A stretch of DNA of 64,000 nucleotides, taken from positions 5,464 to 69,463 of the forward strand of contig JBAWWL010000001.1 of NCBI GenBank assembly GCA_037146775.1. Reading direction: 5' to 3'. Source of the stretch: Candidatus Omnitrophota bacterium (lineage in GTDB: Bacteria; Omnitrophota; Gorgyraeia; Duberdicusellales; 4484-171). Under the pieces are notes generated by a model. The model was not told the origin of the DNA. It saw nothing but the letters and a program-made list of their open reading frames with translations, and made no database searches. How positions within the stretch are numbered: the first letter of the stretch is position 1; each line of letters opens with the position of its first letter. Below, piece after piece: positions 1 through 64,000 of the stretch. The translations under genes were made by a program, and so were the position numbers.

Positions 1-3000
1 GCGCGCTTTATCACCACGTAGGAACTATTAATCGAATGCTGCTTCAGTTTTATAGAGAATTGAATATTCATATGCTTTATCCTATCCATGGAGGTATTCC
101 GGAAGAAAGAAGATCGGCCAGTTATGAAGATATGGGGAGAGGAAGGATATATTATTATCCGCTTCCTGGCAAAGGCGTTGTAAGTACGCTTAGAAATATT
201 GTCCGGGAAAATAGTATTGATTTGATTGCTGATCATAGTCCGGCATCAAATATCGCATTAGCGCTTTTACGTATTGCAAAGAAAAGTCATATACCTTTCT
301 TCACCCAATGGCACATTTCGGACCTGAATCATCCCGCAGTAAATAGAGAAATTTTTGGGCAGGTTGTTATGGGCGCAGACGCGGTGGCTGCAGTAAGTAA
401 GCCCGGAGCACGCGCTATACGTCAGGAATATAATGTTGCCGCACAATATATACCTTCAGTACGCGATTTAGCCGCTTTTGATATTAGAATCGCCAGTCCT
501 GACAAAGCCCGCACCCTGTATGGTTTAGATAGAAATGAGTTTATTGTCGTTTCGCCCAACCGTATTGTTAGAGAGAAAGATCCTATAGCCATTGTGAAGG
601 CATTCGAGATGCTAAGACGAAGATTTGCTAAAGATAATTTTAGGCTTTTGATTATCGGTTCATCTACGGATATAGAGTATCGCGCAGAACTAGAACGTGT
701 CATAGACAGTTTAAATTTGCGACGACACATAGTAATTGTACAACCCACCACTGACAGAACTTTAATGCGCGATATATATGCTTTAGCTTCCAGCCGTTTG
801 GGTTATGGTTGTGTTGTGCTTCCTGCTGCCTGGGGTGAAGGTACTTCCGGAATTTTAGAGGAAGCTCAATTAATGACAGCTCCGATAATCACAACCAGAG
901 CTGGAGGTAACGCGCAGACAGTTATATTTGGTGAATACGGTTCCGCCCTAGAGGTCGGTTTTAATAAGTATGATGAGCCTGCTTCAGGAGCCAATCATAA
1001 TGAGCTTGCAGCTTCCCTGGCAACCTTAATGGATAATCCGGCCTTGGGGCTTCAGATGGGAGCAACCGGCCGAGCTTTTGTACAAGCTAAATTTAATCCA
1101 TATAATATTGTGTTAGGTATACATGCACCGCTATATGAGAGGCTTATCGCTGGTGCTAATAGGCAACGCGAATACGCGTCTTCATCTCTTTCTCGTATAT
1201 TTACTCATTATTCCCATCTAGACAGTTTACGAATTACTAACAAAGTCTCATCCACTACTTACTATGTATTATTGACTATATACCATCAAAGCAGTTCTCC
1301 GGTTTCTCCGCATACCCAAATTAGCTGGCAAGGCATTAACCGTACCATTAAAGAATCGCCATACTACAGAAAGCTTGCTTTAATCGGAAGAGTAATTCCG
1401 ATATTTTCAGAAACTGATACTTTGCATTCGCGTTTAAACCACATAAGAAGAGTGCAAAAGGTTGCCTTAAAATGGTTTTCAGAGTGGATAGGAACCACAC
1501 GTCTCACTGACGCGTCTAGGCTGGGGACCGAAGAGTCATTAGGAGATAATGCCAATTTAATTGAATTTTTTAGTATTGCGCATGAGCTTGGCGCGGTTCC
1601 TTTTCTGCATTATAGAAGAAACGCTATAAATGAGTTGGATTGCGGTCAGAAAATTATTGATGAATTATTTCTTACACAGAGCGCAATTCCTGCGCCCATA
1701 CGCGGACATTTGCGAGAGGTAAGTCTACTTTTCTTAGACAATATTGCTGATTTATTTAATGAAGCTAGGTTTGTGGTGGCATCCGAGCAGATAGTAACTT
1801 GTGTCGAAAATGTTGTTTTCGGCCTGAGAATGCAGTTACTTAGCGAAGAAGCAGCTGCTAAACTTCTTCATGATTTCAGAGAAAAATTTGGGCCTAGTAG
1901 TCTAGTCCATGTGGCAAATCTTACCGAGCCTCAACTTGATGAAAGGATAATAACACTTGCCATAGGTTTTATTGAGAGAGTACTTAACTATCGCGCTTTC
2001 CAACAAGAGTTAGGCAAAATACGGGAATTTAATGCCAGGGGTGAGCAGGCTCTCGTAGCTAAAGTACGACAAGTCTATCGAGCAGAACAATTTCAGGCAG
2101 TTATGGCTATTGTGATAAACAGTATAAGTGGAATTTTTCACGGGGATAGGCGTTTGGTAGAAAGTGAACTTTTTAAATTAAGCGAGCTTGATGTACTTAA
2201 CCGGGCAGCTACTTTGAGAGGAAAGAGCCAGGGCAATTGGCAGGAGCGTTTGCTTAATGCCGGCCAGTCTCGAGCTCAGGCGGAAAGGGTATCTCTTACG
2301 CAAGTTGCTCAAATGCGTTTCAGTGGACACAAAAATATTTTTGAAATAAGCGCTGAACTTAAATTAAGCCCGCAATTAGTTTGGCTAATGATCCAACGTG
2401 CACATATAAAACGTTTGATAAGAAATCCTCTGTCGCCAGGAAAAACATTGCCGCATCTTGAAACTCTCCTTGTGCTCTACGCTATGGTTATTACTCCTTT
2501 TGTAAGTAAAGAATTGGGTGTAGAGGTGGCTTCTCTACCCCAGGTGCCTTCTGAAATTTCCGAAGCGGATATGCCGGTAGTTCTGCAAAGGTTAGAAGAA
2601 TTCTTAGTAATTCTTGAAAATACTTATGCTGACCCCAGGCTTGGATTTGACCGTCTTTTTAAGATAGGATGGGTAAGTTCTCAGGAACGGTTAGGCGTCG
2701 CAGGGCCATTAGCAGCGGTCTTTCGTTACAATTTAGTTTATCTGCGTTTGAGCGGTATTGAAAGAAAATCAAGAAAACAATCAAACAATGTCCGTTATAT
2801 CACCCAGGATGTTTTGGAAGCAAAAATGAAAGGCTCACGTCGCCGTAAGCAAAGTGGATCGCTTTTGCAACAGATAGAAAAAGGCAATTGTGTAACACTT
2901 GTGAGAAGGCTTGGTATCATTGCCCAAGCATTTAGCTCTACGGATTTTGTTATTAAAGGCCTTTTTCCCGAAACAGAAGATAGATTTAGGCTGGTTGTGG

Positions 3001-6000
3001 GGTTACTGTGTAGCGTTGAGCACGTTGAAACTGCGCGTACAATTGTACTGGCCGCAGAAAAAATCAATCAACCTAAAAAGAAAGACGAACAATCCCAGGC
3101 GCCTGGTGCGTTAAAGATAACAAAAGATACGCCCTATCAAGAGCTTATAGACTTTTTATTTAAGTCTAATACCTATGCCGAAAGCAAATCAGGCATGTAT
3201 TGCCTCTCTGGCGGTGCATTTTCTGTTTTTGGATATAATTTACGTTTATTATGTAAAAGAGGAATACCTAGTGAAGGCGTAAAAAGAGAAAGACGAAACG
3301 TTAATGCTCAATTGTCAACCGCCCACATCCTGCCGGAAGATATTGCTTTTTGTATTGGCCGCCGCGGCCCAAGCACCGTGAGCGAATTGGTGAGGGGGCA
3401 TACGGCCATCGTAAGGCCAACTATTGTGCTTATACATGTAATCGTTATGGCGTTAGCTGATGAAGCTAATTTTAGCTTAGATGACGTTACTTTAGCGGCA
3501 CCTAATAGATTAAGAGAAGTAACAAATTTCCTTTTTAACCCTGCCTTGATTAGACAGGCACTTATGATTGTTGATACCGATGAAGAATTAAGAGGTGTTG
3601 CTGTTTTAGAGCGAACTAAAACATCCATAACCCAGGCCGCGAGGGGTGGAGCGAATTTTTATGTTGAAATCAGGAAGAGGTTATTTCCGGATAATGGCGA
3701 ATGGGAGCTTAGCGGTCCGGGCAAGAGCGTGTTTAGCTATAATTTAAGTATGCTACAGAGAAGAGCAGTTACCCAGGAACATCTAAGAGCGAAAAGGAGA
3801 AATGTAGTGAAATTAGCGGCTGTACCTCAAAAGAAAAATCAACAATCACCCACACAGATAATTACTTCCGACGATATCGCTTCGGTTATGCATAGAAATA
3901 GTGGATTTTGCGGAAATTTAAACAAGGTTAAACTTAACATAACTACTCTACACGCGCTTAGCTTAGCTTTATCCAGGGAAGATGATTTTGTTCTTGATGA
4001 TGTTAAACAAGGGGTGGGGGATAGAGTTGTAGCGGTAATAGATTTACTTTTGGGTGTCGAGCGTTTGGGAGAGGCGAGATTAATGCTTGAGCGTGTACAG
4101 CAATTAGAGGGCTGTGGTTTTCCGTTTGAAGACGCAACAATTATAATTGATGCTAAGACGCCAGTGGATATTGTTGCAAAAGTTACTGCTTCTGCTAAAG
4201 GCGCTGCAACCGTGCTTGGGCCAAATAGTTCTGTAATTTTCAGCACAAATTTAAGGGGGATGTTCTCTCGCCGCGGTCCGATTCGCTATAGGGATTTAGC
4301 TCTGGGATTACATACAACGCCAAAAGCTGTACATAATCTGAAAAATACTGAACCGGCTGTCTACTTAGAGCGCGTACACAGTGTTATTTTAGTAATGGCG
4401 AGCTTAAAAAGCACAGATTTCAAAACCACACTTGATGAATTATTTCCTGTTACGCTTCAGGTAGCTTCTTCGCCATCCGTAAATGCACTGGGTGAGGCTT
4501 CATCTCCTTCTCAGGTAAAAGTTCAGCTTTTCAGATACTCTAGAGATGTTCGTTTCAGCGAACATACATTTGAGATTCTTGGGAAAAGATTTGAATTATT
4601 TGCTAACGGATTCTTGCGTATCGAAACACCGCAGGAGGCGATCTATCTTTCCCTAAACCATCGAGATACCTATGGTTTTATGGTGGCAGAATATAAAGCC
4701 GGACGTATCCAGGGCAACGAAGACTTCGTATTTATTGATAATAGTTGGCATCCGGATAATAACCCGCTTAGCCGTCCGGCTCCCGAACTTTCTGAGCCAC
4801 TCGCAAGACATATTGCTTTTATGCGCACAGATAGTCGTTCCAATAGTTTTGTCAGCGCCGTAGCACATGCTTTCAACGCTATGCCGCGTGTATTCCTTGC
4901 CGAGAAAAGACCTTTAGTAGACTGGGGTGGCTGTGATTTCGCAGATCGGGCACCAATAACGCGTTATCCAGCGGCGCAGTCTAATTCTATCTCTAGCGTT
5001 GATTGCGATATTATTATTAAAATAGCAATTTGGGGCCTGCACCGCAACCATCAAGCTTTGTTGCGACATGTGTTGAGAGTGATTATGCCCTCAAAACTTA
5101 AATTGATACATATTAGTCCTTCCTTTAACGGAGAACATTCCGATACGGTTACTAACTTTGCGCAAAACCTTATTGAAGGTATTTTAGCCGAACGCGGAAT
5201 CTTTAGCATAGGAAATCGCAGGAATGTTATTTCTTCCGCTGTTATCTTATCGAACGAAAGGGATGCTCTGATTCAATCAGTAATAAATGTTTTTGGCATT
5301 GGCGAAGGTTTAACTTTAAGCCGCAGTGATATTGAGGCAGCAATTAAGATAGATACTACAGATGATCCTTATCGTATTAGCCGTAATCTTCCGGTTGTAC
5401 TTGCTTTAGGTGGAGATATTTACAGAAATTGCCAGCTGAATCAAAAGCCGTTATTGATAGCGTTCGTGGGCAGGGGCACGGTTAATGAACAAGGTTTAAT
5501 TCTTGATGCTCAAAGCCGGCAAGGCTTGGCTTGTGAAGGATGCCGCCTGGCTAATTCCATGGAAATCAAAAACGCCATCTGGGAAATACCTTATCATGGC
5601 AAAAAGACTACTTTTATCATACAAGATAAAGATAACTGGTTGGCTATGCCGGTTCTCTATGGCCCAGAAGATATTTATCAAAAAGGATTATTAATCGGAA
5701 AAGGCGGAGACAGAATTACGCGTTTAGGCCATGATATCGCCCAAGATACAGGTGTCGCTAATGAAGATGGGATATTTGAGGATTACACAAAAGCTTTAGT
5801 TACTGCAAGGTTGTTAGGTTTTTCTATTCTTGACGGCCCGGATATGATGCGTGATGTGGATAGAAGAATGGGCTTGATGGTTAGAGCGGCAAGGGCGACA
5901 GCAACGGATATTAGCGAATTTGCTTTAACACACACCGGTTACCCGGTTTTCCCTCAGAATGAATTCCTCAAGGTTACTACCAGCAATCCCGAGAATGAAG

Positions 6001-9000
6001 GTGGTTTTTCTCATACCAGCTGGATGGTTACTAGCCGTGGAGTGGTACAGGGAACAATTAGCGCTTTACGTTGGATTTTACATGTGCTTACGGCTCATAC
6101 CGGAGAATATCCGCAGGAAGTAGTTGATTTCTTAAAGCGCCTTAATATTAATTTCGATAGTTTGAGTGGGCTTATCCAGGGCTTTGGCGATGTGGGAAGC
6201 GGTATCGCTAAGCTGCTTTTGACTGTTTTTGAAGTATTTAATATAAGGATACGCGGTTTCTCTAATAAATATTTTGCTATTTATCGAAAAGACGGTTTGC
6301 CGCAAGAATTCGTTATGGAAGCCCGCCGCATCGCCGAAGTTTCTCCGGATGCTCTTACGGCTTTACGTTTACTTGAGATGAGTTACTTTGGGGAAAACCT
6401 TTCCGGAGCAACGCTGTGGGTAGCTAATCCGTCAAACAGAAAAACGCAAGTTGCATTATTATCTCCGGCAGATATAGCAAGATTATCTACCCAGTGCCAA
6501 AGCAAAGGTGTTAATGCTACTTTTGGCGATGCCGCAATCGTAAACGAACTTATCTATCAAGAAGCTACGCTGTTATTTCTTGCCGCCGGTGCAAATATTA
6601 TTATTGATCCGGAACAAATCAATAGACTACAAGCTTCGGTGATATCTGAAGGAGCGAATAACGCTATCAAAATGGATCTTCAACCGCAACTGCGCCGCGC
6701 AGGGAAATTATATTTGCCGGGAGAACTCTTGAATGGCGGAGGAATTTATACTTCCAAGGAAGATATTCGGCACAATCATACCGATGGAGTGGCGGCGATA
6801 GTCCATAACGGAAGCTATTATCATACTCATGTTACTGACGAGATAGATTCACTTGTCTTGCATCGTACTATTTCCTTACTTGAGCGCTGGGCTGAAACCG
6901 ATGCAAACTTTGCCTTAGATTTTACTGAGCAGATAAGAATAGTAGCCAGAGGAATTTCAAATAGAGCAGATAGTTTAGTCAGAGAAGGAAACCGCCGCTT
7001 GATGCAATTTGCAGCTATTGACCAGGAAAGAGTCAGAGACCGTTTGAGTGGACAGCCGAGATTGCCTTTGCGGCATTCACTTTACGAAATTGCCATGGAA
7101 ATGGCTCCTGCGGGAATTTTATATCGGCCGCAAGATGTGGGTAGATATTTAGAACAATTAGAACGATGGCAATTTATGGTTTGTGAAGACGGCCGTATAG
7201 ATAATTACGATATTTGTCAATTACGGCTGCTTCTTTTTGTTTTGATGAAAATGAGTTACTACCTTAAGGCAGATCAGCGTAGCAGGCTTATCGCGGTGCT
7301 TACTTCAGCTATCCCTAATAAACACATTGATAATTTAGTGCGCAAAGAAGCTTTGGTTTGTTTAACTATGGTAGTAATGTGGCATGCTCATAATCGGCAA
7401 GATGTTGTAGACAGAGCGGTTAGTTTATGCCGCGATATCTTAAGAGATCCTTCGGAAACTGCCCGGTTACATGTATGGGCACAATACTCACTTTACCGGA
7501 TTATGGGAATTGGTTATTTAGAGCAAGCTCAGCTATTAGGCTCCGATACCGCAAGTTACCAATCTTTACCCGCCGCGCAGATAGCTGAAACTTTATGGCA
7601 TAATGCGCTTGTACTTACCGCGCAAATTCTGGGCGTGCATAGTGCAGATGAAGTTGTAAATAGGTTACGTGTTATCGGCGATCGGTCCGCTCACGGCCAT
7701 TTCAGATATATTCTGGCAACGTTAATTGCTCAACATTTGTCTATGGCGATACCCGGCATACGTAGCATATGGGCTTTTGGTGATGTGGGCGATACTGAGC
7801 GAGCTCGTCCAAATTCTGATTTAGATTTTATTATTGAAGTTGCTAGCGAAGATGCGCGTGCTCAGGTACGCGAATATTTATTTATTATCCTAAACAGGTA
7901 CCTTACTGAACAATTTAACGCCATGATGGATGGAACAGGCGTCCAAAGAGCAGGGTTGATTGAAGCCGACCACCCGCAAGCGCCACGTATACTTTTAACC
8001 CAAGAAGTTTTACAAGGTATAGGGCTTGCCGTGTTGATTCCTTATCCTGGCAGGCTCAGCGCATATCGAGAAGGATTGGCTACGTTGTTATTTCCTGCCA
8101 CTATTGAACAGCTATGGCAGAATACGGCAACAAACTCCAGCTCATCGCTTGAGAATAGATTTAATTCAGAGAAAGTTTCTTCCTTGGGGGCAAATATTGT
8201 TGCCTTGCCTTTTGTCGGGCGGGGGAGGGTTTCTTCATCTTTGCCAAACACGGTTGCGCTTAATGATTTAGATTTGCAAACCGCGGAGTTAATCGGCCAG
8301 GGTGCTTCAGCCAAGATATTTAAAGTTTCTCACGGAAAAACAGGGATGAAGTTTGCCTTAAAGATTTATTGCGGCCAGAGTTTATTATCTGAGGGTCAGA
8401 GTAGAGAGAAAGCCAGAGCTATTACCGCTTACGTATTAAAACTTTTTGGCCAGCACGCACAATTAGCCGAAGAAGGATTTATGCCGCGCTATTACAGCAG
8501 AGGCGAAGCGGCTTTTGATTTTAATACGGGAATAAGTTCTGGACAAATATATCCGTATTTTGTTATGGATTATCTTGACGGAGAAGCTTTAAGTAAACTT
8601 TTATTCCGGCAACATGCGGCTGTTTGCATAAGAAGCGCATTGCCCGGTGCAAGCTTAGATACATCTGCAGAACCCCACTGGCCACACACTTTAGCTGACA
8701 GGTTATGTCTTGCTATGGCTATAGCGCGCGCTTTAGAAAAATACCATAAAGAAGGATTGCTAGTGAAAGAATTAAAACCAGAAAATATTATTGTCCGTCC
8801 AAGCCACAAGGCTTCTTTGGTTGATCAGGACGGTATTGTGCCTCTTGGCTATGATTGGCTGATGAACCCTGAGCATATTCCTGAAATAGTGCGCGCCATA
8901 CATGCTGAATTATTCGCTGAGGATATTTCTCCGTTTATATACCGCGATAGCTTTTTAGAAAAGAAATTATTTACTGAACAATGGGATATTTATAGCTTTG

Positions 9001-12000
9001 GCATGGTATTACTTGAAATATTGGATTTTGATTGGTTTGCAACCACTATGCCTTTATTAAGAGCAAGATTTGCTTTTTGTGGTTTGAGCACTCCTGGTGT
9101 GCTACGCCGTTTTATAGATCAGCATATTGGCGAACATACAAGGTTAAATACAACAACTGGCAGAGCATATAATATCTTAGGTTGCTGCATAAATTTAGAT
9201 AGAAGCAAACGTTATCCTGACACACAAGCGTTATTGGCAGATTTACAAGCCTGTCATGCGTTTGCTGTGCAAGAAATTTCTTCAGCCATCAGTGAAGAAG
9301 TACCTACAACAAAGACACTTTCTCCTTGGTTAGAGGCGCGGTTATCTTTTGGTTCATCAAGTTCGTCTTTAGGTTTTGCGGATATTGGTCAACCCAAGGT
9401 TAGAGAATTTTTAACTGCTCGCCAGGCTGTTATTAATAACGCTTCGCCCGATTACATTAGGGCAGTAACCTTTGGAGAGGTTTACAAACATCTTGGGTTA
9501 TATACTGATCTAGGAGATCCTAATGTAGCTGCCATCATCGGTGATTTAGACGATTATTTTACAGAAATGAAAGATCAAGCAGAGATGTATGCGGCAAGAG
9601 CAATTATAGAAGGCAACGAATACTTTTGGTTATGTTATTTTAAGAAAATGCGCCACAATAACCGTACTATTGAGTTGAAAGAATTCTTCTATGTCAATGG
9701 CATTAATATTGCGCATGGATTCTCTGTAGTTCAGCCGGAATTAATTATGCTTTTTATGGGCATTGATGAAGATTCATTTAAAGGTACAGGGCATATGCAG
9801 GTACTTTTTGATATTAAACAGGCGGTATTGCGAAAGGTATTCGGCCGCAGCAGCTTCGCTATGTTAAGTAGTCAGATACATGACTGGAATGCATTCTTTT
9901 TCTACATACGTAGAGGCTATTTACCGGTATCTCCGCAGCTACGGAATTTAGTAATAGATAATTTTCTTATACCCTGGTTACAAGATCCCAAGTATCTTGT
10001 TCAAAGCCCGGAAAATATTTTCGGAGAAGATTTCTTTCATCATGCGAGAAGGCTTAAATTTTTCTTTGAAGACGAAGTGCAATCATCATCGCCGGTTGCG
10101 CAGCAGGCGCAAGCCCAAGTGCTTTTTGATGTAACTAAACAAAAGTTTTATCTACCTTTAAGCCTACGTTATCTTGCTCTGCCGCTAAAGGCGGTATTAA
10201 ACGCCCAAGAGACAAAGCGCGAAGAAATTAAATTAGCCGTTGTTTTCGGTGATACAGATATTAGCTTTGAGTACGATAGCGAAATTACTCTCGGTGGAGA
10301 CGAGGAGCAGATATTACGGCAGCAACTATCTCAATTTAGAACAATGGTTGAGCCTATAGTGCGCTTGCCGCGGCGTATTCTTGTAGGATTTCGTTCGCAT
10401 TTTACCATGGAACAATTCAGTGCTGACGTTGTTTTCGGTAAACCTGTGCGTGAGGAAGCGCTGCAGCCCCTTATTGAGTTTGAAGAGCGTTTCTGGTTTA
10501 GCTATGCGCTTTTACGTGTGCCGGCAGCGCTTAATTATGCTGCGGTATATCCATGCTTTTTGCCTGAAGCTAGTGATACACCTTGGGAAGCTGTTAAATA
10601 TGATTCACCATATTATCAGTTCTTTTTAAAGACCGTTCCCGATGCTTACGGAACATTACTTGATCCGCTGCATTATTTATTTAAGTTGGACGATTCTTGT
10701 CGCGAATGTATAAAACGTATGGAAGCAGTTTATCCGTATTCTTATTTTTTCTTCCTGCGCCTTAATGCTATGGTCGAACAAAAACTCTTTCCAAAGTGGC
10801 TTGGGCTTGATATGAGTCGACCTTTTTATGTCAAGAGAATAACCGGTTTAGGTGATATGCATGTTTGCTTACGTTGTCTTGAAGAAGGACTCAGTCAGGG
10901 CAAGTTACAACTTGATTATTTTCAAGGTGCTGCTGATTGTCCCGGACAGATTATTCCTGTGCGCAGTAAAGTTCCTTCTGTTGGCGAGCTTGATACCTTT
11001 ACTGTAGAGACATTAGTTCCCTTAATTACATCCGGCAGAGTTGTTGCTGATAACACAAAGCTGGTTGAATTATCCGGATATGATCAAGAAGGTAATGCAG
11101 TAGAGAGAAAAATTATCTATAAACCATTCGATGCTGTGCTTATTGAAGGAGAATTTTCGTTTTTTACCAGAAATTTGCTGCTTCCTTCCTGCAGAGTACA
11201 GCCGGTGCAGGATGATTTTGGTATGTGTGGCTGGGTAGAGTATCTTGAACACCTGTCGCTTTCCAGCGATGTTTTATGCGAAAAGTTTTTAGCTCGTCCT
11301 CGATCGTTGGCCGAGTTTCGCTTTCTACTTTTTGTGTTAATTGCTTTAAGCTATCCTCTGGGGATTGCCGATTTTACCCAGACCAATTATTTTGCTGTAA
11401 TTCCTGGAGTGAATGAAGATAAAACAATATTATGGCCGGTGCGTATTGATACAGAGACAGGGTTTACACCTTTTAGCACCACCCTTCTTGAATATCTGCA
11501 GAAAATATACCCAGTACTCACCGATGAGCAGCGTTTTCCTGAATATTGTTTTGGCGGTAGCTTTGATGAGTTTGTGCGGGCTTTTATCGACACAAAAGAG
11601 CTTTTATTAAAGCCAACACCTGCCGTACCAGAAACTGCACTTGGCACTATTGGTAATTTTGCCCAGCGTCTGCTAACTAAGATGGATCAAGGCGTGGCTT
11701 ACTGGAGGAGAGAAATTATAACAAATACAGTAAAATACGCCGCTGATGCCCGGCTCAAAGGCATATCACCTTATTATTTACGCCGGGTTAATTCTGGACA
11801 TATACAGCAAATGATTATCCGTAACGTTATATTACATGTGTTTTTAAATCACAATAGCTCATCGCCTATAGTACTTGAACAAATAACTGACATAGATTTT
11901 AGCAGTATAATTGCCAAATACTATCGCGGAGCGCGCCAATTATCAGATCATTTGTTGGCTCTACCGGTAAGCAGACAACTTAAAAAAATATCCCAAGAAA

Positions 12001-15000
12001 TGGTTACGGCTTTAGAGTGGAGGATAAAGACCGAGGCTTCTAGGTTTTCCAGCAATTCTGTTGTTAGTGAGATAAGCGCAGATATTATCCCTAATATAGT
12101 TGACGCTGTAGTGGAAAGGCTCGATATAAAAGATATCACTAAAAATCAAGCAGTCGCTGGTTGTCGTTTAAGTATTAACCGCAAAGCCGGCGCTTTTTGT
12201 CTAGAGTTCTTTGATAATGGTGTAGGTATCCCCTATCAAATATTACAAAGTTGGCAGAGTCTTAGCCATGAGGATATTTCGCGTATGCTTTTAGCAGATA
12301 CGGTTTGTCCGTGGCTTACCACAAAAGCAGAGGAAAAACTTGGCCTTTATCTGGGAAGAAATGGCCAAGGCATGCTCAATGTTTTTAAAGTTTTAACAGC
12401 ATTTAAGCTTAGCATGACTATTACCTCAAAACAAAAAGATAAGCCGGCGTACCTTTTCAGGCAGTTTGAAGACGGCAGAAAAGAACTAACTGTCACTACT
12501 CAAGAAACCGTTGGAACCGCTATTATGTTTAACTCAGACAAGCGCCCGGAAATTATAGCTTTATTAAATTTTTATCAAGCGACATTAATGGATGAGCCTG
12601 CTGTATCTGTGGCTCGAGCAGCTCAAATTATGAGAGAGCCTTCGCCGGAGAGGCTGCGTAAGTTATTAAAAACTAATCCTGACGTAGCAAAGCAATATAA
12701 TATTCAGCCCGGAGCAAGAAAAGTAAAACCTGTTGAATTGGATGTCGGGGTATATTTAGTGCGAGATTATTATATGGGAAGGCCGGTTACAAGTATCGAA
12801 ACGCACATAGGCTCGGCTGCTGATTATGATGCTCCAAGTGATGAATCAGTGGCAAGATCTTGCCAATACACAAGAGGTTATTTACCTAGAGGTAAGATCA
12901 TGCAAGGCAAGCGTTGGTCAAGCGAAGATGCAGAAATATTAACTGTCTGGCTTGATAGAGCATATTTAAGAATAGCAAAACATGTGAGATTAGCGGAAAG
13001 TAGAAGCAAAAGCCACATACCCGTTCATCCCAATGATCTTTATCCGGAGATGCTGGTTTTAGACTATCGTCCGCTTGCTAATGGCAGGGTTGCGGCTGAT
13101 TTTGTATTTGCGATATCCGGCGGCAGGATAAGGTTATGGATTATGGATCCTAAACGTAATTGTGTGCAATCAATGGTTCATATGATTATTCAGGGAGCGA
13201 TCGATCCGGTTTCCTTCAGAACTCTTTTAGACGAATTAGAAAGCGAGCGTACACTTTCTGAAATTATTTCAGCGTCGTCAGTGGTGGAAGTGAATTTTGT
13301 CGAAACCCCCGAATTAGCAACATTGGCTAAAAGTAAGGATATTTTTAGTGCCTGGCTTGGTTTTTGGGCTGATTATTACCAAGTTCCCGGGCCTTTGAGC
13401 GTTTTATTGCGCAAGGGAGGATTAGTGATTAATAATCCGGGGAAACGTTATGAAAATCAAGTTTCGAGCTTGTCGTATGAAGTTTTGGGCACAATACTTT
13501 TAGTACATAACATGCGTACTTGGAAATATTACCACAGGCGTTTAATGGCGCTTGAGCACGTTATTTTAATCGCAAATCACGGTATAGAAAGGGTTATCTA
13601 TACCTCTTTGGAAAAGATAGAGCACGCTGCTTTTATCACCGGTATGAAAGAAGTCCTGGGTGTATATTCCCACCTTACTTGGACAAATCCGGAATTTGTG
13701 CTTGGCGGTGACGCCTATTCGTTAGTTGATCGGGGAGTCGTGGAATTGCTTTTCGGCGACCGCGATGCGGCTTATAAGTTTATCAGCAAGCAACCGTATA
13801 AATGGCCGGGAGCAGTTTCTTCTTCTGTTAATAATATTCGGTTGCGGCAGGATAAACAAAGAGCTACCTCTTCCGTGGCTGGTTGGGGTTCTTTGCCTGC
13901 TGCAGCCGAGCCAGAAGGCTCGTGGTTTGGCCTTGCCTTTAAGCCAAAGCCACACATATATATAGGTAAGAAGAATAAAGCTATTTCTTCTAGGGTTAGC
14001 TCTGCTGTTTCATCAACGCTGCCATTTTATTCTAGCGGCAGCATTTTTTCGGCTAACGATACTTATCCTATACCTATTTTTTCTTCACGCGATATTGAAG
14101 GCGACCGCGTCCACACACTACCTTTTGGAGAGATTTCCAATTCCCATTACCTACGAATAGCTATTGGCCCAAAAGTAATTTACATAGGTACACATCACCA
14201 CGGCGCATTTTTGTTTACTCTGCTTGCATATATTGAAGCGTTAATCGATGGAGGAGAGGATTTTGTACATATTGATTTTAGAAGGCACCCCGATAATTCC
14301 CCTGCAACCAATACACCATCATTAAACGATACTATTGCTAAGTACATAGGTTATTTTAAGCGTCAACAGAATGATTATTCTCTTAGGGAGGGTAATTATG
14401 TAACTGCTCTAAAACAGTTGTTTGCCGCTATGCGCTTTATATTTTTGTCCACTGAAATTGAACCAGATGCTGATTGGGGTGGTATGCGCTTTGACAAAAA
14501 AGATTCTGTTTTCACCTTTAGAGAAAGGTTGGTCAACGGCATAGCGAGTCTAGACCTAGATATATTTAATGATCGTTATAATCTGGAAACCACTCCAGAT
14601 ATGATAGCCTTGATGGATTGTTTAGTGGAAATAGTAAGTGAAGCTAAGGTGATAATGATTTTTTCTTCTCCGGGTTACCTAGAAAGAGATAGAGAGATGA
14701 TCATTCCAGAATTTTTAAACCGTTTATTAGCGAAATTGCAAAATAATCAAGATGCTAGAACAAATCACTCAGGCGCGCTACCCTATGTTTCGATTCCTTC
14801 AGCAAGAAAAGTAGTATTTCATAATGCTTATTTAAATGGCAGAAGGGTTCTTAATCCGAGAATGACTGTTAATGTCTTGCGGCAAGAGTTTATGGCTTCA
14901 TCCGTACTGTCTGGTAATATTTTCGGCTCTCTCAAAACCGCAATTCACGCCCCCCCTGCTATCGACTATGTACTACATACTATATACTGCCAAATCAGCT

Positions 15001-18000
15001 CTCCTCTTGCCACACCCAACCAAACTCCAAAAGTTAATTTTGTCCAAATGCGTCCGGGTACAGGCCAAAATATTGCTATGCGCTTAGGTGAATCTTTTGA
15101 GATTGAGTTAGTGATTCATGCTACCGATGGAGTAACTAAGGAAATGTTAGACGTGGGAATTCATACCGATATTGATACCAGAGAGTGGCATGACATTGTT
15201 TGCGCGCAAAGCGATATCAAGCCTGCCATAGGTATCGGTGGCGTGGCTGCTCCCGGCGTATGGTTTATCACTATGACTATCCAGCCAAAAGTATGCGGGC
15301 ATTATCAGTTTAACGGCTGGGCCCAAATAAAACAGGAATATAGCCAGACCGTAGAAAGAAAATGGCCCTTAGGAGGCAATGTCTATGTACAGGTGCATAA
15401 TATGCCGGAGTGGGTTGATTTACAAAAATTTCATCCGGTATATGTTTCGTTAACCGATATTGTGCAAGAAGATGATGGCCAAGGTGGGAAATTACCACTT
15501 AACTGGACGGGTCTTAGCGCTTATATGCTTAAAAAACAACGAGAGCTTGGCAAAAATGTATTCATGCTTTCTCCGTTCTTTCCTACGCCTGATGCAGGAG
15601 GTTTTGGCCCTTTAACCGTATTTGCGCTTAACCCTCGTTTTACTGATTGGCAGGCTGTCCCGGAGCAAGGTTTACGGCCGATAGATAAGTTCCGTAATTT
15701 CCAGACGCATGCGGTCAGCTTACGTAGAAAACAATTTAATAATTTAACCGGGACCAAACAACTAGCTGATTATGCGCATTTTATCGCCGAGCGTATATTT
15801 GGCGGCAATGTATCTCCGGTATACGGAGTAACATACGATAGTGCTGATTTTCTATCGCAAGCTGAAGCCGAGCAATTCATCTTATATGAGCAATTCGTCA
15901 ATTTCGAACAAGTTTATTGGTTATTAGAGAAGACCACCGCTTGCGGTATACGTATATTAGGAGATATCCCTTATTTTCGTAACTTAGACGGTCCGGACGT
16001 TTTATATAACCGGCAATATTTTCTTAGTGACAATGATATTTTGAATAGATGGATTGGTCACCAAGCTTTACGACAGTGTTTACTTAAGGATTTGGACGTA
16101 CCTGAGTTGGCAGAGTATGCACGCAGAGAATTACCTGAAATAGAATGGTTTATTGGGGAAGATTTTGCGCAATTACCCCCGCATATTCAGCAAAGAATTA
16201 GGGCTGACCACAGCGGTTTAATTTATATACCGCCCGATATCCCGGTTGATTGTGCTGGTTTTAAAAACGGGCACGTGCAGCGTTTTGGCAACCTGGCCAG
16301 TTGGAACGATCCGGCTATTGATAAGTTAGTTAATCACGGACAACAAGATCCGCGTTTAGCTGCTTTTCAATTCTGGGATACAGTTTTTCCGGCGTTATTT
16401 GGCACTAGTACCACCCGTTTGGCTGGTTGGCGATTAGACGGCTTACATTTTTATGGACGCAGTTCTTTCCGCCAGGGTGCAAAGAGAATTTTTGACAGTA
16501 CATTGCTTTGGGATAATATAGGGAAATTTTTCCAGGAACATAAATTATTAGCCATTGTTGAGCAGTTAGGAGCAGACCCATTGCCTTATTTTCATTTCAT
16601 GAAACTTGGATTTTTACAGTATGCGTTTATCCTAGATTTAAAGCCCAAAAGTCTTTCTGATTTATGTCAGGAGGTTGCCGGAATATCGCGCGGCATTGCC
16701 TTTACCGTGGTTGATACTCATGACAGCCAGCGTTGGGCGCTCGATTATTACCGTATGCTTGCTTATTTTGCTTATCTGGATAGCGGTGCCAACCAACCCG
16801 CCGTTTGCGATGATATTTTTGATTCACAGAAACGTTATGCACTAGCACCTCAAGTTATGGAAGATTTCCGTGTCGAGGCAGCAAAAGTTTTAGCACACGC
16901 CGGACTGGTATTCTTAGGACTTTTATCTTTAGGTCCGCGCATGGAAACAACCATGTTAAGTCTTGCTGAATTTGGCACACTTGATAGTATCAAACGCGAA
17001 TTTCTCGATAACGGCGTAGTGGTGGGTACAGCCTGGGGGACTGAAGTGAGAGGCCGCAATGATTTCTCTCCTTGGTTAAAACGCTTTGGGCAGATTCGTG
17101 AAGAAAACCCCGCTATCAGTCATGCTGACGCAATATTTATCGGCAACAACCACCAAGGTAGTGTGTATTCATTTGTAAAGTCTTATCAAGATAATCGTTT
17201 AGTTTGCGTAGCAAACCTAAGTGCTGCCTCGCGCGCAACCGAACTTTTATTGCCGGCTGCTCGCGAATTTAATATTTATGGAGCCAGTCGACTTGTTTTT
17301 AGAGATATTATCAGTGGAGACGTGGTAGACACCGACGGTTTTCATTTTTATTACACCTTGAAACCCGGGCAAGTTGCGGTATTTAAGTTAGAACACATTG
17401 AGACCAATCCTCATCATCTAACCCGCTTGCTTGATGTTGAGGCTGTGCCGGGTAACCACAGCATAAATTTTGATTGGGTAAATAGGCATCGGGAAATTCC
17501 GCTTCCCAGTTCAAGCCGGATGATTATTCGTAACCCCGCCCCATTTTTTGTTTCTCTTCGCGGTCTAGATAGGGGTGGCGAGCATATTTTTGAAGCTAGT
17601 TACGCTTCACAGGCACAGCGCCACGTCGCAGTCGTTACTGGCCTTATGCCTGGTAGATATGAAATGCGTTTTTGCTGGTCCTGTTTTGATCCTAACATGG
17701 CGGCTTACGAAAAATGGGAAAGCGAAACTTATTTTGTACGGGTCTTACCTGGCGCCGAGACAATGTTGGCAGAGCGTGAACCGGGTCAGGTGTCGCTACG
17801 CCTAACCGGCGAACAAATACGCAAACACTGGTATCCGCATAATTCAGTTACTTTGGGAAATAATTTAGGTAGCATGTTACGTATACCGCTCAGGCCATTA
17901 ATTCGTAATCGATATTCCGCAGAGGAGAAAGAAACTTGCGGCTATACTACAAAATATGACGGTTTTCAGGCAAATCTTTTATCCAGCGTTCCAGATCAGA

Positions 18001-21000
18001 GCCGCCGTGTTTTATACCGCGGAGTGGTAGAGGTTGTGCGCGTTACTTTTCCCAATGATGCTTATGTAGAATTTCCCCTTAGGCTAGAGCACTTAGAGTC
18101 TTTTGAATGTTATCCGGCGCCGCACTGGACCTTTAATTTTCACCATTGGTCATTTAATTCGGATACAAGAGTGGTGATTACTAAAACCGCACTCATAGAG
18201 GAAGACAGTAACGCTTTTGCTCTGCAGTATCGGCTAGAGGAGATAAGCCATGATGTAAGCAAGGTTGAATTATTCTTGCGTCCGGAAGTCGATCAGCGTG
18301 AACACCACGACACAACTAAGGGCGGTTTTGACTGGTGGAATTCGCGCCATCGCCTCATATCAAGAGATAACAGGTCTTACGGTTTTGCCATTGAGACCGT
18401 TAATGATGATTGGCGTACGTGGTATCCTGGTTTTGAAGGCTTTGCCATGACTATTACAAGCGGGGACTATAGCTTTGCGCCGGAATGGCGTTATGCTCAC
18501 AATCCTATAGAAGCAGAACGCGGCCAAGATGATTGGAGCGATAGCTATAGTCCGGGTTATTTCCATGCCACTCTCAACAATAGCCAACGTAGTACCTCAT
18601 TAACCTTTTTAAGTATTGATTGTCATTATATGTATATGCAACATAGCTCGCGCTGGTGTGAGCGTAGTAATCAATATGAGGCTACTATTAATGGTTTGGC
18701 GCCCGGAAGTTACGATATAGAATTTTATTGGCCGGCCGCCGGGAAAAAAGAGTCTTATCGCCTGGATGTTTTTCAAAGTAATGATGGCTCAATTAGGGAT
18801 TGGGACTGGGATCACAAAGAACACAATGCTGCGATGTCCTGCGCTGGCGGCTTACGGGTGAGGAATGGGCATATCTTTTTCTTACGCGCACTTAGGGCTG
18901 GTACGCAGGATCAGGTAAAGCCTTTTGCTATTGTGGGGGGATTGTCCGGATTGTTGAGTGATACTCGTCTGACCAACGAGGGCGATGTTGAAACTTTGCG
19001 TCAGGAAAGAGTACAATTACAAAATGCCCGGCTTGGCCGTATTCCCGAAGACATGCGTAAAGACCCCTTTGTGCAGTCAATGGCTTTAGCGCTTTGGCAA
19101 TTCGTTTGTCGCCGTGCGCATTTTTACACTATTATTGCTGGATATCCTTGGTTTGCGGATTGGGGTAGAGACACTTTCCGGTGTTTTGGCGCCCTTTTAG
19201 AGCTGGGTATGCATGATATTGCCGAAGGCCTGCTTGGCGCATTCGGCAATAAAGAAGACCGCGGCGGAATGCCTAATATTGTTACTGGAGATACTGCGGA
19301 GAATTACGATACAGTTGATGCTCCGCTGCTTTATGTTTTAGCAGTACGTGATTTAATCGCTAAGACAGATAATCCTGCTATCCTTGATCGTGATATCGGA
19401 GGAAGAACTATTTTTTCTGTGGTTGAGTCTATCGTCAGACATTTCCGGCAAGGCACGCCTCAAGGTGTACGCATGAATCAGGCAACTGGCTTAGTTTGGG
19501 CGCCGGCGCATTTTACTTTTATGGATACCAACTTTCCTGCTGCTACTCCGCGACAAGGTTTCTGCGGCGATATCAATGCTGATTGGCGTGAAGTTTTACT
19601 TTTTGTTTCCGGTCAATTGCGCCGTCGCGGCAGAATTCAAGAAGCAGAAGAATTAGAACGTTTAGCCCATCAGGTTACGCAAAGCTGTAACGAATTTTTC
19701 TTTGTGAATAATTTCGGCGGCTATTTGGCGGATCATATTCATACCGATAATCCTGATGTGCATCCTCGTGATGGCGTAGTCTGTCAAACCGTTAGGCCGA
19801 ACATGATGAGGATGATGCTAGCCAAGGATTTGATTACTAAAGAACGCCAGCAGCAGGCAGTACGCGTGGCAGAGGATAAGCTGGTTTGTCCGGCAGGCAT
19901 GCGCAGTCGCTCTGAAGAGCGTTTAGCCAGCGATTGGGAGAGGCAAAGCAATCAGACGCAAAGCGTTTTAATCTCGGTTGCCGAGCCGCACTTTGGTTAT
20001 GTTCCTTTTTATGAAGGAGTCGAAAATGACAGTTACCAGCAGCCCAATAGAAAGCTTGGTTATCATAACGGCACTGTTTGGTCACATGTTTTTGCCGACT
20101 GGGCGCTTGCCTATTGCGAAGCATACGATTGGTCGCGTCAGGCCATTGAACACGTACTGCCGTATTTTCATACTTTCTTTGAACATTTAAGCGAGGCTGG
20201 AATCGGCAGTATTTCTGAGGTACTTGACGGCCATTGCGGAGATACGCTTGGCCGGCATTGGCCGCGCGGCTGTTCCGATCAAGCCTGGGGGGTTGCTTGT
20301 GTAGCTGAGGCCTATATAAAAATAATGCGTGTCTACCGCACGATACTGGCGAGAGAAAAAGCCAATACCCCAAGTCAAACATCATCTAGCTCTGTTAATT
20401 CTGATTGGTATCGCCGTAACGAAATAAGAGCATTAGTGCCGCAGGCAAGTTCTGTGGTTAACATATTGTCGTTAGCGCTAAAACCAGAGCCGGCGTTAAA
20501 GAACAGTACAATACATTATTATTTTCAAGTATCCTCACCCCTAGAAGGCAAAAAACACTTGCTCAAATCTAGATTAAGTAGCCAGGAACGCCGTTGTCGG
20601 GATTTGATTATCAAAGCATTAAGATTTAGAAAAATGCCTATAGATAATGCTTTGCAGCAATCTATTCCCAGTGCGTTGGGGGCAGTAAGGGAAATTGCTC
20701 CTCCTAATACTTCAACAAAAATTTTAGGAGCAAAAGTTGATCGCGTTGTACTTGGTTTTGTACGTGATTTCGCGCTCAACCTTATCAACCAGGGTATTTA
20801 TCCTTGCTCAAGCTTGCAGTATGGGATACCTTTGCTTGTGCGCATACAGAGGCTATCCAATAGAAGTAAGGATATCTGTTGTTTGCACCTGATCTTAAAT
20901 GAACTGGAGCGGATCGTAAGAGATCTCGGCAAGCGTTTTATTAATCCCCATCGTACGCTTATTGCCGCAAGGGGGTTGGTTGATAAAGTAGAGTGGGATA

Positions 21001-24000
21001 AGGCCATAGACCATAGAGAGATAGAAATATATGTACAATGGCTTTTTGCGGCAGCTGAACTGGTACCTGTTTGGACGAGGCTTTCCGAAGAGCACATAGA
21101 TAGAGAGATATTATTTGCATACTGGGTAAAAGCCGCTGCAGCGCCTGATTTTGATGTTCAAGGAGTAACTACCCGCATATATAGAGAAAAAACTTGGGCC
21201 ATGAGAGAAGAAAAATTTTCATCAGCAGAAGAGCTTCTTTCTTTAAGAGATGCTTTACGCAGAGATATAAGCAAAGCGCATGTGCGAGGAGGAGGTATTC
21301 ATAGCGAACGTTTTAATTTTTGTCCATGGCAAGAAGAGACAGTTAGAGTTTTTACTGCTAGTTGTATGACCAAAGGAGTTATATCGGAATTTGAATTGAA
21401 TATTTCATTGTTTGGGATAAATGAAGCAATAAGTATCTGGAGGCATTATCCCCCGGGAACAGAGGTGGAGATATTGGAGGAGTCTATCTTAGGCGAATTT
21501 CAAGGGCAAACATGCTATGTTTTTAGGGTTAGGTATCGTATGCCAAAGGTTGACGTCCAGGACAGATTAACCACTCAGGACGTGTCCGCCGGATTAGAAG
21601 GATTATCTTTAAATGCAGTTAGTAGCCCTATGGTTACGACCATAAAAGAAAAAGTGGGGCTTGCTGAAGAGAAATTTCTTAGCCGGATTACGGCTTTGCC
21701 GCAAGTATCATTTTCTGATGCTTTGTGCTCTTTCTGTTTGCCGAATCCCTCCGGAGAAATAATCTGTCACAGGTTAGATAGCTCTCCGCAAAAAGCAAGC
21801 ATGATGGCTATCTCAGCCTTGCAAGACTTATATGAAATAGAGTTGACTAGAATAAGAGGAATTAATGCTTGGTTTATTACTAAAGGCGCAAAGGACGAGG
21901 TAACGCAGGATTCAATAATGCCATATTTACGCCGCGGTTTATCTGATATGGCTTTTCATAGTGGTGATCATCGGGCAAACAGAGACATTCCTGATAGCGA
22001 TCGTACATTATATCTGCCTTATCCGCAAGATCCACTAGCGAGTTTACATAATGGACGTAAAGAGGGTGTTGTTACTGCGCGAGGAATTTTGCTTTATGAT
22101 GCAAGCGAGCTCAAACATCCCGAGAGCCAGGAACCCTGGTTTGCTAGCGGAGGAGAATTCCATCCTTTATTTAGAGGTGTTGCGGCTATGTCTGAAGCAG
22201 ACAAAGAAAGGGAAATGATAGCTTTTTATGAGAAGCTCAATATAAAATACCGTTTTATTCCTTACGCACAACTAGATTTAGATGAAATTTATCAACAGGG
22301 CTCTCTGGCGCCGTTTGAAAGACTTTCTTCGACAAAGCCCTTAGAGAGAATTTCAGCGCTGTATCATCTTAATCATTTATTGGGCATTGACAGCCTTGAG
22401 CTTATTTCTGCCTCTTGCGATGATACAAGTCCGATAGTACGCAGGGTATTGCCTGAACTTTTATTCATGCCGTGGGTATTGGTTCCATTGGCTCAAGGAA
22501 AATCTAAAGAGCAATTGCAGCTTTGGCAAGCTATTGCGGGAAGGCTTATTCGCGACTCAGATACAAGGGTTAATTTGGATATGATAGGAAGGTTTTTTGA
22601 GTATCAAGTTACATTTTGTAAAATCGGCATCACCGGTTCGTTATTTCAGGCAGCTCAAGAAAGTTTAAGAAGAATAATCGCTAAGGGTGAGCCTGAAATA
22701 GGCGAACGCGCTAGAAAATTATTGCTTAAATCTAGTGTTGGTAATATTGCGTATGTGGTCTCTTGTTTAGAGCCCTCAAGACAAGAATTCCAAGGTAGTT
22801 CCCCGGTTACTGCTGATATCCCGGCTTATGCTCAAGGTGTTTATGATTGGTTTGCGGATAAGCGTAATACCGCGCACGAGCATCAATTTAGATCTAGGTT
22901 TATGTGCGAGAAAACTGAAACGTTTGTGATGAAACTTTTACCAGCTGCCATTAGCGCTTTAGGAGTGATTTTGTACGGTGCCAATGGTTTATATATTGAG
23001 CCAGGTATTACTACTGATGAAATGGATGGGCATTTAACCGGCCAAGATGGCAATGAAGTTTACATGCGCGAAACCGTTTCTGCTAAAGGTAAAACCATTG
23101 AATTTAAATCATACCGGGTGCTTGATGCGGCCATTGCGCGTCTCGATAAAGATTATGCTTGTTCATACTCAGATAGGTTAGATACCCGTTATCCTGGAGA
23201 GGTAGAATTATTAATATTTGCTTGTGAAGGGCTATTATTGGTTGAACGCGCGAGCATCGTTGAAAGATGCCAGGATGTTTTGGCTCGATTAGCTACCTAT
23301 GAGAAAGTGCCAAGAGAAAAAACTTTACGAGATATTTTACTTACATATTTTAGGAACTACCCCGAACAGAGAAGAGTGCTATTTCCCTTGGTTTTATACC
23401 AGGTGAGTGAAAAATCAATATTTAATATACTTAAAAATTCAAACGAAGTCTGTGCTGACGCACAAGTCCTCCTAGAATTTATTGAAACCTTGCAAAGTTT
23501 TTGTGCAGGAGGTATGGAAGAAAACCTAAAAGCCATACTTGAGACATTTCTAGCTATTAAAAACCGTTCCGGAGAGTTTCTTACTTTGGAACTCTTAACT
23601 GATGAGCTGACCCGGAGTATTGAAAAAAGAGAAAAAGCTGTCTATGAGCGTAAAAGCCGAAGCGAAGAATTTAAGTATACAACTCGAAGTTGGCCGGTAA
23701 TTAATTTAGCTGGGAATGAACCGGGAATATGTGTTTTTGGCGATAGTGGACAGTATTGGTATTCCAACAAAGTTATACCGGCTTACCGGATGCATCCGGC
23801 TGAATTGATAGATGCGGTAGAGGCTCTAAGGCGTTTTGGCGATCGCAGGTATTTAGCAGCTTTAGCTCAAAGCAATGAGAGTATTTTTTCAAAGTTTCCG
23901 CCGCATTTATTACGTGTGCTTTTAAGCATTTTCTTTATCAGACAGGTTGATTATACACCGCCCGACAACAATGGTTGTAAAACAACCTATGGAGAAGCTT

Positions 24001-27000
24001 CCGGGTTCCTTTCGGGGTTACACCTTGGACAAGACAGGGGGGAATTTGTTTTTGATGTTCCGGGTCATATTGTGTTACCGGAGGTGCTTAATGATAATAG
24101 CAACGCACCGAGTTTTAGAGGAAAAACTTTTCTTTGCCCGGAAGAGTTTCTGCAGCATCAAGGTATACAGATAGTAGGCCAATTATGGGCAAGTGGCCGT
24201 AACCTTTACGCAAGATTATCTGACGGCCGGCGGCTAGTAATTAAATTAGTCAATCAGGAAATTGCCGAAAATAAAAGGTCAGATCAGGATGCCCAAATTC
24301 TTGAATTAGAACGCGAAATGCGTTTATTAAGCGTTATGCTGCAGGCAATTGACTCTTTATCTTTAAGATGCGGCTACGCTGTTCCTGTAGCTATTAAAGG
24401 AACTAAAGACGAAGAATATCTTTTTGGCATTCATAGTTTAGGAGGCTTGGCAAAAGATTTCTATCCTCGTTTAAGTTTTAATCCGGAGAAAGAAATCAGA
24501 GGTTATATTTGCGCGGCATATATTGCTCCGGAAAACGAAGCTGTAAATGCTTTCTGTTATCAGGATGACCCGTCTCAGGAGTGGTTTCCGGAAAGAAATA
24601 TTCTCACCGGTATTTGGGATAGGGCATCTTTGGCTCGTTGGGGAGTGTTCTTACACCAGTGGGATAGTTTTAACCACCGTTCGGATGCACCCTATGATTG
24701 GTCGTATAATAGCAGAGAGACTGATTCGGCGCAATTAGCTAATCTTCGTGGTCCGGGCACTATCCCTAATTGGGTGAATAACGCTAGGTATACAAATTAT
24801 CGCGGAGGCAGAAGTCAGGCGTTTTTGGCTGATGTGGGCCATGCTTTAAGGCTTCAAAGAGCTTGGGATGCTAAGCGTATTCGAATGTATTTGGGGGATA
24901 TGCCGTTTTTCGGAATTTTAACCGAAGGTTCAAACATGTGGAAACATTTTGATTATCCCTATAAATTCTATTATCCGGATGAGCGCAGCCGTTTTACCGG
25001 CTTTATGCGTGGTGCATATAAAGCGATGTATGAAGGCTTTACCCGTACTCATACCCATCTTTTTGATGACGACCGGGTTTTTGATTTTAGTTTTTATGCG
25101 GCAAGAGCGATGTATGAAATGGGTTATGTACTGCGCCGGGAAATATTTTTTAATGATGCAGAGGCTAGGGGGCGCAGACAGCGCGAAGGTGACTTTATGA
25201 ATTTTGATCTTGGTTACGGCCATGGCGTATTTCCTATAACCGATGGATTAATTGGACCAACCTTTATGGTGATAACCTTAGCTATGGTTGAGAAGAAAAT
25301 CCGTGATGATATAGCCAAAGGGTATCTTTCTTCATCACCCCTGTCCATGCTATCAGAAGCGGCAGAATCGCAACCCAATAAATCTTACCGTAGAACTTAT
25401 GGTATTTATAGAATGTGCTCAACTTCTTCGCCGCTTGCCGCAGGAGGCAATGATGGCTACCCTATTGCGCTGCCGGTTGCTATACATGAACTATGGGCAA
25501 AGAGATATCAGAGAAAAGACTTAGCCGATATAACTCTGCACAAAGGGTCCAGTGGCTATGTTTTTGAAACTATCGCCTGGAAAGTTTCGGCACTAACAGA
25601 AATAGAACCGGATAAACTAATCGCCCTTCTTAATGCCCGCAAGGGATTCTTAGAACATGCTCCGCCAACACTAACCATTAGTATAACATTGAATGTCGCA
25701 AACCTAGGAGTTGTCGAGCCGCAAAGTCTAGCTCTTACCAACGCTTCCCATAATACCTTAACTATTTATGCCCATCCGGGAATATTCAGTATCCCTTGCG
25801 CAATTGCTGAAGACGCTCTCTGCTATGGGTTAATGAAAATAATAATTCGTAATCATCGTCAGGCATTACGCGCTAATCAACAGTATTTCTCAAATAATTT
25901 TAGGCGTGCTAACCATTTATTACGCATGCTAAAAATTGCAGATGTTATTGCAGGGCGTTCTTATGTGCGCGCGATAGAGAAAACAAGCCATGAAGCATTT
26001 TACCAGCAATACCCTCGTTTAAGGCGTCCTCTTGATAAGATACGCATGTTTCATGGCAGAGATTTCTCTTTTGAAAGATTTATCTGGAAAATCCACAGCT
26101 TATTTGCTTACGAAGGCCAAGCCAATGATTTAATCCACCGGTTTGTTGAGCATGCGTTAGTAGAAATGGCCGCGAATGTACACATTGACGGCCAAGCCGG
26201 CCATATTTTAGGCCTCGCTGGAGAGATCTCCGGTTTGCATGAGGTGGCCATAAAGCGCAATAGCACACTTAGGCATATTCATTTAGGCAGGCTCCAGGCC
26301 CTTGATGAAATAGTACATGTAAGTGGTGAAGGTACAAAAGAATTTGACGCTATCAGTACCGACTCCGTGTTTGAATTCAAATTTCACCTTACTCTGCGTA
26401 AGCTTTACCAGCAGGTCATCGGCAGAGATCGTCTGCGTACGCCGCATTTAAAAGTACTTATTGAAAATCATGACCTTGCTCATATTAACAATCTTGTTTA
26501 TTTCGGCGAAGCAGACAGTGGTTATGTGGTTAGGGCGATAAACGCATTTTTAAAAGAAAGGCCAGATATTGTTTCGCGCCTCGATATTACCGCCTCCGGA
26601 GGCACATCTTTAAAGTTAACATTGGGTGAAGTAAAAGATTTTCTTTGCTGTGAGTCTACTCTTGCATATGCTCAGCAAGAGGTGTGCGTTGAGACTGGCC
26701 ACGGTGGAGGGTTTGAGCATTCCAGTGACTATACCGGCGAACTTATTAGTAGAAAACTTGCTCAGCTAGACGGAAGAAAATTTGACGTGATCATTTCGGT
26801 CAGTAACACGCCGAAAGATGCTTTAAGAGAAGCAAGAGAAATAAAGGCGGAAGCATCTTCATCTATTGATGTCAATGGCAATACCGGTGAGTCAAGTCAG
26901 ACTAAAATTTTACAACAACTTGGTATGTCATCTTGGCGCCCGGAACATACCATTGCCCTAAAAGCCATGTTTTACCAACTTAAGGGAGAAGCCAGCGGGT

Positions 27001-30000
27001 TAAGGCAACTGCTAATTCATCAATTAGGTAATATTTTTGGCGCAGTTAATATTTATGACTTGGATATTGATGAGATTCGTGGGCTTTTCTATGAATCAGG
27101 CAGGGCGATTAACCCTAATACGGATAATATTTTTGATACTATAGCTCAGTTGCGGAAAGTGCGTGTCAGGCAAGAAGTCACGCATGGCAGCCTAGAGCGT
27201 TATCTTTGGCTTACCGGTTCCGATTCGATAACCGATGGCATGTGCGATGAATGTGCTAGAGCCCTACGAGATGCAGAACAACGGCATATTAGTGTTTCAG
27301 TTGAAGGTAGACATGTTATAGATTGCGGAAGTATAAACCAATATTATGGTGTGGTTGATAATATGCACGGCCGCATAGTTATAGATTTTGCGCTTGGGCC
27401 CTATGATCTTAAAAAATATGAAAAGCAGGTGGTAATTTTATCATTGGCTGAGTATCAAGATTTATTGGCAAAACTTTTTGCGCAACAAGTTGAAACTATT
27501 TTTAGCGCGGAAAAAATAGAATTAATACACAAGCTTGAGCATCAATTTTGGGCAGAACGTTTCGCGTTACTTTCACAAATTGCCAGCCAATCCAGTCCGC
27601 TGACCATTCATAGAGGCTCTTCAGCTATCCCGGCAGATATGGCTACAAAACCAGAAATAGTTTTGCCTACTACCCCTCGAGAATGGTATGAATGTTTTTA
27701 TCAAGTTTATCGGGCTTTATCTTGCCGCAACAGTCCTGAAGAAAATACAAGGCTTTTGGGGTGGACTTTTGAAAATTTAGAAAGGCTGGAAAATGATCAG
27801 GGTGAGCGTTTTGGCCGGCGCGAAAGCCATCTAAGACTATTAGCTCCTAGAATTGAAGCATTGCCTGGTTGGGGCAGGATGTTACGCGTTATACGAGAAA
27901 GTAACCCTGTGGCCCGCCGCAATTTAGCAATGTTTGAGAAGGACTATTTAACTATTTCGATCAATGTTCAGCTGGAGGCTGAATCTAGGACTATTGAATC
28001 AAAACAGGCAGCATTTGTAAAACTTGCTGAAACCGCAAGAAAAGAAAAAGCAAGAAAAGAAGAAAAGAATCGTAAAAGAGACGCTGGAAGAGGCATGACT
28101 CAAGACGAACTGCGCATAGCAGCCCGTAAGCGGGAAAAAGGACGTATCTCCAAAGAAAAAGCCAGGCCAGAAAAGAGGCAAAGAAAAGCTTCTGTTGAGG
28201 TGATTGAACCAGCGCAAAACCTGCCTGTATCCGTAGCAGTAACGGCAGATAGCGAGGTTTTAGCTACTCTTGATCCTATCGTTGTTCCGGGCGATACCCA
28301 GAGCGATACTGCGACAGAATCTGTCGTTACAGCTCAACCAGTAGTCCAAGCTACTATGCAAGTCCAGGCTCTTCCAGGAGAATTAGTCAAGCTTATAGCA
28401 ACACGCCGCGCCAAAGGTTTAACCTTCAATAGTTTTAGCCGTAAGTATGGTATTAGTTTACCTTACGTCTGGATAGTTGAGCATCGTTTAATCGTTGAAG
28501 ATTGGCTAGCTAGGCTTGACCAGCCTGAAGATGGCGCTGTTATGCTTGAGATAATAGAGCAATCACCTGCAATATTGATGTTTTGCGCAATTATGAATAC
28601 ATCTTTTGTAAATGAAAAACTTCTTGGATTAGGATTAGCTGAGAATGTGCCGTTTCCTTTATCTTTGCAAGGTAGTGATAAATCGGTTATCCAAGAAAAT
28701 TTAAGAAGAGCATTGGGAGTCTTGGCTGCGGTCGAAGCGGTTCATACACGAAATAATTCAGCCTTAGAAGAGTATTTTACAGTAACAGCAAATCAGCAAC
28801 GCTTGGCTGTTGTAGGTCAGCTACAGGCAGTAATGCGGGTTAATCTTACCCGGTTACGTTACCTTGGGGTGCGTAGCGGAACCTATCAACGTATTTCACA
28901 GGATGTACTTAGCCAGGAAACAGGTTTGCATCAGCAGACCATCCTTTATCTTGAACGCGGCAGAGATAATAGCCCTCTTTCGATGGAGCCGCTTATTAAA
29001 ATTATTCAAGCTTTAGCTTGTAATGAAAAGTTTGATTTTCCTATACCAGAAATTTCCGCAGTAGGTGAAAATGAGCATGCAGAAAAATGGGAAAGAGAAC
29101 AAGCGATATTGAATGCTTTATGCGACTGGCAGGAATTAGACAGATTATACCGCCTGCAAATGGCCGTAAAAGTTACCTCCGAGGCTCTTCTTTTATTAAG
29201 TCAAGATGGAGATGCTTCTGCAGATGAAGATTTTAATCACAAGCTTGATATTGCTTTAACGGATACTGCTGAGGGGGTCTCTTACGTTAATAAAGCAGAA
29301 ACATTAGTTCCTGCCAAGGGAGAACTTCCTGCCTTTGAAGGCTTGTTTGCTATTTCTTTTGGTCTAGCTGTGCGTCTCGCCAGAGAATTAGGTACTAACC
29401 TAGAAAGGTCTACAGACAGTGTTGCGGGTCAAAAGAAGCGCAAGCTTTTAGCGGTTAAAGATATAAGTACTGCAATCAGGCGGCCTGATTCATATATACT
29501 TTGTATTGAGCGTAATGACTCTGAAGAAGGTAAACTGATTATTTTTTATGTTGACGCAATTATCGCTTATTTTGCTTCTAAAGATATAGTTTTGTATGAA
29601 GCTGGCACAGGAGTTAACAAAGATTACGCATCAGTAGTAAAAATGCTATTTAATATTAGGGTGATTGATCGCACGCGTATACTTATCGCAGCGGTTCAGT
29701 CAGCCAATGGTGCAGATCCGGAATTCATCGCTAGCGAATCGTCTTTGGCTGATTTAGTTTCTAAAGGAGTATATGAAGGCAATAACGAAAGGCGTTTTAA
29801 CGGCGAGGCCTTGCGCCGGCTAGGCTTAAATCTAAAGGTTCTTACCCAAACTACACCCATTGAAGGAAAGCCTTATACTTTGGAACGGATGGCCGAGGCG
29901 CTGCATATTTCTAAGCGGCAACTCTTTCGAATAGTAAATGCCGAAGCGCCCATGCCTTATGCGGCATTTTATAGTATGGTAGTAAGCTTAGCCCAACTTT

Positions 30001-33000
30001 TATATAAACAGGCTGGTGTAGAAAATCTGAAGGTTATTACTCAAAGACTTTTAGCCCAAACAGCTTCTTCGGTTATTTCATCCGGCATTCATGTTGTGAG
30101 CAGTCCATTAAAAGAACGTGTGGTAGCTTTAGCTAAAACATTACAGCAGGTAAAGGCAGGATTGGATAGGAGTCATTATGTATTTGGTGCAGCTAGCTTA
30201 ACATTGGGTGTGGTTGGTATATTCGGAGCTCCTTGGATTGCCCCGTTTTTATTGCAAGTTTCCACACAATCACTTCTGGCTTTAACCGCCCTTGGCGGAT
30301 CGGGTGCCTATGTATTATTTGTTAGGCCGCGTTTACGTAAACGTAATGAACAAGAAATCCATTCGCGGCCAAAACAAAGAAAGCGTGACAGAAGAAAAGG
30401 AGATATTAACCGCAGGCAGTTTCTTGGTACATCATTGGTTCCTTTAGCTGGCTCGGTAGTTATGCCTTCTTTGGCAGCGTGGGGTTTACGTAGTTATTAT
30501 GAACATAAAGGTATGTTAAGCGCTTCCGAACGCGCGCATTATTTAAATATTGCAAAACGCATACAGCCGTTAGCAGAAGAGCTTTCGGGAGAATTATTTG
30601 CGCAGGATGAATCTCTTAGTCGTTCTTGCGATACGATGTGGCGCGATTTTAATTTACGTCTTAGCCGCTCAGACGGAAGAGTTGTTGTGACGGGAATGGC
30701 AATTATGTCCGCTTGCATCACGAATACCGATACTGCGGAATTGTATTTTTGTGCCAATCTCGATGCTTGGGATGCTTTATTTAGTCTTGGCAGGACTGAG
30801 CGCGAAGCATACCTTACCAAAGCATTCCTTAAGAGCTTACTTTTAAAAGAATTAGTTCATTTTTATGATTTTCGTACGCACCCTAACATTAATCGATTAT
30901 TAGATGTACAGTCTGAAGAGTACAAAAGGAATGAAAAGCTTTATAAAGATGGACAGATAGCCAAAAGAGTACTTTTAGAAAATGCAAGAAAGTTCGTTGC
31001 TTCTCAGATTTTTATCGAAGCCCGTGGCTTTGAAAAACAACTTATGTATCAGGAACAAAATGGGACTACGGCGGATGAGCTTTTAGTTTTAAGCCGCGTT
31101 CGTACCCCCGCTAATCCTACAACCTATAAAGAGCTTGCTCAGATAGTGCTCTATGAGGCTGCAGGCCGGTTGAAGAATGAGAGTCCGAATACCGCAACAG
31201 GCAGAAGTAATTTACGCCGTCATTTCTTATTGAATTTAATCAATCCGGATTTAGCAAAGACAAAAGAAACGGAACTTATATCAAGGGCGGCTAGATATGC
31301 TTTTGGGGCAGAAGAAGAAACTTATAAGTCTGAAAATTTTGCCCAATGGCTCAGTGACATAAGTTACTATCAGGAATTTTATGATCTTCTGGAAATAAGC
31401 CGTTCAGAAACTGGTTCATCTTCTTCATCCGTCAAAAATCAAGAATACGCTTCTGTTTATCGCACCAAAGATTCTTATTATCCGCCGAACATAGGACAAG
31501 TAAAACGTGATCTTATGGGGGCGTATCCTTGTGCGAGCGCATATTTTTCTTTGGCTATAAGCGATAAAGAACTTAATATAAACGAACTTATGACTGTTGT
31601 CAGCCAAAATACTGAATCAAGCGATGCGAGTAGAGGTTTTGCGTCAAGTGCGATAGCATTCCGTGTTTCAAGTCCAATTGTTAATTATTCTTATTGGGAG
31701 TTAAAAGATGGAAAAATAGAATTAAAGCGTAGGAGAGTAAATCTTGATTTAGTTCCAGTAAATGGAGCCATAGTTAAGGTACTACTATGTGGTATTTGTC
31801 GCGCAGACACTAAAGAAGTGATTTGCGCCAGAATGCTTGTACGAGGGCCTTTGTTCGGACATGAACTCGTTGGTGAAGTTGTCGCAACTGGAGTAAAGAG
31901 CAATTTAGAAAAAGGTGACAAAGTTGTTTTTAACCCCAATATAACTGCAGAACGTACCCCAGGTTTTGCAGAGTATCTAATTGTTTACGATGCTGCCGAC
32001 GAGGCTCTTATTAAGGTTCCTGCTAGAATTGATTCAGATGTTGCAGTTTATGCGGAACCGTTTTCTTGCATTGTGCATAGTGTTGATAGGTTACAAAAGC
32101 TTTTAGGGTTAAAAAGCTTTACCGGAAAAAAAGTAGCAATTATTGGCGCAGGCAATGCCGGGTTATCTCATGCCTGGTTAATAAGACATAATAGAGGTGA
32201 TGTTACTTTATTTAATATTGCTGATGGACGTCTAGAATTTATAAAAGAAAGAGGCCTTTTTGATGGAAAAAAATGTTTACTTCTAGACGAAGCAGAAAAA
32301 TATCGAAATAGGTTCGATCTGGCAATATTAACTACCACAACAGTTAAGTTGAGAGGTCGGAACCCAGATAAGATTTTAGATATTGCCTGGAACTTGGTAA
32401 AACCTACCGGCTATATTCATCTTTATGGAGGAACTAGGCAGGGAGATGTGTTTAGGGGTGCAGATTTAGACTATGTAAGAAGAGAAAAGGCAGATAGCGT
32501 TACGGTGAAAGATGGTCGTAGGAAGGTTAGCTTTACTGGCGCATATGGCACTAAAACAGCTGATTTTATAAAAACATTTAGACTTTTCCAGCAAGAATAT
32601 TTCGCTTCATCGGTTAAGAAGGTATTTTCAGAGGAAATCAGCTTTTCACAATTAAGAGCTACTATGGCTAGAATCGTGAGGTTGATGGAAAAGATTGATT
32701 ATGGAAAAGAAATAGCAGATATTCCGGGGAAAGTAATTATTAGAGTCTCAAGCGCAATAGAGGAAAAGGAACATTTGGATTCTTATTTGTTTTATGCCGA
32801 ACTGTATCGTAAAAATATAAGAAAAGTATCCAGTTGCGTGTATAATATTCTTACCGGAATTCTTCCTAATCGGTTGCGGCAGGGCCAGGGTTGGCCTACC
32901 TTTCCGTGGCTGGCGGAGGCCGGCTTCCCTGCCGTAGCCGTTTATATTTGCGATAGTCCTGTTTTTGCCCCGCACAGTAAATTTATTTCTTTTGTATCAT

Positions 33001-36000
33001 CACCGGCTTCAGACAATAATCCTCTCGCCAATGTGACGAGTATCGCCCGTTCCCCGTATAGCCTTGGTGCAACCCTTAGGGTAATGGCAGATTGGCTTAT
33101 TGTGCATCAAGAGCGCCGGCAGCACCCCCACCTGAGATTTATCCAAACTTATCCGGCTGCTTTAACTTATGGGCGTTACTATACAGATAAGCAGTATTAT
33201 TTTGCTAAAGATATTAGTAATTTTAGCCCACATACTGGGTTGTCTTGGGTTTCGGTAGGTATGGATTTAGTATTTGAAAGGCTCAGACAGCGGCTTTCAC
33301 GGCCCGATGATGCGGCAATATTTACTACATATCTTGGCCGTGAAGCTTGGGGCCTTGGATGTGGCATGGTATTGGCCGATGAGCATGGAGAAGATTTTTC
33401 AGATAGGCTCAAACAAGCTTTGGGTAAAGATTTATTGGAAGCCTTGGATTTTCGTATGTTAGATATTATGCGCACGCATAAATTATCTGCCCCGCAGGCA
33501 ATCATATATTTTTTACAGCATTTGCCCCAATATCATGAGATTGCTGACCCACTGTCAAATGCCGCAGATATCTTAACCGAATTAGCCGTCGAAGCATTGG
33601 TTGGGGAATTTCTTGAAGAAAAAGAACAAGCAGGATTGATTTACTGGTTTGTACAGGAAGGCTTGGTCAATCCGCATTTAGCAACCCTTTCAAGTGTCCG
33701 TCAAAAAGCTTATCTTATTGGCCAGGCTAGCGATGCGGCGATATTAACCAATGAATTACGCGAGTCATCTATGTGGCGCTTTTCGTTTTTACTTAACGGC
33801 AATCTTAGATATCTTTCTTCGCACCGCTTTGAAAGAATTTTTTCGTTCTTTATGCTCTATGCAATTCTAACCTACCTTACTTCTGGGGGTAGGAGTGGTT
33901 TTAATCCAGAAACAGGCGCTATCCTTGCCATAATGCGTCATGTGTCGTTACCTAACCAGTTATTTGACGGTATTTTGCAAATGCTTCTTGAGCCAGTCAG
34001 GCAACGGGCGGCTGCCATTACACGTTCTGTAGAAAAACTACAATTTACGCTACCCGATCCGGAAGGAGCGCTAGAACGTTTTAGCCAACAAGTAAGTTCC
34101 TATGGTATATATTTAAGCGCCGAAGTCTTAAAGGACATATTCGAAAATATTTTTTATAAAATACACCCTGATTACTTTTTCAAAGATGATATTACAGCAG
34201 TGCGTTGGGCGCTGACGGCGAGTGATTTTTCGCTCTGTCCGGATTCCCAGATAAAGCTTATGATGGCGTATTACAACGTAATTTTAAGCCAACGTGCAAG
34301 TAAAACCAGTTCACCCGTACCCTTATTGCAAAATCAACAATCTATGCGGCGTATACTTTGCGTTGGCGATAGTATTACGCGCGGGATCGCGCACTCAAGC
34401 CACAAAGAAGGATATCGCGAGCGATTGAGCGAATTATTCCATGAACGCGGTATTTGCGTTGATTTTGTCGGTCCATTCCTTGAGCCAAATCTAAATGCGC
34501 ATCGTCATCTTGGCTGGGATGGTCTTAAAACTTGGGATGAACCTGCTCCGATGTGCATCTTTCGTCTCATTAAGCAGTATTTAAGCGATTCGGCGCCGAC
34601 TGCCATACTTTTACACGCCGGCACCAATGATATTTCCCACTATCCCCGGTCTGCAGAGGTTTACGCGCGCAATGTGATAGAAATGGTTAATTTTATCGAA
34701 CGGCATAATTCCGATACAGAGATATATATTGCTTTGATCATACCGCGCGGGGAAGAAGCCGGTACGGAATGGTATGAAGCGACGAAAATCTATAATGATT
34801 TTCTGCGACAAAAGATTCGCAGTTATCTCAGTCCCTTAACTGGGCAGCCCAAGTCGAATCTTTATCTGGTTGATATGTATAGTGCGTTTACAGCCAATTC
34901 TCAGTGGCGTAATGACTATATGGCTGATCCTTGGCATCCTAATGATAGGGGCTATGAAGTAATGGCAGAGGCTTGGTTTAGAGCGCTTACTGACCCGCGG
35001 GCCGCAATAGTTACAAATTTATTAAGTGATTTTCATTTCCACTCATTATCGTTAGATTCATCCGATCGTCGCATTGAGCGGCTCCGTGTCATTAATTCGC
35101 TGAGTTTGTTATACACACTTTTTGCGCAAGCAAGCCTTCTTGAGGGACATACCGTTATTCATCTTGCTGCAGGATTAGAATTCTTAATGTCTGCTTTTGC
35201 TCCTACTATTATTGTCGATATCGACCCGCTTTATGAAATTGAGCCTCGTAGCCATTGTTTTAGAGATAAATATGTTCCTATGTTTTTAAATAGAGAATTT
35301 TTGCAGAGTGTTAGCTGGAAAGAATTAACCTGCGTGTCCGGCAATATGTTTAATTCTGATACAATACGGAAAGTTAAAGCAGCGATTAAGACAGAAAAAA
35401 TAACAGTTCTTATGAAGGGAGAAGGCTGGCCGGGCTGGGGTATAAATTTAGAAAATCAAGAATGGCGAGAAGCATATTATGGATTTTTAGATATGATTAT
35501 AGAGATTTTAGTGCCGGATCAGTTTATATTCCTACGGCATGAACACTGTCAAATGCCATCGGATTATTTAACCGCAACTAGAGGATACAGAAGAGTTCAT
35601 GATTGGCTATTGCCAGAACATAGGCAAAGTCTTACGCTAGCCTTTGAGAAGATGTGCCAAGGTAATGTTTCTGTTGATTTCGGCCAATGTTTTGGCTTTA
35701 AAGAAATTGCCTTTGCTACTGAGGCGCTTATTTTACAGCGTTGTGCCTCCAGCCCTTCGATTCGTTTCGTTCACTTCCGCCTACGCCAAGGCTTCGGCGG
35801 GCAGGCAGGACGTCAGCACAATAGTGCCTCCAGCCCCCTTGACACAAATAATGCAGGCCAATCCAGCATGGTTCAATTACCGGAAGTAATGGTACGGTTA
35901 GCCAGGCATCAAGGTGAATATGAAGTAGTTTCGCCACAACCACAAGCTTTGGTTGCTAATGATCAGCTAAGAGGCCGTCTAGATAACCTTTTAGGGTTGC

Positions 36001-39000
36001 TTACAACCTATATGCCGAGCGGCCCTCCTTTGACCATAGTAATGACCACTAGCCTTTCTGTTGTAGACCACACCCGTACCGCTCATTTTCTTGATGCCGC
36101 CTTAGCAGAGATTGATCCCGGAAGGAGAACGATTGCTCTGCACCACTCATTCTTTGATTTTCCTATTATCTTCCAGGCTGATATCTTACGTATTCGTTTT
36201 GGATATTTAAACGGTTTATCGGAACCAGAAGTATATCAGGATAGCCTCGCTCATTTTGGAACATACCGAAAACCAGACGCGCAAGAAAAAGACGAATTAA
36301 CTCAATTTTTAGAAGAAGCCGAAAGTATGGGTTTTGCATTGCCCGTTCTTTATCGGGAGGCGCTTAGACAATTACAGCGGCTTCATTTTAGTGAGCTTGA
36401 CCGTCATCTTTTTATTGGTGAAGGAAATCATTTCCAGGCTTATGAGAAGCTTGGCGCTCACCTTATCGCTGCAAACGAGAGAAATCTCGGTACTTATGTT
36501 GCGGTGTGGGCGCCGCACGCCCAGTTAGTTTCTGTTATAGGTGATTTTAATAATTGGGGTAGTGTGTATGCGCATCAGCTATCCAACCATTTAGGAATTT
36601 GGCACGGGTTTATCCCGGTTTTAAATAAGGATAGGCGCTATAAATATCGAATTTTAGGTCGAGACGGTATAGTGCGTGATAAGGCCGATCCCTACGCATT
36701 CTTCAATGAGCATCCCAGCCAGGGGCACGAAAATTCTACTGCATCGCTCGTTTGGGATCTGCACTACCAATGGAATGACCAGGAATGGATGAAACAGCGG
36801 GCTTCAAAACAGGCATTAGATAAACCTATTGCTATTTATGAAGTTCATCTGGGTTCATGGAAGCGTAGCGCGCATAATTGGCCGCTGGATTATCGAGAAT
36901 TTGCCCGGCAGTTGGCGGAATACGTGAAAGAGAATGGTTTTACCCATGTCGAGTTACTACCCATAACCGAGCATACTTTCGAAGGCTCTTGGGGTTATCA
37001 GGTAGGCAATTACTTTGCTCCGACCTCACGCTTTGGCACGCCTCAGGATTTAATGTATTTGGTTGATTATTTACACCAGCAAGGTATTGGGGTTATCCTT
37101 GATTTTGTGCCCGCACATTTTCCCAAAGACGCTCATGGTTTGAGCCGTTTTGACGGAACAGAAATCTATGGTCATCTTGACCCTGCCCAGGGAGAACACC
37201 CTCACTGGGGAACCTATATATTTAATTACGGCCGGCATGAAGTACAAAGTTTTCTTATCAGTTGCGCTTTATTCTGGCTCGAAAAATATCACATTGATGG
37301 TCTGCGTTTTGACGCGGTCGCCTCGATGCTTTATCTTGATTACGGTAGAGAGGGGAGACCTTGGGTACCAAATAAGTATGGCGGAAGAGAAAATCTTGAA
37401 GCAATTGAGCTATTAAAGAAAGTAAATACCATAGCTCACGCTCAAAAGCCGGGAGTTTTAACTATTGCCGAAGAATCAACCGCTTGGCCCGCAGTATCGC
37501 ACCCGGTGCATTCAGGTGGGCTAGGCTTTTCTCTGAAGTGGAATATGGGCTGGATGCACGATACGCTGAAATATTTAGCAAGAGATCCTATCTACCGGAG
37601 CCATCATTTTGGGGAGTTAACTTTTATTTTTGAGTATGCTTTCTCTGAAAATTTTGTATTGGCTTTGTCTCATGATGAGGTTGTACACCTGAAGCGCTCG
37701 TTATTAGAAAAGATGCCAGGCGACCAATGGCAAAAATTCGCTAATCTTAGGCTTCTTTATGCCATACTGTATGGTTTTCCCGGCAAAAAATTAATCTTTA
37801 TGGGAGGAGAATTTGGGCAAGCTAGCGAATGGAACCACGATACGAGTTTAGGGTGGGGTCTTTTAAATCTGCCTTTACATAGCGGGTTACAGAAATTATT
37901 TTGTGACCTCAACAGGCTTTATCGCGGTGAACCTTGTTTGTATGAGCTTGATTTTAATCCGCAAGGCGCACAAGTAGTTCACTTTGATAGTACAAACACT
38001 GTTCTTGGTGTCGTTCGTAGAGGCATAAATTCCAACGAAAAGCTAATATGGGTTTATAACTTTACTCCAGTGGTTCGCCATGGCTATCGTATAGGCGTGT
38101 CTTGGCCAGGAAAATGGGAAGAGGTGTTGAATAGTGATGCTAAAATTTACGGTGGCTCAGGGGTTGGTAATTTAGGTGGTTTATATGCCGAAAACATTGC
38201 TTTTGGCGGTAAGCCTCATTCTATACAAATAGTACTTCCGCCATTGGGGGCAGTGGTACTTAAGGGTAAGCGTAACCAGGCGTCTTCAGCAGTAGAAAAT
38301 ACAGTTAGTTTCGCTCGTTCCCGCCTACGCCAAAGCTTCGGTGGGCAGGCAGGACGTCAATGTGATAGCGTCTCAAGCCCCGGGAGAATGTTAAATGTTG
38401 GCGGAAAACAATTTCAAGTTACTCCCAAGTTAATAGCTGATCTCACTTGGCAGTCAGGGCATAACAATCTTATTGCAATCAAGCCCGCTGGGGATTTTAT
38501 TTTAAATCACCTTAGGGCTTGGTCAAATTTATTTATACTGCCTAATAATTGTCTGCCCATGAAAGGTATTTTAAGAGGTGTTAATATCGGCTGTGGCGAT
38601 TCTCAATTTTCAAGGATAATTGATCAGACTTTCCCCATCGTAGAAGAATTTATTGATGTTGATTTGGCAGAATTTCCTTATGGTAATTGTCGGTACAGCC
38701 ATTCTGTAGTAGCTGATGCTGAGAATCTCCCTCGAGACATGTTTCCCGACTCTTCCTATGATTTTACTATTCGTTCTTTTGTTTCAAATTATTTAGAGAG
38801 TCAGGAGCGAGGCGTACGTGAAGCATTAAGAATTCTACATCCGAATGGCCGTGCCTTTGAGATATTACACCATCAACAATCAGGCTATTTCCATGCAGAG
38901 CGTGTATATCAAGAGCAAGCTCAAGATCAATGGCCTTATCTTCGTACGGTTGATGATGTAATAAAAATTCTTTATTGGCTGAGAGAAATTTATTGGGCAT

Positions 39001-42000
39001 ATAATGAGCATAGGCTTGATGTTTTGGATATCGAAAAAATGAGTCCTGACTTACGCCAAAGATTAATTAACCCCGGAGTTATAGAACAATGTTTAAATGT
39101 TGTCCAAAGGCAGGAAGCGTATGTAAAGAGCGGCGCACATTATGCTGTTTCCATGAGCTATACCGCTATGAGAGAGCTGCTACAATTTCTTCTTCTGTGG
39201 CAAAGCAAGAACAAAGTGTTTAAAGATAAAGATGAACTTGAAGCTTTCTTTGAATCTTTGGGCTTTAAGATTGTGGTGCGTGCCGAGGTAATTCAAGATA
39301 TCGAGGTAAAAATCCCCAGCATCAGAGATATTTTAGTTGGAAATAGCCAAGTTATTAAAACCGTTATTGACCCTTGTGTCGCCTTTGGTATTGTGCTTGA
39401 AAAACCGGAAGACATTTATGGATTTCCAGAAATGTCTCGAGGCATGGATAACTCGGGTTTTCAAAGTTCAAGTGCGGTTGTTAATACAGAATTAGAATTG
39501 GTCAACCAGGAAGTATTGGCGGCAAGAGCCTCGATGAACGGGCTTTTTGGTATGCGGTTTGATAATGATACTTTAATGGAGTCTTTGATAATGCATTCTG
39601 GAGCTATTAACCAAGCAGATCATGCTATGGTTGCTCTTAAGTTATTTAAGAACTGTGATGGTACGCCGTTTCTTTTAAACGGCCATTTCTATATAACTGT
39701 TCCCGTTAACAATATAACAACAGTACGGCAACTTACCGCAGAGGAATTATTGCAAATGGGTCTTACGCCGGTATTTGGTGGAGATGGTCAGCAAGTGCAC
39801 GTATTGGCAAAACAACCGTTTATTCCGCTCAATCCTTTCAGACATAGCCGGAATTATTACATAGAAAATATCTATACAACTACAGTGATATCAAAATATG
39901 GAGAACATACCCATACTTATTTTGGCTGGCTAAATGAAGATGAGCTATCTGAGCGTCTTTGGCTAAATAGTTTGCAAGAATATACGATATTGTATGGCGA
40001 TTGTTTAAATTGCAAAGGCGCTGGGGTAATGAATTTGGGCAATGGCTTTGCTCGCACTACAACACATACCTACCATTCTAGACAAGAATTTGAAGAAGCT
40101 TTATCGGCTGCCGTTATCGATCTTTATACCACGGATGTAATTCAATATGAAGATGCCATAATGGCCCTAGAAGAAATTGCCGGGTTCTCTCATGGGATAG
40201 CCAAAGATTTAATTGACTGTTTCTGTCGTGGCGAAAATACGATCGGTTATTTACGTTCTATCGTGGATGTAGCGCGTAACGAGGCGGTAGTTATGAACGT
40301 TTTTAGCAGCAAGGACATTACTGTCAGTATTCGCAGAACAAAAGCGTGCGAGTTCCAGATAGTTAGAAGTATAAATATTCAAGGTTTGCAAGATTGTTCC
40401 GGAGTATTATTGGACATAGAGCATCAAGCTTGGGCATTGCATATGCCAAGGGGTTTAGCTGGCACCAGTGATGGATTCCGTAACCAACCGCGTATTTTAG
40501 CCGGTGGGACGCGAATTAATTCTTTGAATATTCTTTCTTCAAGGTTGCAACCAACAAATTTATGCCCTTATAGTACGTTAGGCCAGGTTTGGAGAGTGCA
40601 GCTTGGCGTTCTGGGTAGGACCTATCCTATAAGCGCTTTTCGTAATACGTCCGATGGCCGTTATAAAAATATGATACCCATACCAACACACTTAAAAGAG
40701 CGAGAACACGCTTTTAATTTTGCTTATAATAACGGCCATAATTTGCGAGTGTGTTTGCTTATTGGTTTAGTCGAATCGGATTATTCTCTTTCCAGGGAAA
40801 AAGATTTGCCCGAAGACGGCACCGCTACCGATTTTGATGAAAAAGTCGATATAGGTGAATGGTATTTGCGCAGTAATGAAAATGAGTTTCCTGGGTATCG
40901 TGATGAAGAGCTTGGTCGTTTAGTTGAAGTGCGAGCTACTTTAGTTACTATCAACACATTATTTCAGATGTTTCATCGTGATATACACCAGGGTAATATT
41001 CCGCTTTTAGGTTTAATGAGCGAAGATGGTCTTAATGATAGATTATTCCAACAGTTTTTATACGGCCTTTTTATGGATAACCAAGCCGTTATGCATGAGG
41101 TTATAGAGGCCATAAGACAGCGCCGGACAAATTTAATGGCTGTAAGCCGCGCCATAAATTTTATGCCGGATATCGAAATAGCTAAGATAATTCTTGCGCA
41201 CTGGAATATATTCCGGCAAAACAAAAGCTTTGAAGATTTGCGCGGAACTCCTGTTGAGAATAACCGCGCACAGTTACTTAGAGACAATCTTGTTTTTATT
41301 GTAAGCAAACAACACGATACAGCAAGACAGGTTTTAGTTGCCATAGAAAGCGCTGATTTTGTAAAGGCAGAAGCTTTGCTTAGATCTATCAGCCAGCATA
41401 CCTTGCTTATTCCTTTCATTTCTTTGGTTATGGAGTATTCACGAGTGCATACAGGGCGGATGGTTTTACCTGCTGCCCGTGCAGTCAGTGTTCTTTTTAT
41501 TCGTGTCATAGCAGCTTTAGATGATCACCAGCCGCAGTTAGCACATCAAATTTTTGGTAATAATGTAGCTTTTATGCACGCAGCAAGAATTTATCATGAT
41601 GCAATAGCGCATTTTTCCCGCGGTCGCCTGCGGGCTGCCTGGTGGAACGTGCATGAACTAAGATATCTGAAAGATAGTCAAGCCAAAACAACGTCACTAC
41701 TTTCTTACGGTATTAAGGTATTAATAAGGGAATTAGAAAATAAACTAAGCAATATAAGCTCATCGTCTTTAGGGGAAACACTAATTCACACCAGTTATTC
41801 TATTCAGCCCAGGTTAGTCGATTTGTTTGGCGTAAAATCTATACGTTCGGTTTTTGATTTTGCCGCCGGCGATGGTAGCTGGAAACGCAAATTGATTCAT
41901 AATCCGCCACTCTGGTTGGCTGATGAAGCCAATATTATTCCTTGTGAACAAGAAACGCCGAAAGATTGCGGTTTTGGGCCCAAAGTGAATCCGGAAGTTG

Positions 42001-45000
42001 ACTGGTTAGGCCTAGATATGATTCGTGATAAGCAATTATATCCGTCGCCAGAAAGTATAGATTTATTTCATCAAGCGTTTGATCCTTTAAGCGTGGTAAA
42101 TTTATATAGGCACAAGCTTGAACGCTTAGTTAAGCCCGATGGTTGGTTTCTATTTGCAAATCGTAGTGGCTGCACTCATCTATGGTCTTATGAGCAGTGG
42201 CTTCGAGAAAGAGAATACCCTTATTTAATATATTACCAGCGTGCGCCCCCGGTTGATTACCCTCTTACTACCTGGTGGTATGCAGCAATACAGGATTATG
42301 GATTATATACCATCAATGGCGTTAACTATGTTATTGTTGCCAGAAAACAATCAGGGGGTACACTTACTTTCTCTCAAACTCAAGATTTCCGCGTTTCATC
42401 ATCCATACAATCATCAAAATTAAAAGTATTAATACTATGTTCTGCCAACGAGAATCGTTCGCAGGTACTCGCGGTATTCTTGCGCCAGCAGCTGGAACGG
42501 GATGGATTAGGTCATAGTGTGGAGGTTGTCGCACGTGGCACTTCTGCAGCAATAGAATATAGAAGCGAACTTGGTATTCCGGCAGAAAAAAGTGCAGAAA
42601 CAGCCAGAGTATTAATTTTAGGGCGAGTTTCCTCTGAGCACCTAGAGCGCATAAACGTACCGCAAAGAGTTTCTTTAGAAGAATTAGAGGAAGCCGAGAT
42701 TATTGTCTGTGTTGATCAGGCGAATGTGAGCGTCGAGCTATTTGGCTTGTTGCGAGAAGAGCATCTTGAGCCTACCAGCGCTATCTGGCAAGATATCGCG
42801 AAAAAGATTATATATACCGATCTTCCTGACCCATCCCTGGCCACTTTAATGGCTAAGAATGCTCATATGGCCGTGTTTAATAGGGCAATTTTTTATCAGC
42901 TCATGAAAAAAGCCAGGAGTCTTATTACGGGAGTACTTATTTTAACTATACAGCAAAGATTAAGTGGCAAATATTTATTAAAGTGCAGTTCTTCTGCTAT
43001 TAGTCTATCTGATTTAGATTTAAGCCGGAAAGAATTCATTACAAGGGGTAGGTACGGCCTGCTTTTTAAGGTCCCGCTTGTAGATGGTACTCAAGCGGCG
43101 GTATTAAAAATATATTACCTGAGGAGTTTATCGCCGGAGCGTTTCGTGCCGCTATGTCAGCATTTACTTTCGCTTTCGCAAAAACTTCCTACTCTAACAC
43201 AGCAAGGATATATTCCAACATATCATTGCAGCGGTTTTTGTTCGGTGTGCGGACAAATAGATAATCCAGCTAATTGGAATTTGACCCTTTACGGCCAAGA
43301 TGTCCCTCAAAGATCAAATCACCATTTATGTTGTTTTATAGTTATGGATTATGTGCCGGGTAAGGATTTTAGTCATTTCTTGCGCGAAGGCTATGCTTAT
43401 AGAAGTACGGTTGAACTTCGTAAATTAAAAAATCTTCTTACTTTTACGCTTGCGATTGCTAAAACCATTCAATTATGCCACAAAAAAGGACTTATTATCC
43501 GCGATATAAAACCTTCTAATATTATGGTTGATATTAGTGAAAGGTTACATATACGTACTAACCTTGCTGATCTTGAAGGCGCATTTGTTTTACCCTTGTC
43601 ACCCGTAGACCGCTTAGTATATGAAATGTGTACACCGCTTTATGCTGAAAGTCTTGCCCCCTTTAGTCAGGACGCATCCGGCCATATTACTCCTGAGGCC
43701 TTAGACTTAGGTAAAAGATTTTTTGACAGGCAATGGGATATTTATGCTTTTGGCATGGTATTAGCCCAAATAATTTTTACAGGTTTAGATATGGATGCTG
43801 TGCAAAAACAAGAACTATTAGGTTTATTCTCTCATGAATATCATTCCGCAGATGACTTAGATAGTTTGAGGTTACAGTTAAAAAGAGCAATTATTTTAAA
43901 GCTTAGAGAAATCGCTGGCGTGACTATTCAGTCCCCAGAAAATACGTTACGAAGAGTACTTAGCGAATTAGCCTTGGATTGCCTTAAGCCCAGAGCTGGC
44001 CGGCCGTCGGAAATGGAAATAGTTGTCGAGCGCTTAAGGGAAATTTCTACTTATATCCAGCCTCGGGTTTCCTCGGCAATACTTAGCAATGTTGGGATGA
44101 CTAATAGTATCGTTCAATTTCCCGGTCTGGGCTTATGGGGCACATGGAATTATCGCCGGACTTCTAACGCAAAAAGAGCAACTTTAAGAATACATCAAGG
44201 TTTTCAAGATTGTGGCGATGTTACATTCACGCTTGAAAATGGCGGTATTGTTCTTTATTCCTGCAATGATTTGAATGTGAGAGTCACTAGTCGTGGCTAT
44301 GGTACGATTCTTTTAATAAATGGCCTTATATTAGCTGAACAAGAGGCGCGCCGGAAGCAGCTGTCGGTGCGCTGGGCGTTGGTTTATTATACTCGCGAGA
44401 ATGATGACAAGATGGAGGACGAGCGTATTGCAGCATTAGAAAGATTCTTAGAGAAATTATGTTTTGATAGTATTCAGCAAGCAATCATAAAGGATGCGCG
44501 TCTGAAGAGGCTTTTGGCAAAATACCCGCACACAAAAGCAGCGGGAGAATTTGGACAATGGTTTATTTCTTTAGAATTTTTGGCCTTATTACACCGCGAG
44601 TTGTTAGCTAGGTATACCTTTAATTTAAACAATAGCGATACTGTTTCTTCGAGTATTCCTCTTAATTATATAGCCAGACATGGTGTTGCTTCATCTCCTT
44701 CCCGTGGCAGGGATGATAGGCGAAAAAGAAGAGATCACAGCATAAAACAAAAGCGCTCAGCTCTCGGTTTAGCTATGTCTAGCAGCCGTGATGTAATGCA
44801 ACCCTTAGAAACCGGTACGCCTGTGTGGTATGACCAGTATTTTCCGCTTAAGCATGAATTAAAAGAGAAAATTATTAGGATTGTACAATGGAGAGAAAAG
44901 CCTGACTTTGCCCGGGGTCGTTCCGGATATATACGCTTCACTCAACCGCTCGTGTATGTATTAACTACACCCAGAGGAGAAAAGAGTTTTGCGATTTATG

Positions 45001-48000
45001 GCATTAAGATAAAAAACATGGGTGATTTTTCTCAAAACCACGCTTGGCTTCAGCCCGGTGATATCCCAGAAGGCTACATCGAACACGCAAATATGGTGGA
45101 AGTGCATCCCGTAATTGATGCAGCTTGCAATATTCATCCAGTAGTTGTTCCGCCTATTCCTTTTGGCGCGGAAAGATTCAGCTATGCTCGCCAAGAAGCA
45201 GAAAACTCTTTACGGGCTATACTTTCCGGTGGAGATGTTTTTGTGCCTTTTGGTTTTATTCCTTACCAGAACCGCTATTTTGTTGACCCGCGCACGGGCC
45301 AACGTGATCCTTTGGGTGTAACTATATTAGGTTATTTAGTTCCCGATGACCATCGTTTTGCAGATATCTTTTTAGAAAGTTATTGGCAGCCGCATCCTTT
45401 CGGAGGAAGAATTACTTATCTTAGTGATTATGGCCGCGCGGTAATTCCTGAATCTCAACGTACAAGCATATCTGGCTTGGCAGCTTTTACTGAAGTACCG
45501 ATTAGCGCATCAGCCCAGACACTTTCTTCTTTAAGCGAACAAAAACTTTTAGTAGCTGCTCCGCATTATTCAAATGCTGCTTACGCTGGTGGAAATATGT
45601 ATTACGGTGATTTAGTAGAAAGTAAATTTTCCGATGGTTTAAGTCCTGAGCAGGCATTTTTATATCAGTTGCTTTGGACTATATCGCAAGCGGTTTGTGG
45701 TTTAGATAAACTTTTAGTGCGTACCTCGCTTGGCGCAAGCATCGCCCTTGAGCGCTCGCCTAATCTCTATCAGGTATTTTTAAGAAAGTATTTTTCCGGT
45801 ATAGACCCAACGGCTTTTGCCGCAATTGACCGGTTGGCGTGGGATCTTCGCGATACCGCTAATCAATTTATGCAAGGAGTAGAGGTGACTTTGCAATTTC
45901 ATTCGATTCAAGAATATGCCCTACATCGGCAGTTAGTAGAATGGATTACTGTGTATAGTCTTTATGAAGTTTTAGCTTTACAACAGAATAGATTCGGCAT
46001 AAGAAAACCGTACGATATAAACGAATTCGTAGCGCGCTATCGGATTTATAAAGAGGAATGTCAACAGGCTGTTCTTTGGGCAACGCAAAACCGTGGTAGA
46101 GTGAGGCCGCGTTCTTCATCTCCGCTTGAAGAAAAATCTCCATCTCACCATTGGTGCGCAAGTAATCCCGCCACATTAGGAAGGTTTTTAGTAACTGCAT
46201 TAGCCCAAGCGCCTCATTTACCGGAAGTTCTTTTTGGGGTTATCAGGGTAAGCTTACGTCAAATAGAAGTGCTAACCGGATACATTACCCGCGAAGGCTT
46301 ACGTGTTAACCCTGGTTTAGTGAAAGCAACGCAAAAGTGGCTCGATGCTTTATTTATTCTTACTGATAGGCCGGATACTAATTGCCCGGAGGCTTTGCTA
46401 TCCTGGGAGTCTTTAGAAATACTTAAGGCTGCTGGGGTGGGTAGTATTTTGATTGAACCCTATCGCGGTAACAGCCAGACAGATGACTTGCGCGGCCTGC
46501 AAAAATCCGAATTAGTACTTACTTACATGCTTAAAGGTTTTGAGGAGGGATTGTCCGCAAAATATCAGGGGATTATTCTTCTTTCCTATCCGGAAGTGGA
46601 GAAGTTGACTCAAGGTGTCGTTAGTGCACAATATTTATTAAGCCACCCGCACATAGCAAGAACCATGAATCAAACTTTTAAGCGGGTTTTTTCCTTCCAG
46701 GCTTTTCCTCTTGTTGAAAAAAGCCTGGAATCTTTACGCAATAGCGCTTATTGGCTCAGGCAGCTTGGTGTGTGGCGCATTGAAATTCTACCCGCTGCTA
46801 AAATTCTCGGAGCCAAATTCGATAATTGTCCGCCTAGTGCAGCTCGTAGACTAATCGTTGTTATCGCAACAAGAAATATTCAAAGAGTTCATCTAAAATT
46901 TTCTGAAAATACAACTGCAACTTTGTTAGATAAACATCCCGGTCAGGGTTTGCTTAGTAGCAATCCTTCCTTGTGTGCGAGTATCAATGGATTGCTTTCC
47001 CAGGCTTGCTTGCGTCCAGCGCCTTCGAATAAAGATAGCGATGAGTATTATTGGTGGTTGGCAGGTAGGCCGTTAAGAGAGAGAGGTATCCGGAGTGTAA
47101 AAATTGAAAAATACATAGATGCAAGAACATCTTTAAAGAGGAATCCAAGGTGCAGGGCTTTAACCGACCGACAAGCTTTTGACCCATTAAGCTCATCAGC
47201 ATTAATATCAGTTTATCATCAATTAGCTGCAGAGTTAAACTCAGACAGAGACCTGATACGCGTACTTAAAACCCCGCAATGGAGCCCTCTGGTGGGTTTA
47301 AGCGATTGCCATGGTGGAGCATGCAGTATTTGGGAGTTGGCAACATTATTAAGAAAATTTTCCAAACCGGGGATATTGGTAAGACTTGATGACCATACTA
47401 AAGCTGATTTAGCTCATGTTGCTGAATTTCATTGGAAATCTCATTGGGGAGAATTTCCTTATATTGCACCTTTGCCGGGTCCGGGAGCTTTAGATATCCC
47501 TAACCGCTACGGTAACGTTGGTTTTACCGTACCAGCTTTATATAACAATATTATTAATGAGATATATTTTGTTCAGCGCCGTAACCTTGATAAAACTGTT
47601 GCTCAATCTTTTGAGGCTATGCTTTTTAGAACCGTTGATACGCAATACGGATATCGCTATGTTTATGTTACTTTTCCTGCAGAAGATCATCTCAGTAACT
47701 ATACGAGTCGAGGGGTTATCACCGAAGCAATACGAAAAATAAAAATGCATATTATTACTGATCCAGCACAAATTCCTGATTTATCCAGCGTAGATAAGCC
47801 GGTATTCTGGGATGTAGATGCTGACTGGCATTTTGGGAATTACTATCATGACGGTATGTCAATTGATGAAACTTTAAATTTAGCTGAGCAATATCACGCA
47901 GCTATTCGCAGAATGCCCGATGTGTATACTTTTGCATTTTCTTCCGAGACAACCGGAGGAAGAATGGTGCCGGATAGAAAAAGAGGCGGCATGATCACAG

Positions 48001-51000
48001 GAGGAATTGAGTTAGCAGAAACTAGTAATCATGCCAAAATTTTCTTAGGCTGGCAGGAAATATTTAGGAGATCAGAGCTAAGATTCGTTGGTGATGTTCC
48101 TGCTTTGTTTTCTATACCCGATGTTTTACAAGAATATCGGCAATTAGTTCAGGCTAGTTCGGCAGTAGTTATACCTAACGAAGAAATGTCTAGACATGCC
48201 AGCTCTAACAAGGCAAATAGTCGCATCACGCTTACAGAATATTTAAAACGTCACAAGACAACTATTCTTGTGTTTGGCGATACAGCGCTTCACTATTCTG
48301 TTGTAGATAGTATCAGTGATTTTAATGATTTGGTAGATGGCGTTATGGAACACGTTAAATTTGGTAGATTTATTTTGGCAGACGATGCGGAAAAAGGCCC
48401 GTTCTATTTTTATAGCGGTCCGGCAGTAGCTATCCACGGAGATCCTTTAGCGGAAGAATTTTCCGGGCAGGAATTAGCTTCGAGGCCAACCCTGTTTACT
48501 GCCAGAGGTGTACCCATGGAGTCGGTTTTAAAAAGTGTTTATAGCATTGACGATGGTAGTTTGTTGGTGGTTTCTTGCAACAAAAATGGGCAACCCTTGC
48601 GGGAAAGTTTTATTCCTTATGTATATGCCACTAACACAGTAAGACAATATTCGCAGCCTATAGCAGACATTACTTTTACGCAAGGTAAGAGGTTGTATTT
48701 TAACCCGCCAATAGTAATGTTGGTTTGCGATCAGCCCGGTTCATGGCAGCAAACCAGACCTGCAAAGATCAACGGAGAAAATTTATTAAATCACGTTGCG
48801 TCATATACCGTTTTTGACAGACGCCTGGATGTGCAAAGAAACAATACTGATGTTTCTTTATTGTTGGCTGCAATGCAAAATATTCCTCAATGGTTACGGC
48901 ACGAGATGCGAGCGTGGCAAGAGTCCCGCGCGTCTTCAGCGGCAGATTTTGGCATGAGTTTTCTAGATATAAGAAAGGGTGTTCCTGTCATTGAGTCTGG
49001 CACTGTTCTGTGGATGAATGTCCACGGATTTATCAAAGATGAAGCCGGCCAAGAGAAGGAAAGGACGGAAAGAGAGGCAATCGCAGAACTCCGTCGGAAA
49101 GGAGTTTTGTACGGCGCATACGATATTGTACCTTCAGTAAAACACCCTTATATTGCACTATACGTTCAGCGCTTTTTAGGGCGATTACCGCAGCATGTTA
49201 ATACATTGATTATGTGCGGTCATTATCTATATTTTCCCTCAGATGATGGTGGTTGTATGGAAAGAGCAATAAGGGGCGCGTATGAAGCCTTTAAATATAG
49301 AAACTATAATTTAGTATTGTCTCTGGATTTGATTCATCACTTGTCAGGCGTAGGTCATCATGTAGGCTTGGAAGATTTATTAGAGGTTTTATCTTTTACT
49401 CAGCACGGCCCGTATAGTACCAAAGTATTCTTTGATGATGCGATTGTTTCTCAATGGATAATACATCGAGTGGTTGAAGATTTACCGCTATCGGTACGTT
49501 TTTATACTTCAACCGGACTTATGCTGGAAAAATTAACCAGCTCTCCGCTCAAAGACAACATAACCAAATCCCACCCCGGAGGTGGGCTTTGGTCAAGACA
49601 AGCCCGCGTCTGTACTGAGCGAACGAAAGTGAGTCGAAATGCCAGCTCGCCGGTAGACAGAGGTCAGAGGTCAGAGGTCAGAAGTCAGAATAACGACAAC
49701 CTTATTTATCAGATAGGTGCGCATTCTTATTCGTCGAAAAATGAGGACAGAGAAATTTTGTCTGGCGCACCGTTTATTGCTGGCAATACCTCTAGTCCTT
49801 TACAGAAAGCTTCATCAGGTGGGCATCAGTATAAGCCTTTTAGCGCCAGGGAGAACGATGTATTTATTGCGGGAAATAAAGTTCGTCTTAAAATTCATGA
49901 GGTAAATAATGCTGGTTATATTAGGTTTGTTGTCAGTCGGCCACAACCCGCAGATTATAATCTACGGCCGGGTAGATCGCCGCCCGATGATTTTATCATA
50001 ACTGTTAATGCTGATAACCGCCCAACACAGATTATTCCCGGTTTTAATATCCGCGTGCAAAGAGTAAAGAAAAATAAAGCTGATATTATCCTTGGTTCGC
50101 CGCAAACTTATCCTTTTATAAAAGAAGAAAATCGTCCATCGGTTAGCTCGCCACAAGATTTCAACTCATTACTCGCTACTCAATGCTCACGACTTAAAGG
50201 TAGTTCGCCTTTACCAAATGCACAAGTGCATTATTATCGCCGCGGCAGTAGGTTTTATGATGAATTTAAAGGGGCTTTACGGCGTGATAAACAACATAGC
50301 CTTGAAGTTGTATTAGACATTCCCGCCATTAAGCAGGCTTTACCACGAAGAGCCGAAATACTTAATATTGGTTCCGGAAGAAACCCATTGCTTTCTGTTG
50401 GCGAGTATACTGTTGTCAACTATGATTCTCTTTTCCATGAAGAAAGGCAGACTTGGTCAGCCAGGGAGGAGGCTAATAAGGTGGGCGCGATTTTATGCGA
50501 AGATGAAATAATTGAAATAAAAGGTCATTGTTCAATGGCGTTGTGGTGGGATTTGTCGTTATTCATTTATAATTATGCACCCAGAACAACTATTTGGGAA
50601 GAAACCGTAGGAAAAACAGCTGAGCGAAAAGAACAGGTTTTTGCTGCTTGTCTGCAGCATGTCTGGTCAATTATTGCACCGGAAGGATTTTTAATGTTTG
50701 CAGGAAAATATTGGCCAGGCTTTCCTCCTTTCCATGCTTATAAGAGATTTATTTCCAGAATATTTAATGTATCGCATATATATGTTATCGGCGCAGCGCT
50801 TGATAATTCTGCTAAAGCCATAATTTTGCAAAAAGTAAGTTCAGCGCTTCAGGTTCCTATGCCTTCTTTGTCACTTACTTCTGCGGCAGTGCATTATTAT
50901 AAGCCCGGTACAGAATTTTTTGACGGATTTCGCGTAAGAGAACAAAAAGCCTCGCTTGAACTTGTTTTATCCATCCCGGCCATTGCGCGGTTTTTGCCTG

Positions 51001-54000
51001 ATGAGGCTGTGATATTTAATATTGGCTGCGGAAGAAATATATTGCCTAACCTTGGCAATCGTATAGTAACTAATTACGATGCTCTTTTCTGTGAACATGA
51101 TGCAGTATCCTGGTCTGCTCAAGAAAGAGCGCAACAAATAGGAGCTTTACTGCGCATAGAAGAAATAACTAAGATAACCGATAAATGTTCATTAGCCTTA
51201 TGGTGGGATTTACCGCATTATATTTGTAAACAAGCGCATAGGGCTTCAATTTGGGCTGATACCCAAGGCGAGCTGGTAGCACGTAGAAGACAGGTTCTTT
51301 CCACTTGTTTAGAGCATGCTTGGTCTATTATTAATCCAGCAGGATTCTTTATGATTGCCGGCACATATTGGAATCGGCATACCCCAGCCCATCTTTACAG
51401 ACGGATAGCAAGCTTGGCTTTCAATATATCAAACATGCATGTTATCGGAGCAGAACTGGACAAATATGCTAAGGCCATAATCCTACAAAAAGCAAGCTCA
51501 GCGCTTAAAAATACAATTACTCTCAGAGATTTAGATCTTAAACGTCAGGAACTTATTGAAAGGGGGGGGTTTGCTGCTGTATATAAGGTGCCAAGTAAAT
51601 ATGAAGACAAAACATATGCGGTAAAAGTATACTGTTTTGAAAATAAAGACGATCCGGAAGTAAGAAAACAATTAAGCAGGCTCGTTCGTTATGTGGCTGG
51701 TTTCAGGGTGCGTTATCCGGTATTAAAGGAGCTAGGGGTTATACCTTCATATTATGATTGGGGTTGGTGTTCTCTGGATGAAGAAGATGGGCTTATGAAC
51801 CCGCATTTTTGGCGCAGGGACTACCCTTATATAATCATGAATTTTATCCAAGGTGCAACATTACAATGTTTATTTGAGATAGAGCGTTGGGTATTGGAGA
51901 ATGACTGGACGCATAAGCTAAAAGTTGCCTTGGGCGTAGCCCGTTTAGTTTCGCAATGTCACAGCCAGGGTTTGATCATAAAAGATCTTAAACCATCCAA
52001 TATTAAAATATTCTGCGACACCAGCGCCCAAGAGCGTTTTAGTTTGGTGGACATGGATGCTGCAGTTCCTCAAAACTACAACTGGTTTAAATGGTCGTGG
52101 CTTATAGCCAAACGCGAACGTGTTCCGGAGTGGACGCGTAATATCCGTACTGATAGCTATTGCGAAGACTTGAGGCCATTTGTCGAAACCGATTCAAGAT
52201 TTTCGCGTCGCCAGGCGGCTAGAGCCGCAACGGAGCTATTTACTCCACAGTGGGATATATATAGTTTTGGCCTTATTTTGGCGGAAACGCTAAATCCTTT
52301 GGCTATGCTTGAGTATATAAAAGGAGGAAATCAGCAGTTAATTTCACGAAATGTTATGGCAGAAATCGAGCAAGCCATTGCGCTCGCGCGAGCTAGCGCA
52401 GAACTATTAGCTGAAGTTAAGGAAATAACTCATAGAGTAGCCAAGGGTTGTTTGCTTCCTCGTACGCTCGGCCGTTATCAGGATATGGCTAGTGTTATCA
52501 GAGATTTAGAAAGAGCACAAGCGTTGTTGTCCCAAGCTTCTTCATCCTTGGTGGATGGTAGAGATATTGTAGTTACGATGCCTCCGATAATTGTTCCGGA
52601 TGTAAGTCCAAAGATAGGGCGAATCAATGGCATGCCTTTTAATACTTTAACTCATGATTTGACATTGCAGTTATTTCCGCTTGAGCTGATTTTAAAATAT
52701 AAACCGCAATGGCGCGATCATTTGAAAGTTCATGTTGAAAGATTACACCGGCCGCTTCTTGAAGAGCATCATGCCCAAATATATAAAAGGTTGTTTAGGC
52801 GTGTATTTCGTATTGATATCAGTGTAAATAATTTTACACAACCAGATAGCCGATTTATTACATTTAGTCTTAGGCGCACTGTATATTCGCAATTAATACC
52901 AGAAACAGAAGTGGCTTATCTTTCATTGCTGCAAGAAAAAGATTTTATGGTTTTTAGGATGTTTTTAGCGCCGGCACTCCAAAGAGGAGAAGAAATCCAA
53001 GGTATTGGGAGTGCTTGGTATGCTGAAATCATAGAACCATATTTTATGAGTTTAGGCGCAAAGCACATTGGTACTTATTGGAGTTGTCTTAACGCTAACA
53101 AGGCTTGTCAGGCTTTCTTTGTGGGAAGAGATTTTTCTATAGAGGACGACGTATTAAGCTTAAAAGGAGTTGCCCTTTTCTATTATTATGCGGCGACTAA
53201 AAGTTTAAAAGATTCTCTAATAATTATTGAGAGAGTTTCTTCTTCTGTTTCAAGTCAGGAAAATGTTGTCAATTTTGAACAGATGCAGCAGTATTTACGC
53301 GCTTCAAGAGTAAAGATTGGTATAGTGGTTCCGGTTGCAGAAAGTAAAACAGTACTTAGCGCGGTTAGCCAGCTACGCGAAGATCTTGGAGGAAATATTG
53401 AAATTATTCTGACTGGAGACAGCAATAGAATTTTAGCAAAATTGCCACCCGCATTACAAGGTATAGCTGCCATTGAGCATATCGCTTACCCTGTGATGGA
53501 TAGCGCTTTAAGCGAAGAAACTTCGCAAAAAGCAATCTTAACTTATCAAGTTCAGTGTATCAAGAAAGGCCTGGAATATGTTAAAGCTGGTCTTGCCCAG
53601 ATTATCCTTAAGGGCGATGTGCCTACCGATGTATTGATGCCTGAAGTTTTTTCTTCTGCCAATGGCTTAAGAACTCCTGGTCAAATCATCACCCATTTAC
53701 GCGAATTCGAAAGAAAAGATGTTGAGGGTATATTTAGTATGAGCGATGGCGGCATAAATACTGTTCCTGATGCTGCAACCAGAGGGCAAATTGAATCCAA
53801 TACAAAAAAAGTTTTAGGTTATTTTGGTAATACCGAACCCGCAATATGTATTTTAAGCCACGCCGGCACATTCCCCACTATAGAAAAAATATTCCGGGCT
53901 AAGGCGATAATCTGTCCGGATATAGATTCGGCGAATATAATTTATAAGGCTTGCGCTTTAGGCCTCCCTTGGGAGCTAATACATCGCGCAACTACTTGGT

Positions 54001-57000
54001 TTCCTGGTTTAGGCACTTTTACTATTTTCGAAAAGAAAGGGGCGCAAAGATCTTTAATGGTAGTAACGCCGACAAGAGGGGCAAGTTACAAAGTCAAAAG
54101 AGAGCTTCTTAAAAAGGCGATACAAAGTGCCCATAGGCGCGGTATCGCGGTGCCAAAAATAGCTTTGCTTAGTTTTACGGAACGGCCGAAAAAGTTCATG
54201 AAGATGTCCTCAATAGCCGACAGCGTAAGATTAGAAAAATATTTTAGAGGAGGATGCTTCTGGAAACATTTATTGTGGTTGTTTTCATGGCTATGCCCGC
54301 CGGCTTTCAGATATTTTTCCTGTATTGTTGAAGGTCCGATGGCTTATGATATTGCCGTCTCTAAAGAATCAGCACGCATTAAAGGCTTTATGCCCCAAGA
54401 CAAAGAAAGCCGGGTTGCCGGAGAGCCGGATATATTATTTACTCCGGATAACGTTTCCGGGTATTTGCTTAGCGGCGTTTATAAAAACTGGAGTAAGCTG
54501 AAACTTCCTTGGCCTGGTGCAGATACCTCTCTGGGCGGAAAAACTCCCGAAGGAAATATTTATTCCGTAGTCGCTCCTTCACGAGCAGATAAGGATAGCC
54601 ATAAAAAAGATTCCTTAACTACCACTTTATTTTTGGTGGCTAAACAAATAGAAGCCCAAATGGCTTTAGCAAGCTCCTCAGTTTCTATGTTGAGTAGTGT
54701 GTCTCCAGGCCATGAGGATGCCGTAGGTATGGGGGCTGCTATTTATCTTTCTATGTATGATAGGGTTTTAGCGGCAAGCCATGCGTCAGAAGAGACTAGG
54801 CGCTTACTTGTCGCGCAGGCCATTAGCTTGGGCGATTTAAAGAGCAAATCACTAGACTCAACTAACAATTCTGCGCTTTTTTTTAATGTTGCGATAGAAA
54901 CAGTATTCCTTCAGGCATTTTTACGTACTTCCGGTATTTATCACGATGTCATAGAATTAATCTTTGGTATTGATTCGCTTTCCGATGACATTAATCGCTT
55001 TAGAGGAAGTTCTAGAGAATTCTTAGATATACACCATACTCCAATTTTATCTCCAAGTTTATCCGAATACGTAATAGAAACAATGAAAGAATGGAGAAAA
55101 TATGGCGCTGAAGCGCAGACAAAAGCCTGGCAGTTTTTAGGGCAATTATTTCAGCGAGAAATAAATATGGAAATGTTATATTCGTTACATCAGCGTTTAA
55201 TGGCTATGCATATGTTTATAGATGCGCGATGCATAAAAGTGGTTGCTTTATCAATGCAATATAAACAAGTTTCCTCACCAATAGGAAATGATCAGGCTGT
55301 AGAATCATTGAGGCAAATGATCATTAAAAAATTTATGATCCGGGGCATGGAAAGTATTCTTACTATTGGTAGGCTCAAGGAATTATTGGCAATAGAGATT
55401 CTAGCTCCGCGTGATGTCACGCGGATTCTGAGAGGTGTTGGATTCAAAGGAGGCCAAGTTGGCGAACTTATAAAAATGATCAACACCAATAAAAAGCGTA
55501 TTTTTCAAACAACGGACGATGATGCAGAAATAGATTGGGAAGTTCTTTTAAGAGAATTTGCCGGAGTCGCTGATCCAAAAAGGATAGAGGCTACAAGACC
55601 TTTATGGCTTGAATACTTTAGGCAATTGCCTGCTAATGCGCGGGTGCTTGATGTTGCTACCGGCAACGGTGTTGTCGCTGATATGGCAACTGGTGTGTCT
55701 AATGTTTTCGATCTTCACGCAATGGATATTGCTATAGTTATTGATAAATGTCTTCAGACGGGGCGTATTCATTATTATCAATTTTCTGCCGAGGACCTTG
55801 GAACACAGCGACAACTACTTTCATTCCCAACTCATTTTGATGCTGTTACTTGCATGCACGGATGGGAATATTCAAGAGATAAAAGTGCAGTGCTTAGAGG
55901 TATTCGTGTTTTACTTATTCCTAACGGGCGAGTGCGTTTCCTTATTCATCACAAAGATTCTATTACTGCCAAGGGTGCTCGAGGCTTGCTTATTGAGATG
56001 AAAGCAATCAAGGAAGCAGGGCTTATTCAGAAAGCCAGAGATTATCTGCGAACGCCAGATATAAATACATATAGAATTTTATCTGGATGTATGCAGGCAT
56101 TAACTCCAAGATTGAAACAGATGTTAGAGAGAGAAGGTTTTAAGGTAAATCCTGGTAATGTCGGAGAAAGAGTATTAGCGCCTTTAGGCATTGATATTAA
56201 TACTGCCGTAGGTAAAGCGACGTTTGGTATACAAACTTCTCTTGATTATTTTGAAGAAAGAGTTTCGTTTTATAAAAGATGGGAGCAATTTCAGCGTTAC
56301 TTTTTAGAGAGGATCGCTATGTATGGGGATGCTAATCGTCAGGAACTTTTAACTATCATGGCTGACAATGGTTTTGAGGTCGATGCGCTTGAGCATTATA
56401 CCGCTCTTGGAAATAATCTTTTAGGGTGGAAATTGGATATGCATAAAATTGATCTCGGGCAAACTGGTTCTTCACCGCTTAATATTTATGATCAAAGCAA
56501 TAATCGGTTGCGGCAGAATATTGGAAGAGACAGCCTCACCGTGGCTGGTGGCGTCTCTTTTGCTGCCGCAGCCGGTATATATACAGGTAGCTATCACGAT
56601 GATATTGTATTGCCTTATCCTTTCAATGGTTCGGTTTTCTCCAGTAAAGCCCCGCCAGCTGTTGTTTACGCTCGAAATATCAGTTCCCCAATTATTTTCG
56701 ACATAGCCCCCCGGTTTACCATTAAGGAAGCACCTCTTCTCAAAAAGATCACTCCTGAAATAATGCAGAGATTTAAAAGTTACGGTATTTCTTGGCTTAT
56801 TGCAAGCCCGCAGGCAACTTTTGAATGGTATTCGCAAGGCCTGTTGTTGTATGCGCCTAGTGATTTTGCCGGTACATTTTGGTCGGAATGCGGCTTAACT
56901 AGAGAGGTAACAGGCAGTATTGTCTGGCAAAACAATATAGATGCGATAGAAATGCACATTCCGGTTAACCGGCGTTTTTATCATAGGCCGGTTAATCCTT

Positions 57001-60000
57001 CAACAGGAGCATTAACCCATTCTTTAGTAGAGCAGCCAAGGCCTGACTCTGTCATGCACGGCATTGTTCTAACCCGAGGAGGGTTTGTTATTGATGCTAC
57101 TGATTTCAATCCTTTCTTTAAAGAAAACAAACCTTGTGTTCCTTTAGAACAATATCCTTTGCAAGAAACCATTCATGTAGCGCTGAGGCGAGGTAGCTTT
57201 CAAAGAGTCAGGCCACATATCCATAAAGATTTTATGGGGACAGCCTTTAGCTATTTTACGTTTGATAGCCAAGGAAAGATTGTCTTTGTAACCAGGCCGC
57301 TATCCGCTTGTTATCTTGATCGTGAAAGGTTTATCAGTAGTTTTCTCGGTTTCGGTTTTGATAAAGACACGCGTTGCGGCTTAGAACTGGTATTTTCTGT
57401 GAATACAGATTATAACGTTTTCAGTAGAACACACGGATTATACGATATCGTGCAAAGCTATCGCTTACTCGCGCACGTGCCTATCTTAGAATGGCCTCAG
57501 TATCAACGCCGGATAAGACAAGCGTATCAACATGGTGATGTGTTAGAAATGAATAATTGTTTTCAAGGGGAATTCGTAAATAAGAATTTAGGCGGAACAG
57601 AATTAAATAATGCTTTGCAGTTTTTCCCGCATGTTCCGGATGCATTACCGAGTGTGTGCGCTCAAGCTATGAAAGATTTTGCTTTATGGTTTGCTTTTAT
57701 GTCCAAGCTTCCAACTTTGCCGTTACAGCACATTGCTTCGTTGTCTTACGCAGTGAGCTCATCAATTATGCAAAGCAGTTTTGCTTGCGTTAACCAGGTA
57801 GTGAAATACTGGATCGCTGAATTAAAAGGTTATGCGCGAGAAAGAAGAGTTAAGGTTAAATTTATTGAGTTAGCAAAGGATGTTATCATGTGGGATGTTT
57901 TTGACCAGCAAACGCAGCAGTTTGCCTTGGATGTCTTTTGCAGAGAATTGCTGGTGAATGCCATTAAGTATTCCAAGAATCGCGGCAGATTGTTTAGTTG
58001 TCTTACACGAGAAAAAGTAACGGTTACTCTGCAGCAAGTAGGTAGCGATATGGTTTTACAGTTTTGTGACCAGGGTATTGGCGTTATGCCTGATGAGCTT
58101 GGTTTTATCGGGAAAGTCGTTCCTTATAGAGCATCTAATGCAATACGGCATACAGATCAAGGTGCAGGATTAGGAATTGGCTGGTGCGTAAAAATCATCG
58201 AAGGGGTGTATGGCGGAACTTTTACAATAGAAAGTGAAGGTATAGATAAAGGTACTATCTCAACCCTCCGTATTCCCGAAGCGCAAGCTCAACGCGTCAG
58301 TTCAGGCCAAGTTAGCTCGCCGGCCTTTGGCAAAACCGTGTTCCTTGCCTCGCCGGATCGCCTCTCGGCGAAGCCGAGGGCAGGCAGGCAAACCCGCATT
58401 GGAACATGGTTTAGGGTTAGCTCGCCTTTAACAAAACCTTTCCGTCTGCCGACGGATTCAGCACAAACTCATTTTGAGGGTAGCAGTAGCTTTTATGTTA
58501 CGGTTAACGCAGAAGAGGCAGAGAAATTAGTTGGCCCGCTGTTTAGCCAGCCCAAAGCGAATCTGGCTTGCCAGGTTATACATGGCATTGTCAGGGTTCC
58601 AAAAACTTTAGCCCACCGGCCGTACCACGCTTTTTATCATTTAAGTAGTGATAGCCGTTTTGTGCCACTTTATACCCAAGAAGGGAAACTGGCTGTGGTG
58701 AATGATTGGGGCACCGAGAAACGCGTTGTCTGCCGCAAGTTGTTTGAGTTAATTGAGGGCCGGCTCCCGGCCAATGAAGATGAACTTACTCTGTGGATGG
58801 CTGCCGCAAAAAAGGATGAGGCGCAAAAGCCGTTTCCTACCAGAGATAGCGTTCGTTCTCTTCAGCCCCACTGGGGAAAGAGGATACGCCGGGTATGGGG
58901 GGAAATTAACTACTGCCGTTTAGATCTTCATTTTTCGGTCGGTAAACTTACTGGTTCTTTTTCTCTGAAACATTTGCCGATGGTGGCAAGAATTGTATTT
59001 TATGCCGATCGAGGTTATCTGCCGGCTGTTAGCGAACTCGCGATATTTATGGATACGCAAAGAAACAAAGCCTTTAATACCGGCCGTCGCTTTCCAGGAA
59101 AAGAGAAGCTATCAAAGGCATTAAAGGCAATCTGTGGTGTGGATTATGACCGTTTTGCCCAGGCTGCAAAGATTCATCACGGCCGCATGGCAGGCTTGCA
59201 GGAACGATTAGGTTACAGCGTTTTAAAGAAAAAAGGCAGAGCATCGCTGTCTTTACGAATTAACGCTGATAAGAGAGTTTACGAAAGTCTTTATGGGCTT
59301 AAGGCTGCTAGTCGAGATGAGAAGGCCGCATTTGATGCTTGGAGAAAGCACCAGAAGCGTTATCATCGGCCGCCGCTTCGGCGCGAAATTCCGAATGATT
59401 TAGGTATAGCCCTGGCACATCGGCCGGCCGGCGTGCGTAGTTATTTTATTAGTTTAGGTTTTTCCTACGAACAGTTAGACCTTAACGATAAATTTACGTT
59501 TCTTGTCGAAGCTTACCATGATCTTACCGGATTCTTTCCTGCACCGCAATTAAAGGATGACATCAGGCAATGGGATTGGCCATTACCGATTTCGCGAAAA
59601 GATTTATCAAAAGCTACGCAAAAAGCCTTATCTATTCATAGAGGGGTAGTTGAAGTTACCGGCGTGATTGCTCCGAAATACGCTTTACCCGTTTTAGTTA
59701 GGAGCGTGGCGGGTATCTCTTGCGGTGAAAACGATACCACTGAGGTTCTTGATTATGAGACGGCCTGTGCAGTATTAAAACATTGGGTACTTCATGATGC
59801 TCTTGATCTTACAGCTTCATTACAGTCGTTGGATGATAGATATTTCTCTGCGCACGCACAAAACCCGCAAAACTTTCCACGGACATTTATTGATTTCTTG
59901 CGTACTGACGTGGGTCGGCTTGTAACGATAACACTTAATACATCGCTGCACTTTCAGAATCGTTGCTATGACCGGATGGTTCGCGTGAGAGAAACCACTG

Positions 60001-63000
60001 AGAGGATGTCAGAGAAGGAACCAGTACGAACTTATGATTTAAGAATTTCCAGTCCCCTTTCGGCGAGGCTACGTACTCCTCTGTTTTTATGTGGGGTTAG
60101 CTCTCCTCGGGAACAAAGCAAAGAAATACGAAGTACGGCAAAGGATGACCTTTATGCAAAAATCTGTGCTTTTGATGGGGCCAAAATAGAAGATAAACTT
60201 GGTGAGAGTTTTGTTTTAAGGATTCACCGTCCGCTTCCCGAGCATTTTCAACTGCAGATATTAACTATTGAGAGCAGCTTGTTTATCGGCTATTTTCCTT
60301 TTGATCTGTATAGAAATCATGAAGGGGTGTGGGTATTTAATATAATAGAGTGTGCCTGGATATCTGATGATACTGAAGGGGTCAATTATCGCGGTAGAGA
60401 GATATTTACCCGCGTTGACTCATTACTAAGCAACTTAATGCCCGAAGGTACAAGACGTTATTTTACATTAGGAGAAAAAGACAGTATAACCGCCCTTGCT
60501 TCCGGTAAATCTTGGTCCCAGACTAAAATGGGCAGGATATTGGATAAATCAGGCTGGAAATTAGAATGCCTGGCTATAATCTGCGTTGAAAGCGGCCAAA
60601 TACATGTGCTAGAAACCACTCTGCCCGAATGGTCCGGGCTTGTAAACCCCCAGGCTTTTAGGGATATGCTTACCTACCAGCTGACTACCGAATATATACC
60701 TGATTCAGAGGCCGCGAATGTTTCAGTGAGGCTTATGAAGACCAGCGGTATCAGTCACGCTAGCTCGCCGCTGAATATTTCTGAAGACGAAAGCCAAGAA
60801 CGGTTGGTCGATAGTGAAGATACAACTTGGTATGAGCTAACTTTGCGCCGGCAGAAAAGATGGCAGAGATGGTTCGACGAAAAGCGTTACGATACTTTAC
60901 GTGTGCCGCGTACTCGTCGAGCCAGCCGTCGTAGCCTGGACCGGAAAAGGTCTGTTGCTCCGGGTATTGCGAACAAGCAATATCTGCGTTGTGAAGATAC
61001 GGATGATGGTTCGGTCAATGCGGCGGTTGAGATGATTGCTTCGGAGAGACTAGGTGTTCAACTAGAGCGCGCGTTACAGGAAAGCCGGGGAATTTTTCCA
61101 GCTGTTGCTGAGATCGGGGCGAGATTACGTTTTCTTTCTCCGGAATGTTTAGAGATCACCGAATTAAATGGACCAGGGCGGGTTCTTTTGCAGGCGGATT
61201 TAGCGGCAACCTTAGCGTTAGTATTTGGGGTAGAATCTTTTGAAGAGGATTTCCTGTATAAATATGGTGGTCGTGAAGGAAGTTTTTCTCTGCATCCTGT
61301 CACAAGCAGTATGAGAGATGAATATGCTTTGCCCTATTTACCCGGCCATGGCCGTCATTACGAGCGAAGGAACATGTCAGGTGTTCCACAGTCACGGGAG
61401 AGAAAGCTGGGAAGAAAATATCGTCGGAAGGATAAATCAGCTAAGCCTGTGCATGCTTATGACGCAATGAAAGAGGCGGCACCAAGTAAAAAAGAAGCTA
61501 AAAAAGGAGAAATTATATCTCCTTTTGCGATGATTAGAGCTTTATTGCAGGCAGGTTACACCATACAAGCAATTTGCAAATCGTTCGGCCTTATTGTTGG
61601 AGCGCATATCCGCATCAACGCAGCGAATAAAGATATATATCCCAGTGATTGGGGTAAATTGCGGAAGTTTGCGGCAGAGTTTAAGCCAAGCAAAGTTCTC
61701 CCCGTAAAAGAAACTTTGACCAGAAACTCTTTGGTTGCTGATGGCATCTGGCGCTGGATGCCGGATTACGCACGTTGCCGTTTAGAGGGTTGTTCTGGGC
61801 TTATCTGGGAATGTAACCGGGATATTTTCCGGGTGAGCGTAAATAATTGGCTGGCTTTTCCCGAATATGTGCGGCTGACAGTAGCTGTATTGGCGAGATA
61901 TTCGGGAGAGTATTCCATTGATTCTTTCCGGTTAGGAGACATTCTTTCCCGGCGCATAGGTGAGGGGTTAGGGCTTTCCGATCAGATCGGTCAGATTTTT
62001 ACAAATTTCTCTTATACTCAATGCCTTGTAGCAATGGAGCATTTTGTACAGATAGAAAGAAATTTTAGTGGGGCTACTGGTCAGAAAAAACTAGATATGA
62101 TTCGTGGCTGCGCAGCATGTGCGGTTGATGCTTCCAGGCGCCAGCGTATGTTACTCTCGGATGCTTTAGCAAAACGTTCTGCTGAATTGGCCTTGGTAAT
62201 TGCTTCGACGATGCAAGATAGAGAATTGTGCGGACCTATTATCAATATTTTCGATAGCCTTGCTCTTGATCAGGAAGGTTTAGAGATATTAGAACGTATT
62301 TTTACCGCGCATATGGGCCGAATTGACGTTAATAATTTTTATAGCCGGAGCAGTAAATTAGATATGATAACAATTTTAGCTAGAGATGCTAAAGAAGCCA
62401 GCGAAGCATTAGATAAAAATGTGGCTGTTACAGCTAAGAAGCTTAAAAATAAGCCGCTTGCAGGGGAAGAACAGGGTAGGGCAGGGCAACTAACTCTTCT
62501 AAGTCAAACAGATCCTTTTAGATTAGTTATGGCCGCAGACGATGAATCTGCGCTTTCTGAGATATTCCGGTACATGCAGGAAGCAGGATTACGACATTAC
62601 TTAGCTTCTTTTGCTTTAGGGTCGTCTTTTCGTGCTCCGCGATTAAGCTGGCATGTTGGCAGGCCTTTAGATGAATTTGATGGTTTAGCGCAAGATGCCG
62701 GAGAGTTTCTCTGTGGTCTTATACTGCGCCGCGCCGCACAATGTAAATGTATTTCTTTAGCGGAATACAGTGCATATATGGAAAGATTCCCTAGTGAGGC
62801 CATGATTCTAATCAATCAGATTTTGGCTATAAATTTACAGGGGCTTCGTGTATTTACTTCTGATGAACAAAGGCTTTTGTGGATGGTGCGCCAGCGCAAG
62901 TGTTTCGCTGCTTTAATGGCAAAGATTGAGCAGGATATATTAAGCCAGCCAGATATCAATCCGCATTTTCTTTTTATTGATGATGCCCAGGGTCGCGGCG

Positions 63001-64000
63001 GGGAGTATGTCCTATCTAGTTTAGGTGAGTGGGCTTGTAGTCAACGCAGGCAATTGGCCGTCATAGCTCATTTTGCGGACGAAGAATTTGCTAATCTTTG
63101 GTTTACTAAACGTCTAGTTGGTGCAGTTGCGAAAAAATATAACGAATATCTTTCCTTGCAGGTAACTTATCGGGCACTTAATCCTTATGAATCTAAAGAA
63201 TTAAGCCGGATGCAATTTGACGCTTATGATTTGATTTGGTCTCCAGGAGTTTATCGGCTGCATTCCTATAATAATAGTCAGTATATACCTTATGCTTGGA
63301 TGCCGCAAATACAGGAAATTGTTAGGGGTCTTTCCGCTCTTCTGGTAAATCACGGGTATTGGGTAGTAGAGAATGTTGATTATTCTTTAGCAGGCACAAT
63401 GGTATTAAACGCTGAATCGATATTACTTACTCAAACACCGCCTAAAAATGCCCAAAGAGGACAGCCATTTTCCGGAATATTTACTTATCCTGGTTTAAGC
63501 GGTTTATTTGCCAGCGAATTAGGCGTTACGGAGCTTGGCGCAAGAGGCGCAGATGTTTTCAGCGGTATATATCAAAAAAGAGTATCATCTTCTCTTAGTG
63601 ACGCCTGCAATCACTCGTTCGATGCTAGAGCGTTTGTTGATTATTTTGTCCGCACTACTGAGTATTATGCCGATCATGAGCATAAACTTTCTTTTAGTCA
63701 GCTGAATAATTTTACCGCATGGGGCATCCCGTCTGCAGAATATTTCCCCAAAAATTGTGATGGTTCATTTCGGACTTTTACTCGCAGCGAAGTAAAAGCT
63801 GTTTTAGAAGAAGCCATATCCCGATTAGGAAACGCTGGCGATAGTAATTTCATAAGTAAACATAAAGATATTCTTGACGTGCCTCCGTCGGCATATCCGA
63901 TGTACAGACATTTAATGTTTTTCATGTATATAGCGCCGGCAGTAAAAGAAGCTTTATGCAAGATCTACCCTCAGCATCGTTTAATTGCAGTAGGCAGGGA
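1..64000 (+). CDS. Giant multidomain protein, internal fragment. Partial at both ends, with at least 21,332 codons inside the window. First complete codon is nt 3-5; last complete codon ends at nt 63998.
   Basis: I translated frame 3 by eye across the full window and found no in-frame stop. Start-of-window, middle (nt 9000, 20040) and end-of-window phases all agree (codon starts congruent to 0 mod 3). Every + strand ORF in the supplied track is in the other two frames, and all track ORFs are at most 182 aa, as expected for shadows of one unterminated ORF. Numerous recognisable enzyme motifs occur in this frame (see the domain features below). Confidence 0.9.
3..1110 (+). other. Domain: GT-B glycosyltransferase, GT4 / Glycos_transf_1-like, N- and C-terminal halves.
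   Basis: C-terminal half motifs PNRIVREKDPIAIVKAFEML (nt ~553-612), LLIIGS, and EGTSGILEEAQLMTAPIITTRAGGNAQTV (nt 837-917). The last matches the canonical EGFG..LEAMA.G.PVIAT..GG motif of retaining GT4 enzymes. A Rossmann-like N-terminal half precedes it. Confidence 0.7.
5650..6800 (+). other. Domain: Glu/Leu/Phe/Val (ELFV) amino-acid dehydrogenase-like, with a glutamate dehydrogenase-type NAD(P)-binding core.
   Basis: IGKGGDRIT (nt 5694-5720), resembling the catalytic GGxKGG region. TSRGVVQG, resembling ATGRGV. LIQGFGDVGSGIAK (nt 6172-6213), the GFGNVG dinucleotide loop. ISEGANNAIKMD (nt ~6640-6675), resembling EGANGPTT. NGGGIYTSKEDI, resembling NAGGVTVSYFEW. Confidence 0.5.
7700..8000 (+). 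other. Domain: minimal nucleotidyltransferase (Pol-beta-like NTase fold).
   Basis: IWAFGDVGDTERARPNSDLDFIIEV (nt ~7768-7845). This matches the G[SD]xxxGxxxxxSD[LI]D signature of the GlnE/GlnD/KNTase nucleotidyltransferase superfamily. Confidence 0.5.
8270..9250 (+). other. Domain: Ser/Thr protein kinase-like module 1, a probable pseudokinase or atypical kinase.
   Basis: Gly loop IGQGASAKIFKV (nt 8292-8327). Beta3 Lys in FALKIY. Catalytic loop LVKELKPENIIV (nt 8760-8795) with Glu where the HRD Asp is expected. VDQDG in the DFG position. Subdomain IX WDIYSFGMVLLEIL (nt ~8982-9030). Confidence 0.65.
11990..12500 (+). other. Possible GHKL/HATPase_c-like segment (weak).
   Basis: LEFFDNGVGIPYQIL resembles the DxGxG (D-box) of histidine-kinase-type ATPases. 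The downstream LGLYLGRNGQGMLNVFKVL is a weak G-box. No clear N-box. Confidence 0.2.
15480..17400 (+). other. Domain: GH77 4-alpha-glucanotransferase (amylomaltase / MalQ-like) with a C-terminal alpha-amylase-type beta-sandwich.
   Basis: RILGDIPYF (nt ~15950-15980), resembling the GH77 GDLPI[FY]V motif. GWRLDGLHFYG (nt ~16425-16455), resembling WRIDHFRGF. VVDTHDSQRW (nt ~16701-16735), resembling YTGTHDNDT. C-terminal SVYSFVKSYQDNRLVCVANLSAA...GQVAVFKL is typical of an alpha-amylase C-terminal domain. Confidence 0.65.
17420..20340 (+). other. Domain: glycogen debranching enzyme-like, with FN3/beta-sandwich N-terminal modules and a GDE_C amylo-alpha-1,6-glucosidase catalytic domain.
   Basis: Catalytic part: YTIIAGYPWFADWGRDTF (nt ~19125-19185) matches the GDE_C signature AGYPWF.DWGRDT. 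YHNGTVWSH and DQAWGVA (nt ~20280-20315) resemble the YHNG.VWP and SQAWS motifs. Upstream there are FN3-like patterns GLMPGRYEMRF (nt ~17640-17680) and GLAPGSYDIEFYW (nt ~18690-18740). Confidence 0.65.
24080..24700 (+). other. Possible fourth, highly degenerate kinase-like module.
   Basis: IVGQLWASGRNLYARLSDGRRLVIKLVN resembles the Gly-loop and beta3 region of modules 1-3. YIAPENEAV and QDDPS stand in the catalytic-loop and DFG positions. WFPERNILTGIWDRASLARWGVFL stands in the WDIYSFG position. Confidence 0.25.
28030..28400 (+). repeat. Low-complexity linker: a K/R/E-rich charged segment followed by a T/Q/V/A-rich segment.
   Basis: Translation ARKEKARKEEKNRKRDAGRG...KGRISKEKARPEKRQRKAS, then TADSEVLATLDPIVVPGDTQSDTATESVVTAQPVVQATMQVQALPGE. 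The nucleotide sequence is an aag/aaa-rich simple sequence at 28040-28200. Confidence 0.6.
28845..29010 (+). other. HTH_XRE (Cro/C1-type helix-turn-helix)-like segment.
   Basis: LTRLRYLGVRSGTYQRISQDVLSQETGLHQQTILYLERGRDNSPLSMEPLIKIIQAL follows the helix-turn-helix consensus L+.lR...glSqeeLA...gvs.stIs+lErG.+.Ps...l.kla.aL. Confidence 0.4.
29810..29995 (+). other. Second HTH-like segment.
   Basis: LRRLGLNLKVLTQTTPIEGKPYTLERMAEALHISKRQLFRIVNAEAPMPYAAFYSMVVSL. Confidence 0.25.
30181..30490 (+). other. Predicted transmembrane hairpin: two or three hydrophobic helices separated by a strongly basic loop.
   Basis: FGAASLTLGVVGIFGAPWIAPFLL (nt 30181-30265), LLALTALGGSGAYVLFV (to nt ~30330), basic RPRLRKRNEQEIHSRPKQRKRDRRKGDINRRQ, then FLGTSLVPLAGSVVMPSLAAWGL (nt 30421-30490). 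Confidence 0.5.
31690..32650 (+). other. Domain: zinc-dependent medium-chain dehydrogenase/reductase (MDR, alcohol/threonine dehydrogenase-like).
   Basis: VKVLLCGICRAD (nt ~31775-31812), GHELVGEVV (nt 31857-31883, the zinc-ligand GHE motif), GDKVV, and the Rossmann loop VAIIGAGNAGL (nt ~32134-32166). Confidence 0.6.
34340..35000 (+). other. Domain: SGNH/GDSL hydrolase.
   Basis: Block I ILCVGDSITRG (GDS at nt 34365-34373). Block III LLHAGTNDIS (nt ~34606-34640). Block V DPWHPNDRGYEVMAEAW (nt ~34926-34975). Confidence 0.6.
35763..35840 (+). repeat. In-frame direct repeat, left copy. Encodes RFVHFRLRQGFGGQAGRQHNSASSPL.
   Basis: About 78 nt with roughly 80% identity to nt 38307-38384. The shared core is cgcctacgccaa.gcttcgg.gggcaggcaggacgtca. 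The copies are exactly 2544 nt (848 codons) apart and in the same frame. Confidence 0.75.
36390..38270 (+). other. glgB: Domain: 1,4-alpha-glucan branching enzyme (GlgB, GH13_9), near full length with the CBM48-like N-terminal region.
   Basis: By my by-eye recall of enterobacterial GlgB, the recalled segments are roughly half or more identical over about 620 aa. Shared motifs: YEKLGAH, IYEVHLGSW, GFTHVELLPI.EH.F.GSWGYQ, DFVPAHFP, IDGLRFDAVASM.Y.DY, GGRENLEAIELL (nt 37380-37415), LTIAEESTAWP, LSHDEVVH, MPGDQWQKFANLR, and [22 protein letters not shown]. Confidence 0.85.
38307..38384 (+). repeat. In-frame direct repeat, right copy. Encodes SFARSRLRQSFGGQAGRQCDSVSSPG.
   Basis: Matches nt 35763-35840 (see the left copy). 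Together the two copies bracket the GlgB module. Confidence 0.75.
38540..38880 (+). other. Domain: class I SAM-dependent methyltransferase (Methyltransf_11/25-like).
   Basis: Motif I LRGVNIGCGDS (nt ~38580-38605). Post-I FIDVDL. Motif II ADAENLP...YDFTI. Motif III LRILHPNGRAF. Confidence 0.6.
42420..42850 (+). other. Domain: low-molecular-weight protein tyrosine phosphatase (LMW-PTP / ArsC-like fold).
   Basis: P-loop VLILCSANENRS, which is CX5R(S). The Cys is at nt 42438-42440 and the Arg at 42456-42458. The DP general-acid motif in YTDLPDP lies about 129 aa downstream (nt ~42812-42835), the correct spacing for LMW-PTPs. Confidence 0.6.
43020..43900 (+). other. Domain: Ser/Thr protein kinase-like module 2.
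   Basis: LSDLDLSRKEFITRGRYGLLFKV (Gly loop). AAVLKIY (beta3 Lys). Catalytic loop LIIRDIKPSNIMV (Asp at nt 43503-43505). LADLEGAF in the DFG position. WDIYAFGMVLAQIIF (nt ~43730-43775). Confidence 0.7.
49658..49690 (+). repeat. Heptanucleotide microsatellite (cagaggt) x3, then cagaagt, then cagaa, inside the ORF.
   Basis: Directly visible: cagaggtcagaggtcagaggtcagaagtcagaa. Translated as RGQRSEVRSQN, within an S/P-rich probable linker. Confidence 0.8.
50190..51515 (+). repeat. Tandem intragenic duplication of a 221-codon Rossmann/methyltransferase-like module.
   Basis: Unit A begins VHYYRRGSRFYDEFKG (cat at nt 50229). Unit B begins VHYYKPGTEFFDGFRV (cat at nt 50892). The offset is 663 nt, or 221 codons. 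The units are collinear and about 45% identical at the aa level. Shared features: LEVVLDIPAI / LELVLSIPAI, NIGSGRN / NIGCGRN, ALWWDL, AWSII, and both end AKAIILQK(V/A)SSAL. The unit ends are about 85% identical at the nt level (50811-50852 versus 51470-51511). Confidence 0.7.
51520..52400 (+). other. Domain: Ser/Thr protein kinase-like module 3.
   Basis: LRDLDLKRQELIERGGFAAVYKV (Gly loop, nt ~51530-51590). YAVKVY (beta3 Lys). HSQGLIIKDLKPSNI (nt 51960-52004, Asp at 51984-51986). LVDMDAA in the DFG position. WDIYSFGLILAETL (nt ~52250-52295). Confidence 0.7.
53250..54200 (+). other. Domain: phosphate acetyl/butyryl-transferase-like (PTA_PTB/PlsX fold).
   Basis: C-terminal AICILSHAGTFPT (nt ~53840-53870) and AKAIICPDIDSANIIYKA (nt ~53903-53950) resemble the PTA motifs VA.LS.ST.GS and ADVLIFPDLEAGNIGYK. 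The N-terminal part KIGIVVPVAESKTVLSAVSQL...IILTGD is compatible with the PTA Rossmann half. Confidence 0.45.
55590..55960 (+). other. Domain: class I SAM-dependent methyltransferase.
   Basis: Motif I ARVLDVATGNGVVA (nt ~55644-55672). Post-I LHAMDIA. Motif II SAEDL...HFDAVTCMHGWEY. Motif III IRVLLIPNGRVRF. Confidence 0.65.
57900..58280 (+). other. Domain: GHKL ATPase (HATPase_c; histidine-kinase / anti-sigma-factor-kinase type).
   Basis: N-box CRELLVNAIKYS (nt ~57937-57975). D-box CDQGIGVMPDEL (nt ~58066-58100). G-box DQGAGLGIGWCVKIIE (nt ~58160-58205). Then GGTFTIESEGIDKGTISTLRIP. No recognisable His-containing HisKA motif lies upstream. Confidence 0.6.

What the first reader, a model, noticed from the sequence alone, without database searches (positions are those of the whole stretch)
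1..64000. Entire 64 kb window is the interior of one giant gene (over 21,000 codons with no start or stop)
Frame 3 on the + strand is open from nt 3 to nt 64000. A random 42-45% GC sequence would hit a stop roughly every 20-25 codons, so an open run of 21,332 codons can only be coding. The protein is recognisably made of real enzyme folds throughout, not repeats or low-complexity filler. Giant genes above 60 kb are rare in bacteria. The multi-megadalton proteins reported from candidate phyla such as Omnitrophota, and cases like the Chlorobium giant proteins, are mostly adhesin-like or repeat-like. A giant protein that is largely a concatenation of diverse catalytic domains would be unusual and may be undescribed. 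The supplied ORF track contains only short decoys, so a standard gene caller or length-capped pipeline could miss or fragment this gene.
Basis: partly seen in the sequence, partly recalled or inferred. Interest (0 to 1): 0.95.

Follow-up and report, generated by a model that had tools for sequence, protein, structure and literature searches.

The report
Interior of an Omnitrophota giant multi-enzyme gene
The whole 64 kb window is a stop-free stretch of one enormous gene of the kind already described in the tiny, probably predatory Omnitrophota bacteria, and it reads as dozens of ordinary enzymes joined by a recurring short peptide motif that may mark where the giant protein is cut or hinged.

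Summary
Frame +3 has no stop in 21,332 codons, while the other five frames have 907-1,876. Coding-type base composition holds in every 3-kb bin.

The frame encodes about 20 different, mostly catalytically intact enzyme and signalling domains. These include a full-length GlgB, a fused GH77-like/GH133 debranching unit, a GT4 glycosyltransferase, GDH-like and Zn-ADH-like dehydrogenases, an SGNH hydrolase and a phosphotransbutyrylase. There are also two methyltransferases, three Ser/Thr kinases, a LMW-PTP and a histidine-kinase ATPase. I found almost no internal repeats and no convincing transmembrane helix.

Nearly all collinear relatives that carry a source name are Candidatus Omnitrophota MAG fragments, and several have contigs that are open end to end. 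Giant multi-enzyme ORFs of this phylum are already published, up to 85,804 aa and 147,155 aa. So this is a new member of a known kind, not an undescribed class.

One feature appears to be new. The polypeptide is punctuated 36 times by [V/A]-S-S-P-[L/V/I], against 4.65 expected (P = 3e-20). The motif is encoded by 31 codon combinations, avoids domains and brackets enzyme-sized units. A related giant ORF uses a different motif, [E/D]3-[C/P]-LDNGG, 16 times. These may be processing sites or conserved linkers; this is inferred, not shown.

The parts
3..63998 (+). Single open reading frame of 21,332 codons, open at both window edges (interior of a giant gene)
   Evidence: No stops in frame +3, against 907-1,876 in the other frames. 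Codon-position composition is uniform.
132..1142 (+). GT4/GT1 glycosyltransferase, glycogen-synthase-like (aa 44-380)
   Evidence: Pfam Glycos_transf_1 2.5e-12 and Glyco_transf_4 3.8e-7. NCBIfam glgA_Coryne 8e-10.
1317..4448 (+). About 1,040-aa repeat module (aa 439-1482), probably helix-turn-helix-type, bracketed by SSP motifs at aa 431 and 1489. A paralogous module at aa 9463-9999 contains the HTH_3 hit.
   Evidence: Self-BLAST. Homologs P0122, P0127 and P0129 at 24-30% identity. HTH_3 6e-7. The HTH character of the first module is inferred from its paralogy to aa 9463-9999.
4500..5225 (+). Arginase/ureohydrolase-fold unit (aa 1500-1741) with no Pfam model. A paralog lies at aa 4702-4913 (nt 14106-14741).
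   Evidence: AF2 with alignment A2 gave pLDDT 90.4 and pTM 0.89. Foldseek top hits are agmatinase 3pzl and peptide arginase 8brp. H/D/HPD/SxDxD columns are invariant. Stand-alone homologs are 230-290 aa.
5229..7532 (+). Divergent Glu/Leu/Phe/Val-dehydrogenase-like module (aa 1743-2510), conserved in many Omnitrophota giant fragments
   Evidence: Pfam ELFV_dehydrog 1.6e-9. A profile of A3 hits PDB glutamate dehydrogenases at 4.5e-14. 52-64% identical to P0123, P0124 and P0125.
8280..9212 (+). Ser/Thr protein kinase 1 (aa 2760-3070). The G-loop and beta3 Lys are present, and the catalytic-loop Asp is replaced by Glu.
   Evidence: Pkinase 9.5e-7. Motifs read.
15030..20324 (+). Fused glycogen-debranching unit (aa 5010-6774): GH77-like 4-alpha-glucanotransferase, an amylase-C-like domain, GDE_N and GDE_C (GH133). 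It is bracketed by SSP at aa 4999 and 6844.
   Evidence: GDE_C 4.9e-55, GDE_N 3e-18, GH77 3.8e-5. Collinear 39-48% identity to L002, L003, L006 and L008. WRLDxLH, VEQLG and THDS columns are invariant.
31704..32342 (+). Zn-dependent alcohol/threonine-dehydrogenase-like domain (aa 10568-10780)
   Evidence: ADH_N 2.2e-8. NCBIfam Tdh 5e-8. GHE and GxGxxG motifs are present.
34353..34976 (+). SGNH/GDSL hydrolase (aa 11451-11658) with GDS, GTND and DxxH blocks intact
   Evidence: Lipase_GDSL_2 4e-17. Motifs read.
36387..38279 (+). Complete 1,4-alpha-glucan branching enzyme GlgB (aa 12129-12759) with the catalytic Asp/Glu/Asp present
   Evidence: NCBIfam NF003811 at 885 bits (cut-off 741), covering profile positions 5-618 of 619. 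E = 2e-214 against PDB 6joy, with RFDAV, AEEST and SHDEV aligned. 60% identical to the stand-alone 635-aa GlgB P0172.
38583..38870 (+). SAM methyltransferase 1 (aa 12861-12956)
   Evidence: Methyltransf_11 6.6e-9. GCGDS motif I present.
42426..42728 (+). Low-molecular-weight phosphotyrosine phosphatase-like domain (aa 14142-14242) with a CX5R(S) P-loop
   Evidence: LMWPc about 1e-3, below the Pfam cut-off. CSANENRS motif read.
43296..43811 (+). Ser/Thr protein kinase 2 (aa 14432-14603) with an RD catalytic loop
   Evidence: Pkinase 1.9e-10. IRDIKPSN read.
51543..52322 (+). Ser/Thr protein kinase 3 (aa 17181-17440), a paralog of kinases 1 and 2
   Evidence: Pkinase 1.8e-8. Self-BLAST 1.5e-28 to kinase 1. 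Motifs read.
53271..54638 (+). Phosphate butyryl/acetyl-transferase (aa 17757-18212)
   Evidence: PTA_PTB 1.1e-11. NCBIfam phosphate butyryltransferase 4.5e-29.
55608..56147 (+). SAM methyltransferase 2 (aa 18536-18715)
   Evidence: Methyltransf_23 1.3e-8. DVATGNG motif I present.
57729..58304 (+). Histidine-kinase-type ATPase (aa 19243-19434) with N, G1 and G2 boxes
   Evidence: HATPase_c 1.6e-10. NCBIfam histidine-kinase models at 3e-9. Motifs read.
1293..60770 (+). 36 copies of the punctuation motif [V/A/S/T]-S-S-P-[L/V/I]. The first Ser codons are at nt 1293, 4467, 4500, 10086, 11859, 14664, 14997, 20532, 21621, 21780, 22797, 25332, 25425, 27591, 30099, 31668, 32997, 34308, 35748, 35829, 38373, 44691, 46116, 49539, 49644, 49791, 50145, 50202, 55272, 56469, 56682, 58314, 58419, 60048, 60099 and 60762.
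   Evidence: 36 observed against 4.65 expected, P = 3e-20; VSSP is 37-fold and SSPL 31-fold enriched. 31 different codon combinations encode it. None lies inside a Pfam/NCBIfam envelope, and one lies inside a homology block.
35769..35837 (+). Extended linker RLRQxFGGQAGRQxxSxSSP upstream of GlgB. A homologous copy lies downstream at nt 38313-38381.
   Evidence: Self-BLAST of aa 11919-11980 against 12767-12828, 37% identity, 1.7e-7. Sequences read.

Best explanation
The window is an internal 64 kb slice of one giant protein-coding gene from a member of the phylum Omnitrophota. It belongs to the published 'multi-enzyme metabolic cluster' / Archaeovorin-like class. The ORF is at least 21,332 codons long, and both ends lie outside the window.

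The polypeptide is a chain of roughly 30 or more protein-sized units of about 240-1,100 aa (a few reach about 2,100 aa). Most recognisable units hold one ordinary enzyme or signalling domain with its catalytic motifs intact.
- Glycogen set: a GT4 synthase-like domain, a GH77-like transferase fused to a GH133 glucosidase, and a complete GlgB.
- Other metabolic enzymes: GDH-like and Zn-ADH-like dehydrogenases, an arginase-fold hydrolase (two copies), an SGNH hydrolase, a phosphotransbutyrylase and two SAM methyltransferases.
- Signalling set: three Ser/Thr kinases, a LMW-PTP, a histidine-kinase ATPase and HTH modules.

This stretch has no convincing transmembrane helix, and its enzymes need ATP, NAD(P), SAM, CoA or intracellular glucan. 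I therefore infer that it sits in the cytoplasm.

Units are separated by a lineage-specific, peptide-level motif, [V/A]-S-S-P-[L/V/I]. I infer that this motif is either a protease processing site, which would make this a bacterial polyprotein releasing separate enzymes, or a conserved hinge in a tethered enzyme array.

Shown: the open frame, the domain content, the intact motifs, the Omnitrophota relatives, and the motif statistics and placement. Inferred: the localisation, translation as one chain, and cleavage or hinge at the motif.
For: Open frame and uniform coding signal.

Domain content:
- About 20 distinct Pfam/NCBIfam families, with a maximum copy number of 3.
- GlgB scores 885 bits, above the equivalog cut-off, with the catalytic triad aligned to PDB 6joy.
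- Catalytic motifs of the kinases, LMW-PTP, GDSL hydrolase, methyltransferases, ADH and HATPase are present.

Relatives:
- L002, L003 and L006 are Candidatus Omnitrophota MAG contigs that are open end to end and collinear at 43-47% identity over about 1,000 aa.
- L008 is a 22.4-kb fully open stretch of a 66.8-kb metagenome contig. It carries the same GH77-GDE unit plus methyltransferase, HATPase, GT2, RPE and HEAT domains.
- Named homologs of the dark region are Omnitrophota partial proteins, with one Parcubacteria exception.

The published descriptions match.

Transmembrane content: only 6 segments reach KD >= 1.8, against 17 in shuffles, and none reaches 2.2.

Motif:
- SSP occurs 36 times against 4.65 expected, P = 3e-20, and the enrichment is order-specific: PSS 2, TSP 1, STP 1.
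- 31 codon combinations encode it.
- None of the 36 lies in the 19% of residues inside Pfam/NCBIfam envelopes (p about 5e-4). One of 36 lies in the 37% covered by envelopes plus homology blocks.
- Motifs flank homology blocks within 7-12 aa: 431|439, 1482|1489, 1500|1511 and 4999|5010.
- The AF2 model of unit 1500-1741 is a compact fold whose ordered part starts 6 residues after the SSP and ends 10 residues before the next degenerate site.
- The motif is also enriched in the closest relatives: P0123 10 against 0.97, P0124 14 against 1.03, P0129 4 against 0.4.
- In P0123 a guanylate kinase (aa 411-550) sits between SSP402 and SSP651.
- L008 instead has 16 copies of [ED]3[CP]LDNGG with synonymous codon variation. 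They bracket the homologous GH77-GDE unit (1,830 aa, against 1,845 aa in the window) and a 277-aa ribulose-phosphate epimerase unit.
Against: - There are no marker genes in the window, so the phylum assignment rests on homologs only.
- The gene ends, any peptidase domain, SecA-like domains and TM anchors lie outside the window and are untested.
- There is no read, transcript or peptide evidence that the ORF is expressed or translated as one chain.
- Several long relatives (P0122, P0127, P0142, P0157, the L010 genes) show no comparably enriched motif, so punctuation is not universal.
- Some unit boundaries carry only degenerate sites (SSA, SSS) or none. Three intervals of 1,700-2,100 aa lack the motif.
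- Ser-rich linkers in general are mildly enriched (SSS 4.5-fold), so part of the signal could be linker composition.
- Proximity of motifs to Pfam envelope edges alone is not significant: about 4 of 34 edges lie within 35 aa, against about 2 expected (my estimate).
- A 98%-identical contig from another sample carries an in-frame TGA.
Confidence: 0.85

Rival explanations
1. This is an extracellular, membrane-anchored predation machine. Under this reading the giant protein is exported, and this stretch adheres to and digests prey cell walls, as proposed for Archaeovorins.
For: This is the published hypothesis for the class. Glycosyl hydrolase and transferase domains are present. Most long Omnitrophota proteins are predicted to carry TM helices or signal peptides. 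The relative L008 does have strong hydrophobic segments.
Against: The 21,332 aa contain no segment with KD >= 2.2 and fewer hydrophobic 19-mers than shuffles. The carbohydrate enzymes are glycogen-specific (GlgB at equivalog level, GH133 debranching, GH77-like), not murein- or S-layer-active. Kinases, dehydrogenases, methyltransferases, the phosphotransbutyrylase and the HK ATPase need ATP, NAD(P), SAM or CoA, which are cytoplasmic cofactors by established biochemistry. No adhesin, dockerin, HEAT, TPR or lytic transglycosylase domain was detected in the window.
Confidence: 0.12
2. The protein stays as one intact megadalton scaffold. Under this reading the SSP motif is only a conserved flexible hinge, or a modification site such as a target of the embedded Ser/Thr kinases, and is not a cleavage site.
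For: No peptidase domain was found in the window. The motif is short and Ser/Pro-rich, like many interdomain linkers. SSS and VSS are also enriched. Three kinases and a phosphatase are encoded in the same chain. Some boundaries have degenerate or missing motifs, which a linker tolerates better than an obligatory cleavage site.
Against: The order specificity (SSP 36, PSS 2, SPS 7, TSP 1) and the fixed flanks [VA] and [LVI] are unusual for a mere flexible linker. A second lineage uses a completely different, eight-residue, near-invariant motif ending in Gly-Gly, which resembles protease sites more than hinges. Motif doublets 10-70 aa apart resemble spacer peptides.
Confidence: 0.4
3. This is an assembly or consensus artefact. 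Several separate genes would have been joined into one frame by mis-assembly or by polishing that removed stops and frameshifts.
For: A 97.9%-identical contig from another sample (L009) has TGA where the window has TTA (aa 1368). In relatives, homologous modules occur in separate large genes (L010) or in two ORFs split by a single in-frame stop (L011). Reads could not be examined.
Against: Joining about 30 or more genes in one frame with none of roughly 1,300 expected stops cannot arise by chance. Composition is uniform and there are no repeats that would promote chimeras. Four independent assemblies from other samples give fully open contigs of 3-22 kb over homologous regions. There is no excess of start codons or Shine-Dalgarno sites at unit starts. 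Long-read complete genomes in the literature show the same phenomenon.
Confidence: 0.03
4. The ORF is a decaying or non-translated relic, or it is expressed mainly through internal initiation as many separate proteins rather than as one chain.
For: No expression data exist for this sequence. About 70% of the residues have no recognisable family. The dark region aa 7001-8250 has no detectable homolog.
Against: A relic would accumulate stops, and there are none in 64 kb. Catalytic motifs are intact across many domains. Dark regions are conserved at the protein level in other Omnitrophota, and one folds confidently. SD plus start signals after motifs are at background level, 8 of 36 against 7.9. 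Peptides of a V. archaeovorus giant ORF have been detected (cited).
Confidence: 0.05

Closest known systems
Omnitrophota 'multi-enzyme metabolic cluster' giant proteins (Nielsen & Lui 2026, bioRxiv 10.64898/2026.06.07.730766)
   Same: Many distinct Pfam families tile one very long polypeptide and none dominates. The sugar-metabolism module (GT1, glycogen enzymes) and the signalling module (Methyltransf_11, HATPase_c) co-occur. Sequences are nearly unique, while the domain repertoire recurs. The nearest relatives are Omnitrophota.
   Different: Those proteins are reported as almost always TM- or signal-peptide-bearing, with about 2% of residues in TM helices. This 21,332-aa stretch has essentially none. 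The paper does not use the words cleavage, linker, motif or processing, so the punctuation motif is not described there. The full length and ends of the present gene are unknown.
Archaeovorins, with the V. archaeovorus LiM 39,678-aa protein as type (West-Roberts et al. 2023, bioRxiv 10.1101/2023.11.21.568195; Kizina et al. 2022 as cited there)
   Same: A giant Omnitrophota ORF with glycosyltransferases (glycogen-synthase-like), methyltransferases, glycosyl hydrolases and central-metabolism enzymes. Post-translational cleavage into smaller products was hypothesised.
   Different: HEAT and TPR repeats, NUDIX, peptidase and SecA_DEAD domains and TM helices are not found in this window. Those authors favour an extracellular cell-wall-degrading role and state that cleavage points are unknown. 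Here the content looks cytoplasmic, and candidate boundaries are visible.
Viral polyproteins and multi-core RiPP precursors (for example cyanobactin PatE, and double-glycine leaders cut by C39 peptidases). This is an analogy only, from my own knowledge.
   Same: One translation product has functional units separated by a short recurring recognition sequence that differs between lineages. The LDNGG motif of relative L008 ends in Gly-Gly, like C39 peptidase substrates.
   Different: No protease has been identified here and no cleavage demonstrated. The scale is 10-100 times larger, and the units are housekeeping-type enzymes rather than capsid or replicase proteins or short peptides.
Eukaryote-type bifunctional glycogen debranching enzyme (transferase plus GH133 glucosidase), and the bacterial alpha-amylase+GDE_N+GDE_C proteins seen as hits P0006-P0046
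   Same: The unit at aa 5010-6774 combines a glucanotransferase-type domain with GDE_N and GDE_C (amylo-alpha-1,6-glucosidase) in one chain.
   Different: The transferase part resembles GH77 (weak Pfam hit, conserved D/E/D-like columns) rather than GH13. The unit is embedded in a giant ORF rather than standing alone.
NRPS/PKS megasynthases and adhesin-like giant proteins (for example Chlorobium chlorochromatii, and the dockerin/TSP3-type Omnitrophota giants)
   Same: Very long bacterial ORFs.
   Different: No condensation, adenylation, KS, AT or carrier domains, and no dockerin, TSP3, Ig-like or other tandem repeats. Self-similarity is minimal.

Membership tests
Omnitrophota giant ORFs (over 20 kb; Seymour et al. 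2023, PMC10066038) | Single ORF longer than 20 kb | tested here: met
   At least 63,996 nt is open in frame +3.
Omnitrophota giant ORFs | Encoded in an Omnitrophota genome | tested here: inconclusive
   There is no marker gene in the window and the source contig was not found. All three collinear loci in GTDB species representatives are Candidatus Omnitrophota MAGs, as are 5 of the 6 source-named homologs of aa 800-1999. The support is strong but indirect.
'Multi-enzyme metabolic cluster' class (Nielsen & Lui 2026) | Many distinct Pfam families tile the polypeptide and none dominates by copy number | tested here: met
   About 20 distinct families. The highest copy number is 3 (Pkinase), and methyltransferases occur twice.
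'Multi-enzyme metabolic cluster' class | Sugar-metabolism and signalling/regulatory Pfam modules (GT1, Methyltransf_11, HATPase_c and others) | tested here: met
   Glycos_transf_1, GlgB, GDE, GH77, Methyltransf_11 and _23 and HATPase_c are all present.
'Multi-enzyme metabolic cluster' class | Membrane-anchored architecture (TM helices and/or a signal peptide; reported for 100% of proteins >= 50 kAA) | tested here: not met
   Within the window only: no segment with KD >= 2.2, and 6 with KD >= 1.8 against 17 in shuffles. The rest of the protein lies outside the window, so the whole-protein status is unknown. The method is a hydropathy scan, not DeepTMHMM.
Archaeovorins (West-Roberts et al. 2023) | Glycosyltransferases, methyltransferases and glycosyl hydrolases on one giant Omnitrophota protein | tested here: met
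Archaeovorins | Peptidase and NUDIX domains; HEAT and TPR repeats as the commonest domains | tested here: not met
   No Pfam hit at E <= 0.01 in the window. Relatives do carry them: HEAT in L008 and an M28/M20 peptidase in P0123. They may lie outside the window.
Archaeovorins | Divergent SecA_DEAD domain; N-terminal region with a C39 or S8 peptidase | not testable with these tools
   Neither is detected in the window. The N-terminus and much of the gene lie outside the window, and the contig could not be extended.
Dockerin-type / tandem-repeat-scaffold giants | Many copies of dockerin, TSP3, WD, NHL or HEAT repeats | tested here: not met
   No such Pfam hits. There are only 9 weak internal similarities and one 32-nt tandem repeat.
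NRPS/PKS megasynthase | Condensation, adenylation, thiolation or KS, AT, ACP domains in repeating modules | tested here: not met
   None was found in Pfam or NCBIfam scans of the whole translation.
1,4-alpha-glucan branching enzyme GlgB (the unit at aa 12129-12759) | Full-length match above the NCBIfam equivalog cut-off, with the GH13 catalytic Asp/Glu/Asp | tested here: met
   885 bits against a cut-off of 741, profile positions 5-618 of 619. RFDAV, AEEST and SHDEV align to 6joy.
Proteolytically processed polyprotein | A recurring short site between functional units | tested here: met
   36 copies of [VA]SSP[LVI], placed outside domains. L008 has 16 copies of LDNGG.
Proteolytically processed polyprotein | A cognate protease and demonstrated cleavage products | not testable with these tools
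   No peptidase in the window and no proteomic data. This needs the full gene and an experiment.

The most novel reading that the evidence does not exclude
Omnitrophota giant ORFs of the multi-enzyme type are bacterial polyproteins. Under this reading, lineage-specific punctuation motifs mark the points where a co-evolving protease, or an autocatalytic step, cuts the megadalton precursor. The motifs are [V/A]-S-S-P-[L/V/I] in this gene and its close relatives, and [E/D]3-[C/P]-L-D-N-G-G in the MTKX01038301.1 gene. Cutting would release dozens of ordinary cytoplasmic enzymes in fixed stoichiometry. These would include what may be the cell's own glycogen-metabolism and signalling enzymes. This would supply the 'cleavage points' that West-Roberts et al. 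said were missing, and it would mean that current metabolic reconstructions of this phylum overlook enzymes hidden inside giant genes.
Probability: 0.3. Interest if true: 0.85.

Novelty: new member of a known kind. Interest (0 to 1): 0.55.

Why it matters
The giant gene adds one more example to a phenomenon that is already documented. It is a clean one, because 21,332 aa of non-repetitive, TM-free, catalytically intact cytoplasmic-type enzymes argue against a purely extracellular or adhesive role for this class.

The useful new lead is the punctuation motif.
- It gives an objective way to cut giant ORFs into units for structure prediction and annotation. One motif-delimited unit folded at pLDDT 90, whereas an arbitrarily cut 971-aa stretch, folded without an alignment, gave pLDDT 37.
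- It makes a long-standing question directly testable by N-terminomics or targeted proteomics: is there one giant protein, or many products?

If housekeeping enzymes such as GlgB exist only inside such ORFs, annotation pipelines would understate Omnitrophota metabolism. This applies to pipelines that cap gene length or that give one label per gene.

Tried and rejected
Sequence and homolog searches:
- An exact 43-mer from the window end was not found in genome contigs, metagenome contigs or viral contigs. The contig could not be identified or extended.
- A homolog search with the dark region aa 7001-8250 found nothing, not even a self hit.
- A GlgB-unit homolog search found only ordinary stand-alone or tandem GlgBs at up to 61% identity. 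It found no embedded relative with conserved linkers.
- The look-up of the P0124 contig returned 'not on record'.

Structure and family scans:
- Single-sequence AlphaFold2 of aa 10990-11960 gave mean pLDDT 37 and was uninformative about linker order.
- A Pfam scan of the 17-member arginase-fold family gave no hits.
- Rfam, tRNA and tandem-repeat scans of both strands found nothing relevant.

Readings considered and rejected:
- NRPS/PKS, adhesin and repeat-protein readings, because no such domains are present.
- The motif as a DNA-level repeat or recombination site. The 36 SSP sites use 31 codon combinations, and the LDNGG sites also vary synonymously.
- The motif as pure Ser/Pro composition, because permuted tripeptides are not enriched.
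- Internal translation starts at unit boundaries. SD plus start signals occur after 8 of 36 motifs against 7.9 for random positions, and the distance to the next Met is not shortened.
- A universal punctuation motif. No comparable k-mer was found in P0122, P0127, P0142, P0157 and other fragments, or in the L010 genes.

Full report
**1. Observation**

Frame +3 of the + strand has no stop codon from nt 3 to nt 63998, which is 21,332 codons. The other five frames have 907-1,876 stops, and their longest open runs are 74-183 codons. With this base composition a stop is expected at 6.2% of codons. The chance probability of such an open run is about 1e-592.

GC is flat at 0.41-0.46 along the window. 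All 21 consecutive 3-kb bins show GC1 > GC2 > GC3 and purine-rich first positions. The coding signal is therefore continuous and not confined to islands.

No Rfam family, no tRNA and only one 32-nt tandem repeat occur on either strand. Neither the start nor the stop of the gene lies in the window.

**2. Content of the frame**

I scanned Pfam and NCBIfam over overlapping 1,250-aa pieces. Amino-acid coordinates are (nt-3)/3+1. The scans found:
- GT4/GT1 glycosyltransferase, aa 44-380, with weak glycogen-synthase similarity.
- A Glu/Leu/Phe/Val-dehydrogenase-like domain, aa 2043-2258.
- Protein kinases at aa 2760-3070, 14432-14603 and 17181-17440.
- GH77-like 4-alpha-glucanotransferase, about aa 5230-5346.
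- GDE_N, aa 6029-6195, and GDE_C, aa 6366-6768 (E = 4.9e-55).
- HTH_3, aa 9631-9674.
- Zn-ADH/threonine-dehydrogenase-like domain, aa 10568-10780.
- GDSL/SGNH hydrolase, aa 11451-11658.
- A complete GlgB, aa 12129-12759.
- Methyltransf_11, aa 12861-12956.
- LMW phosphotyrosine phosphatase, aa 14142-14242 (weak).
- Phosphate butyryltransferase, aa 17757-18212.
- Methyltransf_23, aa 18536-18715.
- Histidine-kinase-type HATPase_c, aa 19243-19434.

The GlgB match is exceptional. It scores 885 bits against the NCBIfam equivalog model, whose cut-off is 741, and it covers profile positions 5-618 of 619. Against the solved GlgB 6joy the match has E = 2e-214, with the catalytic RFD-AV, AE-EST and SHD-EV segments aligned. 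It is about 60% identical to stand-alone 635-aa GlgBs of many phyla.

By direct reading these catalytic motifs are present:
- The G-loop and beta3 Lys in kinases 1 and 3.
- The catalytic-loop Asp in kinases 2 and 3. Kinase 1 has Glu at that position.
- The CX5R(S) P-loop of the phosphatase.
- The GDS, GTND and DxxH blocks of the SGNH hydrolase.
- Motif I of both methyltransferases.
- GHE and GxGxxG of the ADH.
- The N, G1 and G2 boxes of the HATPase.

In the GH77-like domain the columns WRLDxLH, VEQLG and THDS are invariant among three to four Omnitrophota sequences. From my knowledge of GH77 I read these as the Asp/Glu/Asp triad. This is an inference.

Two 'dark' modules were resolved further.
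- A profile of aa 1743-2510 with its homologs hits glutamate and leucine dehydrogenases in the PDB at E = 4.5e-14.
- The unit at aa 1500-1741 has a paralog at aa 4702-4913 and has no Pfam hit for any of 17 family members. With a 17-sequence alignment it folds at pLDDT 90.4 and pTM 0.89.
- The best solved matches to that model are agmatinase, peptide arginase and guanidine hydrolase, at probability 0.99-1.0 but only E about 2.5e-3 and TM 0.4-0.5. This agrees with the invariant H, D, HPD and SxDxD columns.

Self-comparison found only nine weak internal similarities, so this is not a repeat protein. About 70% of the residues remain without a recognised family.

**3. No membrane segments in the window**

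A Kyte-Doolittle scan with a 19-residue window finds 6 segments at or above 1.8, against a mean of 17 in shuffled sequences. It finds none at or above 2.2. The relative L008 has four segments at or above 2.2 in 7,454 aa.

The recognisable enzymes depend on ATP, NAD(P), SAM, CoA/acyl-phosphate or intracellular alpha-glucan (established biochemistry). Together with the lack of TM segments, this makes a cytoplasmic location the most likely one for this stretch. That is inferred, and the hydropathy scan is cruder than a trained topology predictor.

**4. Source organism**

A 43-mer from the window end is absent from the genome, metagenome and viral collections.

The GDE region finds ordinary debranching enzymes at about 30-35% identity. 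Its best hits are fragments labelled Candidatus Omnitrophica, from contigs of 3.0-3.5 kb. Those contigs (L002, L003) are open from end to end and align collinearly with aa 5133-6301 (44% identity) and aa 5463-6489 (47%).

I scanned one genome per GTDB species with an alignment of the non-GDE part of this unit. It returned only three loci. All three are Candidatus Omnitrophota MAG contigs and all are fully open.

The JGI metagenome scan returned L008, a 22,364-nt stretch of the 66.8-kb contig MTKX01038301.1. L008 has no stops in one frame. It carries methyltransferase, GT2, HATPase_c, GH77, GDE_N/GDE_C, ribulose-phosphate 3-epimerase and HEAT repeats.

An exhaustive HMMER search with aa 800-1999 found 45 relatives. 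Many are long partial proteins of 2,000-5,800 aa. Several of the ten I looked up span nearly their whole contig. Five of the six that carry a source name are from Candidatus Omnitrophota, and one is from Parcubacteria.

One 951-nt contig, L009, is 97.9% identical in DNA to the window.

The assignment to Omnitrophota is therefore strong but indirect.

**5. Mosaic architecture**

Relatives share modules, not overall order.
- L008 matches the window only over aa 5010-6774.
- P0124 matches aa 1750-2510.
- P0122, P0127 and P0129 match aa 439-1508.
- P0123 carries the aa 4398-like module upstream of the aa 1743-like module, which is the reverse of the window order.
- In L010 the aa 439-1482-like module sits in a 3,442-aa gene between two other large same-strand genes.

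**6. Comparison with the literature**

- Giant ORFs over 20 kb are reported in most Velamenicoccia genomes and in other Omnitrophota classes. Peptides of the 39,678-aa V. archaeovorus ORF have been detected (PMC10066038).
- West-Roberts et al. 2023 describe 46 Omnitrophota genes over 90 kb, up to 85,804 aa. They define 'Archaeovorins', rich in glycogen-synthase-like glycosyltransferases, methyltransferases, glycosyl hydrolases and glycolytic enzymes. They propose an extracellular, cell-wall-degrading role and possible cleavage by C39 or S8 peptidase domains. [quoted passage not shown]
- Nielsen & Lui 2026 catalogue 916 proteins of at least 10 kAA, up to 147,155 aa. They name a 'multi-enzyme metabolic cluster' class with sugar-metabolism and methyltransferase/HATPase modules. 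They report that 94% are TM- or signal-peptide-bearing. One of their surviving hypotheses is inner-membrane-anchored enzymes with cytoplasmic domains.
- A 2026 preprint adds a curated 71,949-aa example.

The window fits this class.

**7. A punctuation motif**

*Enrichment.* Scanning for over-represented k-mers showed that Ser-Ser-Pro occurs 36 times against 4.65 expected. It is the most over-represented tripeptide in the protein (Poisson P = 3e-20). The first-order Markov expectation is 10.7. VSSP is 37-fold and SSPL 31-fold enriched. The permutations PSS (2), SPS (7), TSP (1), STP (1) and GSP (1) are not enriched.

*Consensus and coding.* The consensus is [V/A/S/T]-S-S-P-[L/V/I], often preceded by a hydrophobic or aromatic stretch. 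The 36 sites use 31 different codon combinations. The constraint therefore acts on the peptide and not on the DNA.

*Degenerate sites.* A position-weight scan adds seven degenerate sites (SSA, SSS, SSV, SRP). Four of them sit just before kinase 1 (aa 2744), just before and after kinase 3 (aa 17165 and 17513) and just before the phosphotransbutyrylase (aa 17747).

*Placement.*
- None of the 36 strict sites lies inside a Pfam or NCBIfam envelope. Those envelopes cover 19% of residues, so (0.81)^36 is about 5e-4.
- Only one, aa 4888, lies inside the 37% covered by envelopes plus homology blocks (probabilities are my arithmetic).
- Sites lie 7-12 aa outside the ends of homology blocks: 431|439, 1482|1489, 1500|1511 and 4999|5010.
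- Sites lie 4-32 aa outside domain edges: 10556 before 10568 (ADH), 11436 before 11451 (GDSL), 12759 before 12791 (GlgB) and 19434 before 19438 (HATPase).
- Proximity to Pfam edges alone is not significant by my estimate.

*Units.* The intervals are protein-sized, with a median of 443 aa. Most recognised enzymes sit alone in one interval. In the AF2 model of unit 1500-1741 the ordered fold spans model residues 7-231. It begins 6 residues after the SSP and ends 10 residues before the next degenerate site, ISSAV. Sites also occur as doublets or clusters 10-70 aa apart. GlgB is flanked on both sides by homologous linkers, RLRQxFGGQAGRQxxSxSSP.

*Relatives with the same motif.* The motif is shared by the closest relatives: P0123 10 against 0.97, P0124 14 against 1.03, P0129 4 against 0.4. 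A control pool of 116 ordinary debranching enzymes gives 20 against 15. In P0123 the domains are arranged as follows:
- Starch synthase, then SSP402.
- Guanylate kinase (aa 411-550), then SSP651.
- An M28/M20 peptidase, between SSP1011 and SSP1794.

In P0124 and P0123 the GDH-like module begins right after an SSP.

*A relative with a different motif.* L008 lacks SSP but has 16 copies of a different, longer motif, [E/D][E/D][E/D]-[C/P]-L-D-N-G-G. LDNG is 124-fold enriched, again with synonymous codon variation. Its sites also avoid Pfam domains. They bracket a 277-aa ribulose-phosphate epimerase unit. They also bracket the homologous GH77-GDE unit, at 2924 to 4754 (1,830 aa) against 4999 to 6844 (1,845 aa) in the window.

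*Limits.* Several other long fragments show no such motif, so punctuation is not universal or is not always this sharp.

*Prior reports.* Neither key paper mentions such motifs, and full-text searches found no report.

**8. Mechanism**

Best supported: one giant ORF encodes a chain of enzyme-sized units, and this stretch is cytoplasmic. It combines three sets:
- A glycogen set: a synthase-like GT, a GH77-like/GH133 debranching unit and GlgB.
- Other central-metabolism enzymes.
- A kinase, phosphatase, HK ATPase and HTH signalling set.

The boundaries carry a lineage-specific peptide motif. I see two readings of the motif that I cannot separate.
- (a) Protease or autocatalytic processing sites, which would make this a polyprotein. 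In favour: the near-invariant motif of at least five residues in L008 ends in Gly-Gly, reminiscent of C39 peptidase substrates. Peptidase domains are reported in this class. Site doublets look like spacer peptides.
- (b) Conserved hinges or modification sites in an intact scaffold. In favour: no peptidase is present in the window. Some boundaries are degenerate or lack the motif.

Internal re-initiation is not supported. Shine-Dalgarno plus start codons follow 8 of 36 sites, against 7.9 for random positions.

**9. Caveats**

- No read-level validation was possible.
- L009, the 98%-identical contig from another sample, has TGA where the window has TTA (aa 1368). It shows 8 synonymous and 9 non-synonymous codon differences in 301 codons, some probably contig-end errors. 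This could be an assembly error or a real nonsense allele.
- L011 shows two ORFs in the same frame separated by a single stop.
- These points do not undermine the window's own open frame. They do show that strain-level interruption of such genes should be checked.

**10. Verdict**

The finding is real and correctly read as the interior of one giant gene. Its kind is already described, so it is a new member of a known kind. The motif-delimited unit structure appears to be unreported. It makes the open question of one protein or many products directly testable.

Noticed in passing
L008 (metagenome contig MTKX01038301.1, locus nt 2-22363, frame 2): This related giant ORF is punctuated 16 times by [E/D]3-[C/P]-L-D-N-G-G, at aa 191, 328, 480, 1266, 1397, 2142, 2734, 2924, 4754, 5058, 5299, 5427, 5825, 6113, 6390 and 6599. 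Codons vary synonymously. All four strong hydrophobic segments (aa 372, 4791, 5330, 5368) lie 31-69 aa after a site.
   Followed up: partly
window nt 4104-4106 (aa 1368) versus L009 (ena:ERZ27245777:k141_678016): A 97.9%-identical contig from another sample has an in-frame TGA where the window has TTA. It also has P->L in the second SSP of the 1489/1500 doublet. This is either an assembly error or a natural nonsense allele that splits the giant gene.
   Followed up: partly
L011 (ena:ERZ27250192:k141_1162715), frame 1, codon 4643: The 4,634-aa relative P0123 and the following gene of at least 1,171 aa are in the same frame, separated by a single stop codon. The cause could be a sequencing error, a real split or readthrough.
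   Followed up: no
L010 (ena:ERZ24794671:NODE_508, 93.9 kb contig), locus nt 1-26049: The homolog of window module aa 439-1482 lies in a 3,442-aa gene. That gene is flanked on the same strand by a gene of over 3,867 aa and a gene of 1,800 aa. This is a 'split' arrangement of large genes rather than one giant ORF, and no punctuation motif was detected there.
   Followed up: no
window nt 35769-35837 and 38313-38381 (aa 11923-11945 and 12771-12793): GlgB is flanked on both sides by homologous linkers, RLRQxFGGQAGRQxxSxSSP, as if the enzyme had been inserted into, or together with, a duplicated linker cassette.
   Followed up: partly
window nt 4500-5225 and 14106-14741 (aa 1500-1741 and 4702-4913): Two copies of an arginase/ureohydrolase-fold domain belong to a family with no Pfam model. 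The family also exists as stand-alone 230-290-aa proteins and in a Parcubacteria protein (P0135). Putative metal-ligand columns (H, D, HPD, SxDxD) are invariant.
   Followed up: partly
window nt 8280-9212, 43296-43811 and 51543-52322: The three Ser/Thr kinase domains are paralogs that share a QWDIY(S/A)FG motif. Kinase 1 has Glu in place of the catalytic-loop Asp (VKELKPEN), so it may be a pseudokinase or an atypical kinase.
   Followed up: no
window nt 49539-50210 (aa 16513-16736): Five strict and one degenerate SSP site cluster within about 220 aa of polar, basic, low-complexity sequence. The window's only tandem DNA repeat (CAGAGGT x4.6, nt 49658-49689) lies inside this cluster.
   Followed up: no
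P0124 (MBP7216038.1, Candidatus Omnitrophota), aa 278-330 and 1135-1187: An exact internal duplication of about 50 aa includes two SSP sites. It could be a collapsed or duplicated assembly repeat or a recent linker duplication. It inflates that protein's SSP count by two.
   Followed up: no
window nt 21003-24752 (aa 7001-8250): This 1,250-aa piece has no Pfam or significant NCBIfam hit. It also has no detectable homolog in the word-indexed search of 5.8 billion protein clusters, and it does not find itself. The source protein is therefore apparently absent from that collection.
   Followed up: partly

Follow-up and report, generated by a model that had tools for sequence, protein, structure and literature searches.

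Giant multi-enzyme proteins with sugar- and glycogen-related modules have already been published for the Omnitrophota (10.64898/2026.06.07.730766; West-Roberts et al., 10.1101/2023.11.21.568195), where "glycogen" refers to GT5 and GT1 modules. GH133, GDE_N, a GH77-like barrel and GlgB/CBM48 are mentioned neither in the main texts of both papers nor in one supplement. The window analysed here, a stretch of 64,000 nucleotides (nt), comes from the interior of a giant Omnitrophota gene. It resembles the described giants (the "multi-enzyme metabolic cluster" class and the "Archaeovorins" of West-Roberts et al.) in its stop-free ORF of more than 10 kaa, in the many distinct Pfam families that tile the chain with none dominating, in its HATPase_c, methyltransferase, glycosyltransferase group 1 and kinase-type content, in about 80% "dark" sequence, and in a sequence-unique backbone with almost no relatives. 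In contrast to the published giants, its 64 kb are devoid of HEAT, TPR and GT5 modules (Pfam scans) and of transmembrane (TM) segments. Multi-enzyme giant genes are already described; the window provides new clues to their assembly and punctuation.

The open frame and its modules

Frame +3 runs through at least 21,332 codons, the whole 64,000 nt, with no stop codon, while stops number 907-1,876 in each of the remaining five frames, so the open frame is not a product of chance. The window fully contains just two ORFs of 150 aa or more, and no start codon with an SD motif is present at the cassette edges checked. Codon-position composition is equal in Pfam-annotated and "dark" parts of the ORF, and the amino-acid composition is globular-like with few internal repeats. 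The affinity of the window is with the Omnitrophota, which hold the nearest relatives of each of three independent parts of it.

The first-pass annotation had proposed four alpha-glucan enzyme modules in frame in one polypeptide. The open frame and the Pfam, NCBIfam and structure matches confirm the four modules (Table 1), which form three in-frame cassettes: a bifunctional debranching unit, a complete GlgB and a GT4 of unassigned specificity. All catalytic residues are kept in the GH77-like, GH133, GlgB and GT4 modules, which are not catalytically dead relics; the branching and debranching enzymes appear to be active.

Table 1. Features of the window (positions in nt, with amino-acid (aa) positions of the ORF where given)
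Feature	Position	Strand	Basis or remark
Uninterrupted ORF, frame +3	3..63998	+	stop counts; passes both window ends
GT4-family GT-B glycosyltransferase, aa 44-380	132..1142	+	Pfam Glycos_transf_1 5e-12, Glyco_transf_4 4.6e-7
Sister SSPL-type site, after GT4	1293-1304	+	
ELFV (Glu-)dehydrogenase-like	6129-6776	+	Pfam
Kinase-like	8280-9212	+	Pfam
Pre-fused "indirect debranching" unit, aa 4996-6774	14988..20324	+	collinear with stand-alone Omnitrophota proteins
SSPL at N-terminal edge of unit, aa 4999-5002	14997..15008	+	
N-terminal beta-sandwich domain of unit	15033..15467	+	AlphaFold model m1fe364e5a079, residues 16-160, all beta
Divergent GH77-like (clan GH-H) (beta/alpha)8 barrel	15495..16982	+	
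C-terminal beta-domain, GH13 "domain C"-like	16992..17405	+	model strands at residues 669-806
GDE_N domain	18087..18587	+	Pfam PF12439, E 5e-18
Window-specific insertion of ~110 aa, aa 6209-6319, GDE_N/GDE_C junction	18627..18959	+	BLASTP breakpoints 6208 / 6320 vs P0001-P0007
GH133 amylo-alpha-1,6-glucosidase (alpha/alpha)6 domain	19098..20306	+	Pfam GDE_C 1.6e-54, profile 5-366/367
Sister SSPL-type site, after debranching unit	20532-20543	+	
HTH_3	28893-29024	+	Pfam
ADH_N	31767-31946	+	Pfam
GDSL lipase	34353-34976	+	Pfam
Direct repeat, upstream copy (encodes ...RLRQGFGGQAGRQ...SSPL)	35761..35837	+	repeat family D2
Sister SSPL-type site, before GlgB cassette	35829-35840	+	
Complete GlgB (CBM48 + GH13 catalytic + C domain), aa 12137-12754	36411..38264	+	NCBIfam NF003811, PDB 6joy
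Direct repeat, downstream copy	38305..38381	+	begins 41 nt past GlgB end
3' of GlgB: methyltransferases, LMW phosphatase-like, two more kinase-like, PTA_PTB, HATPase_c		+	Pfam

The GT4 domain, first placed at nt 3-1110, probably has its start at the window edge or slightly ahead of it; its Pfam matches span aa 44-351 and its E-x7-E motif is kept (E279/E287, nt 837-863). Profile searches recovered GDE_N, GDE_C and GlgB. For the GT4 module, NCBIfam gave matches to generic GT4 models alone, each scoring far under the cut-off. It therefore has no demonstrable link to alpha-glucan, and its initial reading as a glucan enzyme is not upheld.

The debranching unit and its relatives

In archaea and bacteria, the GH133 debranching enzyme works with a separate GH77 MalQ (Chem. 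Rev. 2024, PMC11046441). The window unit shares the two chemistries and the GDE_N + GDE_C architecture with this system, but both predicted activities reside on one polypeptide, as they do in the stand-alone Omnitrophota proteins. The best NCBIfam model for the window GDE, TIGR01561 "gde_arch", reaches 101 bits, far below its cut-off of 364. With eukaryotic GDE/AGL (GH13_25 + GH133; PDB 8zeq, 5d06) the unit has in common the single chain with an N-terminal transferase barrel and a C-terminal GH133 (alpha/alpha)6 domain, and the earlier observation that its transferase-then-glucosidase order mirrors the eukaryotic enzyme holds. The GH133 catalytic residues likewise align, D6508 (nt 19524-19526, TFMD) with human D1261 and E6739 (nt 20217-20219, SISEV) with human E1502; the GH133 family profile matches human GDE 8zeq at 4e-20, with TWMD on D1261 and SEV on E1502. 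However, the transferase barrel has its nearest relatives among GH77 amylomaltases and not in GH13_25, the unit uses the bacterial/archaeal GDE_N, and hGDE_N, hDGE_amylase and hGDE_central have no Pfam matches in the window. We interpret the GH77-type barrel and GDE_N, in place of the eukaryotic domains, as an indication that the likeness to eukaryotic GDE is probably convergent in its architecture, with homology only in GH133.

The barrel and its flanking beta-domains occupy nt 15033-17405 (formerly 15480-17400), and GDE_N and GDE_C together nt 18087-20306 (formerly 17420-20340). Catalytic candidates of the barrel are D5479 (nt 16437-16439, GWRLDGLH), E5520 (nt 16560-16562, VEQLG) and D5574 (nt 16722-16724, DTHDS). 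In sequence, the C-terminal beta-domain resembles trehalose synthase and GlgE C-domains, and GlgE, TVAII and TreS are the best whole-model matches in Foldseek; canonical GH77 enzymes are not known to have a beta-domain of this GH13 "domain C" type. The window unit is the most diverged copy: of the positions that are invariant elsewhere it retains 83%, compared with 93-96% for the other copies. The ~110-aa insertion is missing in the stand-alone homologs P0001-P0007 (BLASTP). In its GH133 domain 36/162 family-invariant positions (22%) are substituted, several of them charged and near the catalytic Asp, and judging from these replacements the glucosidase activity may be changed or reduced.

The whole unit aligns end to end with P0001-P0010 at 34-47% identity, and its stand-alone Omnitrophota homologs are single proteins of 1,673-2,073 aa. 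Given this collinearity with single proteins, the megaprotein acquired a bifunctional unit that was already assembled, not two captured genes, and the initial view that the GH77-like and GDE enzymes are normally separate genes fails for the Omnitrophota. The unit exists both as a stand-alone ORF in 5-6 Omnitrophota MAGs (1,691-2,076 aa in L007, L009, L010, L011 and L013) and embedded in at least three other giant ORFs (L008, L012 and L014, each at least 8,178-8,307 aa). The genome scan found only one copy per MAG, embedded or stand-alone, which is compatible with a housekeeping job for the embedded copy. The flanks in the other giants are entirely different from those in the window and include GT5 starch-synthase-like, GT1, HATPase_c, TPR, HEAT, PEP-utilising and methyltransferase modules, a palette published for Omnitrophota giants. 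We interpret these differences as speaking against a conserved glucan "assembly line".

The polypeptide had been read as a potential single-molecule machine for alpha-glucan remodelling, its four enzymes brought together to cooperate on one substrate. Branching, debranching and glycosyltransferase modules do share one ORF, in the L012 giant the debranching unit occurs together with GT1 and GT5 starch-synthase-like modules, and a "sugar-metabolism" co-occurrence module of Omnitrophota giants has been published. We nevertheless regard a dedicated machine of this kind, as the organising principle, as highly improbable. Glucan modules account for 12.8% of the visible ORF and lie dispersed among 12 or more unrelated ones, at distances of 4.6-5.4 kaa and with unrelated enzymes in between, and the GT4 is not tied to glucan. 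GlgA, GlgC and GlgP modules were not found by Pfam scans of the window. Most likely, the glucan cassettes are one theme among many in the giant protein and not its purpose.

Probable action and cell location

We consider it likely that the window belongs to a "multi-enzyme metabolic" giant with embedded debranching unit, GlgB and GT4, located in the cytoplasm and serving the cell's own glycogen-like storage glucan. The chemistry is likely that of the parent families. GlgB would cut an alpha-1,4 chain and re-attach it via an alpha-1,6 bond. The transferase barrel would shift the outer glucosyl units of a short branch onto the end of another chain, after which GH133 would hydrolyse the leftover alpha-1,6-linked glucose, two steps that correspond to the "indirect" route of eukaryotic and archaeal GDE. 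The cassettes stand alongside ATP-, SAM-, NAD- and CoA-dependent modules in the same membrane-free segment, at least 21 kaa long, and their action is most likely cytoplasmic; we infer that they act as one polypeptide, whose fusion would enforce co-expression and co-localisation of the tethered modules.

However, we also have to consider that the debranching unit, perhaps even the whole segment, is exported and processes glycogen from lysed prey or host outside the cytoplasm. Signal-peptide-like N-termini occur in 6/6 complete stand-alone homologs, by a heuristic call only, and suggest that the ancestral location of the unit may be outside the cytoplasm. Some of these homologs share a conserved C-terminal tail, the stand-alone genes lie outside glycogen operons, and in two of the embedding giants, L012 and L014, TM-like segments occur close to the unit. 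Most giant-protein domains have moreover been predicted to be extracellular, with a link to predation (West-Roberts et al., 10.1101/2023.11.21.568195). Export nonetheless appears quite improbable for the window, where a scan whose threshold gave no false positives on 70,214 aa of GlgB sequence found no TM-like segment in 21,332 aa, and where modules need ATP, SAM, NAD(P) or CoA. GlgB, in addition, is a biosynthetic and normally cytoplasmic enzyme. The metabolic modules of giants have likewise been argued to lie at the cytoplasmic face (bioRxiv 10.64898/2026.06.07.730766).

Linker motif, GlgB cassette and direct repeat

A motif of the type [RKQ]VSSP[LIV] is about 20-fold enriched at module boundaries. 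Its core SSP[LIVM] occurs 25 times in the window ORF against 1.17 expected, with one site in module interiors against 8.2 expected, and the sites have polar, linker-like flanks. By post hoc statistics, it lies 10-29 aa upstream of 6/14 module starts (P ~0.002). At the edge of the debranching unit it has a pLDDT below 50 in the AlphaFold model.

It is conceivable, though unlikely, that the translated product of the giant ORF is cut or otherwise partitioned at the recurrent [RKQ]-[VI]-S-S-[P/S/A]-[LIV] linker motif. GlgB, the debranching unit and the other modules would in that case function as enzymes on their own, with co-expression and stoichiometry as the only use of the fusion. Cleavage of giants, with cut points unknown, has been proposed (West-Roberts et al., 10.1101/2023.11.21.568195). 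The enrichment and placement of the motif, its conservation in protein and not in DNA, its bracketing of the debranching unit and its position at three domain boundaries in mid-size homologs would all suit such a delimiter. However, Pfam scans of the window found no protease domain, and the motif is rare in other giants (0-3 copies per ~8 kaa). In the 2-kaa homologs it also parts domains of one enzyme, where cutting would split transferase from glucosidase. A proline directly after the serine pair would make an unusual context for cleavage.

The GlgB module corresponds to canonical bacterial GlgB (GH13_9; PDB 6joy, 1m7x) in its full CBM48-A-C organisation and in all catalytic motifs (D12437, E12490, D12558 and DFVPAH). 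It exceeds the cut-off of the equivalog NF003811 (886 versus 741 bits, profile 5-618/619), matches PDB 6joy at E 2.4e-214, and is 57-61% identical to ordinary GlgBs of 635 aa from many phyla; its extent is slightly narrower than the nt 36390-38270 first proposed. Unlike canonical GlgB, it lies inside a giant ORF, has neither start nor stop codon of its own, and has a 77-nt in-frame repeat on either side. Another Omnitrophota ORF fragment likewise contains an embedded GlgB.

The two copies of the direct repeat that brackets the cassette are 81% identical, with a 38-nt core matching at 36/38 positions (0 expected by chance). They are spaced by 2,544 nt, or 848 codons, and at the protein level residues 11915-11991 correspond to 12763-12839.

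A multi-enzyme giant gene of a described kind

The window is crossed from end to end by a single open frame. Frame +3 is free of stop codons over 64,000 nt (21,332 codons), against 907-1,876 stops in each of the other five frames, and the only two ORFs lying wholly within the window are short, which makes the window an inner stretch of a far longer gene. Pfam scanning of overlapping 2,000-aa chunks leaves about 80% of the translation free of matches and recovers about 18 distinct families, of which the most frequent (Pkinase) has three copies. Unrelated modules in the same frame include an ELFV dehydrogenase-like domain, three Pkinase-like domains, HTH_3, ADH_N, a GDSL lipase, two methyltransferases, an LMW phosphatase-like domain, PTA_PTB and HATPase_c. 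Codon-position composition is equal between Pfam-annotated and unannotated parts, so that the whole frame looks coding. The nearest named homologs of three separate regions all belong to Omnitrophota, and 2,801 aa of the dark sequence have a single distant relative, likewise an Omnitrophota ORF fragment.

Separate translation of the modules, or a recently fused operon, is ruled out by the absence of an in-frame start with an SD-like motif at the edges of the GlgB cassette and the debranching unit; the identical codon-position composition of domain and dark regions also speaks against it. A repetitive, adhesin-type giant is ruled out as well, since self-BLAST yields just seven internal repeats, all of them weak, and the protein has an ordinary globular composition.

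Omnitrophota genes of this giant, multi-enzyme type were discovered recently and are poorly understood, both in how they assemble and in whether they act as one working chain or as a cut product. Archaeovorins were described as giant Omnitrophota ORFs with GT5 glycogen-synthase-like, GT1, TPR, HEAT and PPDK modules, delimited by a length of at least 30,000 aa, HEAT, TPR, GT5 and TM regions and the lack of dockerin, with cleavage points stated to be unknown (West-Roberts et al., bioRxiv 10.1101/2023.11.21.568195). A later preprint defined a class of multi-enzyme metabolic clusters (class 1: a length of 10 kaa or more and many different Pfams, with none dominating by copy number) and a sugar-metabolism co-occurrence module, and found Omnitrophota giants to be overwhelmingly sequence-unique (bioRxiv 10.64898/2026.06.07.730766). 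With at least 21,332 aa, about 18 families, none of them dominating, and few repeats, the window has the properties of this latter class. Of the features that delimit Archaeovorins, the visible piece, whose length is limited by the window, has no dockerin, but it also has no HEAT, TPR, GT5 or TM region; these regions are present in related giants carrying the same debranching unit. As far as its sequence tells, the window fits a part of an Omnitrophota multi-enzyme giant gene, a described kind. GH133, GlgB and CBM48 in giants appear in the main text of neither preprint, nor do GDE and GlgB in one supplement of the 2026 preprint; these modules are new details of a kind of gene already known.

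Predicted glucan enzymes and the GT4 module

The first-pass annotation had read a GT4 glycosyltransferase, a GH77 glucanotransferase, a GDE-type glucosidase and a GlgB branching enzyme as in-frame domains of one polypeptide, and Pfam recovers the four enzyme types in this order and essentially where it had placed them (see table). What it had noticed is confirmed, and its interpretation finds partial support.

Coordinates of modules, repeats and motif examples in the window (frame +3; aa numbers are codons of this frame)
Feature	nt	aa	Details
GT4 module	132-1142	44-351	Glycos_transf_1 46.1 bits (GA 26.4); Glyco_transf_4 30.5 bits (GA 28.5); E279, E287
Dark-sequence repeat, first copy	4593-5126	1531-1708	
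Pkinase-like module 1	8172-9270		
Dark-sequence repeat, second copy	14130-14678	4710-4892	
Debranching unit	14988-20324	4996-6774	
Partial Glyco_hydro_77 match		5253-5346	
Catalytic triad of barrel		D5479, E5520, D5574	in GWRxDxLH, VEQLG, DTHDS
GDE_N		6029-6195	
Extra insertion, about 110 aa		6209-6319	
GDE_C		6366-6768	E 1.6e-54
77-nt direct repeat, first copy	35761-35837		
GlgB cassette	36411-38264	12137-12754	
CBM48 + Alpha-amylase + Alpha-amylase_C		12149-12754	
DFVPAH motif of GlgB		12367-12372	
77-nt direct repeat, second copy	38305-38381		
Pkinase-like module 2	42990-44080		
Tandem duplication, about 217 aa	50202-51509	16734-16950, 16955-17169	
Pkinase-like module 3	51400-52560		
SSP/[RKQ][VI]SS sites, examples	1293-1304, 14997-15008, 20532-20543, 31668-31679, 34308-34319, 35829-35840, 58419-58430		
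G+C peaks	18001-20000, 58001-62000		

At the sequence level the identity of the branching-enzyme module as GH13_9/GlgB is unambiguous. It scores 886.3 bits against the NCBIfam equivalog NF003811 (cut-off 741; profile positions 5-618 of 619) and 832.8 bits against TIGR01515 (cut-off 464), and matches solved GlgBs at E 2e-214. Its domain set is complete, with CBM48 (CBM_48, E 3e-18), the catalytic A domain (Alpha-amylase, 1.8e-15) and the all-beta C domain (Alpha-amylase_C, 7.5e-20). The catalytic D-E-D residues of GH13 are all kept (D12437 in RFDAV, E12490 in AEES, D12558 in SHDE), as are the DFVPAH motif and the conserved His residues of GH13 CSRs I, II, III and IV. An embedded GlgB also occurs at aa 454-1129 of P0020, an Omnitrophota ORF fragment of 1,654 aa that fills its 4,965-nt contig. 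Behind that GlgB, at the truncated end, lies a weak match to NTP_transf_3 (nucleotidyl-transferase); a module for a sugar-nucleotide pyrophosphorylase may thus adjoin GlgB there.

The assignment of the glucosidase domain to GH133 is clear from its profile matches and motifs. GDE_C (PF06202), an (alpha/alpha)6 domain, scores 185.7 bits against a GA of 21 and covers profile positions 5-366 of 367, and alignment of the family profile with the GDEs of human and yeast gives about 4e-20. D6508 (TFMD) and E6739 (SISEV) align with human D1261 and E1502, the published catalytic pair, with which the family motifs TWMD and SEV coincide. The debranching unit of the window is, however, the most diverged copy, keeping 83% of otherwise invariant positions versus 93-96% in the others, and carrying the extra insertion listed in the table. 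Within its GH133 domain, at nt 19098-20306, nine other copies agree without exception at 162 positions, of which 36 are substituted here (22%; e.g., W6506F, E6523D, N6524I, R6527D, D6594C), some of them near the catalytic Asp, next to which GYTVENNARW of the family has become GFCGDINADW. The specificity of this domain may be altered, or its constraint relaxed.

Of the module assignments, that of the transferase barrel to GH77 is the doubtful one. The Glyco_hydro_77 match is partial (21.9 bits, under the GA of 25; profile positions 123-224 of 465), and NCBIfam amylomaltase models reach 15-23 bits against cut-offs of 477-1322. A phmmer search of 1.84 billion representatives gave 13 matches, eight of them at E <= 1e-30; half of these eight are members of the unit family (P0002, P0003, P0009, P0010), and the remaining matches carry no annotation. 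A PDB search with the single sequence of the region matched only GH13 C-domains, while a homolog-built profile matches amylomaltases (1tz7 at 2e-6). The three motifs that hold the triad are invariant in 11 of 11 family members. The barrel is of the (beta/alpha)8 type, structurally closest to amylomaltases and with the Asp/Glu/Asp triad present; the structure model flanks it with N- and C-terminal beta-domains, the latter (model residues 669-806) resembling in sequence the C-domains of TreS and GlgE. Foldseek with the whole model finds GH13 GlgE, TVAII and TreS as best matches. The C-terminal beta-domain sets the window protein apart from GH77 amylomaltases, whose architecture is not known to include a GH13-type C domain. 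Given this GH13-like architecture and the mere 13 phmmer relatives, we call the barrel, from sequence and model, a rare, divergent GH77-like member of clan GH-H rather than a regular GH77 enzyme; it may deserve a CAZy (sub)family of its own.

In eukaryotic-type GDE, GH133 is combined with a GH13_25 transferase; the window barrel is instead closest to GH77, and the eukaryotic Pfams hGDE_N, hDGE_amylase and hGDE_central have no match in the window. With a GH77-like barrel and GH133 in a single chain, the unit is an analogue, rare among bacteria, of the indirect debranching enzyme of eukaryotes.

The GT4 module is of GT-B type with an intact E-x7-E. No glucan-specific NCBIfam equivalog is reached: the best matches score 20-45 bits against cut-offs of 260-575 and are mixed (PEP-CTERM GT, glgA_Coryne, TuaC, MshA, EpsE). 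Some archaeal glycogen loci contain GT4 genes of unclear function (PMC11046441). Since the module matches as a generic GT-B and no specific model, its inclusion in an alpha-glucan toolkit is not supported. The same holds for a dedicated glucan-remodelling machine, because the glucan modules make up 12.8% of the visible ORF and are widely spaced.

Judged by their families, GlgB would make alpha-1,6 branches and the debranching unit would take branches off in two steps, transfer and then hydrolysis. No TM-like segment was found in the 21,332 aa at an insertion-energy threshold that gave zero false positives across 70,214 aa of GlgBs; a two-TM topology from Kyte-Doolittle values, with the debranching unit and GlgB on opposite sides of the membrane, was dropped under this stricter threshold. 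Because no TM-like segment was found and ATP-, SAM-, NAD- and CoA-dependent modules are present (Pfam), a cytoplasmic role as tethered enzymes in storage-glucan turnover appears the most economical reading. A caveat to the cytoplasmic reading comes from all six complete stand-alone homologs of the debranching unit (P0001, P0002, P0003, P0005, P0006, P0007), whose N-termini are signal-peptide-like by a heuristic; this suggests that the free enzyme is exported. Three of them (P0003, P0005, P0007) also end in a shared, conserved stretch of about 70 aa (DLGGIDLN...GLPLPLPQQP...GFFPVIFYVVPV).

The debranching unit as gene and as cassette

The first-pass annotation took the GH77 and GDE activities to be normally separate genes, which is contradicted by single Omnitrophota proteins of 1,673-2,073 aa that are collinear with the unit at 34-47% identity. 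Family-profile scans of GTDB representative genomes and JGI metagenomes found the family only in Omnitrophota MAGs or metagenome contigs, with one MAG labelled Planctomycetales. Five of the genomic loci carry the unit as a stand-alone ORF of 1,691-2,076 aa (L007, L009, L010, L011, L013). In three others (L008, L012, L014) it is embedded in ORFs of at least 8,178-8,307 aa, open over the entire fetched stretch of about 24.5 kb. One stand-alone gene, encoding 1,681 aa, lies among housekeeping neighbours on a 217-kb contig, and a second one is next to biotin, GT2 and TPR genes; membership in a glycogen operon is contradicted in both contexts inspected (n=2).

Outside the unit, some 3.3 kaa on either side in the three other giants have no similarity to the window save one weak match of 26%. 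Their flanks are without synteny to the window, which rules out a conserved order of modules between giants, and contain GT5 starch-synthase-like, GT1, GGDEF, RelA/SpoT, HATPase_c, TPR, PEP-utilising, methyltransferase, ribulose-phosphate epimerase and HEAT modules. From the collinear stand-alone proteins and the unrelated flanks we infer that the GH77-like barrel and GH133 were one protein before incorporation, and that this protein is a cassette in different giants. A quick NJ tree of the unit, with long, unsupported branches, does not gather the embedded copies into a single clean clade; the unit may have been captured or released more than once. Present both as an ordinary gene and, in four or more giant ORFs whose flanks are unrelated, as a cassette, the unit constitutes a direct natural experiment on module capture.

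A second case of glycogen-related modules within one giant is L012 (JBAZKL010000001.1, 838 kb; locus nt 2-24922; ORF of at least 8,307 aa), where GT1, GT5 starch-synthase-like, GGDEF and RelA/SpoT modules lie upstream of the debranching unit and HATPase_c, TPR and a PEP-utilising domain downstream.

Linker motif, direct repeat and internal duplications

The giant ORF contains 25 copies of SSP[LIVM] against 1.17 expected (maximum 6 over 200 shuffles), and about 40 sites when the variant [RKQ][VI]SS is included; these and the following statistics come from tests picked after the pattern was noticed. Motif sites lie 10-29 aa upstream of six of 14 module starts (post hoc P ~0.002), occur once inside modules versus 8.2 times expected (post hoc P 0.001), and have polar, linker-like flanks (post hoc P 0.0002). 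In five of its six occurrences RLRQ follows the motif by 8-17 residues. The Ser, Pro and Leu codons differ among copies, which indicates conservation at the protein level. The debranching unit of the window is bracketed by the motif, and three domain boundaries are marked by it in the mid-size homologs P0003-P0005; its rarity in L008, L012 and L014 points to a lineage-specific feature. The motif may delimit modules or act as a site of processing or regulation, which is checkable at once in existing proteomic data. A phospho-site role is weakened, as two of the three Pkinase-like modules have no canonical VAIK, HRD or DFG in a simple pattern (regex) search and may for this reason be pseudokinases. 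A longer junction motif, YVLxTIYxQ, was dropped because it has two copies only, the recurrent core being SSP[LIVM] / [RKQ][VI]SS.

On each side of the GlgB cassette lies one copy of a unique in-frame direct repeat of 77 nt; the two copies are 81% identical (36/38 in a 38-nt core) and 848 codons apart. The repeat could be a trace left when the cassette was inserted or when a linker was duplicated, and it gives a handle on giant-gene assembly. The free and embedded debranching cassette is an unusually clear example, and the motif and the flanking repeat are two testable clues to how giants are built and partitioned. A bolder proposal, which we hold to be rather unlikely, is that the giant is a cassette-built, polyprotein-like chain. 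[RKQ]-V-S-S-P-[LIV], often followed by RLRQ, would then mark N-terminal module edges and serve for processing, docking or phospho-regulation, and in-frame recombination at linkers of this type would carry whole enzymes into and out of giant ORFs, the debranching unit and GlgB between its 77-nt repeats being the examples. Were this so, it would provide the map of modules and cleavage points that Omnitrophota giant proteins still lack, together with a mechanism of growth.

The three Pkinase-like modules are paralogs with 25-30% mutual identity and a common DIY[SA]FG motif. Directly 5' of the third one a unit of about 217 aa is duplicated in tandem (50% identity), the sole strong recent internal duplication of the window. 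A more distant repeat in dark sequence (29% identity over 184 aa) has its second copy some 100 aa before the debranching unit. G+C content rises to 0.46-0.47 in two regions, the first overlapping the GH133 domain, versus about 0.41-0.43 elsewhere, and GC skew is positive in all 2-kb bins.

Follow-up and report, generated by a model that had tools for sequence, protein, structure and literature searches.

We identified three homologous kinase-like modules, K1, K2 and K3, in a single giant ORF that spans the window, the 64,000-nucleotide stretch of DNA analyzed here. The modules probably belong to a small, lineage-restricted subfamily of Hanks-type Ser/Thr kinases that had so far gone unannotated, and they appear to be ancient paralogues; all members of the subfamily named to date are from Candidatus Omnitrophota. 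A six-frame stop count showed that frame +3 is stop-free from base 3 to base 63998, whereas each of the remaining five frames contains 907–1,876 stops. The ORF is open at both window ends, and the 21,332 codons are the part within the window. Pfam tiling revealed GT4/GT1, ELFV_dehydrog, GH77, GDE_N/GDE_C, ADH_N, GDSL and PTA_PTB enzyme domains, together with HTH_3, CBM48 with alpha-amylase and its C-terminal domain, methyltransferases, LMWPc, HATPase_c and three Pkinase hits. The best named match of the GDE segment was from Omnitrophica (50% identity), and relatives of this kind suggest an Omnitrophota origin of the window. The features are as follows; lead-ins and the nucleotidyltransferase motif are given as translations.

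3..63998, + strand: giant ORF, 21,332 codons, no stop; contains all features below
6129..6776, + strand: ELFV (Glu/Leu/Phe/Val) dehydrogenase-like domain, aa 2043-2258
7776..7838, + strand: possible minimal nucleotidyltransferase motif FGDVGDTERARPNSDLDFIIE (FGDVGD...SDLDF), motif only, upstream of K1
8232-8240 and 9354-9368, + strand: Ser runs on both sides of K1
8259..9353, + strand: K1 module, aa 2753-3117; Pfam Pkinase 30.0 bits, just below the gathering score of 31.7; family profile 578 bits
8259-8312, + strand: K1 lead-in LNDLDLQTAELI-GQGASA
8355-8369, + strand: K1 β3 Lys in ALKIY
8763-8786, + strand: K1 catalytic loop VKELKPEN, Glu at the catalytic-base position
8823-8834, + strand: K1 DFG position, DQDG
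8979-9002, + strand: QWDIYSFG of K1 subdomain IX (TEQWDIYSFG)
9186-9215, + strand: K1 subdomain XI, CINLDRSKRY
42426..42872, + strand: LMW-PTP-like domain, ~100 aa upstream of K2
42438-42461, + strand: LMW-PTP P-loop CSANENRS, intact C-X5-R-S
42819-42836, + strand: LMW-PTP candidate general-acid loop DLPDPS
42987-42995, + strand: SSS run just upstream of K2
43005..44084, + strand: K2 module, aa 14335-14694; Pfam Pkinase 40.5 bits, above the gathering score; family profile 472 bits
43005-43058, + strand: K2 lead-in LSDLDLSRKEFI-TRGRYG
43101-43115, + strand: K2 VLKIY
43497-43520, + strand: K2 IRDIKPSN
43569-43580, + strand: K2 DFG position, DLEG
43731-43754, + strand: QWDIYAFG of K2 subdomain IX (DRQWDIYAFG)
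43980-44006, + strand: K2 subdomain XI, CLKPRAGRP
50202..51509, + strand: unit of ~215 aa present as two tandem copies (R1 50202-50852, R2 50865-51509), directly upstream of K3
51522..52538, + strand: K3 module, aa 17174-17512; Pfam Pkinase 35.5 bits, above the gathering score; family profile 675 bits
51522-51575, + strand: K3 lead-in LRDLDLKRQELI-ERGGFA
51618-51632, + strand: K3 AVKVY
51978-52001, + strand: K3 IKDLKPSN
52050-52061, + strand: K3 DFG position, DMDA
52248-52271, + strand: QWDIYSFG of K3 subdomain IX (TPQWDIYSFG)
52449-52478, + strand: K3 subdomain XI, CLLPRTLGRY
52539-52547, + strand: SSS run directly after K3

A profile built from K1, K2 and K3 recovered exactly three full copies in the giant ORF, and the three-way alignment contained 50 invariant columns. 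Three related modules with shared motifs had been proposed in the initial annotation, and the modules are real, although its 3' ends (9250, 43900 and 52400) omit the last part of each kinase domain. Self-BLAST linked K1 to K3 (E = 1.5e-40), K1 to K2 (1.6e-20) and K2 to K3 (2.7e-20). Similarity among the modules (27–32% identity, 91–148 BLASTP bits) is much higher than their similarity to generic Hanks kinases of bacteria (17–23%, ≤71 bits). DLDL occurs exactly three times in the 21,332 residues, against ~0.6 expected from composition, and the pattern [QE]WD[IVL][YFW] likewise occurs exactly three times.

We utilized AlphaFold (AF2), with 12 family sequences as input, to model K1. The model (pLDDT 84, pTM 0.85) adopts the bilobal kinase fold, and its top match in a Foldseek search of the PDB was PknB (5u94; E = 1.2e-11, target TM 0.73). 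All top matches were protein kinases, namely PknB, IRAK4, FGFR and STK16 (E ~1e-11, target TM 0.60–0.73). The lead-in, first described as a boundary motif, is indeed conserved among the three modules, but in the model it forms strand β1 of the kinase domain and not a domain boundary (residues 13–23, LDLQTAELIGQ). It aligns with a stretch of PKR, and its E-L-I is what most often occupies these positions in a background of 149 generic kinases. The same background supported the DFG replacement as atypical, since among the background loops D-F-G was by far the most frequent triplet (135 loops) and D-L-G the runner-up (10). Subdomain IX had likewise been considered non-standard; D-I-Y-S-F-G itself is canonical, with 276 motifs of this type in the background kinases, but the preceding (Q/P)-W is special, as W stood directly before only 2 of the 276.

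In a profile search of 1.84 billion representatives, E≤1e-30 was reached by 10 proteins, all of which had a single full-length match. About a dozen relatives carry the same motif set, and family members (73–240 bits) are separated by a sharp gap from generic kinases (≤58 bits). Five relatives bear an organism name, and all five are MAG proteins of Candidatus Omnitrophota/Omnitrophica. The modules keep the β3 Lys, an acidic residue at the catalytic base, the Lys typical of Ser/Thr kinases at +2, the Asn of the catalytic loop, the Asp that binds metal, the APE-type Glu, the Asp of subdomain IX and the Arg of subdomain XI; conservation of the αC Glu was not clear in the family alignment. As changes particular to the family, strand β1 carries L-x-D-L-D-L, the Gly loop is degenerate, HRD has become (I/V/L)-(K/R)-(D/E), DFG has given way to D-x-(D/E/K)-(G/A/S) with VP-x-x-Y-(D/N)-W after it, and (Q/P)-W stands ahead of D-I-Y-S-F-G. 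The genuinely atypical traits are a missing HRD histidine, a catalytic base that alternates between Asp and Glu, and D-x-(D/E)-(G/A) for DFG.

These departures raise the question of whether the modules are pseudokinase scaffolds, which would have kept the fold, lost phosphotransfer, and served as nucleotide-binding or docking modules organizing the neighboring enzyme domains. The Gly loops are degenerate (GQGASA, TRGRYG and ERGGFA in K1, K2 and K3, and no glycine at all in two relatives), no family member has the HRD histidine, and other residues stand in for the Phe and Gly of DFG. In K1 the catalytic base is Glu and the P+1 Thr is missing (HAELF), and K1 and several relatives score below the Pfam Pkinase gathering score. 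Nevertheless, within a subfamily of only 22–40% overall identity, the catalytic residues are the best conserved, a pattern unlike relaxed selection: the β3 Lys is present in 10/10, an acidic catalytic base in 12/12 (six Asp, six Glu) and the metal-binding Asp in 12/12 members, and the subdomain IX W-D is also found in 12/12. The Lys at +2 and the catalytic-loop Asn are each retained in 9 of 12 members; three relatives have lost the former, and His or Gln replaces the latter in three. Since K2 and K3 also have the complete K / D-x-K-x-x-N / D set, we regard the pseudokinase reading as rather unlikely. K2 and K3 probably catalyze ATP-dependent phosphotransfer, and K1 may be a weaker variant or one of altered chemistry.

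Another possibility is that the modules phosphorylate small molecules or glycans, such as the sugars, glucans or metabolites of the surrounding glycogen-type enzymes, in the manner of APH/choline-kinase and POMK types. The D-x-(D/E) motif resembles the I-D-x-E of APH-type kinases, seen as FIDIE in the APH domain of the relative P0012, and the giant ORF with K1–K3 encodes GT, GH77, GDE, GlgB-like and other carbohydrate-active domains. However, none of K1, K2 and K3 directly adjoins such a domain, and the C-lobe has protein-kinase hallmarks that APH/ChoK families lack, namely a P+1/APE segment of the form T-x-x-Y-x-E, the D-I-Y-S-F-G motif and the Arg of subdomain XI. With Pfam matches to Pkinase and PK_Tyr_Ser-Thr only (none to APH, Kdo or ABC1) and the best structural matches all to protein kinases, small-molecule or glycan substrates appear improbable.

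The relationships within the family bear on the age of the Ser/Thr kinase subfamily. In a neighbor-joining tree (500 bootstraps), the whole family was monophyletic with 100% support and internal support was weak, with 55% for K1 and P0012; an exclusive K1+K2+K3 clade received 0.2%, and K1+K3 and K2+K3 received 0.8% and 10.8%. By BLASTP, K1 was closest to the modules of two other Omnitrophota proteins, P0012 (205 bits) and P0013 (185 bits), followed by K3 (148 bits) and K2 (91 bits); the corresponding identities were 40%, 39%, 32% and 28%. K1 is in a Glu-type branch with modules of other Omnitrophota proteins, and K2 and K3 are Asp-type. Because K1 is nearer to two relatives than to K2 or K3, and the exclusive clade is so rarely recovered, the three modules appear to be ancient and not made within the giant gene, contrary to the in-gene origin first put forward. 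A recent duplication, with intragenic duplication as the main route of growth, is therefore very improbable, even with three copies in one ORF, K1 as the single best match of K3, a true tandem duplication beside K3 and repeated Pfam domains common in long Omnitrophota proteins (10.64898/2026.06.07.730766), since nucleotide similarity among the modules is confined to 33–35 nt encoding QWDIYSFG, flanking domains differ for each copy and for the relatives, and BLAST-detectable internal repeats cover ~2,370 of 21,332 residues (~11%).

The modules lie 2,800–11,500 aa apart and are probably embedded as self-contained cassettes in a giant ORF like those of the 'Archaeovorins' or 'multi-enzyme clusters' of Omnitrophota. 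The dehydrogenase assigned as a neighbor of K1 was verified as an ELFV domain (39–41 bits vs gathering 23.4), but it lies ~500 aa upstream; the segment with the nucleotidyltransferase motif had no Pfam or NCBIfam match. The LMW-PTP beside K2 held up, with an LMWPc score above gathering (25.7 bits, for the segment scanned alone, vs 23.2) and an intact P-loop. Before K3, the duplicated pair is real and tandem, with 51% amino acid and 61–67% nucleotide identity between R1 and R2, both of which terminate in AKAIILQK(V/A)SSAL. The unit, at most a putative methyltransferase, carries NIG(S/C)GRN, similar to SAM-methyltransferase motif I; it had no Pfam match, its AF2 model reached a pLDDT of 43, and hhalign against the real methyltransferase domains of the window aligned motif I alone (probability <4%). 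Candidate erasers of phosphorylation would be the LMW-PTP adjoining K2 and, in P0012, a metallophosphoesterase (Metallophos) domain upstream of the kinase module, which is itself flanked by two hydrophobic helices and preceded by WLKAQRR. LMW-PTPs are normally Tyr/Arg phosphatases, and the usual partner of Hanks kinases is PP2C, which makes the eraser idea weak.

Compared with known systems, the modules share with bacterial Hanks-type kinases (M. tuberculosis PknB; PF00069) the bilobal fold, the β1/Gly-loop/β3-Lys layout, the Ser/Thr-type D-L-K-P-x-N loop, the metal-binding Asp, the APE-type Glu, subdomain IX and the subdomain XI Arg. They differ in having I/V/L for the HRD His, an Asp or Glu base, a weak Gly loop, the replaced DFG with its VP-x-x-Y-(D/N)-W, and W before subdomain IX, and, unlike the receptor-kinase architecture, they sit inside a protein of >21,000 aa. 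With APH/choline-kinase-type kinases (PF01636) they share an acidic residue two positions past the metal-binding Asp; they lack a PF01636 match, retain P+1/APE and subdomains IX and XI, and have a D-x-K-x-x-N loop versus Brenner's H-x-D-x4-N. Large bacterial proteins with kinase arrays (P0019, P0024) likewise combine multiple kinase domains in a single long chain, but these domains are canonical (HRD/HND, DFG, GxGxxG), near-tandem and ≤58 bits against the family profile, unlike the widely spaced K1–K3 with distinct neighbors. Neither Hanks-type Pkinase domains nor the present subfamily are mentioned in the main text of the two reports on the Omnitrophota 'Archaeovorins' (West-Roberts et al. 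2023, 10.1101/2023.11.21.568195) and 'multi-enzyme metabolic clusters' (10.64898/2026.06.07.730766), which describe giant proteins with an abundance of glycosyltransferase, methyltransferase and HATPase_c domains and of domains for sugar metabolism. Unlike those giants, the window contains no SecA/DEAD, peptidase or NUDIX domains by Pfam tiling and almost no hydrophobic helices, in an ORF seen in part. Overall, the giant ORF resembles these multi-enzyme genes in its extreme length and many enzyme domains, its glycosyltransferases, methyltransferases, glycoside hydrolases and HATPase_c, its sugar/glycogen-type content and its repeated Pfam domains.

A six-frame stop count found bases 3-63998 of the forward strand to be a single stop-free reading frame of 21,332 codons, while the remaining five frames hold 907-1,876 stops. 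The region, which the initial annotation had treated as several genes or modules, is thus one frame +3 ORF. This giant ORF continues past both ends of the window, and its product has at least 21,332 amino acids. The following features, including the three kinase-like modules K1, K2 and K3, lie within it.

3-63998, forward strand: giant ORF, frame +3
8259-9353, forward strand: K1, kinase-like module (aa 2753-3117)
43005-44084, forward strand: K2, kinase-like module (aa 14335-14694)
50202-51509, forward strand: R1/R2, a unit of about 215 aa in tandem, directly upstream of K3
51522-52538, forward strand: K3, kinase-like module (aa 17174-17512)

All motifs quoted for the modules in the initial annotation were present in frame where it had placed them, and the 21,332 residues contain exactly three copies each of DLDL and [QE]WD[IVL][YFW]. 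A three-module profile run on the giant ORF recovered exactly three full copies, scoring 578 (K1), 472 (K2) and 675 (K3) bits, and self-BLAST linked them with E-values of 1.5e-40 (K1-K3), 1.6e-20 (K1-K2) and 2.7e-20 (K2-K3). Their three-way alignment contains 50 invariant columns. The coordinates first proposed for the modules were sound apart from the 3' ends, which fall short of subdomain XI. The conserved lead-in had been described as a domain-boundary motif; LDLQTAELIGQ instead forms strand beta1 in the K1 model (model residues 13-23), directly before the Gly loop, and aligns to PKR in a profile search of PDB sequences, so it is part of subdomain I and no boundary element. We compared the motifs with a background of 149 generic kinases. 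Among the features considered non-standard, the DFG replacement, D-L-D-L and the Trp before subdomain IX proved unusual, whereas E-L-I and DIY(S/A)FG are canonical.

Table. Module motifs compared with 149 generic kinases (motif; background; class).
E-L-I just before the Gly loop; the commonest residues there; canonical
D-L-D-L further upstream; other residues dominate; family-specific
D[IVLM][YWF][SA].G, subdomain IX; 276 occurrences; canonical
W just before the subdomain IX motif; 2 of 276; family-specific
HRD His replaced by I/V/L; HRD in 224 of 284 catalytic loops; atypical
D-x-(D/E)-(G/A) in place of DFG; DFG in 135 loops, next D-L-G in 10; atypical
Glu at the K1 catalytic base; Asp 269 versus Glu 15; atypical

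We utilized AlphaFold2 with a 12-sequence family alignment to model K1, the sole module modelled. The predicted structure is a bilobal kinase fold (pLDDT 84, pTM 0.85), as the initial annotation had anticipated. In a Foldseek search of the PDB, the top 50 matches of this model were all protein kinases, with PknB ranking best (5u94, E 1.2e-11, TM 0.73 on the target), ahead of IRAK4, FGFR and STK16. Against Pfam Pkinase (PF00069; gathering threshold 31.7 bits), K2 (40.5 bits) and K3 (35.5) scored above and K1 (30.0) just under the threshold. Database relatives of the modules scored 32.6 (P0013), 24.4 (P0163) and 22.3 bits (P0017), and P0012 had no Pkinase match.

The beta3 Lys is present in ALK (K1), VLK (K2) and AVK (K3) and is kept in all 10 family members covering the position. 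The Gly loops GQGASA (K1), TRGRYG (K2) and ERGGFA (K3) are degenerate: none reads G-x-G-x-x-G, and only the middle Gly is common to all. The HRD position reads VKE, IRD and IKD in K1, K2 and K3, without His in any of them; the catalytic base is Asp in K2 and K3 and Glu in K1, and the catalytic-loop Asn is present in all three. None has D-F-G, the position being occupied by DQD(G), DLE(G) and DMD(A), respectively. Across the family, the metal-binding Asp is found in 12/12 members with the DFG Phe and Gly replaced, an acidic catalytic base in 12/12, and the catalytic-loop Asn and the Ser/Thr-type Lys at +2 in 9/12 each. The C-lobe retains the APE Glu (FAED, YAES and YCED in K1, K2 and K3), subdomain IX (DIYSFG, DIYAFG and DIYSFG) and the subdomain XI Arg, in C...R..RY or C...RAGRP. 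Of the three copies, K1 has degenerated furthest: its base is Glu, the P+1 Thr is missing and its Pfam score falls short of the threshold.

At an overall family identity of 22-40%, the best-conserved positions are those needed for phosphotransfer, which speaks for catalytic activity having been kept, or failing that for the binding of nucleotide and metal; the case is clearest for K2 and K3. A less probable rival reading is that the modules are pseudokinase scaffolds, for which the degenerate Gly loops would speak and against which these conserved positions do. Glycan or small-molecule kinases, on a polypeptide that carries glycosyltransferase and alpha-amylase domains, are a rival reading of lower probability still; the retained C-lobe elements are specific to protein kinases and favour protein substrates over metabolites. 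Judged by these residues, the modules probably act within the giant protein as regulatory kinase cassettes of the Ser/Thr type. The combination of a strict Lys/Asp core with a lost HRD His, an alternating Asp/Glu base and D-x-D/E makes the family a good case for studying how much change a kinase active site tolerates. A defence-system kinase (MADS Mad6, PD-T4-6, PglW or MkoA) was rejected, as scores fell far below family-specific cut-offs (in NCBIfam, MAD6 at best 47 bits versus 460 and PknB_PASTA 43 versus 450). PADLOC matches reached no more than 56 bits and were confined to the generic catalytic core.

We searched for relatives of the modules in protein, genome and metagenome collections. 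A HMMER scan of 1.84 billion representatives identified 10 proteins at E<=1e-30 with one full-length match each, and family members scored 73-240 bits per domain versus at most 58 for generic kinases. These true relatives were recovered by the full HMMER scan alone; a word-indexed protein search with the 3-module and 12-sequence alignments missed them and returned generic kinases only (best E 8e-7 and 7e-14). A genome-collection scan with the DLKPxN pattern gave, among the matches listed, ordinary kinases only, at no more than 33% identity, and a metagenome scan with [FL][TDN][ERP]QWDIY gave 474 pattern matches, none of which was confirmed. The relatives share a signature comprising L-x-(D/N/E/S)-L-(D/N)-(L/M/I) in strand beta1, (K/R)-(D/E)-L-K-P-x-N in the catalytic loop, D-x-(D/E/K)-(G/A/S)-x-VP-x-x-Y-(D/N)-W in the DFG region, (Q/P/E)-W-D-(I/V)-Y-S-F-G in subdomain IX and C-x-x-x-x-R-x-x-R-Y in subdomain XI. 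With this signature and the family profile (alignment A2), such modules could be located in complete giant genes and their copies counted.

Five members carry an organism name, and each of them is a partial protein from a Candidatus Omnitrophota/Omnitrophica MAG. P0012 (MBN3040327.1) consists of Metallophos, the module between two hydrophobic helices, APH and Bac_transf. Its module region spans residues ~440-870 and is preceded by WLKAQRR; the helices and this motif fit a module placed in a cytoplasmic loop of a membrane protein. P0013 carries CheR and HTH_8 before the module, and the complete protein P0017 (1,660 aa) has it at the C-terminal end. The neighbour domains of the module differ in every protein examined.

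Next to K2, the proposed LMW-PTP was borne out by Pfam (PF01451, 25.7 bits versus a gathering threshold of 23.2), with a C-X5-R-(S/T) P-loop, CSANENRS, at aa 14146-14153 and a DLPDPS loop. The partners proposed for K1 were an NTase and a dehydrogenase. An ELFV dehydrogenase does lie about 500 aa upstream, while the putative NTase is a motif only, without any HMM match. The duplicated methyltransferase-like pair described beside K3 is indeed duplicated: R1 and R2 share 51% amino acid and 61-67% nucleotide identity and are the single clear tandem duplication in the window. Their assignment as methyltransferases was not borne out, with no Pfam match even at E<=1 and with hhalign against the window's real methyltransferase domains aligning motif I alone at a probability below 4%. 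The AlphaFold2 model of R1/R2 (pLDDT 43) was too poor for a fold search. The pair contains an NIG(S/C)GRN motif, and each copy ends in AKAIILQK(V/A)SSAL.

We then asked how old the copies are. Over 303 trimmed alignment columns, the modules are more alike mutually (K1-K2 28%, K1-K3 32%, K2-K3 27% identity) than to outgroup kinases (17-23%), in line with the paralogy first proposed. K1, however, is nearer to P0012 (40%) and P0013 (39%) than to K2 or K3, and its BLASTP scores follow the same order (P0012 205 bits, P0013 185, P0015 153, K3 148, K2 91, outgroups at most 71). Neighbour-joining (500 bootstraps) recovered the family as monophyletic (100%), but an exclusive clade of K1, K2 and K3 appeared in only 0.2% of replicates; K1+K3 paired in 0.8%, K2+K3 in 10.8% and K1+P0012 in 55%. 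A Glu-type catalytic loop (KE-L-K-P, then V-R-P) occurs in K1, P0012, P0013, P0015, P0020 and P0023, and an Asp-type loop in K2, K3, P0014 and P0016-P0018. In blastn, the modules shared only 33-35 nt, the codons of QWDIYSFG. The view that the copies were made within this giant gene is contradicted by the closeness of K1 to P0012 and P0013, the clade frequency and the short DNA match. Taken together, the identities, tree, loop types and DNA match indicate that K1, K2 and K3 are ancient paralogues in a family diversified across Omnitrophota lineages.

Intragenic duplication had also been put forward as a major growth mechanism. BLAST-detectable internal repeats cover about 2,370 of 21,332 residues (11%), so the window does not show duplication to be the main growth route, and the larger part of the giant ORF is non-repetitive. 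The copies here are old, and repeated domains in such giant genes are not to be taken as recent internal duplication. Other internal repeats include a tandem pair at 3135-3596 and 3660-4112, a pair about 3,000 aa apart at 4593-5126 and 14130-14678, and a ~90-aa pair at 35745-36017 and 38289-38558 on either side of the GlgB-like domain. These three pairs, at 29-33% identity, had no Pfam assignment in the scans.

Runs of at least three Ser occur 27 times in the giant ORF, versus 7.25 +/- 2.7 in shuffles. They lie at aa 393, 430, 2712, 2744, 3118, 3361, 3952, 4606, 5836, 6794, 8443, 8952, 10472, 13155, 13919, 14132, 14329, 14882, 14926, 15371, 15730, 17513, 17746, 18224, 19252, 19494 and 21195 (nucleotide position = 3+3(aa-1)). 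None of the 27 falls inside a Pfam match; seven are no more than 30 aa from the edge of a domain, including both sides of K1, the starts of K2, LMW-PTP and PTA, and the ends of K3 and GDE_C. The following residue is L, I, V, P, A or F in 25/27, and TCT/TCA make up 64% of Ser-run codons versus 37% of all Ser codons. The 8-mer TCTTCATC occurs 12 times versus 1.96 expected, for example at 1179-1186, 8232-8239, 25329-25336, 26856-26863, 46113-46120 and 52539-52546; its in-frame forward-strand copies are Ser-run sites. The Ser runs look like inter-module punctuation and could be flexible linkers, processing sites or phosphosites. Such punctuation recurs in Omnitrophota relatives, frequently in the form K-SSS(S/A)-G, and extends to large neighbouring genes that lack a kinase module.

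On the contig of P0017 (JGI Ga0117905_1000028, 235 kb), locus L082 (1-24983; also L081) carries four large genes in series on one strand, with products of 2,606, 2,246, 1,660 and 4,943 aa. K-SSS(S/A)-G is found in all four and the kinase module in just one. The three genes that start in the locus share a near-identical signal-like N-terminus, MKK(Q/R)IFKTISCVLILAICINS..., and the three that end there finish ...IDQAA* or ...ILSAA*. Read-through or recoded stops, considered for relatives ending ...SAA, were rejected because each of these genes stops at an ordinary TAA, after which come an intergenic region and then the next gene with a signal-like N-terminus of its own.

The cleavage points of giant proteins are not known (West-Roberts et al. 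2023, 10.1101/2023.11.21.568195), and Ser-run linkers as candidate cleavage points are speculation. A bolder scheme, which we consider improbable, is that the giant protein is a self-regulating assembly, in which Ser-triplet linkers at domain edges (xSSS[LIVP] in the window, K-SSS(S/A)-G in relatives) would be phosphorylated in cis by the embedded divergent kinases and dephosphorylated by phosphatases close by, such as the LMW-PTP beside K2 and the P0012 metallophosphoesterase, switching module activity or controlling polyprotein proteolysis.

Pfam tiling places unrelated enzyme classes side by side on the giant polypeptide: GT4/GT1 glycosyltransferase, ELFV dehydrogenase, GH77, GDE_N, GDE_C, HTH_3, ADH_N, GDSL, a GlgB-like CBM48 + alpha-amylase + C-terminal domain, three methyltransferase hits, LMWPc, three Pkinase hits, PTA_PTB and HATPase_c. 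Of these, GT4/GT1, GH77, GDE_N/GDE_C and the CBM48 + alpha-amylase + C-terminal unit make up a glycogen-type enzyme set that is nearly complete, all on one polypeptide. The GDE segment (GDE_N/GDE_C) has its best named match in Omnitrophica (50% identity), and its top three matches score 552-575 bits, with the remainder at most 270. For both the kinase modules and the GDE segment, the closest relatives that carry a name are Omnitrophota/Omnitrophica MAG proteins. P0169, a 989-aa GDE gene at 10001-12970 of locus L083 (ENA ERZ21862645 ctg38531l, 3.36 Mb), is 44% identical to the segment, far nearer than the bulk of GDE homologues. It was rejected as a giant-gene orthologue, since it stands alone. 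It adjoins IS-type transposase genes in an otherwise unrelated genome, a setting that hints at exchange of the GDE module between lineages.

The giant genes of Omnitrophota rank with the longest known, and the proteins they encode have been described as 'Archaeovorins' (West-Roberts et al. 2023, 10.1101/2023.11.21.568195) and as 'multi-enzyme metabolic clusters' (10.64898/2026.06.07.730766). Archaeovorins are defined as Omnitrophota-encoded proteins of at least 30,000 aa with glycosyltransferases, methyltransferases, glycosyl hydrolases, peptidases, NUDIX, numerous TM regions and SecA-DEAD (10.1101/2023.11.21.568195). The predicted architecture of the window resembles that described for giant Omnitrophota proteins, with GT1/GT4, methyltransferases, GH13/GH77/GDE and HATPase_c present. 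In contrast to Archaeovorins, the window portion has no peptidase, NUDIX or SecA among its Pfam matches and just 6 weakly hydrophobic 19-mers, which suggests that this portion is essentially soluble. Hanks-type kinase domains are not mentioned in either paper, which fits a subfamily scoring at or below the Pfam threshold, and a literature search gave no mention of this subfamily. Compared with Hanks kinases (PF00069), the modules are alike in fold (K1), beta3 Lys and C-lobe motifs but differ in the Gly loop, HRD His and DFG. Overall, the modules represent a known domain type in a divergent form restricted to one lineage, and the giant gene that holds them is likewise of a known kind.

What the first reader, a model, noticed from the sequence alone, without database searches (positions are those of the whole stretch)
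35763..38384. GlgB module is bracketed by 78 bp in-frame direct repeats, a footprint of recent module capture
The GlgB-like module (by eye, roughly half or more identity to enterobacterial GlgB over about 620 aa) is flanked by two direct repeats of about 80% nt identity, at nt 35763-35840 and 38307-38384. They lie exactly 848 codons apart in the same frame, and both encode (F)xRxRLRQxFGGQAGRQxxSxSSP. This high conservation to a free-living glgB, together with the near-identical flanking linkers, suggests two things. An entire glgB gene was inserted in-frame relatively recently. The giant gene may grow by cassette-like acquisition between conserved linker repeats, through homologous or illegitimate recombination between linker copies. 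A third, more diverged copy of the ggcaggcagg-containing linker appears near nt 58350-58390.
Basis: seen in the sequence. Interest (0 to 1): 0.85.

Follow-up and report, generated by a model that had tools for sequence, protein, structure and literature searches.

The report
Old linker repeats flanking GlgB module
Two similar 78-base stretches do flank a complete glycogen-branching-enzyme module inside a gene of more than 64 kb, but they mark an old duplication of an inter-module linker that carries a short GC-rich DNA element also found in unrelated bacteria, not a recent gene capture.

Summary
R1 (35763-35840) and R2 (38307-38384) are in-frame direct repeats 848 codons apart, 60/78 identical, with a 38-nt core 36/38 identical. 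They lie in one stop-free frame that spans the whole window (at least 21,332 aa). Between them sit a 182-aa orphan N-extension and a complete, catalytically intact short-form GlgB.

"Recent capture" is not supported.
- GlgB is at most 60% identical to anything among 5.8 billion proteins, and its codon usage is typical of the host gene.
- It sits among other glycogen enzymes in the same ORF (GT4/GT1, GH77, debranching enzyme).
- R1/R2 paralogy continues about 55 codons downstream at near-saturated divergence (37% nt identity), so the duplication is old.
- The 34-nt core CCCGCCTACGCCAAGGCTTCGGCGGGCAGGCAGG also occurs in intergenic DNA of Acidobacteriota, Bacteroidota and other metagenomic organisms. 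Its similarity therefore says nothing about age.

Wider context: modules are separated by a peptide motif, [VA]-S-S-P-[LV], found 36 times against 4.6 expected and never inside a Pfam domain. Six GC-rich elements, including R1 and R2, all sit just after such a motif.

The closest analogues are in-frame palindromic repeats of the Rickettsia RPE type, here inside an Omnitrophota-type giant multi-enzyme gene. An ancient recombination origin of the bracket remains possible.

The parts
3..63998 (+). Single stop-free reading frame (21,332 codons) that runs off both ends of the window; a giant multi-enzyme gene
   Evidence: only long frame. (GC1/GC2/GC3 = 52/40/35%, real coding periodicity). (GT4/GT1, ELFV dehydrogenase, Pkinase, GH77, GDE_N/C, HTH_3, ADH_N, GDSL, GlgB, methyltransferases, PTA_PTB, HATPase_c). 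Paralogous kinase segments.
35763..35840 (+). R1: upstream copy of the 78-nt junction repeat (aa 11921-11946). The GC-rich core is 35776-35809.
   Evidence: The core differs at 1 of 34 positions from the foreign consensus.
35743..35755 (+). Left copy of a perfect 13-nt direct repeat, GTGCCTCCAGCCC (encodes ..ASSP). The right copy is at 35824-35836, 81 nt away, inside the 3' end of R1.
   Evidence: unique to these two sites in the window; a direct repeat of 11 nt or more is found at under 1% of random sites.
35841..36386 (+). 182-aa N-terminal extension between R1 and the start of GlgB homology; no detectable relatives
   Evidence: GlgB homology starts after it. (no homologues cover it). (no paralogue elsewhere in the gene).
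36387..38294 (+). Complete short-form GlgB (GH13 branching enzyme) module, aa 12129-12764
   Evidence: The conserved GH13 motifs DGLRFDAV, IAEESTAW and SHDEVVH are visible in the alignments.
38307..38384 (+). R2: downstream copy of the 78-nt junction repeat (aa 12769-12794). The core is 38320-38353.
   Evidence: The core differs at 2 of 34 positions from the foreign consensus. No flanking direct repeat.
35841..36005 (+). Weak residual paralogy with 38385-38549, at the same 2544-nt offset as R1/R2
   Evidence: 61/165 nt identical against 43.9 expected, p = 0.003; BLOSUM62 over 55 aa p = 0.00025; nothing upstream. (rank 2 of 620 post-SSP pairs)..
38583..38855 (+). Methyltransferase_11 domain of the next module, downstream of R2
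58322..58415 (+).
   Evidence: z = -3.3 to -4.1. (the same 11-mer also occurs at 50142, so its value as a target-site duplication is weak).
13839..13908 (+). Family B hairpin element, copy 1 (starts by encoding RLRQ with other codons)
   Evidence: z = -5.3.
32871..32944 (+). Family B hairpin element, copy 2
   Evidence: z = -4.0.
56505..56574 (+). Family B hairpin element, copy 3
   Evidence: z = -5.6.

Best explanation
R1 and R2 are two old paralogous copies of one inter-module junction of a giant multi-enzyme protein.

Each junction carries, translated in frame as linker peptide, a copy of a short GC-rich dispersed DNA element. Its 34-nt core is CCCGCCTACGCCAAGGCTTCGGCGGGCAGGCAGG, and elsewhere this element lives in intergenic DNA just 3' of ordinary genes.

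A segmental duplication or recombination event long ago left the (N-extension + GlgB) module between two copies of the unit [junction + about 55 codons]. Since then the ordinary coding part of the unit has diverged almost to saturation, while the element core has stayed nearly unchanged. The core was therefore either held by a constraint at the nucleotide level or refreshed later by gene conversion or re-insertion.

The element is tolerated because it sits in a linker marked by the punctuation motif [VA]-S-S-P-[LV], outside the folded enzyme domains. GlgB itself is a long-resident, active member of the glycogen-enzyme set of this protein.

Shown: the repeats, their extent, the foreign copies, the age signals, and the junction motif.
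Inferred: the order of events, the nucleotide-level constraint, and the assignment of the gene to the Omnitrophota 'multi-enzyme' giant-protein class.
For: Repeat extent and relationship:
- R1/R2 geometry and identity.
- Of the 13 core codons, 10 are identical, including rare ones (CTA is 7% of Leu codons, GGG 13% of Gly). Two differ synonymously and one non-synonymously. Peptide-level selection alone would not preserve the codons.
- R1 and R2 share a 3' extension that foreign copies lack.
- Homology persists about 55 codons downstream at the fixed offset and is absent upstream (p = 0.003 for nt, p = 0.00025 for aa; rank 2 of 620).

The core outside this gene:
- It was found in 4 GTDB contigs (3 in one Ca. 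Sulfotelmatobacter MAG, 1 in a Chitinophaga MAG) and 14 metagenome contigs, with unrelated flanks and GC of 38-62%.
- In four clean low-GC loci it lies 48-140 nt past a stop-free frame's end, and in a fifth (L006) about 140 nt past AcrB. Four of these neighbours are confirmed as ordinary genes: ClpB-like, VanZ-like, CDC48-like AAA and AcrB (the one in L012 has no Pfam hit). In L007 it lies between two OEP genes.

GlgB is not recent:
- At most 60% identity to any database protein.
- Codon usage typical of the host gene.
- Conserved catalytic motifs present.
- Other glycogen enzymes in the same ORF.

Junction context:
- SSP occurs 36 times against 4.65 expected (z = 14.5), with diverse codons, and 0 of 36 fall inside Pfam envelopes.
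- All six GC-rich elements begin at most 12 aa after an SS[PSAC] motif.

Class context: methyltransferase, HATPase_c, GT1 and sugar-metabolism modules are typical of Omnitrophota giant proteins (bioRxiv 10.1101/2023.11.21.568195 and 10.64898/2026.06.07.730766).
Against: - The downstream paralogy is weak (about 21% aa identity) and rests on statistics from a single pair.
- The foreign copies were found by an exact-match pattern, so the 'invariance' of the core is partly an ascertainment effect. Only the three extra 5' C's were free to vary.
- No orthologous giant gene or source genome could be retrieved. Neither the insertion history nor the genome-wide copy number of the 78-nt unit is known.
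- The family A core does not fold better than shuffled sequence, so no structural reason for a nucleotide-level constraint is evident.
- The perfect 13-nt direct repeat around R1 looks like a fairly young target-site duplication. That fits later re-insertion better than simple descent.
Confidence: 0.45

Rival explanations
1. A whole glgB gene was inserted in frame recently by homologous or illegitimate recombination between linker copies (for example Campbell-type integration of a circular intermediate), and the giant gene generally grows this way.
For: - Direct, same-frame repeats lie in the two junctions around one complete enzyme module.
- The 2544-nt spacing would allow clean in-frame excision or integration.
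- R1 and R2 are each other's closest relatives.
- Another giant-type protein, P0122, has its GDSL module bracketed by two copies of its own 20-aa linker.
- How giant genes incorporate domains is an open question (10.1101/2023.11.21.568195).
Against: - No donor above 60% identity, and codon usage is typical of the host gene.
- Identity outside the core is 60-75%, and the co-duplicated downstream 165 nt is only 37% identical.
- Core identity is uninformative about age.
- Only this one pair exists in 64 kb.
- GlgB is not precisely bracketed: there are 182 orphan residues on the 5' side.
Confidence: 0.12
2. Two independent in-frame insertions of a small mobile GC-rich element (RPE- or MITE-like) into neighbouring linkers. 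The bracketing of GlgB would be a coincidence, with survival only where insertions are tolerated.
For: - The element is dispersed in other genomes, with 3 copies in one MAG.
- R1 has a perfect 13-nt flanking direct repeat.
- R1 and R2 each differ from the foreign consensus at different positions, a star-like pattern.
- Five other GC-rich elements or copies also sit at junctions.
- In-frame MITE/RPE insertions are documented (PMC10969869).
Against: - The private shared 3' extension and the downstream paralogy at the same offset are not expected for independent insertions.
- Same frame and same position relative to the junction.
- By my rough estimate, two random junction insertions would fall on adjacent junctions in well under 10% of cases.
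- No terminal inverted repeat, R2 has no target-site duplication, and the core is not a notable hairpin.
Confidence: 0.2
3. The linkers are former intergenic spacers. Neighbouring genes, including glgB, were fused into the giant ORF by loss of stop codons, and the GC-rich element that normally sits 3' of genes was carried along and is now translated.
For: - Foreign copies lie 48-140 nt downstream of stop codons.
- The R2 core starts about 27 nt after the end of GlgB homology.
- The GlgB module is gene-complete, from residue 6 to the C-terminus of free-standing GlgBs.
- All three frames of the core are open (read directly from the sequence).
Against: - The 13-nt direct repeat around R1 duplicates codons of the SSP junction motif, so the target was already a coding junction.
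- A strongly selected [VA]SSP[LV] motif at nearly every junction is not explained.
- The 182-aa stretch between R1 and GlgB is not a recognisable gene.
Confidence: 0.12
4. The repeat is kept for its peptide. SSP...RLRQxFGG|QAGRQ would be a processing or docking site (for example a double-glycine site for a C39-type peptidase) that cuts the polyprotein on both sides of the GlgB module.
For: - RLRQ occurs 6 times against 0.47 expected. Families A and B encode it with different codons.
- 12 of 13 core residues are identical.
- The sequence contains a GG motif with hydrophobic residues at -7 and -12.
- C39 and S8 peptidase domains and possible cleavage are discussed for Omnitrophota giant proteins, whose cleavage points are unknown (10.1101/2023.11.21.568195).
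Against: - Codons are conserved as well, which is not needed for a peptide site.
- The same DNA is intergenic in other bacteria.
- Only two such sites occur in 21,332 aa, and no peptidase domain was detected in the window.
- Positions -4 and -8 of the double-glycine leader consensus are not met (consensus from my own knowledge, not tested).
Confidence: 0.08
5. Assembly chimera: a foreign glgB was joined into the contig at shared repeat k-mers.
For: The core is shared with other organisms, and repeats can mislead assemblers.
Against: - The frame stays open through 848 codons, including 182 non-GlgB residues, and there is no stop after GlgB.
- Codon usage and GC match the rest of the gene.
- By inspection of the two core sequences returned, the longest exact word shared by R1 and R2 is 17 nt, below usual assembly k-mer sizes.
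Confidence: 0.02

Closest known systems
Rickettsia palindromic elements (RPEs) and other intragenic MITEs that make in-frame fusions (review PMC10969869)
   Same: Short dispersed repeats that sit inside protein-coding genes in frame, are translated, and are tolerated at structurally permissive positions. Several families occur in one genome or gene. Families B and hp3 here are long palindromes.
   Different: - The family A core is only about 34-50 nt and is not a significant palindrome.
- The identical core occurs across phyla rather than within one genus.
- All copies here lie at a specific inter-module punctuation motif of a single giant gene.
- The R1/R2 pair also shares flanking paralogy.
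- Genome-wide copy number is unknown.
Omnitrophota giant proteins: 'Archaeovorins' / 'multi-enzyme metabolic cluster' class (bioRxiv 10.1101/2023.11.21.568195; 10.64898/2026.06.07.730766)
   Same: A stop-free frame of more than 21,000 codons tiled by many unrelated enzyme domains (methyltransferase, HATPase_c, GT1, sugar-metabolism enzymes, kinases). Long unannotated stretches with almost no homologues.
   Different: - Taxonomy of the window was not established.
- Term searches of these two papers found no mention of junction motifs or linker repeats.
- Only two TM-like segments occur in this 64-kb part.
REP/BIME-type extragenic repeats located 3' of genes
   Same: Foreign copies of the core are GC-rich, carry a short inverted repeat, lie shortly downstream of stop codons in either orientation, and are multi-copy in one MAG. 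The reverse strand contains GTAG (read directly from the sequence).
   Different: - REPs are lineage-specific (my own knowledge), whereas this core is identical across phyla.
- No RAYT gene was seen.
- In the window the element is translated rather than extragenic.
Integron gene cassettes / Campbell-type integration between repeats
   Same: One complete functional unit flanked by direct repeats, as a single crossover between repeat copies would leave.
   Different: No attC-like site, no integrase in the window, the 'cassette' lies inside an ORF, and the repeats are old and diverged outside the core.

Membership tests
GlgB (GH13 1,4-alpha-glucan branching enzyme) | CBM48 + GH13 catalytic domain + alpha-amylase C-terminal domain, each above the Pfam gathering score | tested here: met
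   CBM_48 64.7 bits (cut-off 22.4), Alpha-amylase 54.4 (22), Alpha-amylase_C 70 (21.2); 717 bits to GlgB 6joy and 665 bits to E. coli 1m7x, over the full chain length.
GlgB (GH13 1,4-alpha-glucan branching enzyme) | Catalytic Asp/Glu/Asp motifs conserved | tested here: met
   DGLRFDAV, IAEESTAW and SHDEVVH align with the same motifs in P0002 and 6joy. Assignment of the catalytic residues rests on general GH13 knowledge.
In-frame intragenic palindromic repeat (RPE/MITE-like) | Member of a dispersed multi-copy repeat family | tested here: inconclusive
   The core is present at about 13 distinct foreign loci, 3 of them in one MAG. Only 2 copies occur in the window, and the source genome is not available.
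In-frame intragenic palindromic repeat (RPE/MITE-like) | Palindromic or hairpin-forming sequence with terminal inverted repeats | tested here: not met
   Family A (R1/R2): z = -0.4 to -1.3 for the units and +1.0 to -1.3 for the core alone. No terminal inverted repeat. The feature is met by family B (z = -4 to -5.6, 12-nt terminal inverted repeat) and by hp3.
In-frame intragenic palindromic repeat (RPE/MITE-like) | Inserted in frame in an ORF without disrupting it | tested here: met
   both copies lie within the intact frame, with lengths and offsets that are multiples of 3.
In-frame intragenic palindromic repeat (RPE/MITE-like) | Target-site duplication, and empty sites in orthologues | tested here: inconclusive
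   R1 has a perfect 13-nt direct repeat 81 nt apart; R2 has none. No orthologues were found for empty-site comparison.
   Best identity is 60%. RSCU distance is at the 35th percentile, and GC3 is 0.39 against 0.35 +/- 0.03.
   Core 36/38, remainder of the 78-nt unit 24/40, downstream 165 nt 37%.
   No relatives of the flanks in the 5.8-billion or 1.84-billion protein sets, and none in the genome or metagenome scans.
Omnitrophota giant multi-enzyme protein | ORF above 10,000 aa tiled by many distinct enzyme Pfams | tested here: met
   Class description in 10.64898/2026.06.07.730766.
Omnitrophota giant multi-enzyme protein | Encoded in an Omnitrophota genome | not testable with these tools
   Source contig not found. 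GlgB best hits are spread over several phyla.
Known structured RNA family (Rfam) | Match to an Rfam covariance model | tested here: not met
   nothing at the repeat sites in the window or in loci L002-L005.

The most novel reading that the evidence does not exclude
Giant multi-enzyme genes may be built and reshuffled as in-ORF cassette arrays. On this reading, junction-resident GC-rich repeat elements (families A, B and hp3) provide the homology for recombination that inserts, duplicates or excises whole enzyme modules in frame. The ubiquitous [VA]-S-S-P-[LV] punctuation, with RLRQ...GG in some linkers, would mark sites where the polyprotein is processed or where translation pauses between modules. 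R1-GlgB-R2 would then be a fossil of one such event.
Probability: 0.12. Interest if true: 0.85.

Novelty: new variant of a known kind. Interest (0 to 1): 0.55.

Why it matters
The 2023 preprint on Omnitrophota giant genes states that two questions are open: how these genes of over 60 kb acquire domains, and whether their products are cleaved. This window offers concrete handles on both.
- A sharply over-represented peptide motif that delimits modules.
- Small GC-rich elements that sit only at those junctions.
- One module whose two junctions are demonstrably paralogous.
- One tandemly duplicated module.

With the complete genome and its relatives, these features would allow module gain and loss to be dated and mapped, and cleavage or pausing sites to be tested directly.

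Separately, a 34-nt sequence shared almost unchanged by intergenic DNA of Acidobacteriota, Bacteroidota and other organisms and by this ORF is unexplained and matches no Rfam family.

Tried and rejected
1. Orthologous giant genes. Word-indexed searches with 470 aa and 2478 aa of the GlgB flanks found nothing. The exhaustive phmmer search found only GDSL hits plus an unnamed 420-aa domain, and nothing over R1 or the N-extension.
2. Source genome. The pattern scans of GTDB genomes and JGI metagenomes returned only foreign single-copy loci. The viral scan was empty.
3. Best database hit. P0001 looked like a longer relative but is an ordinary GlgB with an internal assembly-like duplication, in a normal gene neighbourhood.
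4. Known RNA families. No Rfam match. Family A hairpin folding is not better than shuffles, so I dropped the idea that R1/R2 are structured hairpins.
5. Literature search for the core sequence: no paper.
6. A target-site duplication for R2. The only candidate (GCGTCT, 88 nt apart) is out of frame and too short, so it was rejected (and by reading the sequence).
7. The direct repeat around hp3 as a target-site duplication. It was downgraded because the same 11-mer also encodes VSSP at 50142.
8. SSP enrichment in remote relatives. It is absent in P0121, P0129 and P0187. P0129 uses R-x-S-S instead, and P0122 uses its own linker.
9. Structure prediction was not run. The flanks have no homologues, so low confidence there could not be interpreted.

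Full report
**The object.** The whole 64,000-nt window is one stop-free frame (nt 3-63998, 21,332 codons) that runs off both ends. No other frame has an open stretch longer than 183 codons. Codon-position GC is 52/40/35%, as in a real gene. Pfam finds a string of unrelated enzymes: GT4/GT1, Glu/Leu/Phe/Val dehydrogenase, protein kinases (with a further paralogous kinase segment), GH77, glycogen debranching enzyme (GDE_N/GDE_C, 183 bits), HTH_3, ADH_N, GDSL lipase, GlgB, two methyltransferases, PTA_PTB and HATPase_c. This architecture matches the 'Archaeovorin' / 'multi-enzyme metabolic cluster' giant proteins described for Omnitrophota (bioRxiv 10.1101/2023.11.21.568195 and 10.64898/2026.06.07.730766). 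I could not establish the taxonomy of the window itself.

**Check of the observation.** R1 (35763-35840) and R2 (38307-38384) are in the same frame, 2544 nt (848 codons) apart.
- They are 60/78 identical, and the blastn self-comparison gives E = 1e-12.
- The 38-nt core is 36/38 identical. It occurs nowhere else in the window, even allowing 3 mismatches, and no shuffle produces a match.
- Codon by codon, 13 of 26 codons are identical, 4 differ synonymously and 9 change the residue. Within the 13 core codons (RLRQxFGGQAGRQ) the counts are 10, 2 and 1. The identical ones include codons that are rare in this gene, such as CTA at 7% of Leu and GGG at 13% of Gly.
- The segment between the repeats is 822 aa. 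GlgB homology covers residues of about 184-809 of it (717 bits to 6joy, 665 bits to E. coli 1m7x). In gene coordinates that is aa 12129-12764.
- R2 therefore begins 4 residues after GlgB ends, but R1 lies 182 residues before GlgB starts.
- That 182-aa stretch has no homologue in any search and no paralogue elsewhere in the gene.
It is a distinct hairpin element of about 85 nt (z = -4.1).

**Is the GlgB module a recent arrival?** The evidence says no, with one caveat.
- Among 8,000 scored homologues the best are free-standing GlgBs of about 635 aa from Acidobacteriota, Armatimonadota, Planctomycetota and others, all at 57-60% identity.
- The top-scoring hit, P0001, is an ordinary GlgB with an internal duplication.
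- The module's relative synonymous codon usage lies at the 35th percentile of 637-codon windows of the same gene. Its GC3 (0.39) is like that of the other well-conserved modules (GDE 0.42, GDSL 0.43).
- The GH13 catalytic motifs are intact.
- The same ORF carries GT4/GT1, GH77 and debranching-enzyme modules, so GlgB belongs to a functional theme.
- Caveat: capture from the same genome's own glgB would leave no compositional trace and cannot be excluded without that genome.

**How far does the R1/R2 relationship extend, and how old is it?**
- After the core, R1 and R2 share a further stretch of about 28 nt that includes the SSP codons AGC CCC. Foreign copies lack it.
- Beyond the 78 nt, at the same fixed offset, the next 165 nt are 37% identical against a background of 26.6% (p = 0.003).
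- The next 55 residues score far above random pairs (p = 0.00025). Upstream there is no signal (alignments).
- This is not a generic property of sequence following a junction. Among 620 pairs of 55-residue segments following SSP motifs, this pair ranks second.
- The duplicated unit is therefore at least about 240 nt, and its ordinary coding part has decayed nearly to saturation. The duplication is old. The core is conserved far beyond its surroundings, codons included, so peptide-level selection alone does not explain it.

**The core is not private to this gene.**
- An exact scan for a 29-nt pattern found it in three contigs of one Ca. Sulfotelmatobacter MAG and in a Chitinophaga MAG. A 31-nt pattern found 14 metagenome contigs.
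- After merging duplicates these are about 13 distinct loci from roughly nine organisms, with GC of 38-62% and unrelated flanks. All share CCCGCCTACGCCAAGGCTTCGGCGGGCAGGCAGG, and about half also share a 5' extension similar to CTTCGGCTNCGCT.
- In the loci where genes are clear, the element is intergenic. It lies 48-140 nt downstream of the end of an adjacent stop-free frame (ClpB-like in L004, VanZ-like in L011, a frame with no Pfam hit in L012, CDC48-like AAA in L014) and about 140 nt downstream of AcrB in L006. In L007 it lies between two OEP genes. Orientation relative to the four low-GC neighbours is mixed, and no transposase lies beside it.
- R1 and R2 differ from this consensus at 1 and 2 positions respectively, and at different positions.
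- It matches no Rfam family, no paper contains the sequence, and it is absent from viral contigs.
- It does not fold better than shuffled sequence.
- Because the scans were exact-match, the apparent invariance is partly an ascertainment effect. Even so, the existence of identical 31-mers across phyla means that core identity between R1 and R2 cannot be read as recency.

**Junction context.**
- The tripeptide SSP is the most over-represented in the protein: 36 against 4.65 expected, z = 14.5. SSPL occurs 15 times against 0.48, VSSP 11 times against 0.30.
- It is encoded by many different codon combinations, and none of the 36 falls within a Pfam envelope (5.6 expected). The looser motif x-SS-[PSAC] falls inside an envelope once in 76 occurrences (11.9 expected).
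- It typically lies just before or after domains.
- R1 lies between two SSPs, and R2 lies between SSA and SSP.
- Besides R1/R2 there are three copies of a hairpin element of about 72 nt, family B (13839, 32871, 56505). Their fold z-scores are -4 to -5.6. The outer stem and apex are conserved, while the inner stems differ yet stay paired. The hp3 hairpin is a further element.
- All six elements start within 12 residues after an SS[PSAC] motif. I estimate about 80 such sites in 21,332 residues, so a random position has roughly a 4-5% chance of doing so.
- Families A and B both begin by encoding RLRQ with different codons. RLRQ occurs 6 times against 0.47 expected.
- R1 is flanked by a perfect 13-nt direct repeat 81 nt apart that includes the SSP codons. 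This looks like a target-site duplication made in an already coding junction. R2 has none. The 11-nt repeat at hp3 is weaker evidence, because the same 11-mer encodes VSSP elsewhere.

**Growth of the gene by junction-delimited modules.**
- It is seen directly once. A methyltransferase-like module of about 218 aa is duplicated in tandem (50301-50849 and 50955-51506, 66.5% nt identity), and each copy ends in AKAIILQK[VA]SSAL.
- A remote relative from the representative library, P0122 (1961 aa, GDSL 45% identical), has its GDSL-containing segment bracketed by two copies of its own 20-aa linker, ADHTPRGCKTAGVxPDxxSPEA. Repeated linkers around modules may therefore be a class feature.

**Interpretation.**
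- The best-supported reading is that R1 and R2 are old paralogous junction segments, each carrying an in-frame copy of a dispersed GC-rich element. The (N-extension + GlgB) module came to lie between them through an ancient duplication or recombination event. The core similarity reflects a nucleotide-level constraint, later gene conversion, or re-insertion, not youth.
- Independent insertions into adjacent linkers, ex-intergenic spacers after gene fusion, and a peptide-level processing site (the linker contains a double-glycine motif) remain possible. Each is scored in the rival explanations.
- An assembly chimera is very unlikely. The frame stays open for 848 codons with no stop after GlgB, composition is uniform, and the longest word shared by R1 and R2 is 17 nt.

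**Novelty and value.**
- In-frame intragenic repeat elements are known (RPEs and MITEs; PMC10969869), and so are giant multi-enzyme genes.
- My term searches of the two giant-gene papers turned up no mention of three features seen here: the confinement of several GC-rich element families to a sharply defined punctuation motif, a module with paralogous junctions, and a core shared across phyla.
- These features make the open questions of module acquisition and possible cleavage of giant proteins testable once the genome and its relatives are in hand.

Noticed in passing
whole ORF, e.g. 34308, 35748, 35829, 38373, 58314, 58419: The peptide motif [VA]-S-S-P-[LV] punctuates the giant protein. SSP occurs 36 times against 4.65 expected (z = 14.5). 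Its codons are diverse, though TCG at the second Ser is enriched (10/36 against 10% gene-wide, p = 0.0025). None of the 36 lies inside a Pfam domain, and many lie 15-35 aa before a domain or just after one. It is a candidate module boundary or processing site.
   Followed up: partly
13839-13908, 32871-32944, 56505-56574: Family B: three in-frame hairpin elements of about 72 nt. The outer stem is CGGTTGCGGCAG/CTGCCGCAGCCG and the apex is CCGTGGCTGG. The inner stems differ in sequence but remain paired. Fold z-scores are -4 to -5.6. Each starts by encoding (N)RLRQ and sits just after an SS[SPC] motif.
   Followed up: partly
58311-58426: A hairpin element of about 85 nt (z = -3.3 to -4.1) lies between two VSSP motifs, each encoded by the same 11-mer, GTTAGCTCGCC, 105 nt apart. 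It contains GCGAAGC-type mini-hairpin sequence and the 11-mer GGGCAGGCAGG in a different codon phase from R1/R2.
   Followed up: partly
L002-L019 (e.g. L004:1380-1413, L014:537-570, L003:2345-2378): The 34-nt sequence CCCGCCTACGCCAAGGCTTCGGCGGGCAGGCAGG occurs almost unchanged in intergenic DNA of about nine unrelated organisms: a Ca. Sulfotelmatobacter MAG (3 loci), a Chitinophaga MAG, and contigs with GC of 38-62%, including one next to a CDC48-like AAA ATPase. It lies 48-140 nt 3' of ordinary genes. There is no Rfam family, no literature hit and no neighbouring transposase. Its nature is unexplained.
   Followed up: partly
50301-50849 and 50955-51506: Tandem duplication of a methyltransferase-like module of about 218 aa (66.5% nt identity). 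Each copy ends with AKAIILQK[VA]SSAL and is preceded by xSS[PA]L...HYY[RK]. This is a direct example of growth by duplication of a junction-delimited module.
   Followed up: partly
about 8247-9290, 42975-43775, 51402-52553: Three paralogous protein-kinase segments (25-39% aa identity to one another, aa 2724-3096, 14325-14591 and 17134-17517). The first two have Pfam Pkinase hits and share the motif QWDIY[SA]FGMVL, encoded by a 33-nt stretch that is 91% identical (8979-9011 against 43731-43763).
   Followed up: no
about 33021-34283 (aa 11007-11427): An unannotated domain of about 420 aa is shared at 25-31% identity with three database proteins (P0121 685 aa, P0129 3785 aa, P0187 6429 aa). In those proteins it starts near the motif EYEHPLG and directly follows an R-x-S-S or A-S-S stretch. 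It is probably a recurring module of giant proteins.
   Followed up: no
P0122 residues 729-748 and 1396-1415 (database protein, not in the window): A 1961-aa multi-enzyme protein has its GDSL module (45% identical to the window's) bracketed by two near-identical copies of a different 20-aa linker, ADHTPRGCKTAGVxPDxxSPEA, with a third, diverged copy at residue 470. Linker repeats around modules may be general in this protein class.
   Followed up: no
41606-41656, 44337-44384, 20234-20297, 3355-3399: Further short GC-rich islands (72-78% GC in a 42% GC gene), for example TTCCCGCGGTCGCCTGCGGGCTGCC, which encodes SRGRLRAA. They may be more small elements and were not examined.
   Followed up: no
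about 2514-4118 and 4593-5126 / 14130-14678: Older internal paralogies: aa 838-1200 against 1016-1372 (25-29% identity) and aa 1531-1708 against 4710-4892 (27-34% identity).
   Followed up: no

Follow-up and report, generated by a model that had tools for sequence, protein, structure and literature searches.

A divergent LMW-PTP-like module adjoins a Hanks-type kinase module in a giant multi-enzyme protein of an Omnitrophota bacterium

A giant reading frame and its modules

The window, that is, the whole stretch of 64,000 nucleotides that was analysed, is spanned by one stop-free frame, and the giant protein that it encodes has at least 21,332 aa. A check of this frame has shown that a phosphatase-like module and a kinase module next to it both lie within it (Table 1). 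The GC content by codon position is even along the window, positions 42420-43900 included (GC1 0.52, GC2 0.40, GC3 0.34).

We scanned the 21,332 aa with Pfam in pieces of 470, 1000 and 5000 aa and found glycogen enzymes, methyltransferases and kinases in one string. An earlier note on this DNA had placed the phosphatase and the kinase inside a protein that also carries polysaccharide enzymes. Such enzymes are present, but all of those in the window are of the glycogen/alpha-glucan type and do not represent capsule/EPS machinery. Enzymes from many phyla share 52-59% identity with the GlgB module. The same scans detected a single phosphatase domain in the 21,332 aa, and no BY-kinase (Wzc-like), PP2C or FHA domain.

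The modules of the giant protein are delimited by a short peptide, (R)VSS(S/A)(L/I/V), which is strongly enriched: SS[SA][LIV] occurs in 30 copies, compared with 3.8 expected from shuffles or 8.8 from a Markov model. Copies at aa 14132, 14330 and 14690 bracket the phosphatase-like module and kinase module 2, and the three kinase paralogues share an invariant SS pair at their N-terminal edge. The searched portions of two preprints on Omnitrophota giant proteins (10.1101/2023.11.21.568195 and 10.64898/2026.06.07.730766) do not mention this motif. It may matter more than the domain pair itself, as a handle on the question of whether such giants are processed polyproteins.

Table 1. Features of the giant reading frame, with positions in the window
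Feature	Position (nt)	Strand	Remarks
Stop-free frame, 21,332 codons	3..63998	+	open at both window ends
Kinase module 1, aa 2749-3090	8247..9272	+	paralogue without phosphatase-like neighbour
RVSSSI junction, aa 14130-14135	42390..42407	+	directly upstream of the phosphatase-like module
LMW-PTP-like module, aa 14136-14327	42408..42983	+	Pfam, hhalign, own HMM, AF2, Foldseek
P-loop CSANENRS, Cys14146 predicted nucleophile	42438..42461	+	C, N, R and S invariant in alignment A2
CVDQAN, b3 motif C/A-M-D-x-x-N (bovine CMDESN)	42708..42725	+	last stretch that any profile aligns
Asp14276-Pro14277, candidate general-acid DP	42828..42833	+	conflicting alignments
CSSSAI junction, aa 14328-14333	42984..43001	+	boundary of phosphatase-like and kinase modules
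Hanks-type kinase module 2, aa 14334-14687	43002..44063	+	Pfam Pkinase (PF00069); paralogue of modules 1 and 3
Lys14369 (AVLKIY), beta3 'VAIK' lysine	43107..43109	+	invariant in 3/3 paralogues
Catalytic loop IIRDIKPSN	43494..43520	+	Arg14500-Asp14501, Lys14503, Asn14506; RD kinase, Ser/Thr-type D-x-K-x-x-N
ADLEG, DFG-equivalent	43566..43580	+	Asp14523 kept, Phe and Gly replaced; Asp invariant in 3/3 paralogues
RVSSAI junction, aa 14688-14693	44064..44081	+	closes kinase module 2
Kinase module 3, aa 17161-17517	51483..52553	+	paralogue without phosphatase-like neighbour; two methyltransferase-like repeats precede

The phosphatase-like module

The predicted order of elements in the module is b1 (LKVLILC), the P-loop, a1, b2 (VEVVARG), an enlarged variable region, b3 (IIVC), a4, b4 (IIY), DLPDP and a C-terminal helix. 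The Pfam model LMWPc (PF01451), proposed as a check when the phosphatase was first suggested, matches the isolated 200 aa with 25.5 bits (E 1.7e-5, cut-off 23.2), but it scores below this cut-off on longer pieces (22.1 bits on 470 aa, 19.9 on 1200 aa and 17.3 on 5000 aa). Its alignment covers profile positions 1-89 of 144. A custom LMW-PTP HMM likewise gives 25.5 bits, and a comparison with five LMWPc domains by hhalign gives a probability of 93.5% (E 2.3e-7) over aa 14139-14243. The LMW-PTP-like segment occurs once in the giant protein.

An exhaustive phmmer search of 1.84e9 representative proteins returned one match, a protein with 5 LMWPc domains. Word-indexed searches found no relatives of the phosphatase-like module or of the phosphatase and kinase together, and neither the module nor the pair has a relative in GTDB genomes, JGI metagenomes, IMG/VR or plasmids. 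NCBIfam has no match to the module, and a direct sequence search of the PDB with it gave insignificant matches only.

Predicted structures point in the same direction as the profiles, with two reservations. An AF2 model guided by an alignment of LMW-PTPs only reached a pLDDT of 65 and a pTM of 0.61, and its top 47 Foldseek matches were all chains of the LMW-PTP family (best E 1.8e-6), with target-normalised TM values mostly of 0.5-0.69. The model predicted from the single sequence is poor (pLDDT 51.5); it has the same topology and again LMW-PTPs as its top neighbours, but none of its matches is significant. With these two caveats, the predictions bear out a four-stranded, parallel-sheet alpha/beta fold. 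Note that a homology search seeded from an alignment with bovine ACP1 among its members returned vertebrate ACP1 only, and that this low diversity limited the structure prediction. A joint alignment of phosphatase and kinase was left out of AF2, because MAFFT spread the ACP1 C-termini over the kinase.

Could the P-loop have arisen by chance, as a CX5R(S) motif within some alpha/beta domain that is not a phosphatase at all? By itself the motif CX5R[ST] is not significant (3 occurrences in the giant protein against 2.1 expected), the Pfam score is marginal, and the single-sequence model falls short of a significant fold match. The context of the motif, on the other hand, is significant: the profile matches span about 100 residues and thus reach beyond it, the lone match among the 1.84e9 proteins is an LMWPc protein, LMWPc is the sole Pfam family with E<=1 for the module, and both models have LMW-PTPs as their top structural neighbours. 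We regard a chance motif as largely refuted and give it hardly any weight. Judged by its sequence, the module at nt 42408-42983 belongs, in a highly divergent form, to the LMW-PTP (class II cysteine phosphatase) superfamily.

Other identities were also considered. PTS-IIB, RpiB and Sua5 were rejected, as they have no Pfam match at E<=1 and an Arg is present in the loop. A thioredoxin-coupled arsenate reductase (ArsC) was rejected since the Cys82/Cys89-type pair (S. aureus ArsC numbering) is missing: besides Cys14146 the domain has just one Cys, Cys14236 in CVDQAN, with no further Cys 7 residues on. ArsC structures match the module weakly and over its N-terminal part only.

The P-loop opens directly after b1 with Cys14146 (TGT, nt 42438-42440) and keeps Asn14149 at position 4, Arg14152 and Ser14153. 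The intact CX5R(S) P-loop that the earlier note had reported, with both its Cys and its Arg, is therefore real. Other positions have changed. At position 3 an Ala takes the place of the usual Gly, and at position 5, where Ile is usual and arginine phosphatases have Thr, there is a Glu. In the alignment, Asn stands opposite the conserved His that belongs to the hydrogen-bond network of the P-loop. To our knowledge there is no precedent for Glu at position 5.

The second catalytic element is far less clear. The note had described a correctly spaced DP general acid, and we do find a DP whose linear distance from CVDQAN, 35 residues, is close to that in the bovine enzyme (34) and in YwlE (31); its catalytic equivalence, however, is unproven. 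The Pfam, hhalign and custom HMM alignments all end at CVDQANVS, before the DP. Compared with a C-terminal LMW-PTP profile, the tail of 77-87 aa scores -1.7 bits, while shuffles score -1.1 on average with a 95th percentile of 0.9. Since the C-terminal third scores no better than shuffles, the general-acid role of the DP cannot be taken as established, and a DP would arise in such a tail by chance with a probability of about 13%. In one MAFFT alignment this DP falls on the catalytic DP, whereas a second one matches it to the non-catalytic SYDP of vertebrate ACP1, with Lys14288 at the position of the catalytic Asp. The DP is followed by Ser-Leu (DPSL), with no aromatics, and not by the residues of DPYY or DPF. 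It also lies about 8 residues past the start of the predicted b4, compared with about 17 in YwlE and bovine LMW-PTP. In the alignment-guided model, confidence is low just past the DP: the pLDDT averages 48-50 over aa 14277-14296 and less than 50 over aa 14279-14291.

Potentially, the module could be a dead enzyme or a scaffold that has kept its P-loop and lost a functional D-loop. The shuffle-like score of a C-terminal third that is not recognisably LMW-PTP, the short distance from b4 to the DP, the three replacements in and around the P-loop (His to Asn, Gly3 to Ala, Ile5 to Glu) and the low model confidence right after the DP would all fit such a pseudophosphatase. On the other hand, the P-loop keeps its Cys, Asn, Arg and Ser within a sequence that otherwise evolves fast, the linear spacing to the DP is close to that of known enzymes, and LMW-PTPs that had been labelled pseudophosphatases by sequence alone turned out to be active (PMC7772506). 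On balance we think that loss of activity is unlikely, yet it deserves to be taken seriously.

If the module is active, the backbone amides of CSANENRS and Arg14152 would bind a phosphate monoester, the thiolate of Cys14146 would attack it to give a phospho-cysteine intermediate, and an acid, possibly Asp14276, would protonate the leaving group, after which water would free the phosphate. Position 5 of the P-loop determines the specificity for pTyr or pArg in LMW-PTPs, and the aromatics of their D-loop serve substrate binding (PMC7772506). Because of the Glu at this position, the lack of aromatics after the DP and the enlarged variable loop, phosphotyrosine should not be assumed as the substrate. 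An active cysteine phosphatase might instead act on phosphoarginine, as YwlE does, or on a small phosphorylated metabolite tied to the neighbouring metabolic modules. Such a substrate would be in line with the only database relative, whose LMWPc domains are nearest to the YwlE arginine phosphatases (104 bits to 4PIC), with a Glu at position 5 that is neither Ile nor Thr, and with the missing aromatic pair. However, the Pfam scans found no McsB-type arginine kinase in the window, the arsenate-reductase option lacks its Cys pair, Glu at position 5 has no precedent known to us, and the proposal is drawn from residue identities alone; we consider it improbable.

The kinase module and its relationship to the phosphatase-like module

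Pfam Pkinase matches kinase module 2 with 43.7-45.3 bits (cut-off 31.7), and a phmmer search of the PDB matches it to PERK, ULK2 and StkP. Together with the catalytic residues listed in Table 1, this bears out the Hanks-type kinase that had been suggested, although the module does not end at 43900 as was stated but runs to about nt 44063. It also carries TPLYAE in the P+1 region and QWDIYAFG; its Gly-loop (RGRYG) and DFG (DLE) are degenerate. The Asn of the catalytic loop, like the beta3 lysine and the Asp of ADLEG, is invariant among the three kinase paralogues. Module 2 alone among them is of the RD type; the catalytic loop of module 1 reads VKELKPEN, where a Glu replaces the catalytic Asp. 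A kinase-profile scan of metagenomes returned generic Hanks kinases only, with 22-42% identity.

The phosphatase-like module lies directly N-terminal to this kinase in a single reading frame, as had been claimed. The linker is shorter than the proposed length of about 60 aa: it measures about 12 aa to a conserved N-terminal extension of the kinase and about 28 aa to the Gly-loop. The junction motif between the two also delimits the other modules of the giant protein, and they resemble separate beads more than a dedicated two-domain unit.

The earlier note went further and proposed an intramolecular pair of writer and eraser, with reference to Wzc/Wzb, and a built-in phospho-regulation of the megaprotein. 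In such a pair the phosphatase would remove the marks that the adjacent kinase sets on its activation loop or on other modules, and the regulation would be reversible. Several observations are consistent with it. The domains are contiguous, kinase module 2 adjoins the one phosphatase domain that the scans of the 21,332 aa detected, this module is the sole RD kinase of the three, and Tyr, Ser and Thr all occur in its activation segment. For RD kinases, control through phosphorylation of the activation loop is typical. On the other hand, the signatures of the kinase (DIKPSN and TPLYAE) are of the Ser/Thr type, and LMW-PTPs have been characterised as pTyr or pArg phosphatases (PMC7772506), so the two chemistries would not match unless the kinase has dual specificity. 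There is no BY-kinase in the window, two of the three paralogous kinase modules lack a phosphatase neighbour, and neither the general acid nor the substrate pocket of the phosphatase is established. Some bacterial Hanks kinases do phosphorylate tyrosine, and a Ser/Thr signature does not exclude pTyr marks. LMWPc was absent from all of 80 other, metagenomic Hanks-kinase loci (0/80) in the fetched flanks of up to 10 kb on each side, and a literature search for LMWPc-Pkinase fusions returned nothing relevant. All in all, the writer/eraser pair is not supported as it was put forward, and we regard it as improbable.

The reading that we favour, and that we believe somewhat more readily than its negation, is that these are two neighbouring, separately delimited and loosely related modules of a multi-enzyme giant: a divergent LMW-PTP member and a Hanks RD kinase. 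The kinase, of about 355 aa and with signatures of the Ser/Thr type, is one of three paralogues dispersed along the protein, and both modules would be signalling or regulatory beads among glycogen-metabolism, methyltransferase and other enzyme modules. Any coupling might consist of a Hanks kinase that regulates an LMW-PTP or works in parallel to it, rather than of the erasure of a neighbour's marks; as a precedent, PknA phosphorylates Mtb PtpA on Thr45 (PMC12832872). Adjacency within one polypeptide is a classic hint of functional coupling, and counts against a loose relationship. Still, the present evidence does not appear to support a functional coupling of the two modules: what the data establish is the homology of the domains, the integrity of their motifs, their adjacency and the module boundaries, whereas catalytic activity, substrates and any coupling are inferred.

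A bolder proposal is control of the megaenzyme in cis. Here the three kinases would phosphorylate the Ser-rich junction peptides and thereby control the docking or the proteolytic release of about 30 modules, and the atypical Cys-phosphatase, given its P-loop Glu and its lack of aromatics for binding pTyr, would have evolved to reverse these marks. This would be a self-contained regulatory logic that is undescribed for any bacterial protein, and we hold it to be very doubtful.

What would follow if both modules were active? A cysteine phosphatase and Hanks kinases would then be built into a chain of glycogen-metabolism enzymes, which would hint that megaproteins carry their own post-translational control. 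Moreover, with Glu at the specificity position of its P-loop, the phosphatase could extend the range of substrates known for the LMW-PTP fold.

Comparison with known systems

With the LMW-PTPs (PF01451; for example T. thermophilus TT1001, 2CWD, B. subtilis YfkJ, 4ETM, and YwlE, 4KK3, or bovine ACP1, 1PNT) the module shares an N-terminal b1 strand that leads into a C-X5-R-S P-loop whose position 4 is Asn, the b3 motif C-x-D-x-x-N and, by prediction, an alpha/beta topology of four strands and a long helix at the C-terminus (best TM 0.59-0.69). On the other hand, it is longer (about 190 aa compared with 150-160) and only 13-22% identical to them, and its P-loop has Ala for Gly3, Glu for Ile/Thr5 and Asn for Cys6. 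Its variable (W-loop) region is enlarged and has no Trp, its C-terminal third is unalignable with no aromatics after the DP, and it forms part of a protein with over 21,000 aa, whereas those enzymes are free-standing.

The sole sequence relative that was found is MFI5349297.1 (P0001), from an Elusimicrobiota MAG, with 41 bits and 35% identity over the P-loop region. It consists of PEP-utilizer and PPDK_N domains and five tandem LMWPc domains. As in our module, its P-loops are variant and without a second Cys (CSFNTSRS, CAANHSRS), and its LMWPc domains are fused to a phosphotransfer enzyme. However, they are clearly YwlE-like and have ENP or DKP for the DP, and their partner is a domain of the PEP/pyruvate dikinase type and not a Hanks kinase.

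The systems Wzc/Wzb and Mtb PtkA/PtpA also link a phosphatase of the LMW-PTP family genetically to a protein kinase, in a setting of polysaccharide enzymes. Unlike the modules described here, they are encoded by separate genes and their kinases write pTyr, being Walker-motif BY-kinases or, for PtkA, HAD-like. Here we see a Hanks kinase with a Ser/Thr signature and no BY-kinase domain, and in contrast to Wzc/Wzb the sugar enzymes serve glycogen and not capsule/EPS.

Kinase module 2 has the ePK core of the Hanks Ser/Thr kinases of PknB/PstP systems, namely the Lys, the RD loop, the metal-binding Asp, the P+1 TPxY, the Asp of subdomain IX and the Arg of subdomain XI. It differs from them in its fusion with a phosphatase and in its degenerate Gly-loop and DFG, and the window has no PP2C. 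The PknA-PtpA case (Thr45; PMC12832872), in which a Hanks kinase phosphorylates an LMW-PTP, is the precedent for a coupling other than erasure.

The protein as a whole resembles the Omnitrophota giants, that is, the 'Archaeovorins' (West-Roberts et al. 2023, 10.1101/2023.11.21.568195) and the 'multi-enzyme metabolic clusters' (10.64898/2026.06.07.730766). In contrast to them, the window, which covers part of the ORF, has no HEAT/TPR, NUDIX, SecA_DEAD or C39 domains, and transmembrane-like segments are almost absent (6 weak hydrophobic peaks). LMWPc or Pkinase is not mentioned in the searched portions of the preprints or in one supplementary file. On the other hand, an ORF of more than 10,000 aa with many enzyme domains is common to both, as are glycosyltransferases or glycogen-type enzymes, methyltransferases, HATPase_c and kinase clusters. 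The same is true of highly divergent domains, long Pfam-dark stretches and essentially unique sequences (80% singletons in the preprint study). On present evidence, the LMW-PTP-like module and its kinase neighbour add a further pair of divergent domains to the giant multi-enzyme proteins, a class already known from these preprints.

The giant frame and its enzyme modules

A single stop-free frame on the forward strand spans the window (nt 3-63998, 21,332 codons) and is open at both window ends; the megaprotein that it encodes is at least 21,332 aa long. No other frame of the window contains an open stretch of at least 300 codons, and the only complete ORFs of at least 150 aa that the ORF tool lists for the window are the two antisense ORFs in the table, which are probably spurious. 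The GC content by codon position (GC1 0.52, GC2 0.40, GC3 0.34) is even across the window, including nt 42420-43900, and this uniformity shows that the frame is genuinely coding and bears no trace of a recent insertion.

Pfam scans, run on 5000-, 1000- and 470-aa pieces, resolve the megaprotein into a mosaic of enzymes whose domains are spaced by long Pfam-dark stretches. The earlier note had placed polysaccharide enzymes in the same protein; sugar enzymes are present, and all are of the glycogen/alpha-glucan type. The GH77-like, GDE_N and GDE_C domains lie inside one 2,129-aa unit and together resemble a eukaryote-style debranching enzyme. With 52-59% identity to the free-standing GlgB of many phyla, the GlgB module is conserved far above the level of the signalling modules. 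The HTH_3 domain, a helix-turn-helix of the Cro/C1 type, lies mid-megaprotein, distant from other recognisable domains.

Directly upstream of kinase 3, one of three Hanks-type kinase modules, there is a tandem unit of ~215 aa for which the scans reported no Pfam family. Its two copies are 50% identical, and both bear a Gly-rich motif like that of SAM-methyltransferases (NIGSGRN and NIGCGRN). The ~210 aa before the phosphatase-like module (aa 13920-14132) have an ending that resembles these repeats (...VNYVIVARKQ). Chunked self-BLAST gave further internal paralogous segments at 24-36% identity (aa 838-1212 vs 1016-1384, 1531-1708 vs 4710-4892, and 11915-11980 vs 12763-12828). The collections searched contained no copy of the sequence and no close relative.

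Features of the megaprotein and its window (for the junction motif, nt = 3+(aa-1)*3, so that aa 14132, 14330 and 14690 are nt 42396, 42990 and 44070)
Feature	Window nt	Megaprotein aa	Strand	Basis
GT4/GT1 glycosyltransferase		44-352	+	Pfam
ELFV dehydrogenase			+	Pfam
Kinase 1	8247-9272	2749-3090	+	Pfam; Hanks-type paralogue
GH77-like + GDE_N/GDE_C		5252-6768	+	Pfam; GDE_C 188 bits
Glycogen toolkit in one chain	15756-20306, 36420-38282		+	
HTH_3	28893-29024	9631-9674	+	Pfam 29.1 bits, above cut-off
ADH_N			+	Pfam
GDSL lipase			+	Pfam
GlgB, complete		12149-12754	+	Pfam
Methyltransf_11			+	Pfam
Phosphatase-like module	42408-42983	14136-14327	+	
LMWPc		14142-14242	+	Pfam
Kinase 2	43002-44063	14334-14687	+	Pfam; Hanks-type paralogue
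Tandem ~215-aa unit	50202-51509	16734-17169	+	
Kinase 3	51483-52553	17161-17517	+	Pfam; Hanks-type paralogue
PTA_PTB			+	Pfam
Methyltransf_23			+	Pfam
HATPase_c			+	Pfam
ORF, antisense to giant frame	19837-20385		-	ORF tool listing
ORF, antisense to giant frame	40973-41509		-	ORF tool listing
Junction motif (first Ser)		393, 1744, 2713, 2744, 3093, 3120, 4606, 4666, 6795, 8952	+	
Junction motif (first Ser)		9206, 10474, 10548, 10916, 12761, 13156, 13920, 14132, 14330, 14690	+	
Junction motif (first Ser)		14882, 15731, 16052, 16946, 17165, 17513, 17746, 18224, 19252, 21195	+	

The phosphatase-like module

The CX5R(S) P-loop of an LMW-PTP, as reported in the earlier note, is in place: the in-frame Cys14146 (nt 42438-42440) opens CSANENRS, right behind the hydrophobic strand LKVLIL. 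A bare CX5R[ST] is not significant in so long a protein (three in the megaprotein vs 2.1 expected); unlike the bare motif, the sequence around CSANENRS is significant. The isolated 200 aa match the LMWPc HMM with 25.5 bits (cut-off 23.2, E 1.7e-5) and yield no other Pfam family at E<=1, whereas larger pieces fall just below the threshold. A profile that we built from 14 diverse LMW-PTPs detects a single segment in the megaprotein, namely this module. When 1.84 billion cluster representatives were searched exhaustively with phmmer, one matched, MFI5349297.1, and hhalign against its five LMWPc domains gave a probability of 93.5% (E 2.3e-7, aa 14139-14243) over a span that takes in the b3 motif IIVCVDQAN, matching ILxMDxxN (bovine ILCMDESN).

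A single-sequence AlphaFold model was poor (pLDDT 51.5), with the expected b-a-b order; LMW-PTPs head its Foldseek list, which is non-significant. A model guided by an alignment of vertebrate ACP1 sequences was better (pLDDT 65, pTM 0.61). Its top 47 PDB matches all belong to the LMW-PTP family, the best being the bacterial TT1001 and YfkJ and not the aligned vertebrate proteins (E 1.8e-6, TM up to 0.69). Since the alignment steers the model, this match is a sign of consistency, not proof. We consider homology to the LMW-PTP superfamily very probable; by its sequence, the module would be a very divergent member of the family.

MFI5349297.1, from an Elusimicrobiota MAG, is itself an unusual fusion of phosphotransfer and phosphatase domains: it combines a PEP-utilizer and a PPDK_N domain with five YwlE-like LMWPc domains in tandem. 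One of these domains has Gly replacing the catalytic Cys, most have ENP or DKP where DP is expected, and the cluster also has a 3,117-aa member (ENA).

The C-terminal part of the module is harder to place. All profile methods end at CVDQANVS, hmmalign leaves the final 77 residues unaligned, and the tail scores -1.7 bits with a C-terminal-only LMW-PTP profile, no different from its shuffles (mean -1.1, 95th percentile 0.9). The DP motif had been described as correctly spaced, which is true as a linear distance, as Asp14276-Pro14277 lies 35 residues past the Asn of CVDQAN (34 in the bovine enzyme, 31 in YwlE). On the other hand, Asp14276 follows the Lys that opens the b4 strand by ~8 residues vs ~17 in canonical enzymes, and the predicted strand (KIIYT) would end merely 3-4 residues ahead of DP. 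Two MAFFT alignments disagree: one puts Asp14276-Pro14277 at the catalytic DP, the other puts it opposite the non-catalytic SYDP of ACP1, with Lys14288 at the catalytic position. The probability of a DP by chance in such a tail is ~13%. Asp14276 is a candidate general acid, not an established one.

In LMW-PTPs, aromatic residues after DP bind the substrate, and P-loop position 5, which is mostly Ile but Thr in the arginine phosphatases, sets pTyr/pArg specificity (PMC7772506). The module has Ser-Leu after DP, without aromatics, and Glu at position 5. We predict catalytic activity of the module at roughly even odds.

Kinase 2 and the writer/eraser reading

Kinase 2, directly C-terminal to the phosphatase-like module, scores 43.7-45.3 bits with Pfam Pkinase (cut-off 31.7) and has sequence matches in PDB to PERK, ULK2 and StkP. 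It carries Lys14369 (AVLKIY), an RD catalytic loop (IIRDIKPSN), Asp14523 (DLE replacing DFG), TPLYAE, QWDIYAFG and the subdomain XI Arg. Most of these residues are common to all three kinase paralogues without change; pairwise identity is 30% between kinases 1 and 3 and 26-27% between kinase 2 and either. Kinase 2 alone is RD-type; kinase 1 has Glu at the catalytic Asp position (VKELKPEN, nt 8763-8786). The domain reaches ~nt 44063 and not nt 43900 as first proposed, and the linker, put at about 60 aa, is shorter: from the last phosphatase helix (end ~aa 14316) it is ~12 aa to the kinase's conserved N-extension and ~28 aa to the Gly-loop.

The two modules had been interpreted as an intramolecular writer/eraser pair after the Wzc/Wzb model. 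An LMW-PTP-family module does lie beside a Hanks kinase, but the evidence speaks against the two being dedicated partners. In the 21,332 aa the Pfam scans found no BY-kinase, and for this reason the analogy with Wzc/Wzb fails; PP2C and FHA domains were likewise absent. D-x-K-x-x-N and T-P-x-Y are Ser/Thr-kinase signatures, and a kinase of apparent Ser/Thr type beside a phosphatase fold of the pTyr/pArg type would be a mismatch in chemistry. Moreover, kinases 1 and 3 lack an adjacent phosphatase, LMWPc was found in the flanks of none of 80 unrelated metagenomic Hanks-kinase loci (flanks as fetched, up to 10 kb per side), and the collections searched hold no relatives of the pair. As Hanks kinases of dual specificity exist, the writer/eraser pair keeps a small probability. 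A documented coupling is of another kind, with the kinase acting upon the LMW-PTP: PknA regulates Mtb PtpA by phosphorylating it on Thr45 (PMC12832872).

A junction motif and comparison with giant proteins

The megaprotein's 21,332 aa contain 30 copies of the peptide SS[SA][LIV], vs 3.8 +/- 1.8 in residue shuffles and 8.8 +/- 3.0 in first-order Markov sequences. This is a 3- to 8-fold enrichment, which exceeds 10-fold for stricter forms (21 copies of [VAI]SS[SA][LIV] vs 2.0 expected, 7 of R[VAI]SS[SA][LIV] vs 0.13). The usual form is (R/Q)(V/A)SS(S/A)(L/I/V), often followed by x-N-T. The serine codons vary from copy to copy, so the motif is conserved as a peptide and not as DNA.

The copies sit at domain edges: right behind GT1, on both sides of each kinase, 27 aa past GDE_C, 41 aa ahead of ADH_N, 7 aa past GlgB, at the end of each 215-aa repeat, 21 aa ahead of PTA_PTB and 61 aa ahead of HATPase_c. 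The segments between them are enzyme-sized (ADH 368 aa, kinases 348-360 aa, phosphatase 198 aa). RVSSSI (14130-14135) and CSSSAI (14328-14333) flank the phosphatase-like module, and CSSSAI and RVSSAI (14688-14693) flank kinase 2; both are thus delimited like every other independent module. The motif may serve to process a polyprotein, may be a linker that accepts phosphate, or may just be a favoured linker sequence. Were the chain cleaved at the motif, the premise that the pair is intramolecular would fail.

In summary, the earlier observation is real, if partly over-stated, and its interpretation is only partly supported: the locus appears to be a very divergent LMW-PTP-family module adjoining a Hanks kinase module within a giant multi-enzyme protein. 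The literature that could be searched yielded no account of an LMWPc-Hanks-kinase fusion, and the parts searched of two giant-protein preprints (West-Roberts et al. 2023; bioRxiv 10.64898/2026.06.07.730766) make no mention of the junction motif. Giant Omnitrophota proteins are listed with SecA, C39, HEAT and transmembrane features, whereas the window, which is only part of the ORF, shows no SecA, C39 or HEAT domain and almost no transmembrane-like segments. Published examples are the "Archaeovorins", whose domains include glycosyltransferases, methyltransferases, glycosyl hydrolases and HATPase_c (West-Roberts et al. 2023, bioRxiv 10.1101/2023.11.21.568195), and the "multi-enzyme metabolic clusters", which join sugar metabolism and kinases and in which the domains diverge strongly and most sequences are unique (bioRxiv 10.64898/2026.06.07.730766). 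In several respects, the megaprotein fits this published description of giant Omnitrophota proteins.
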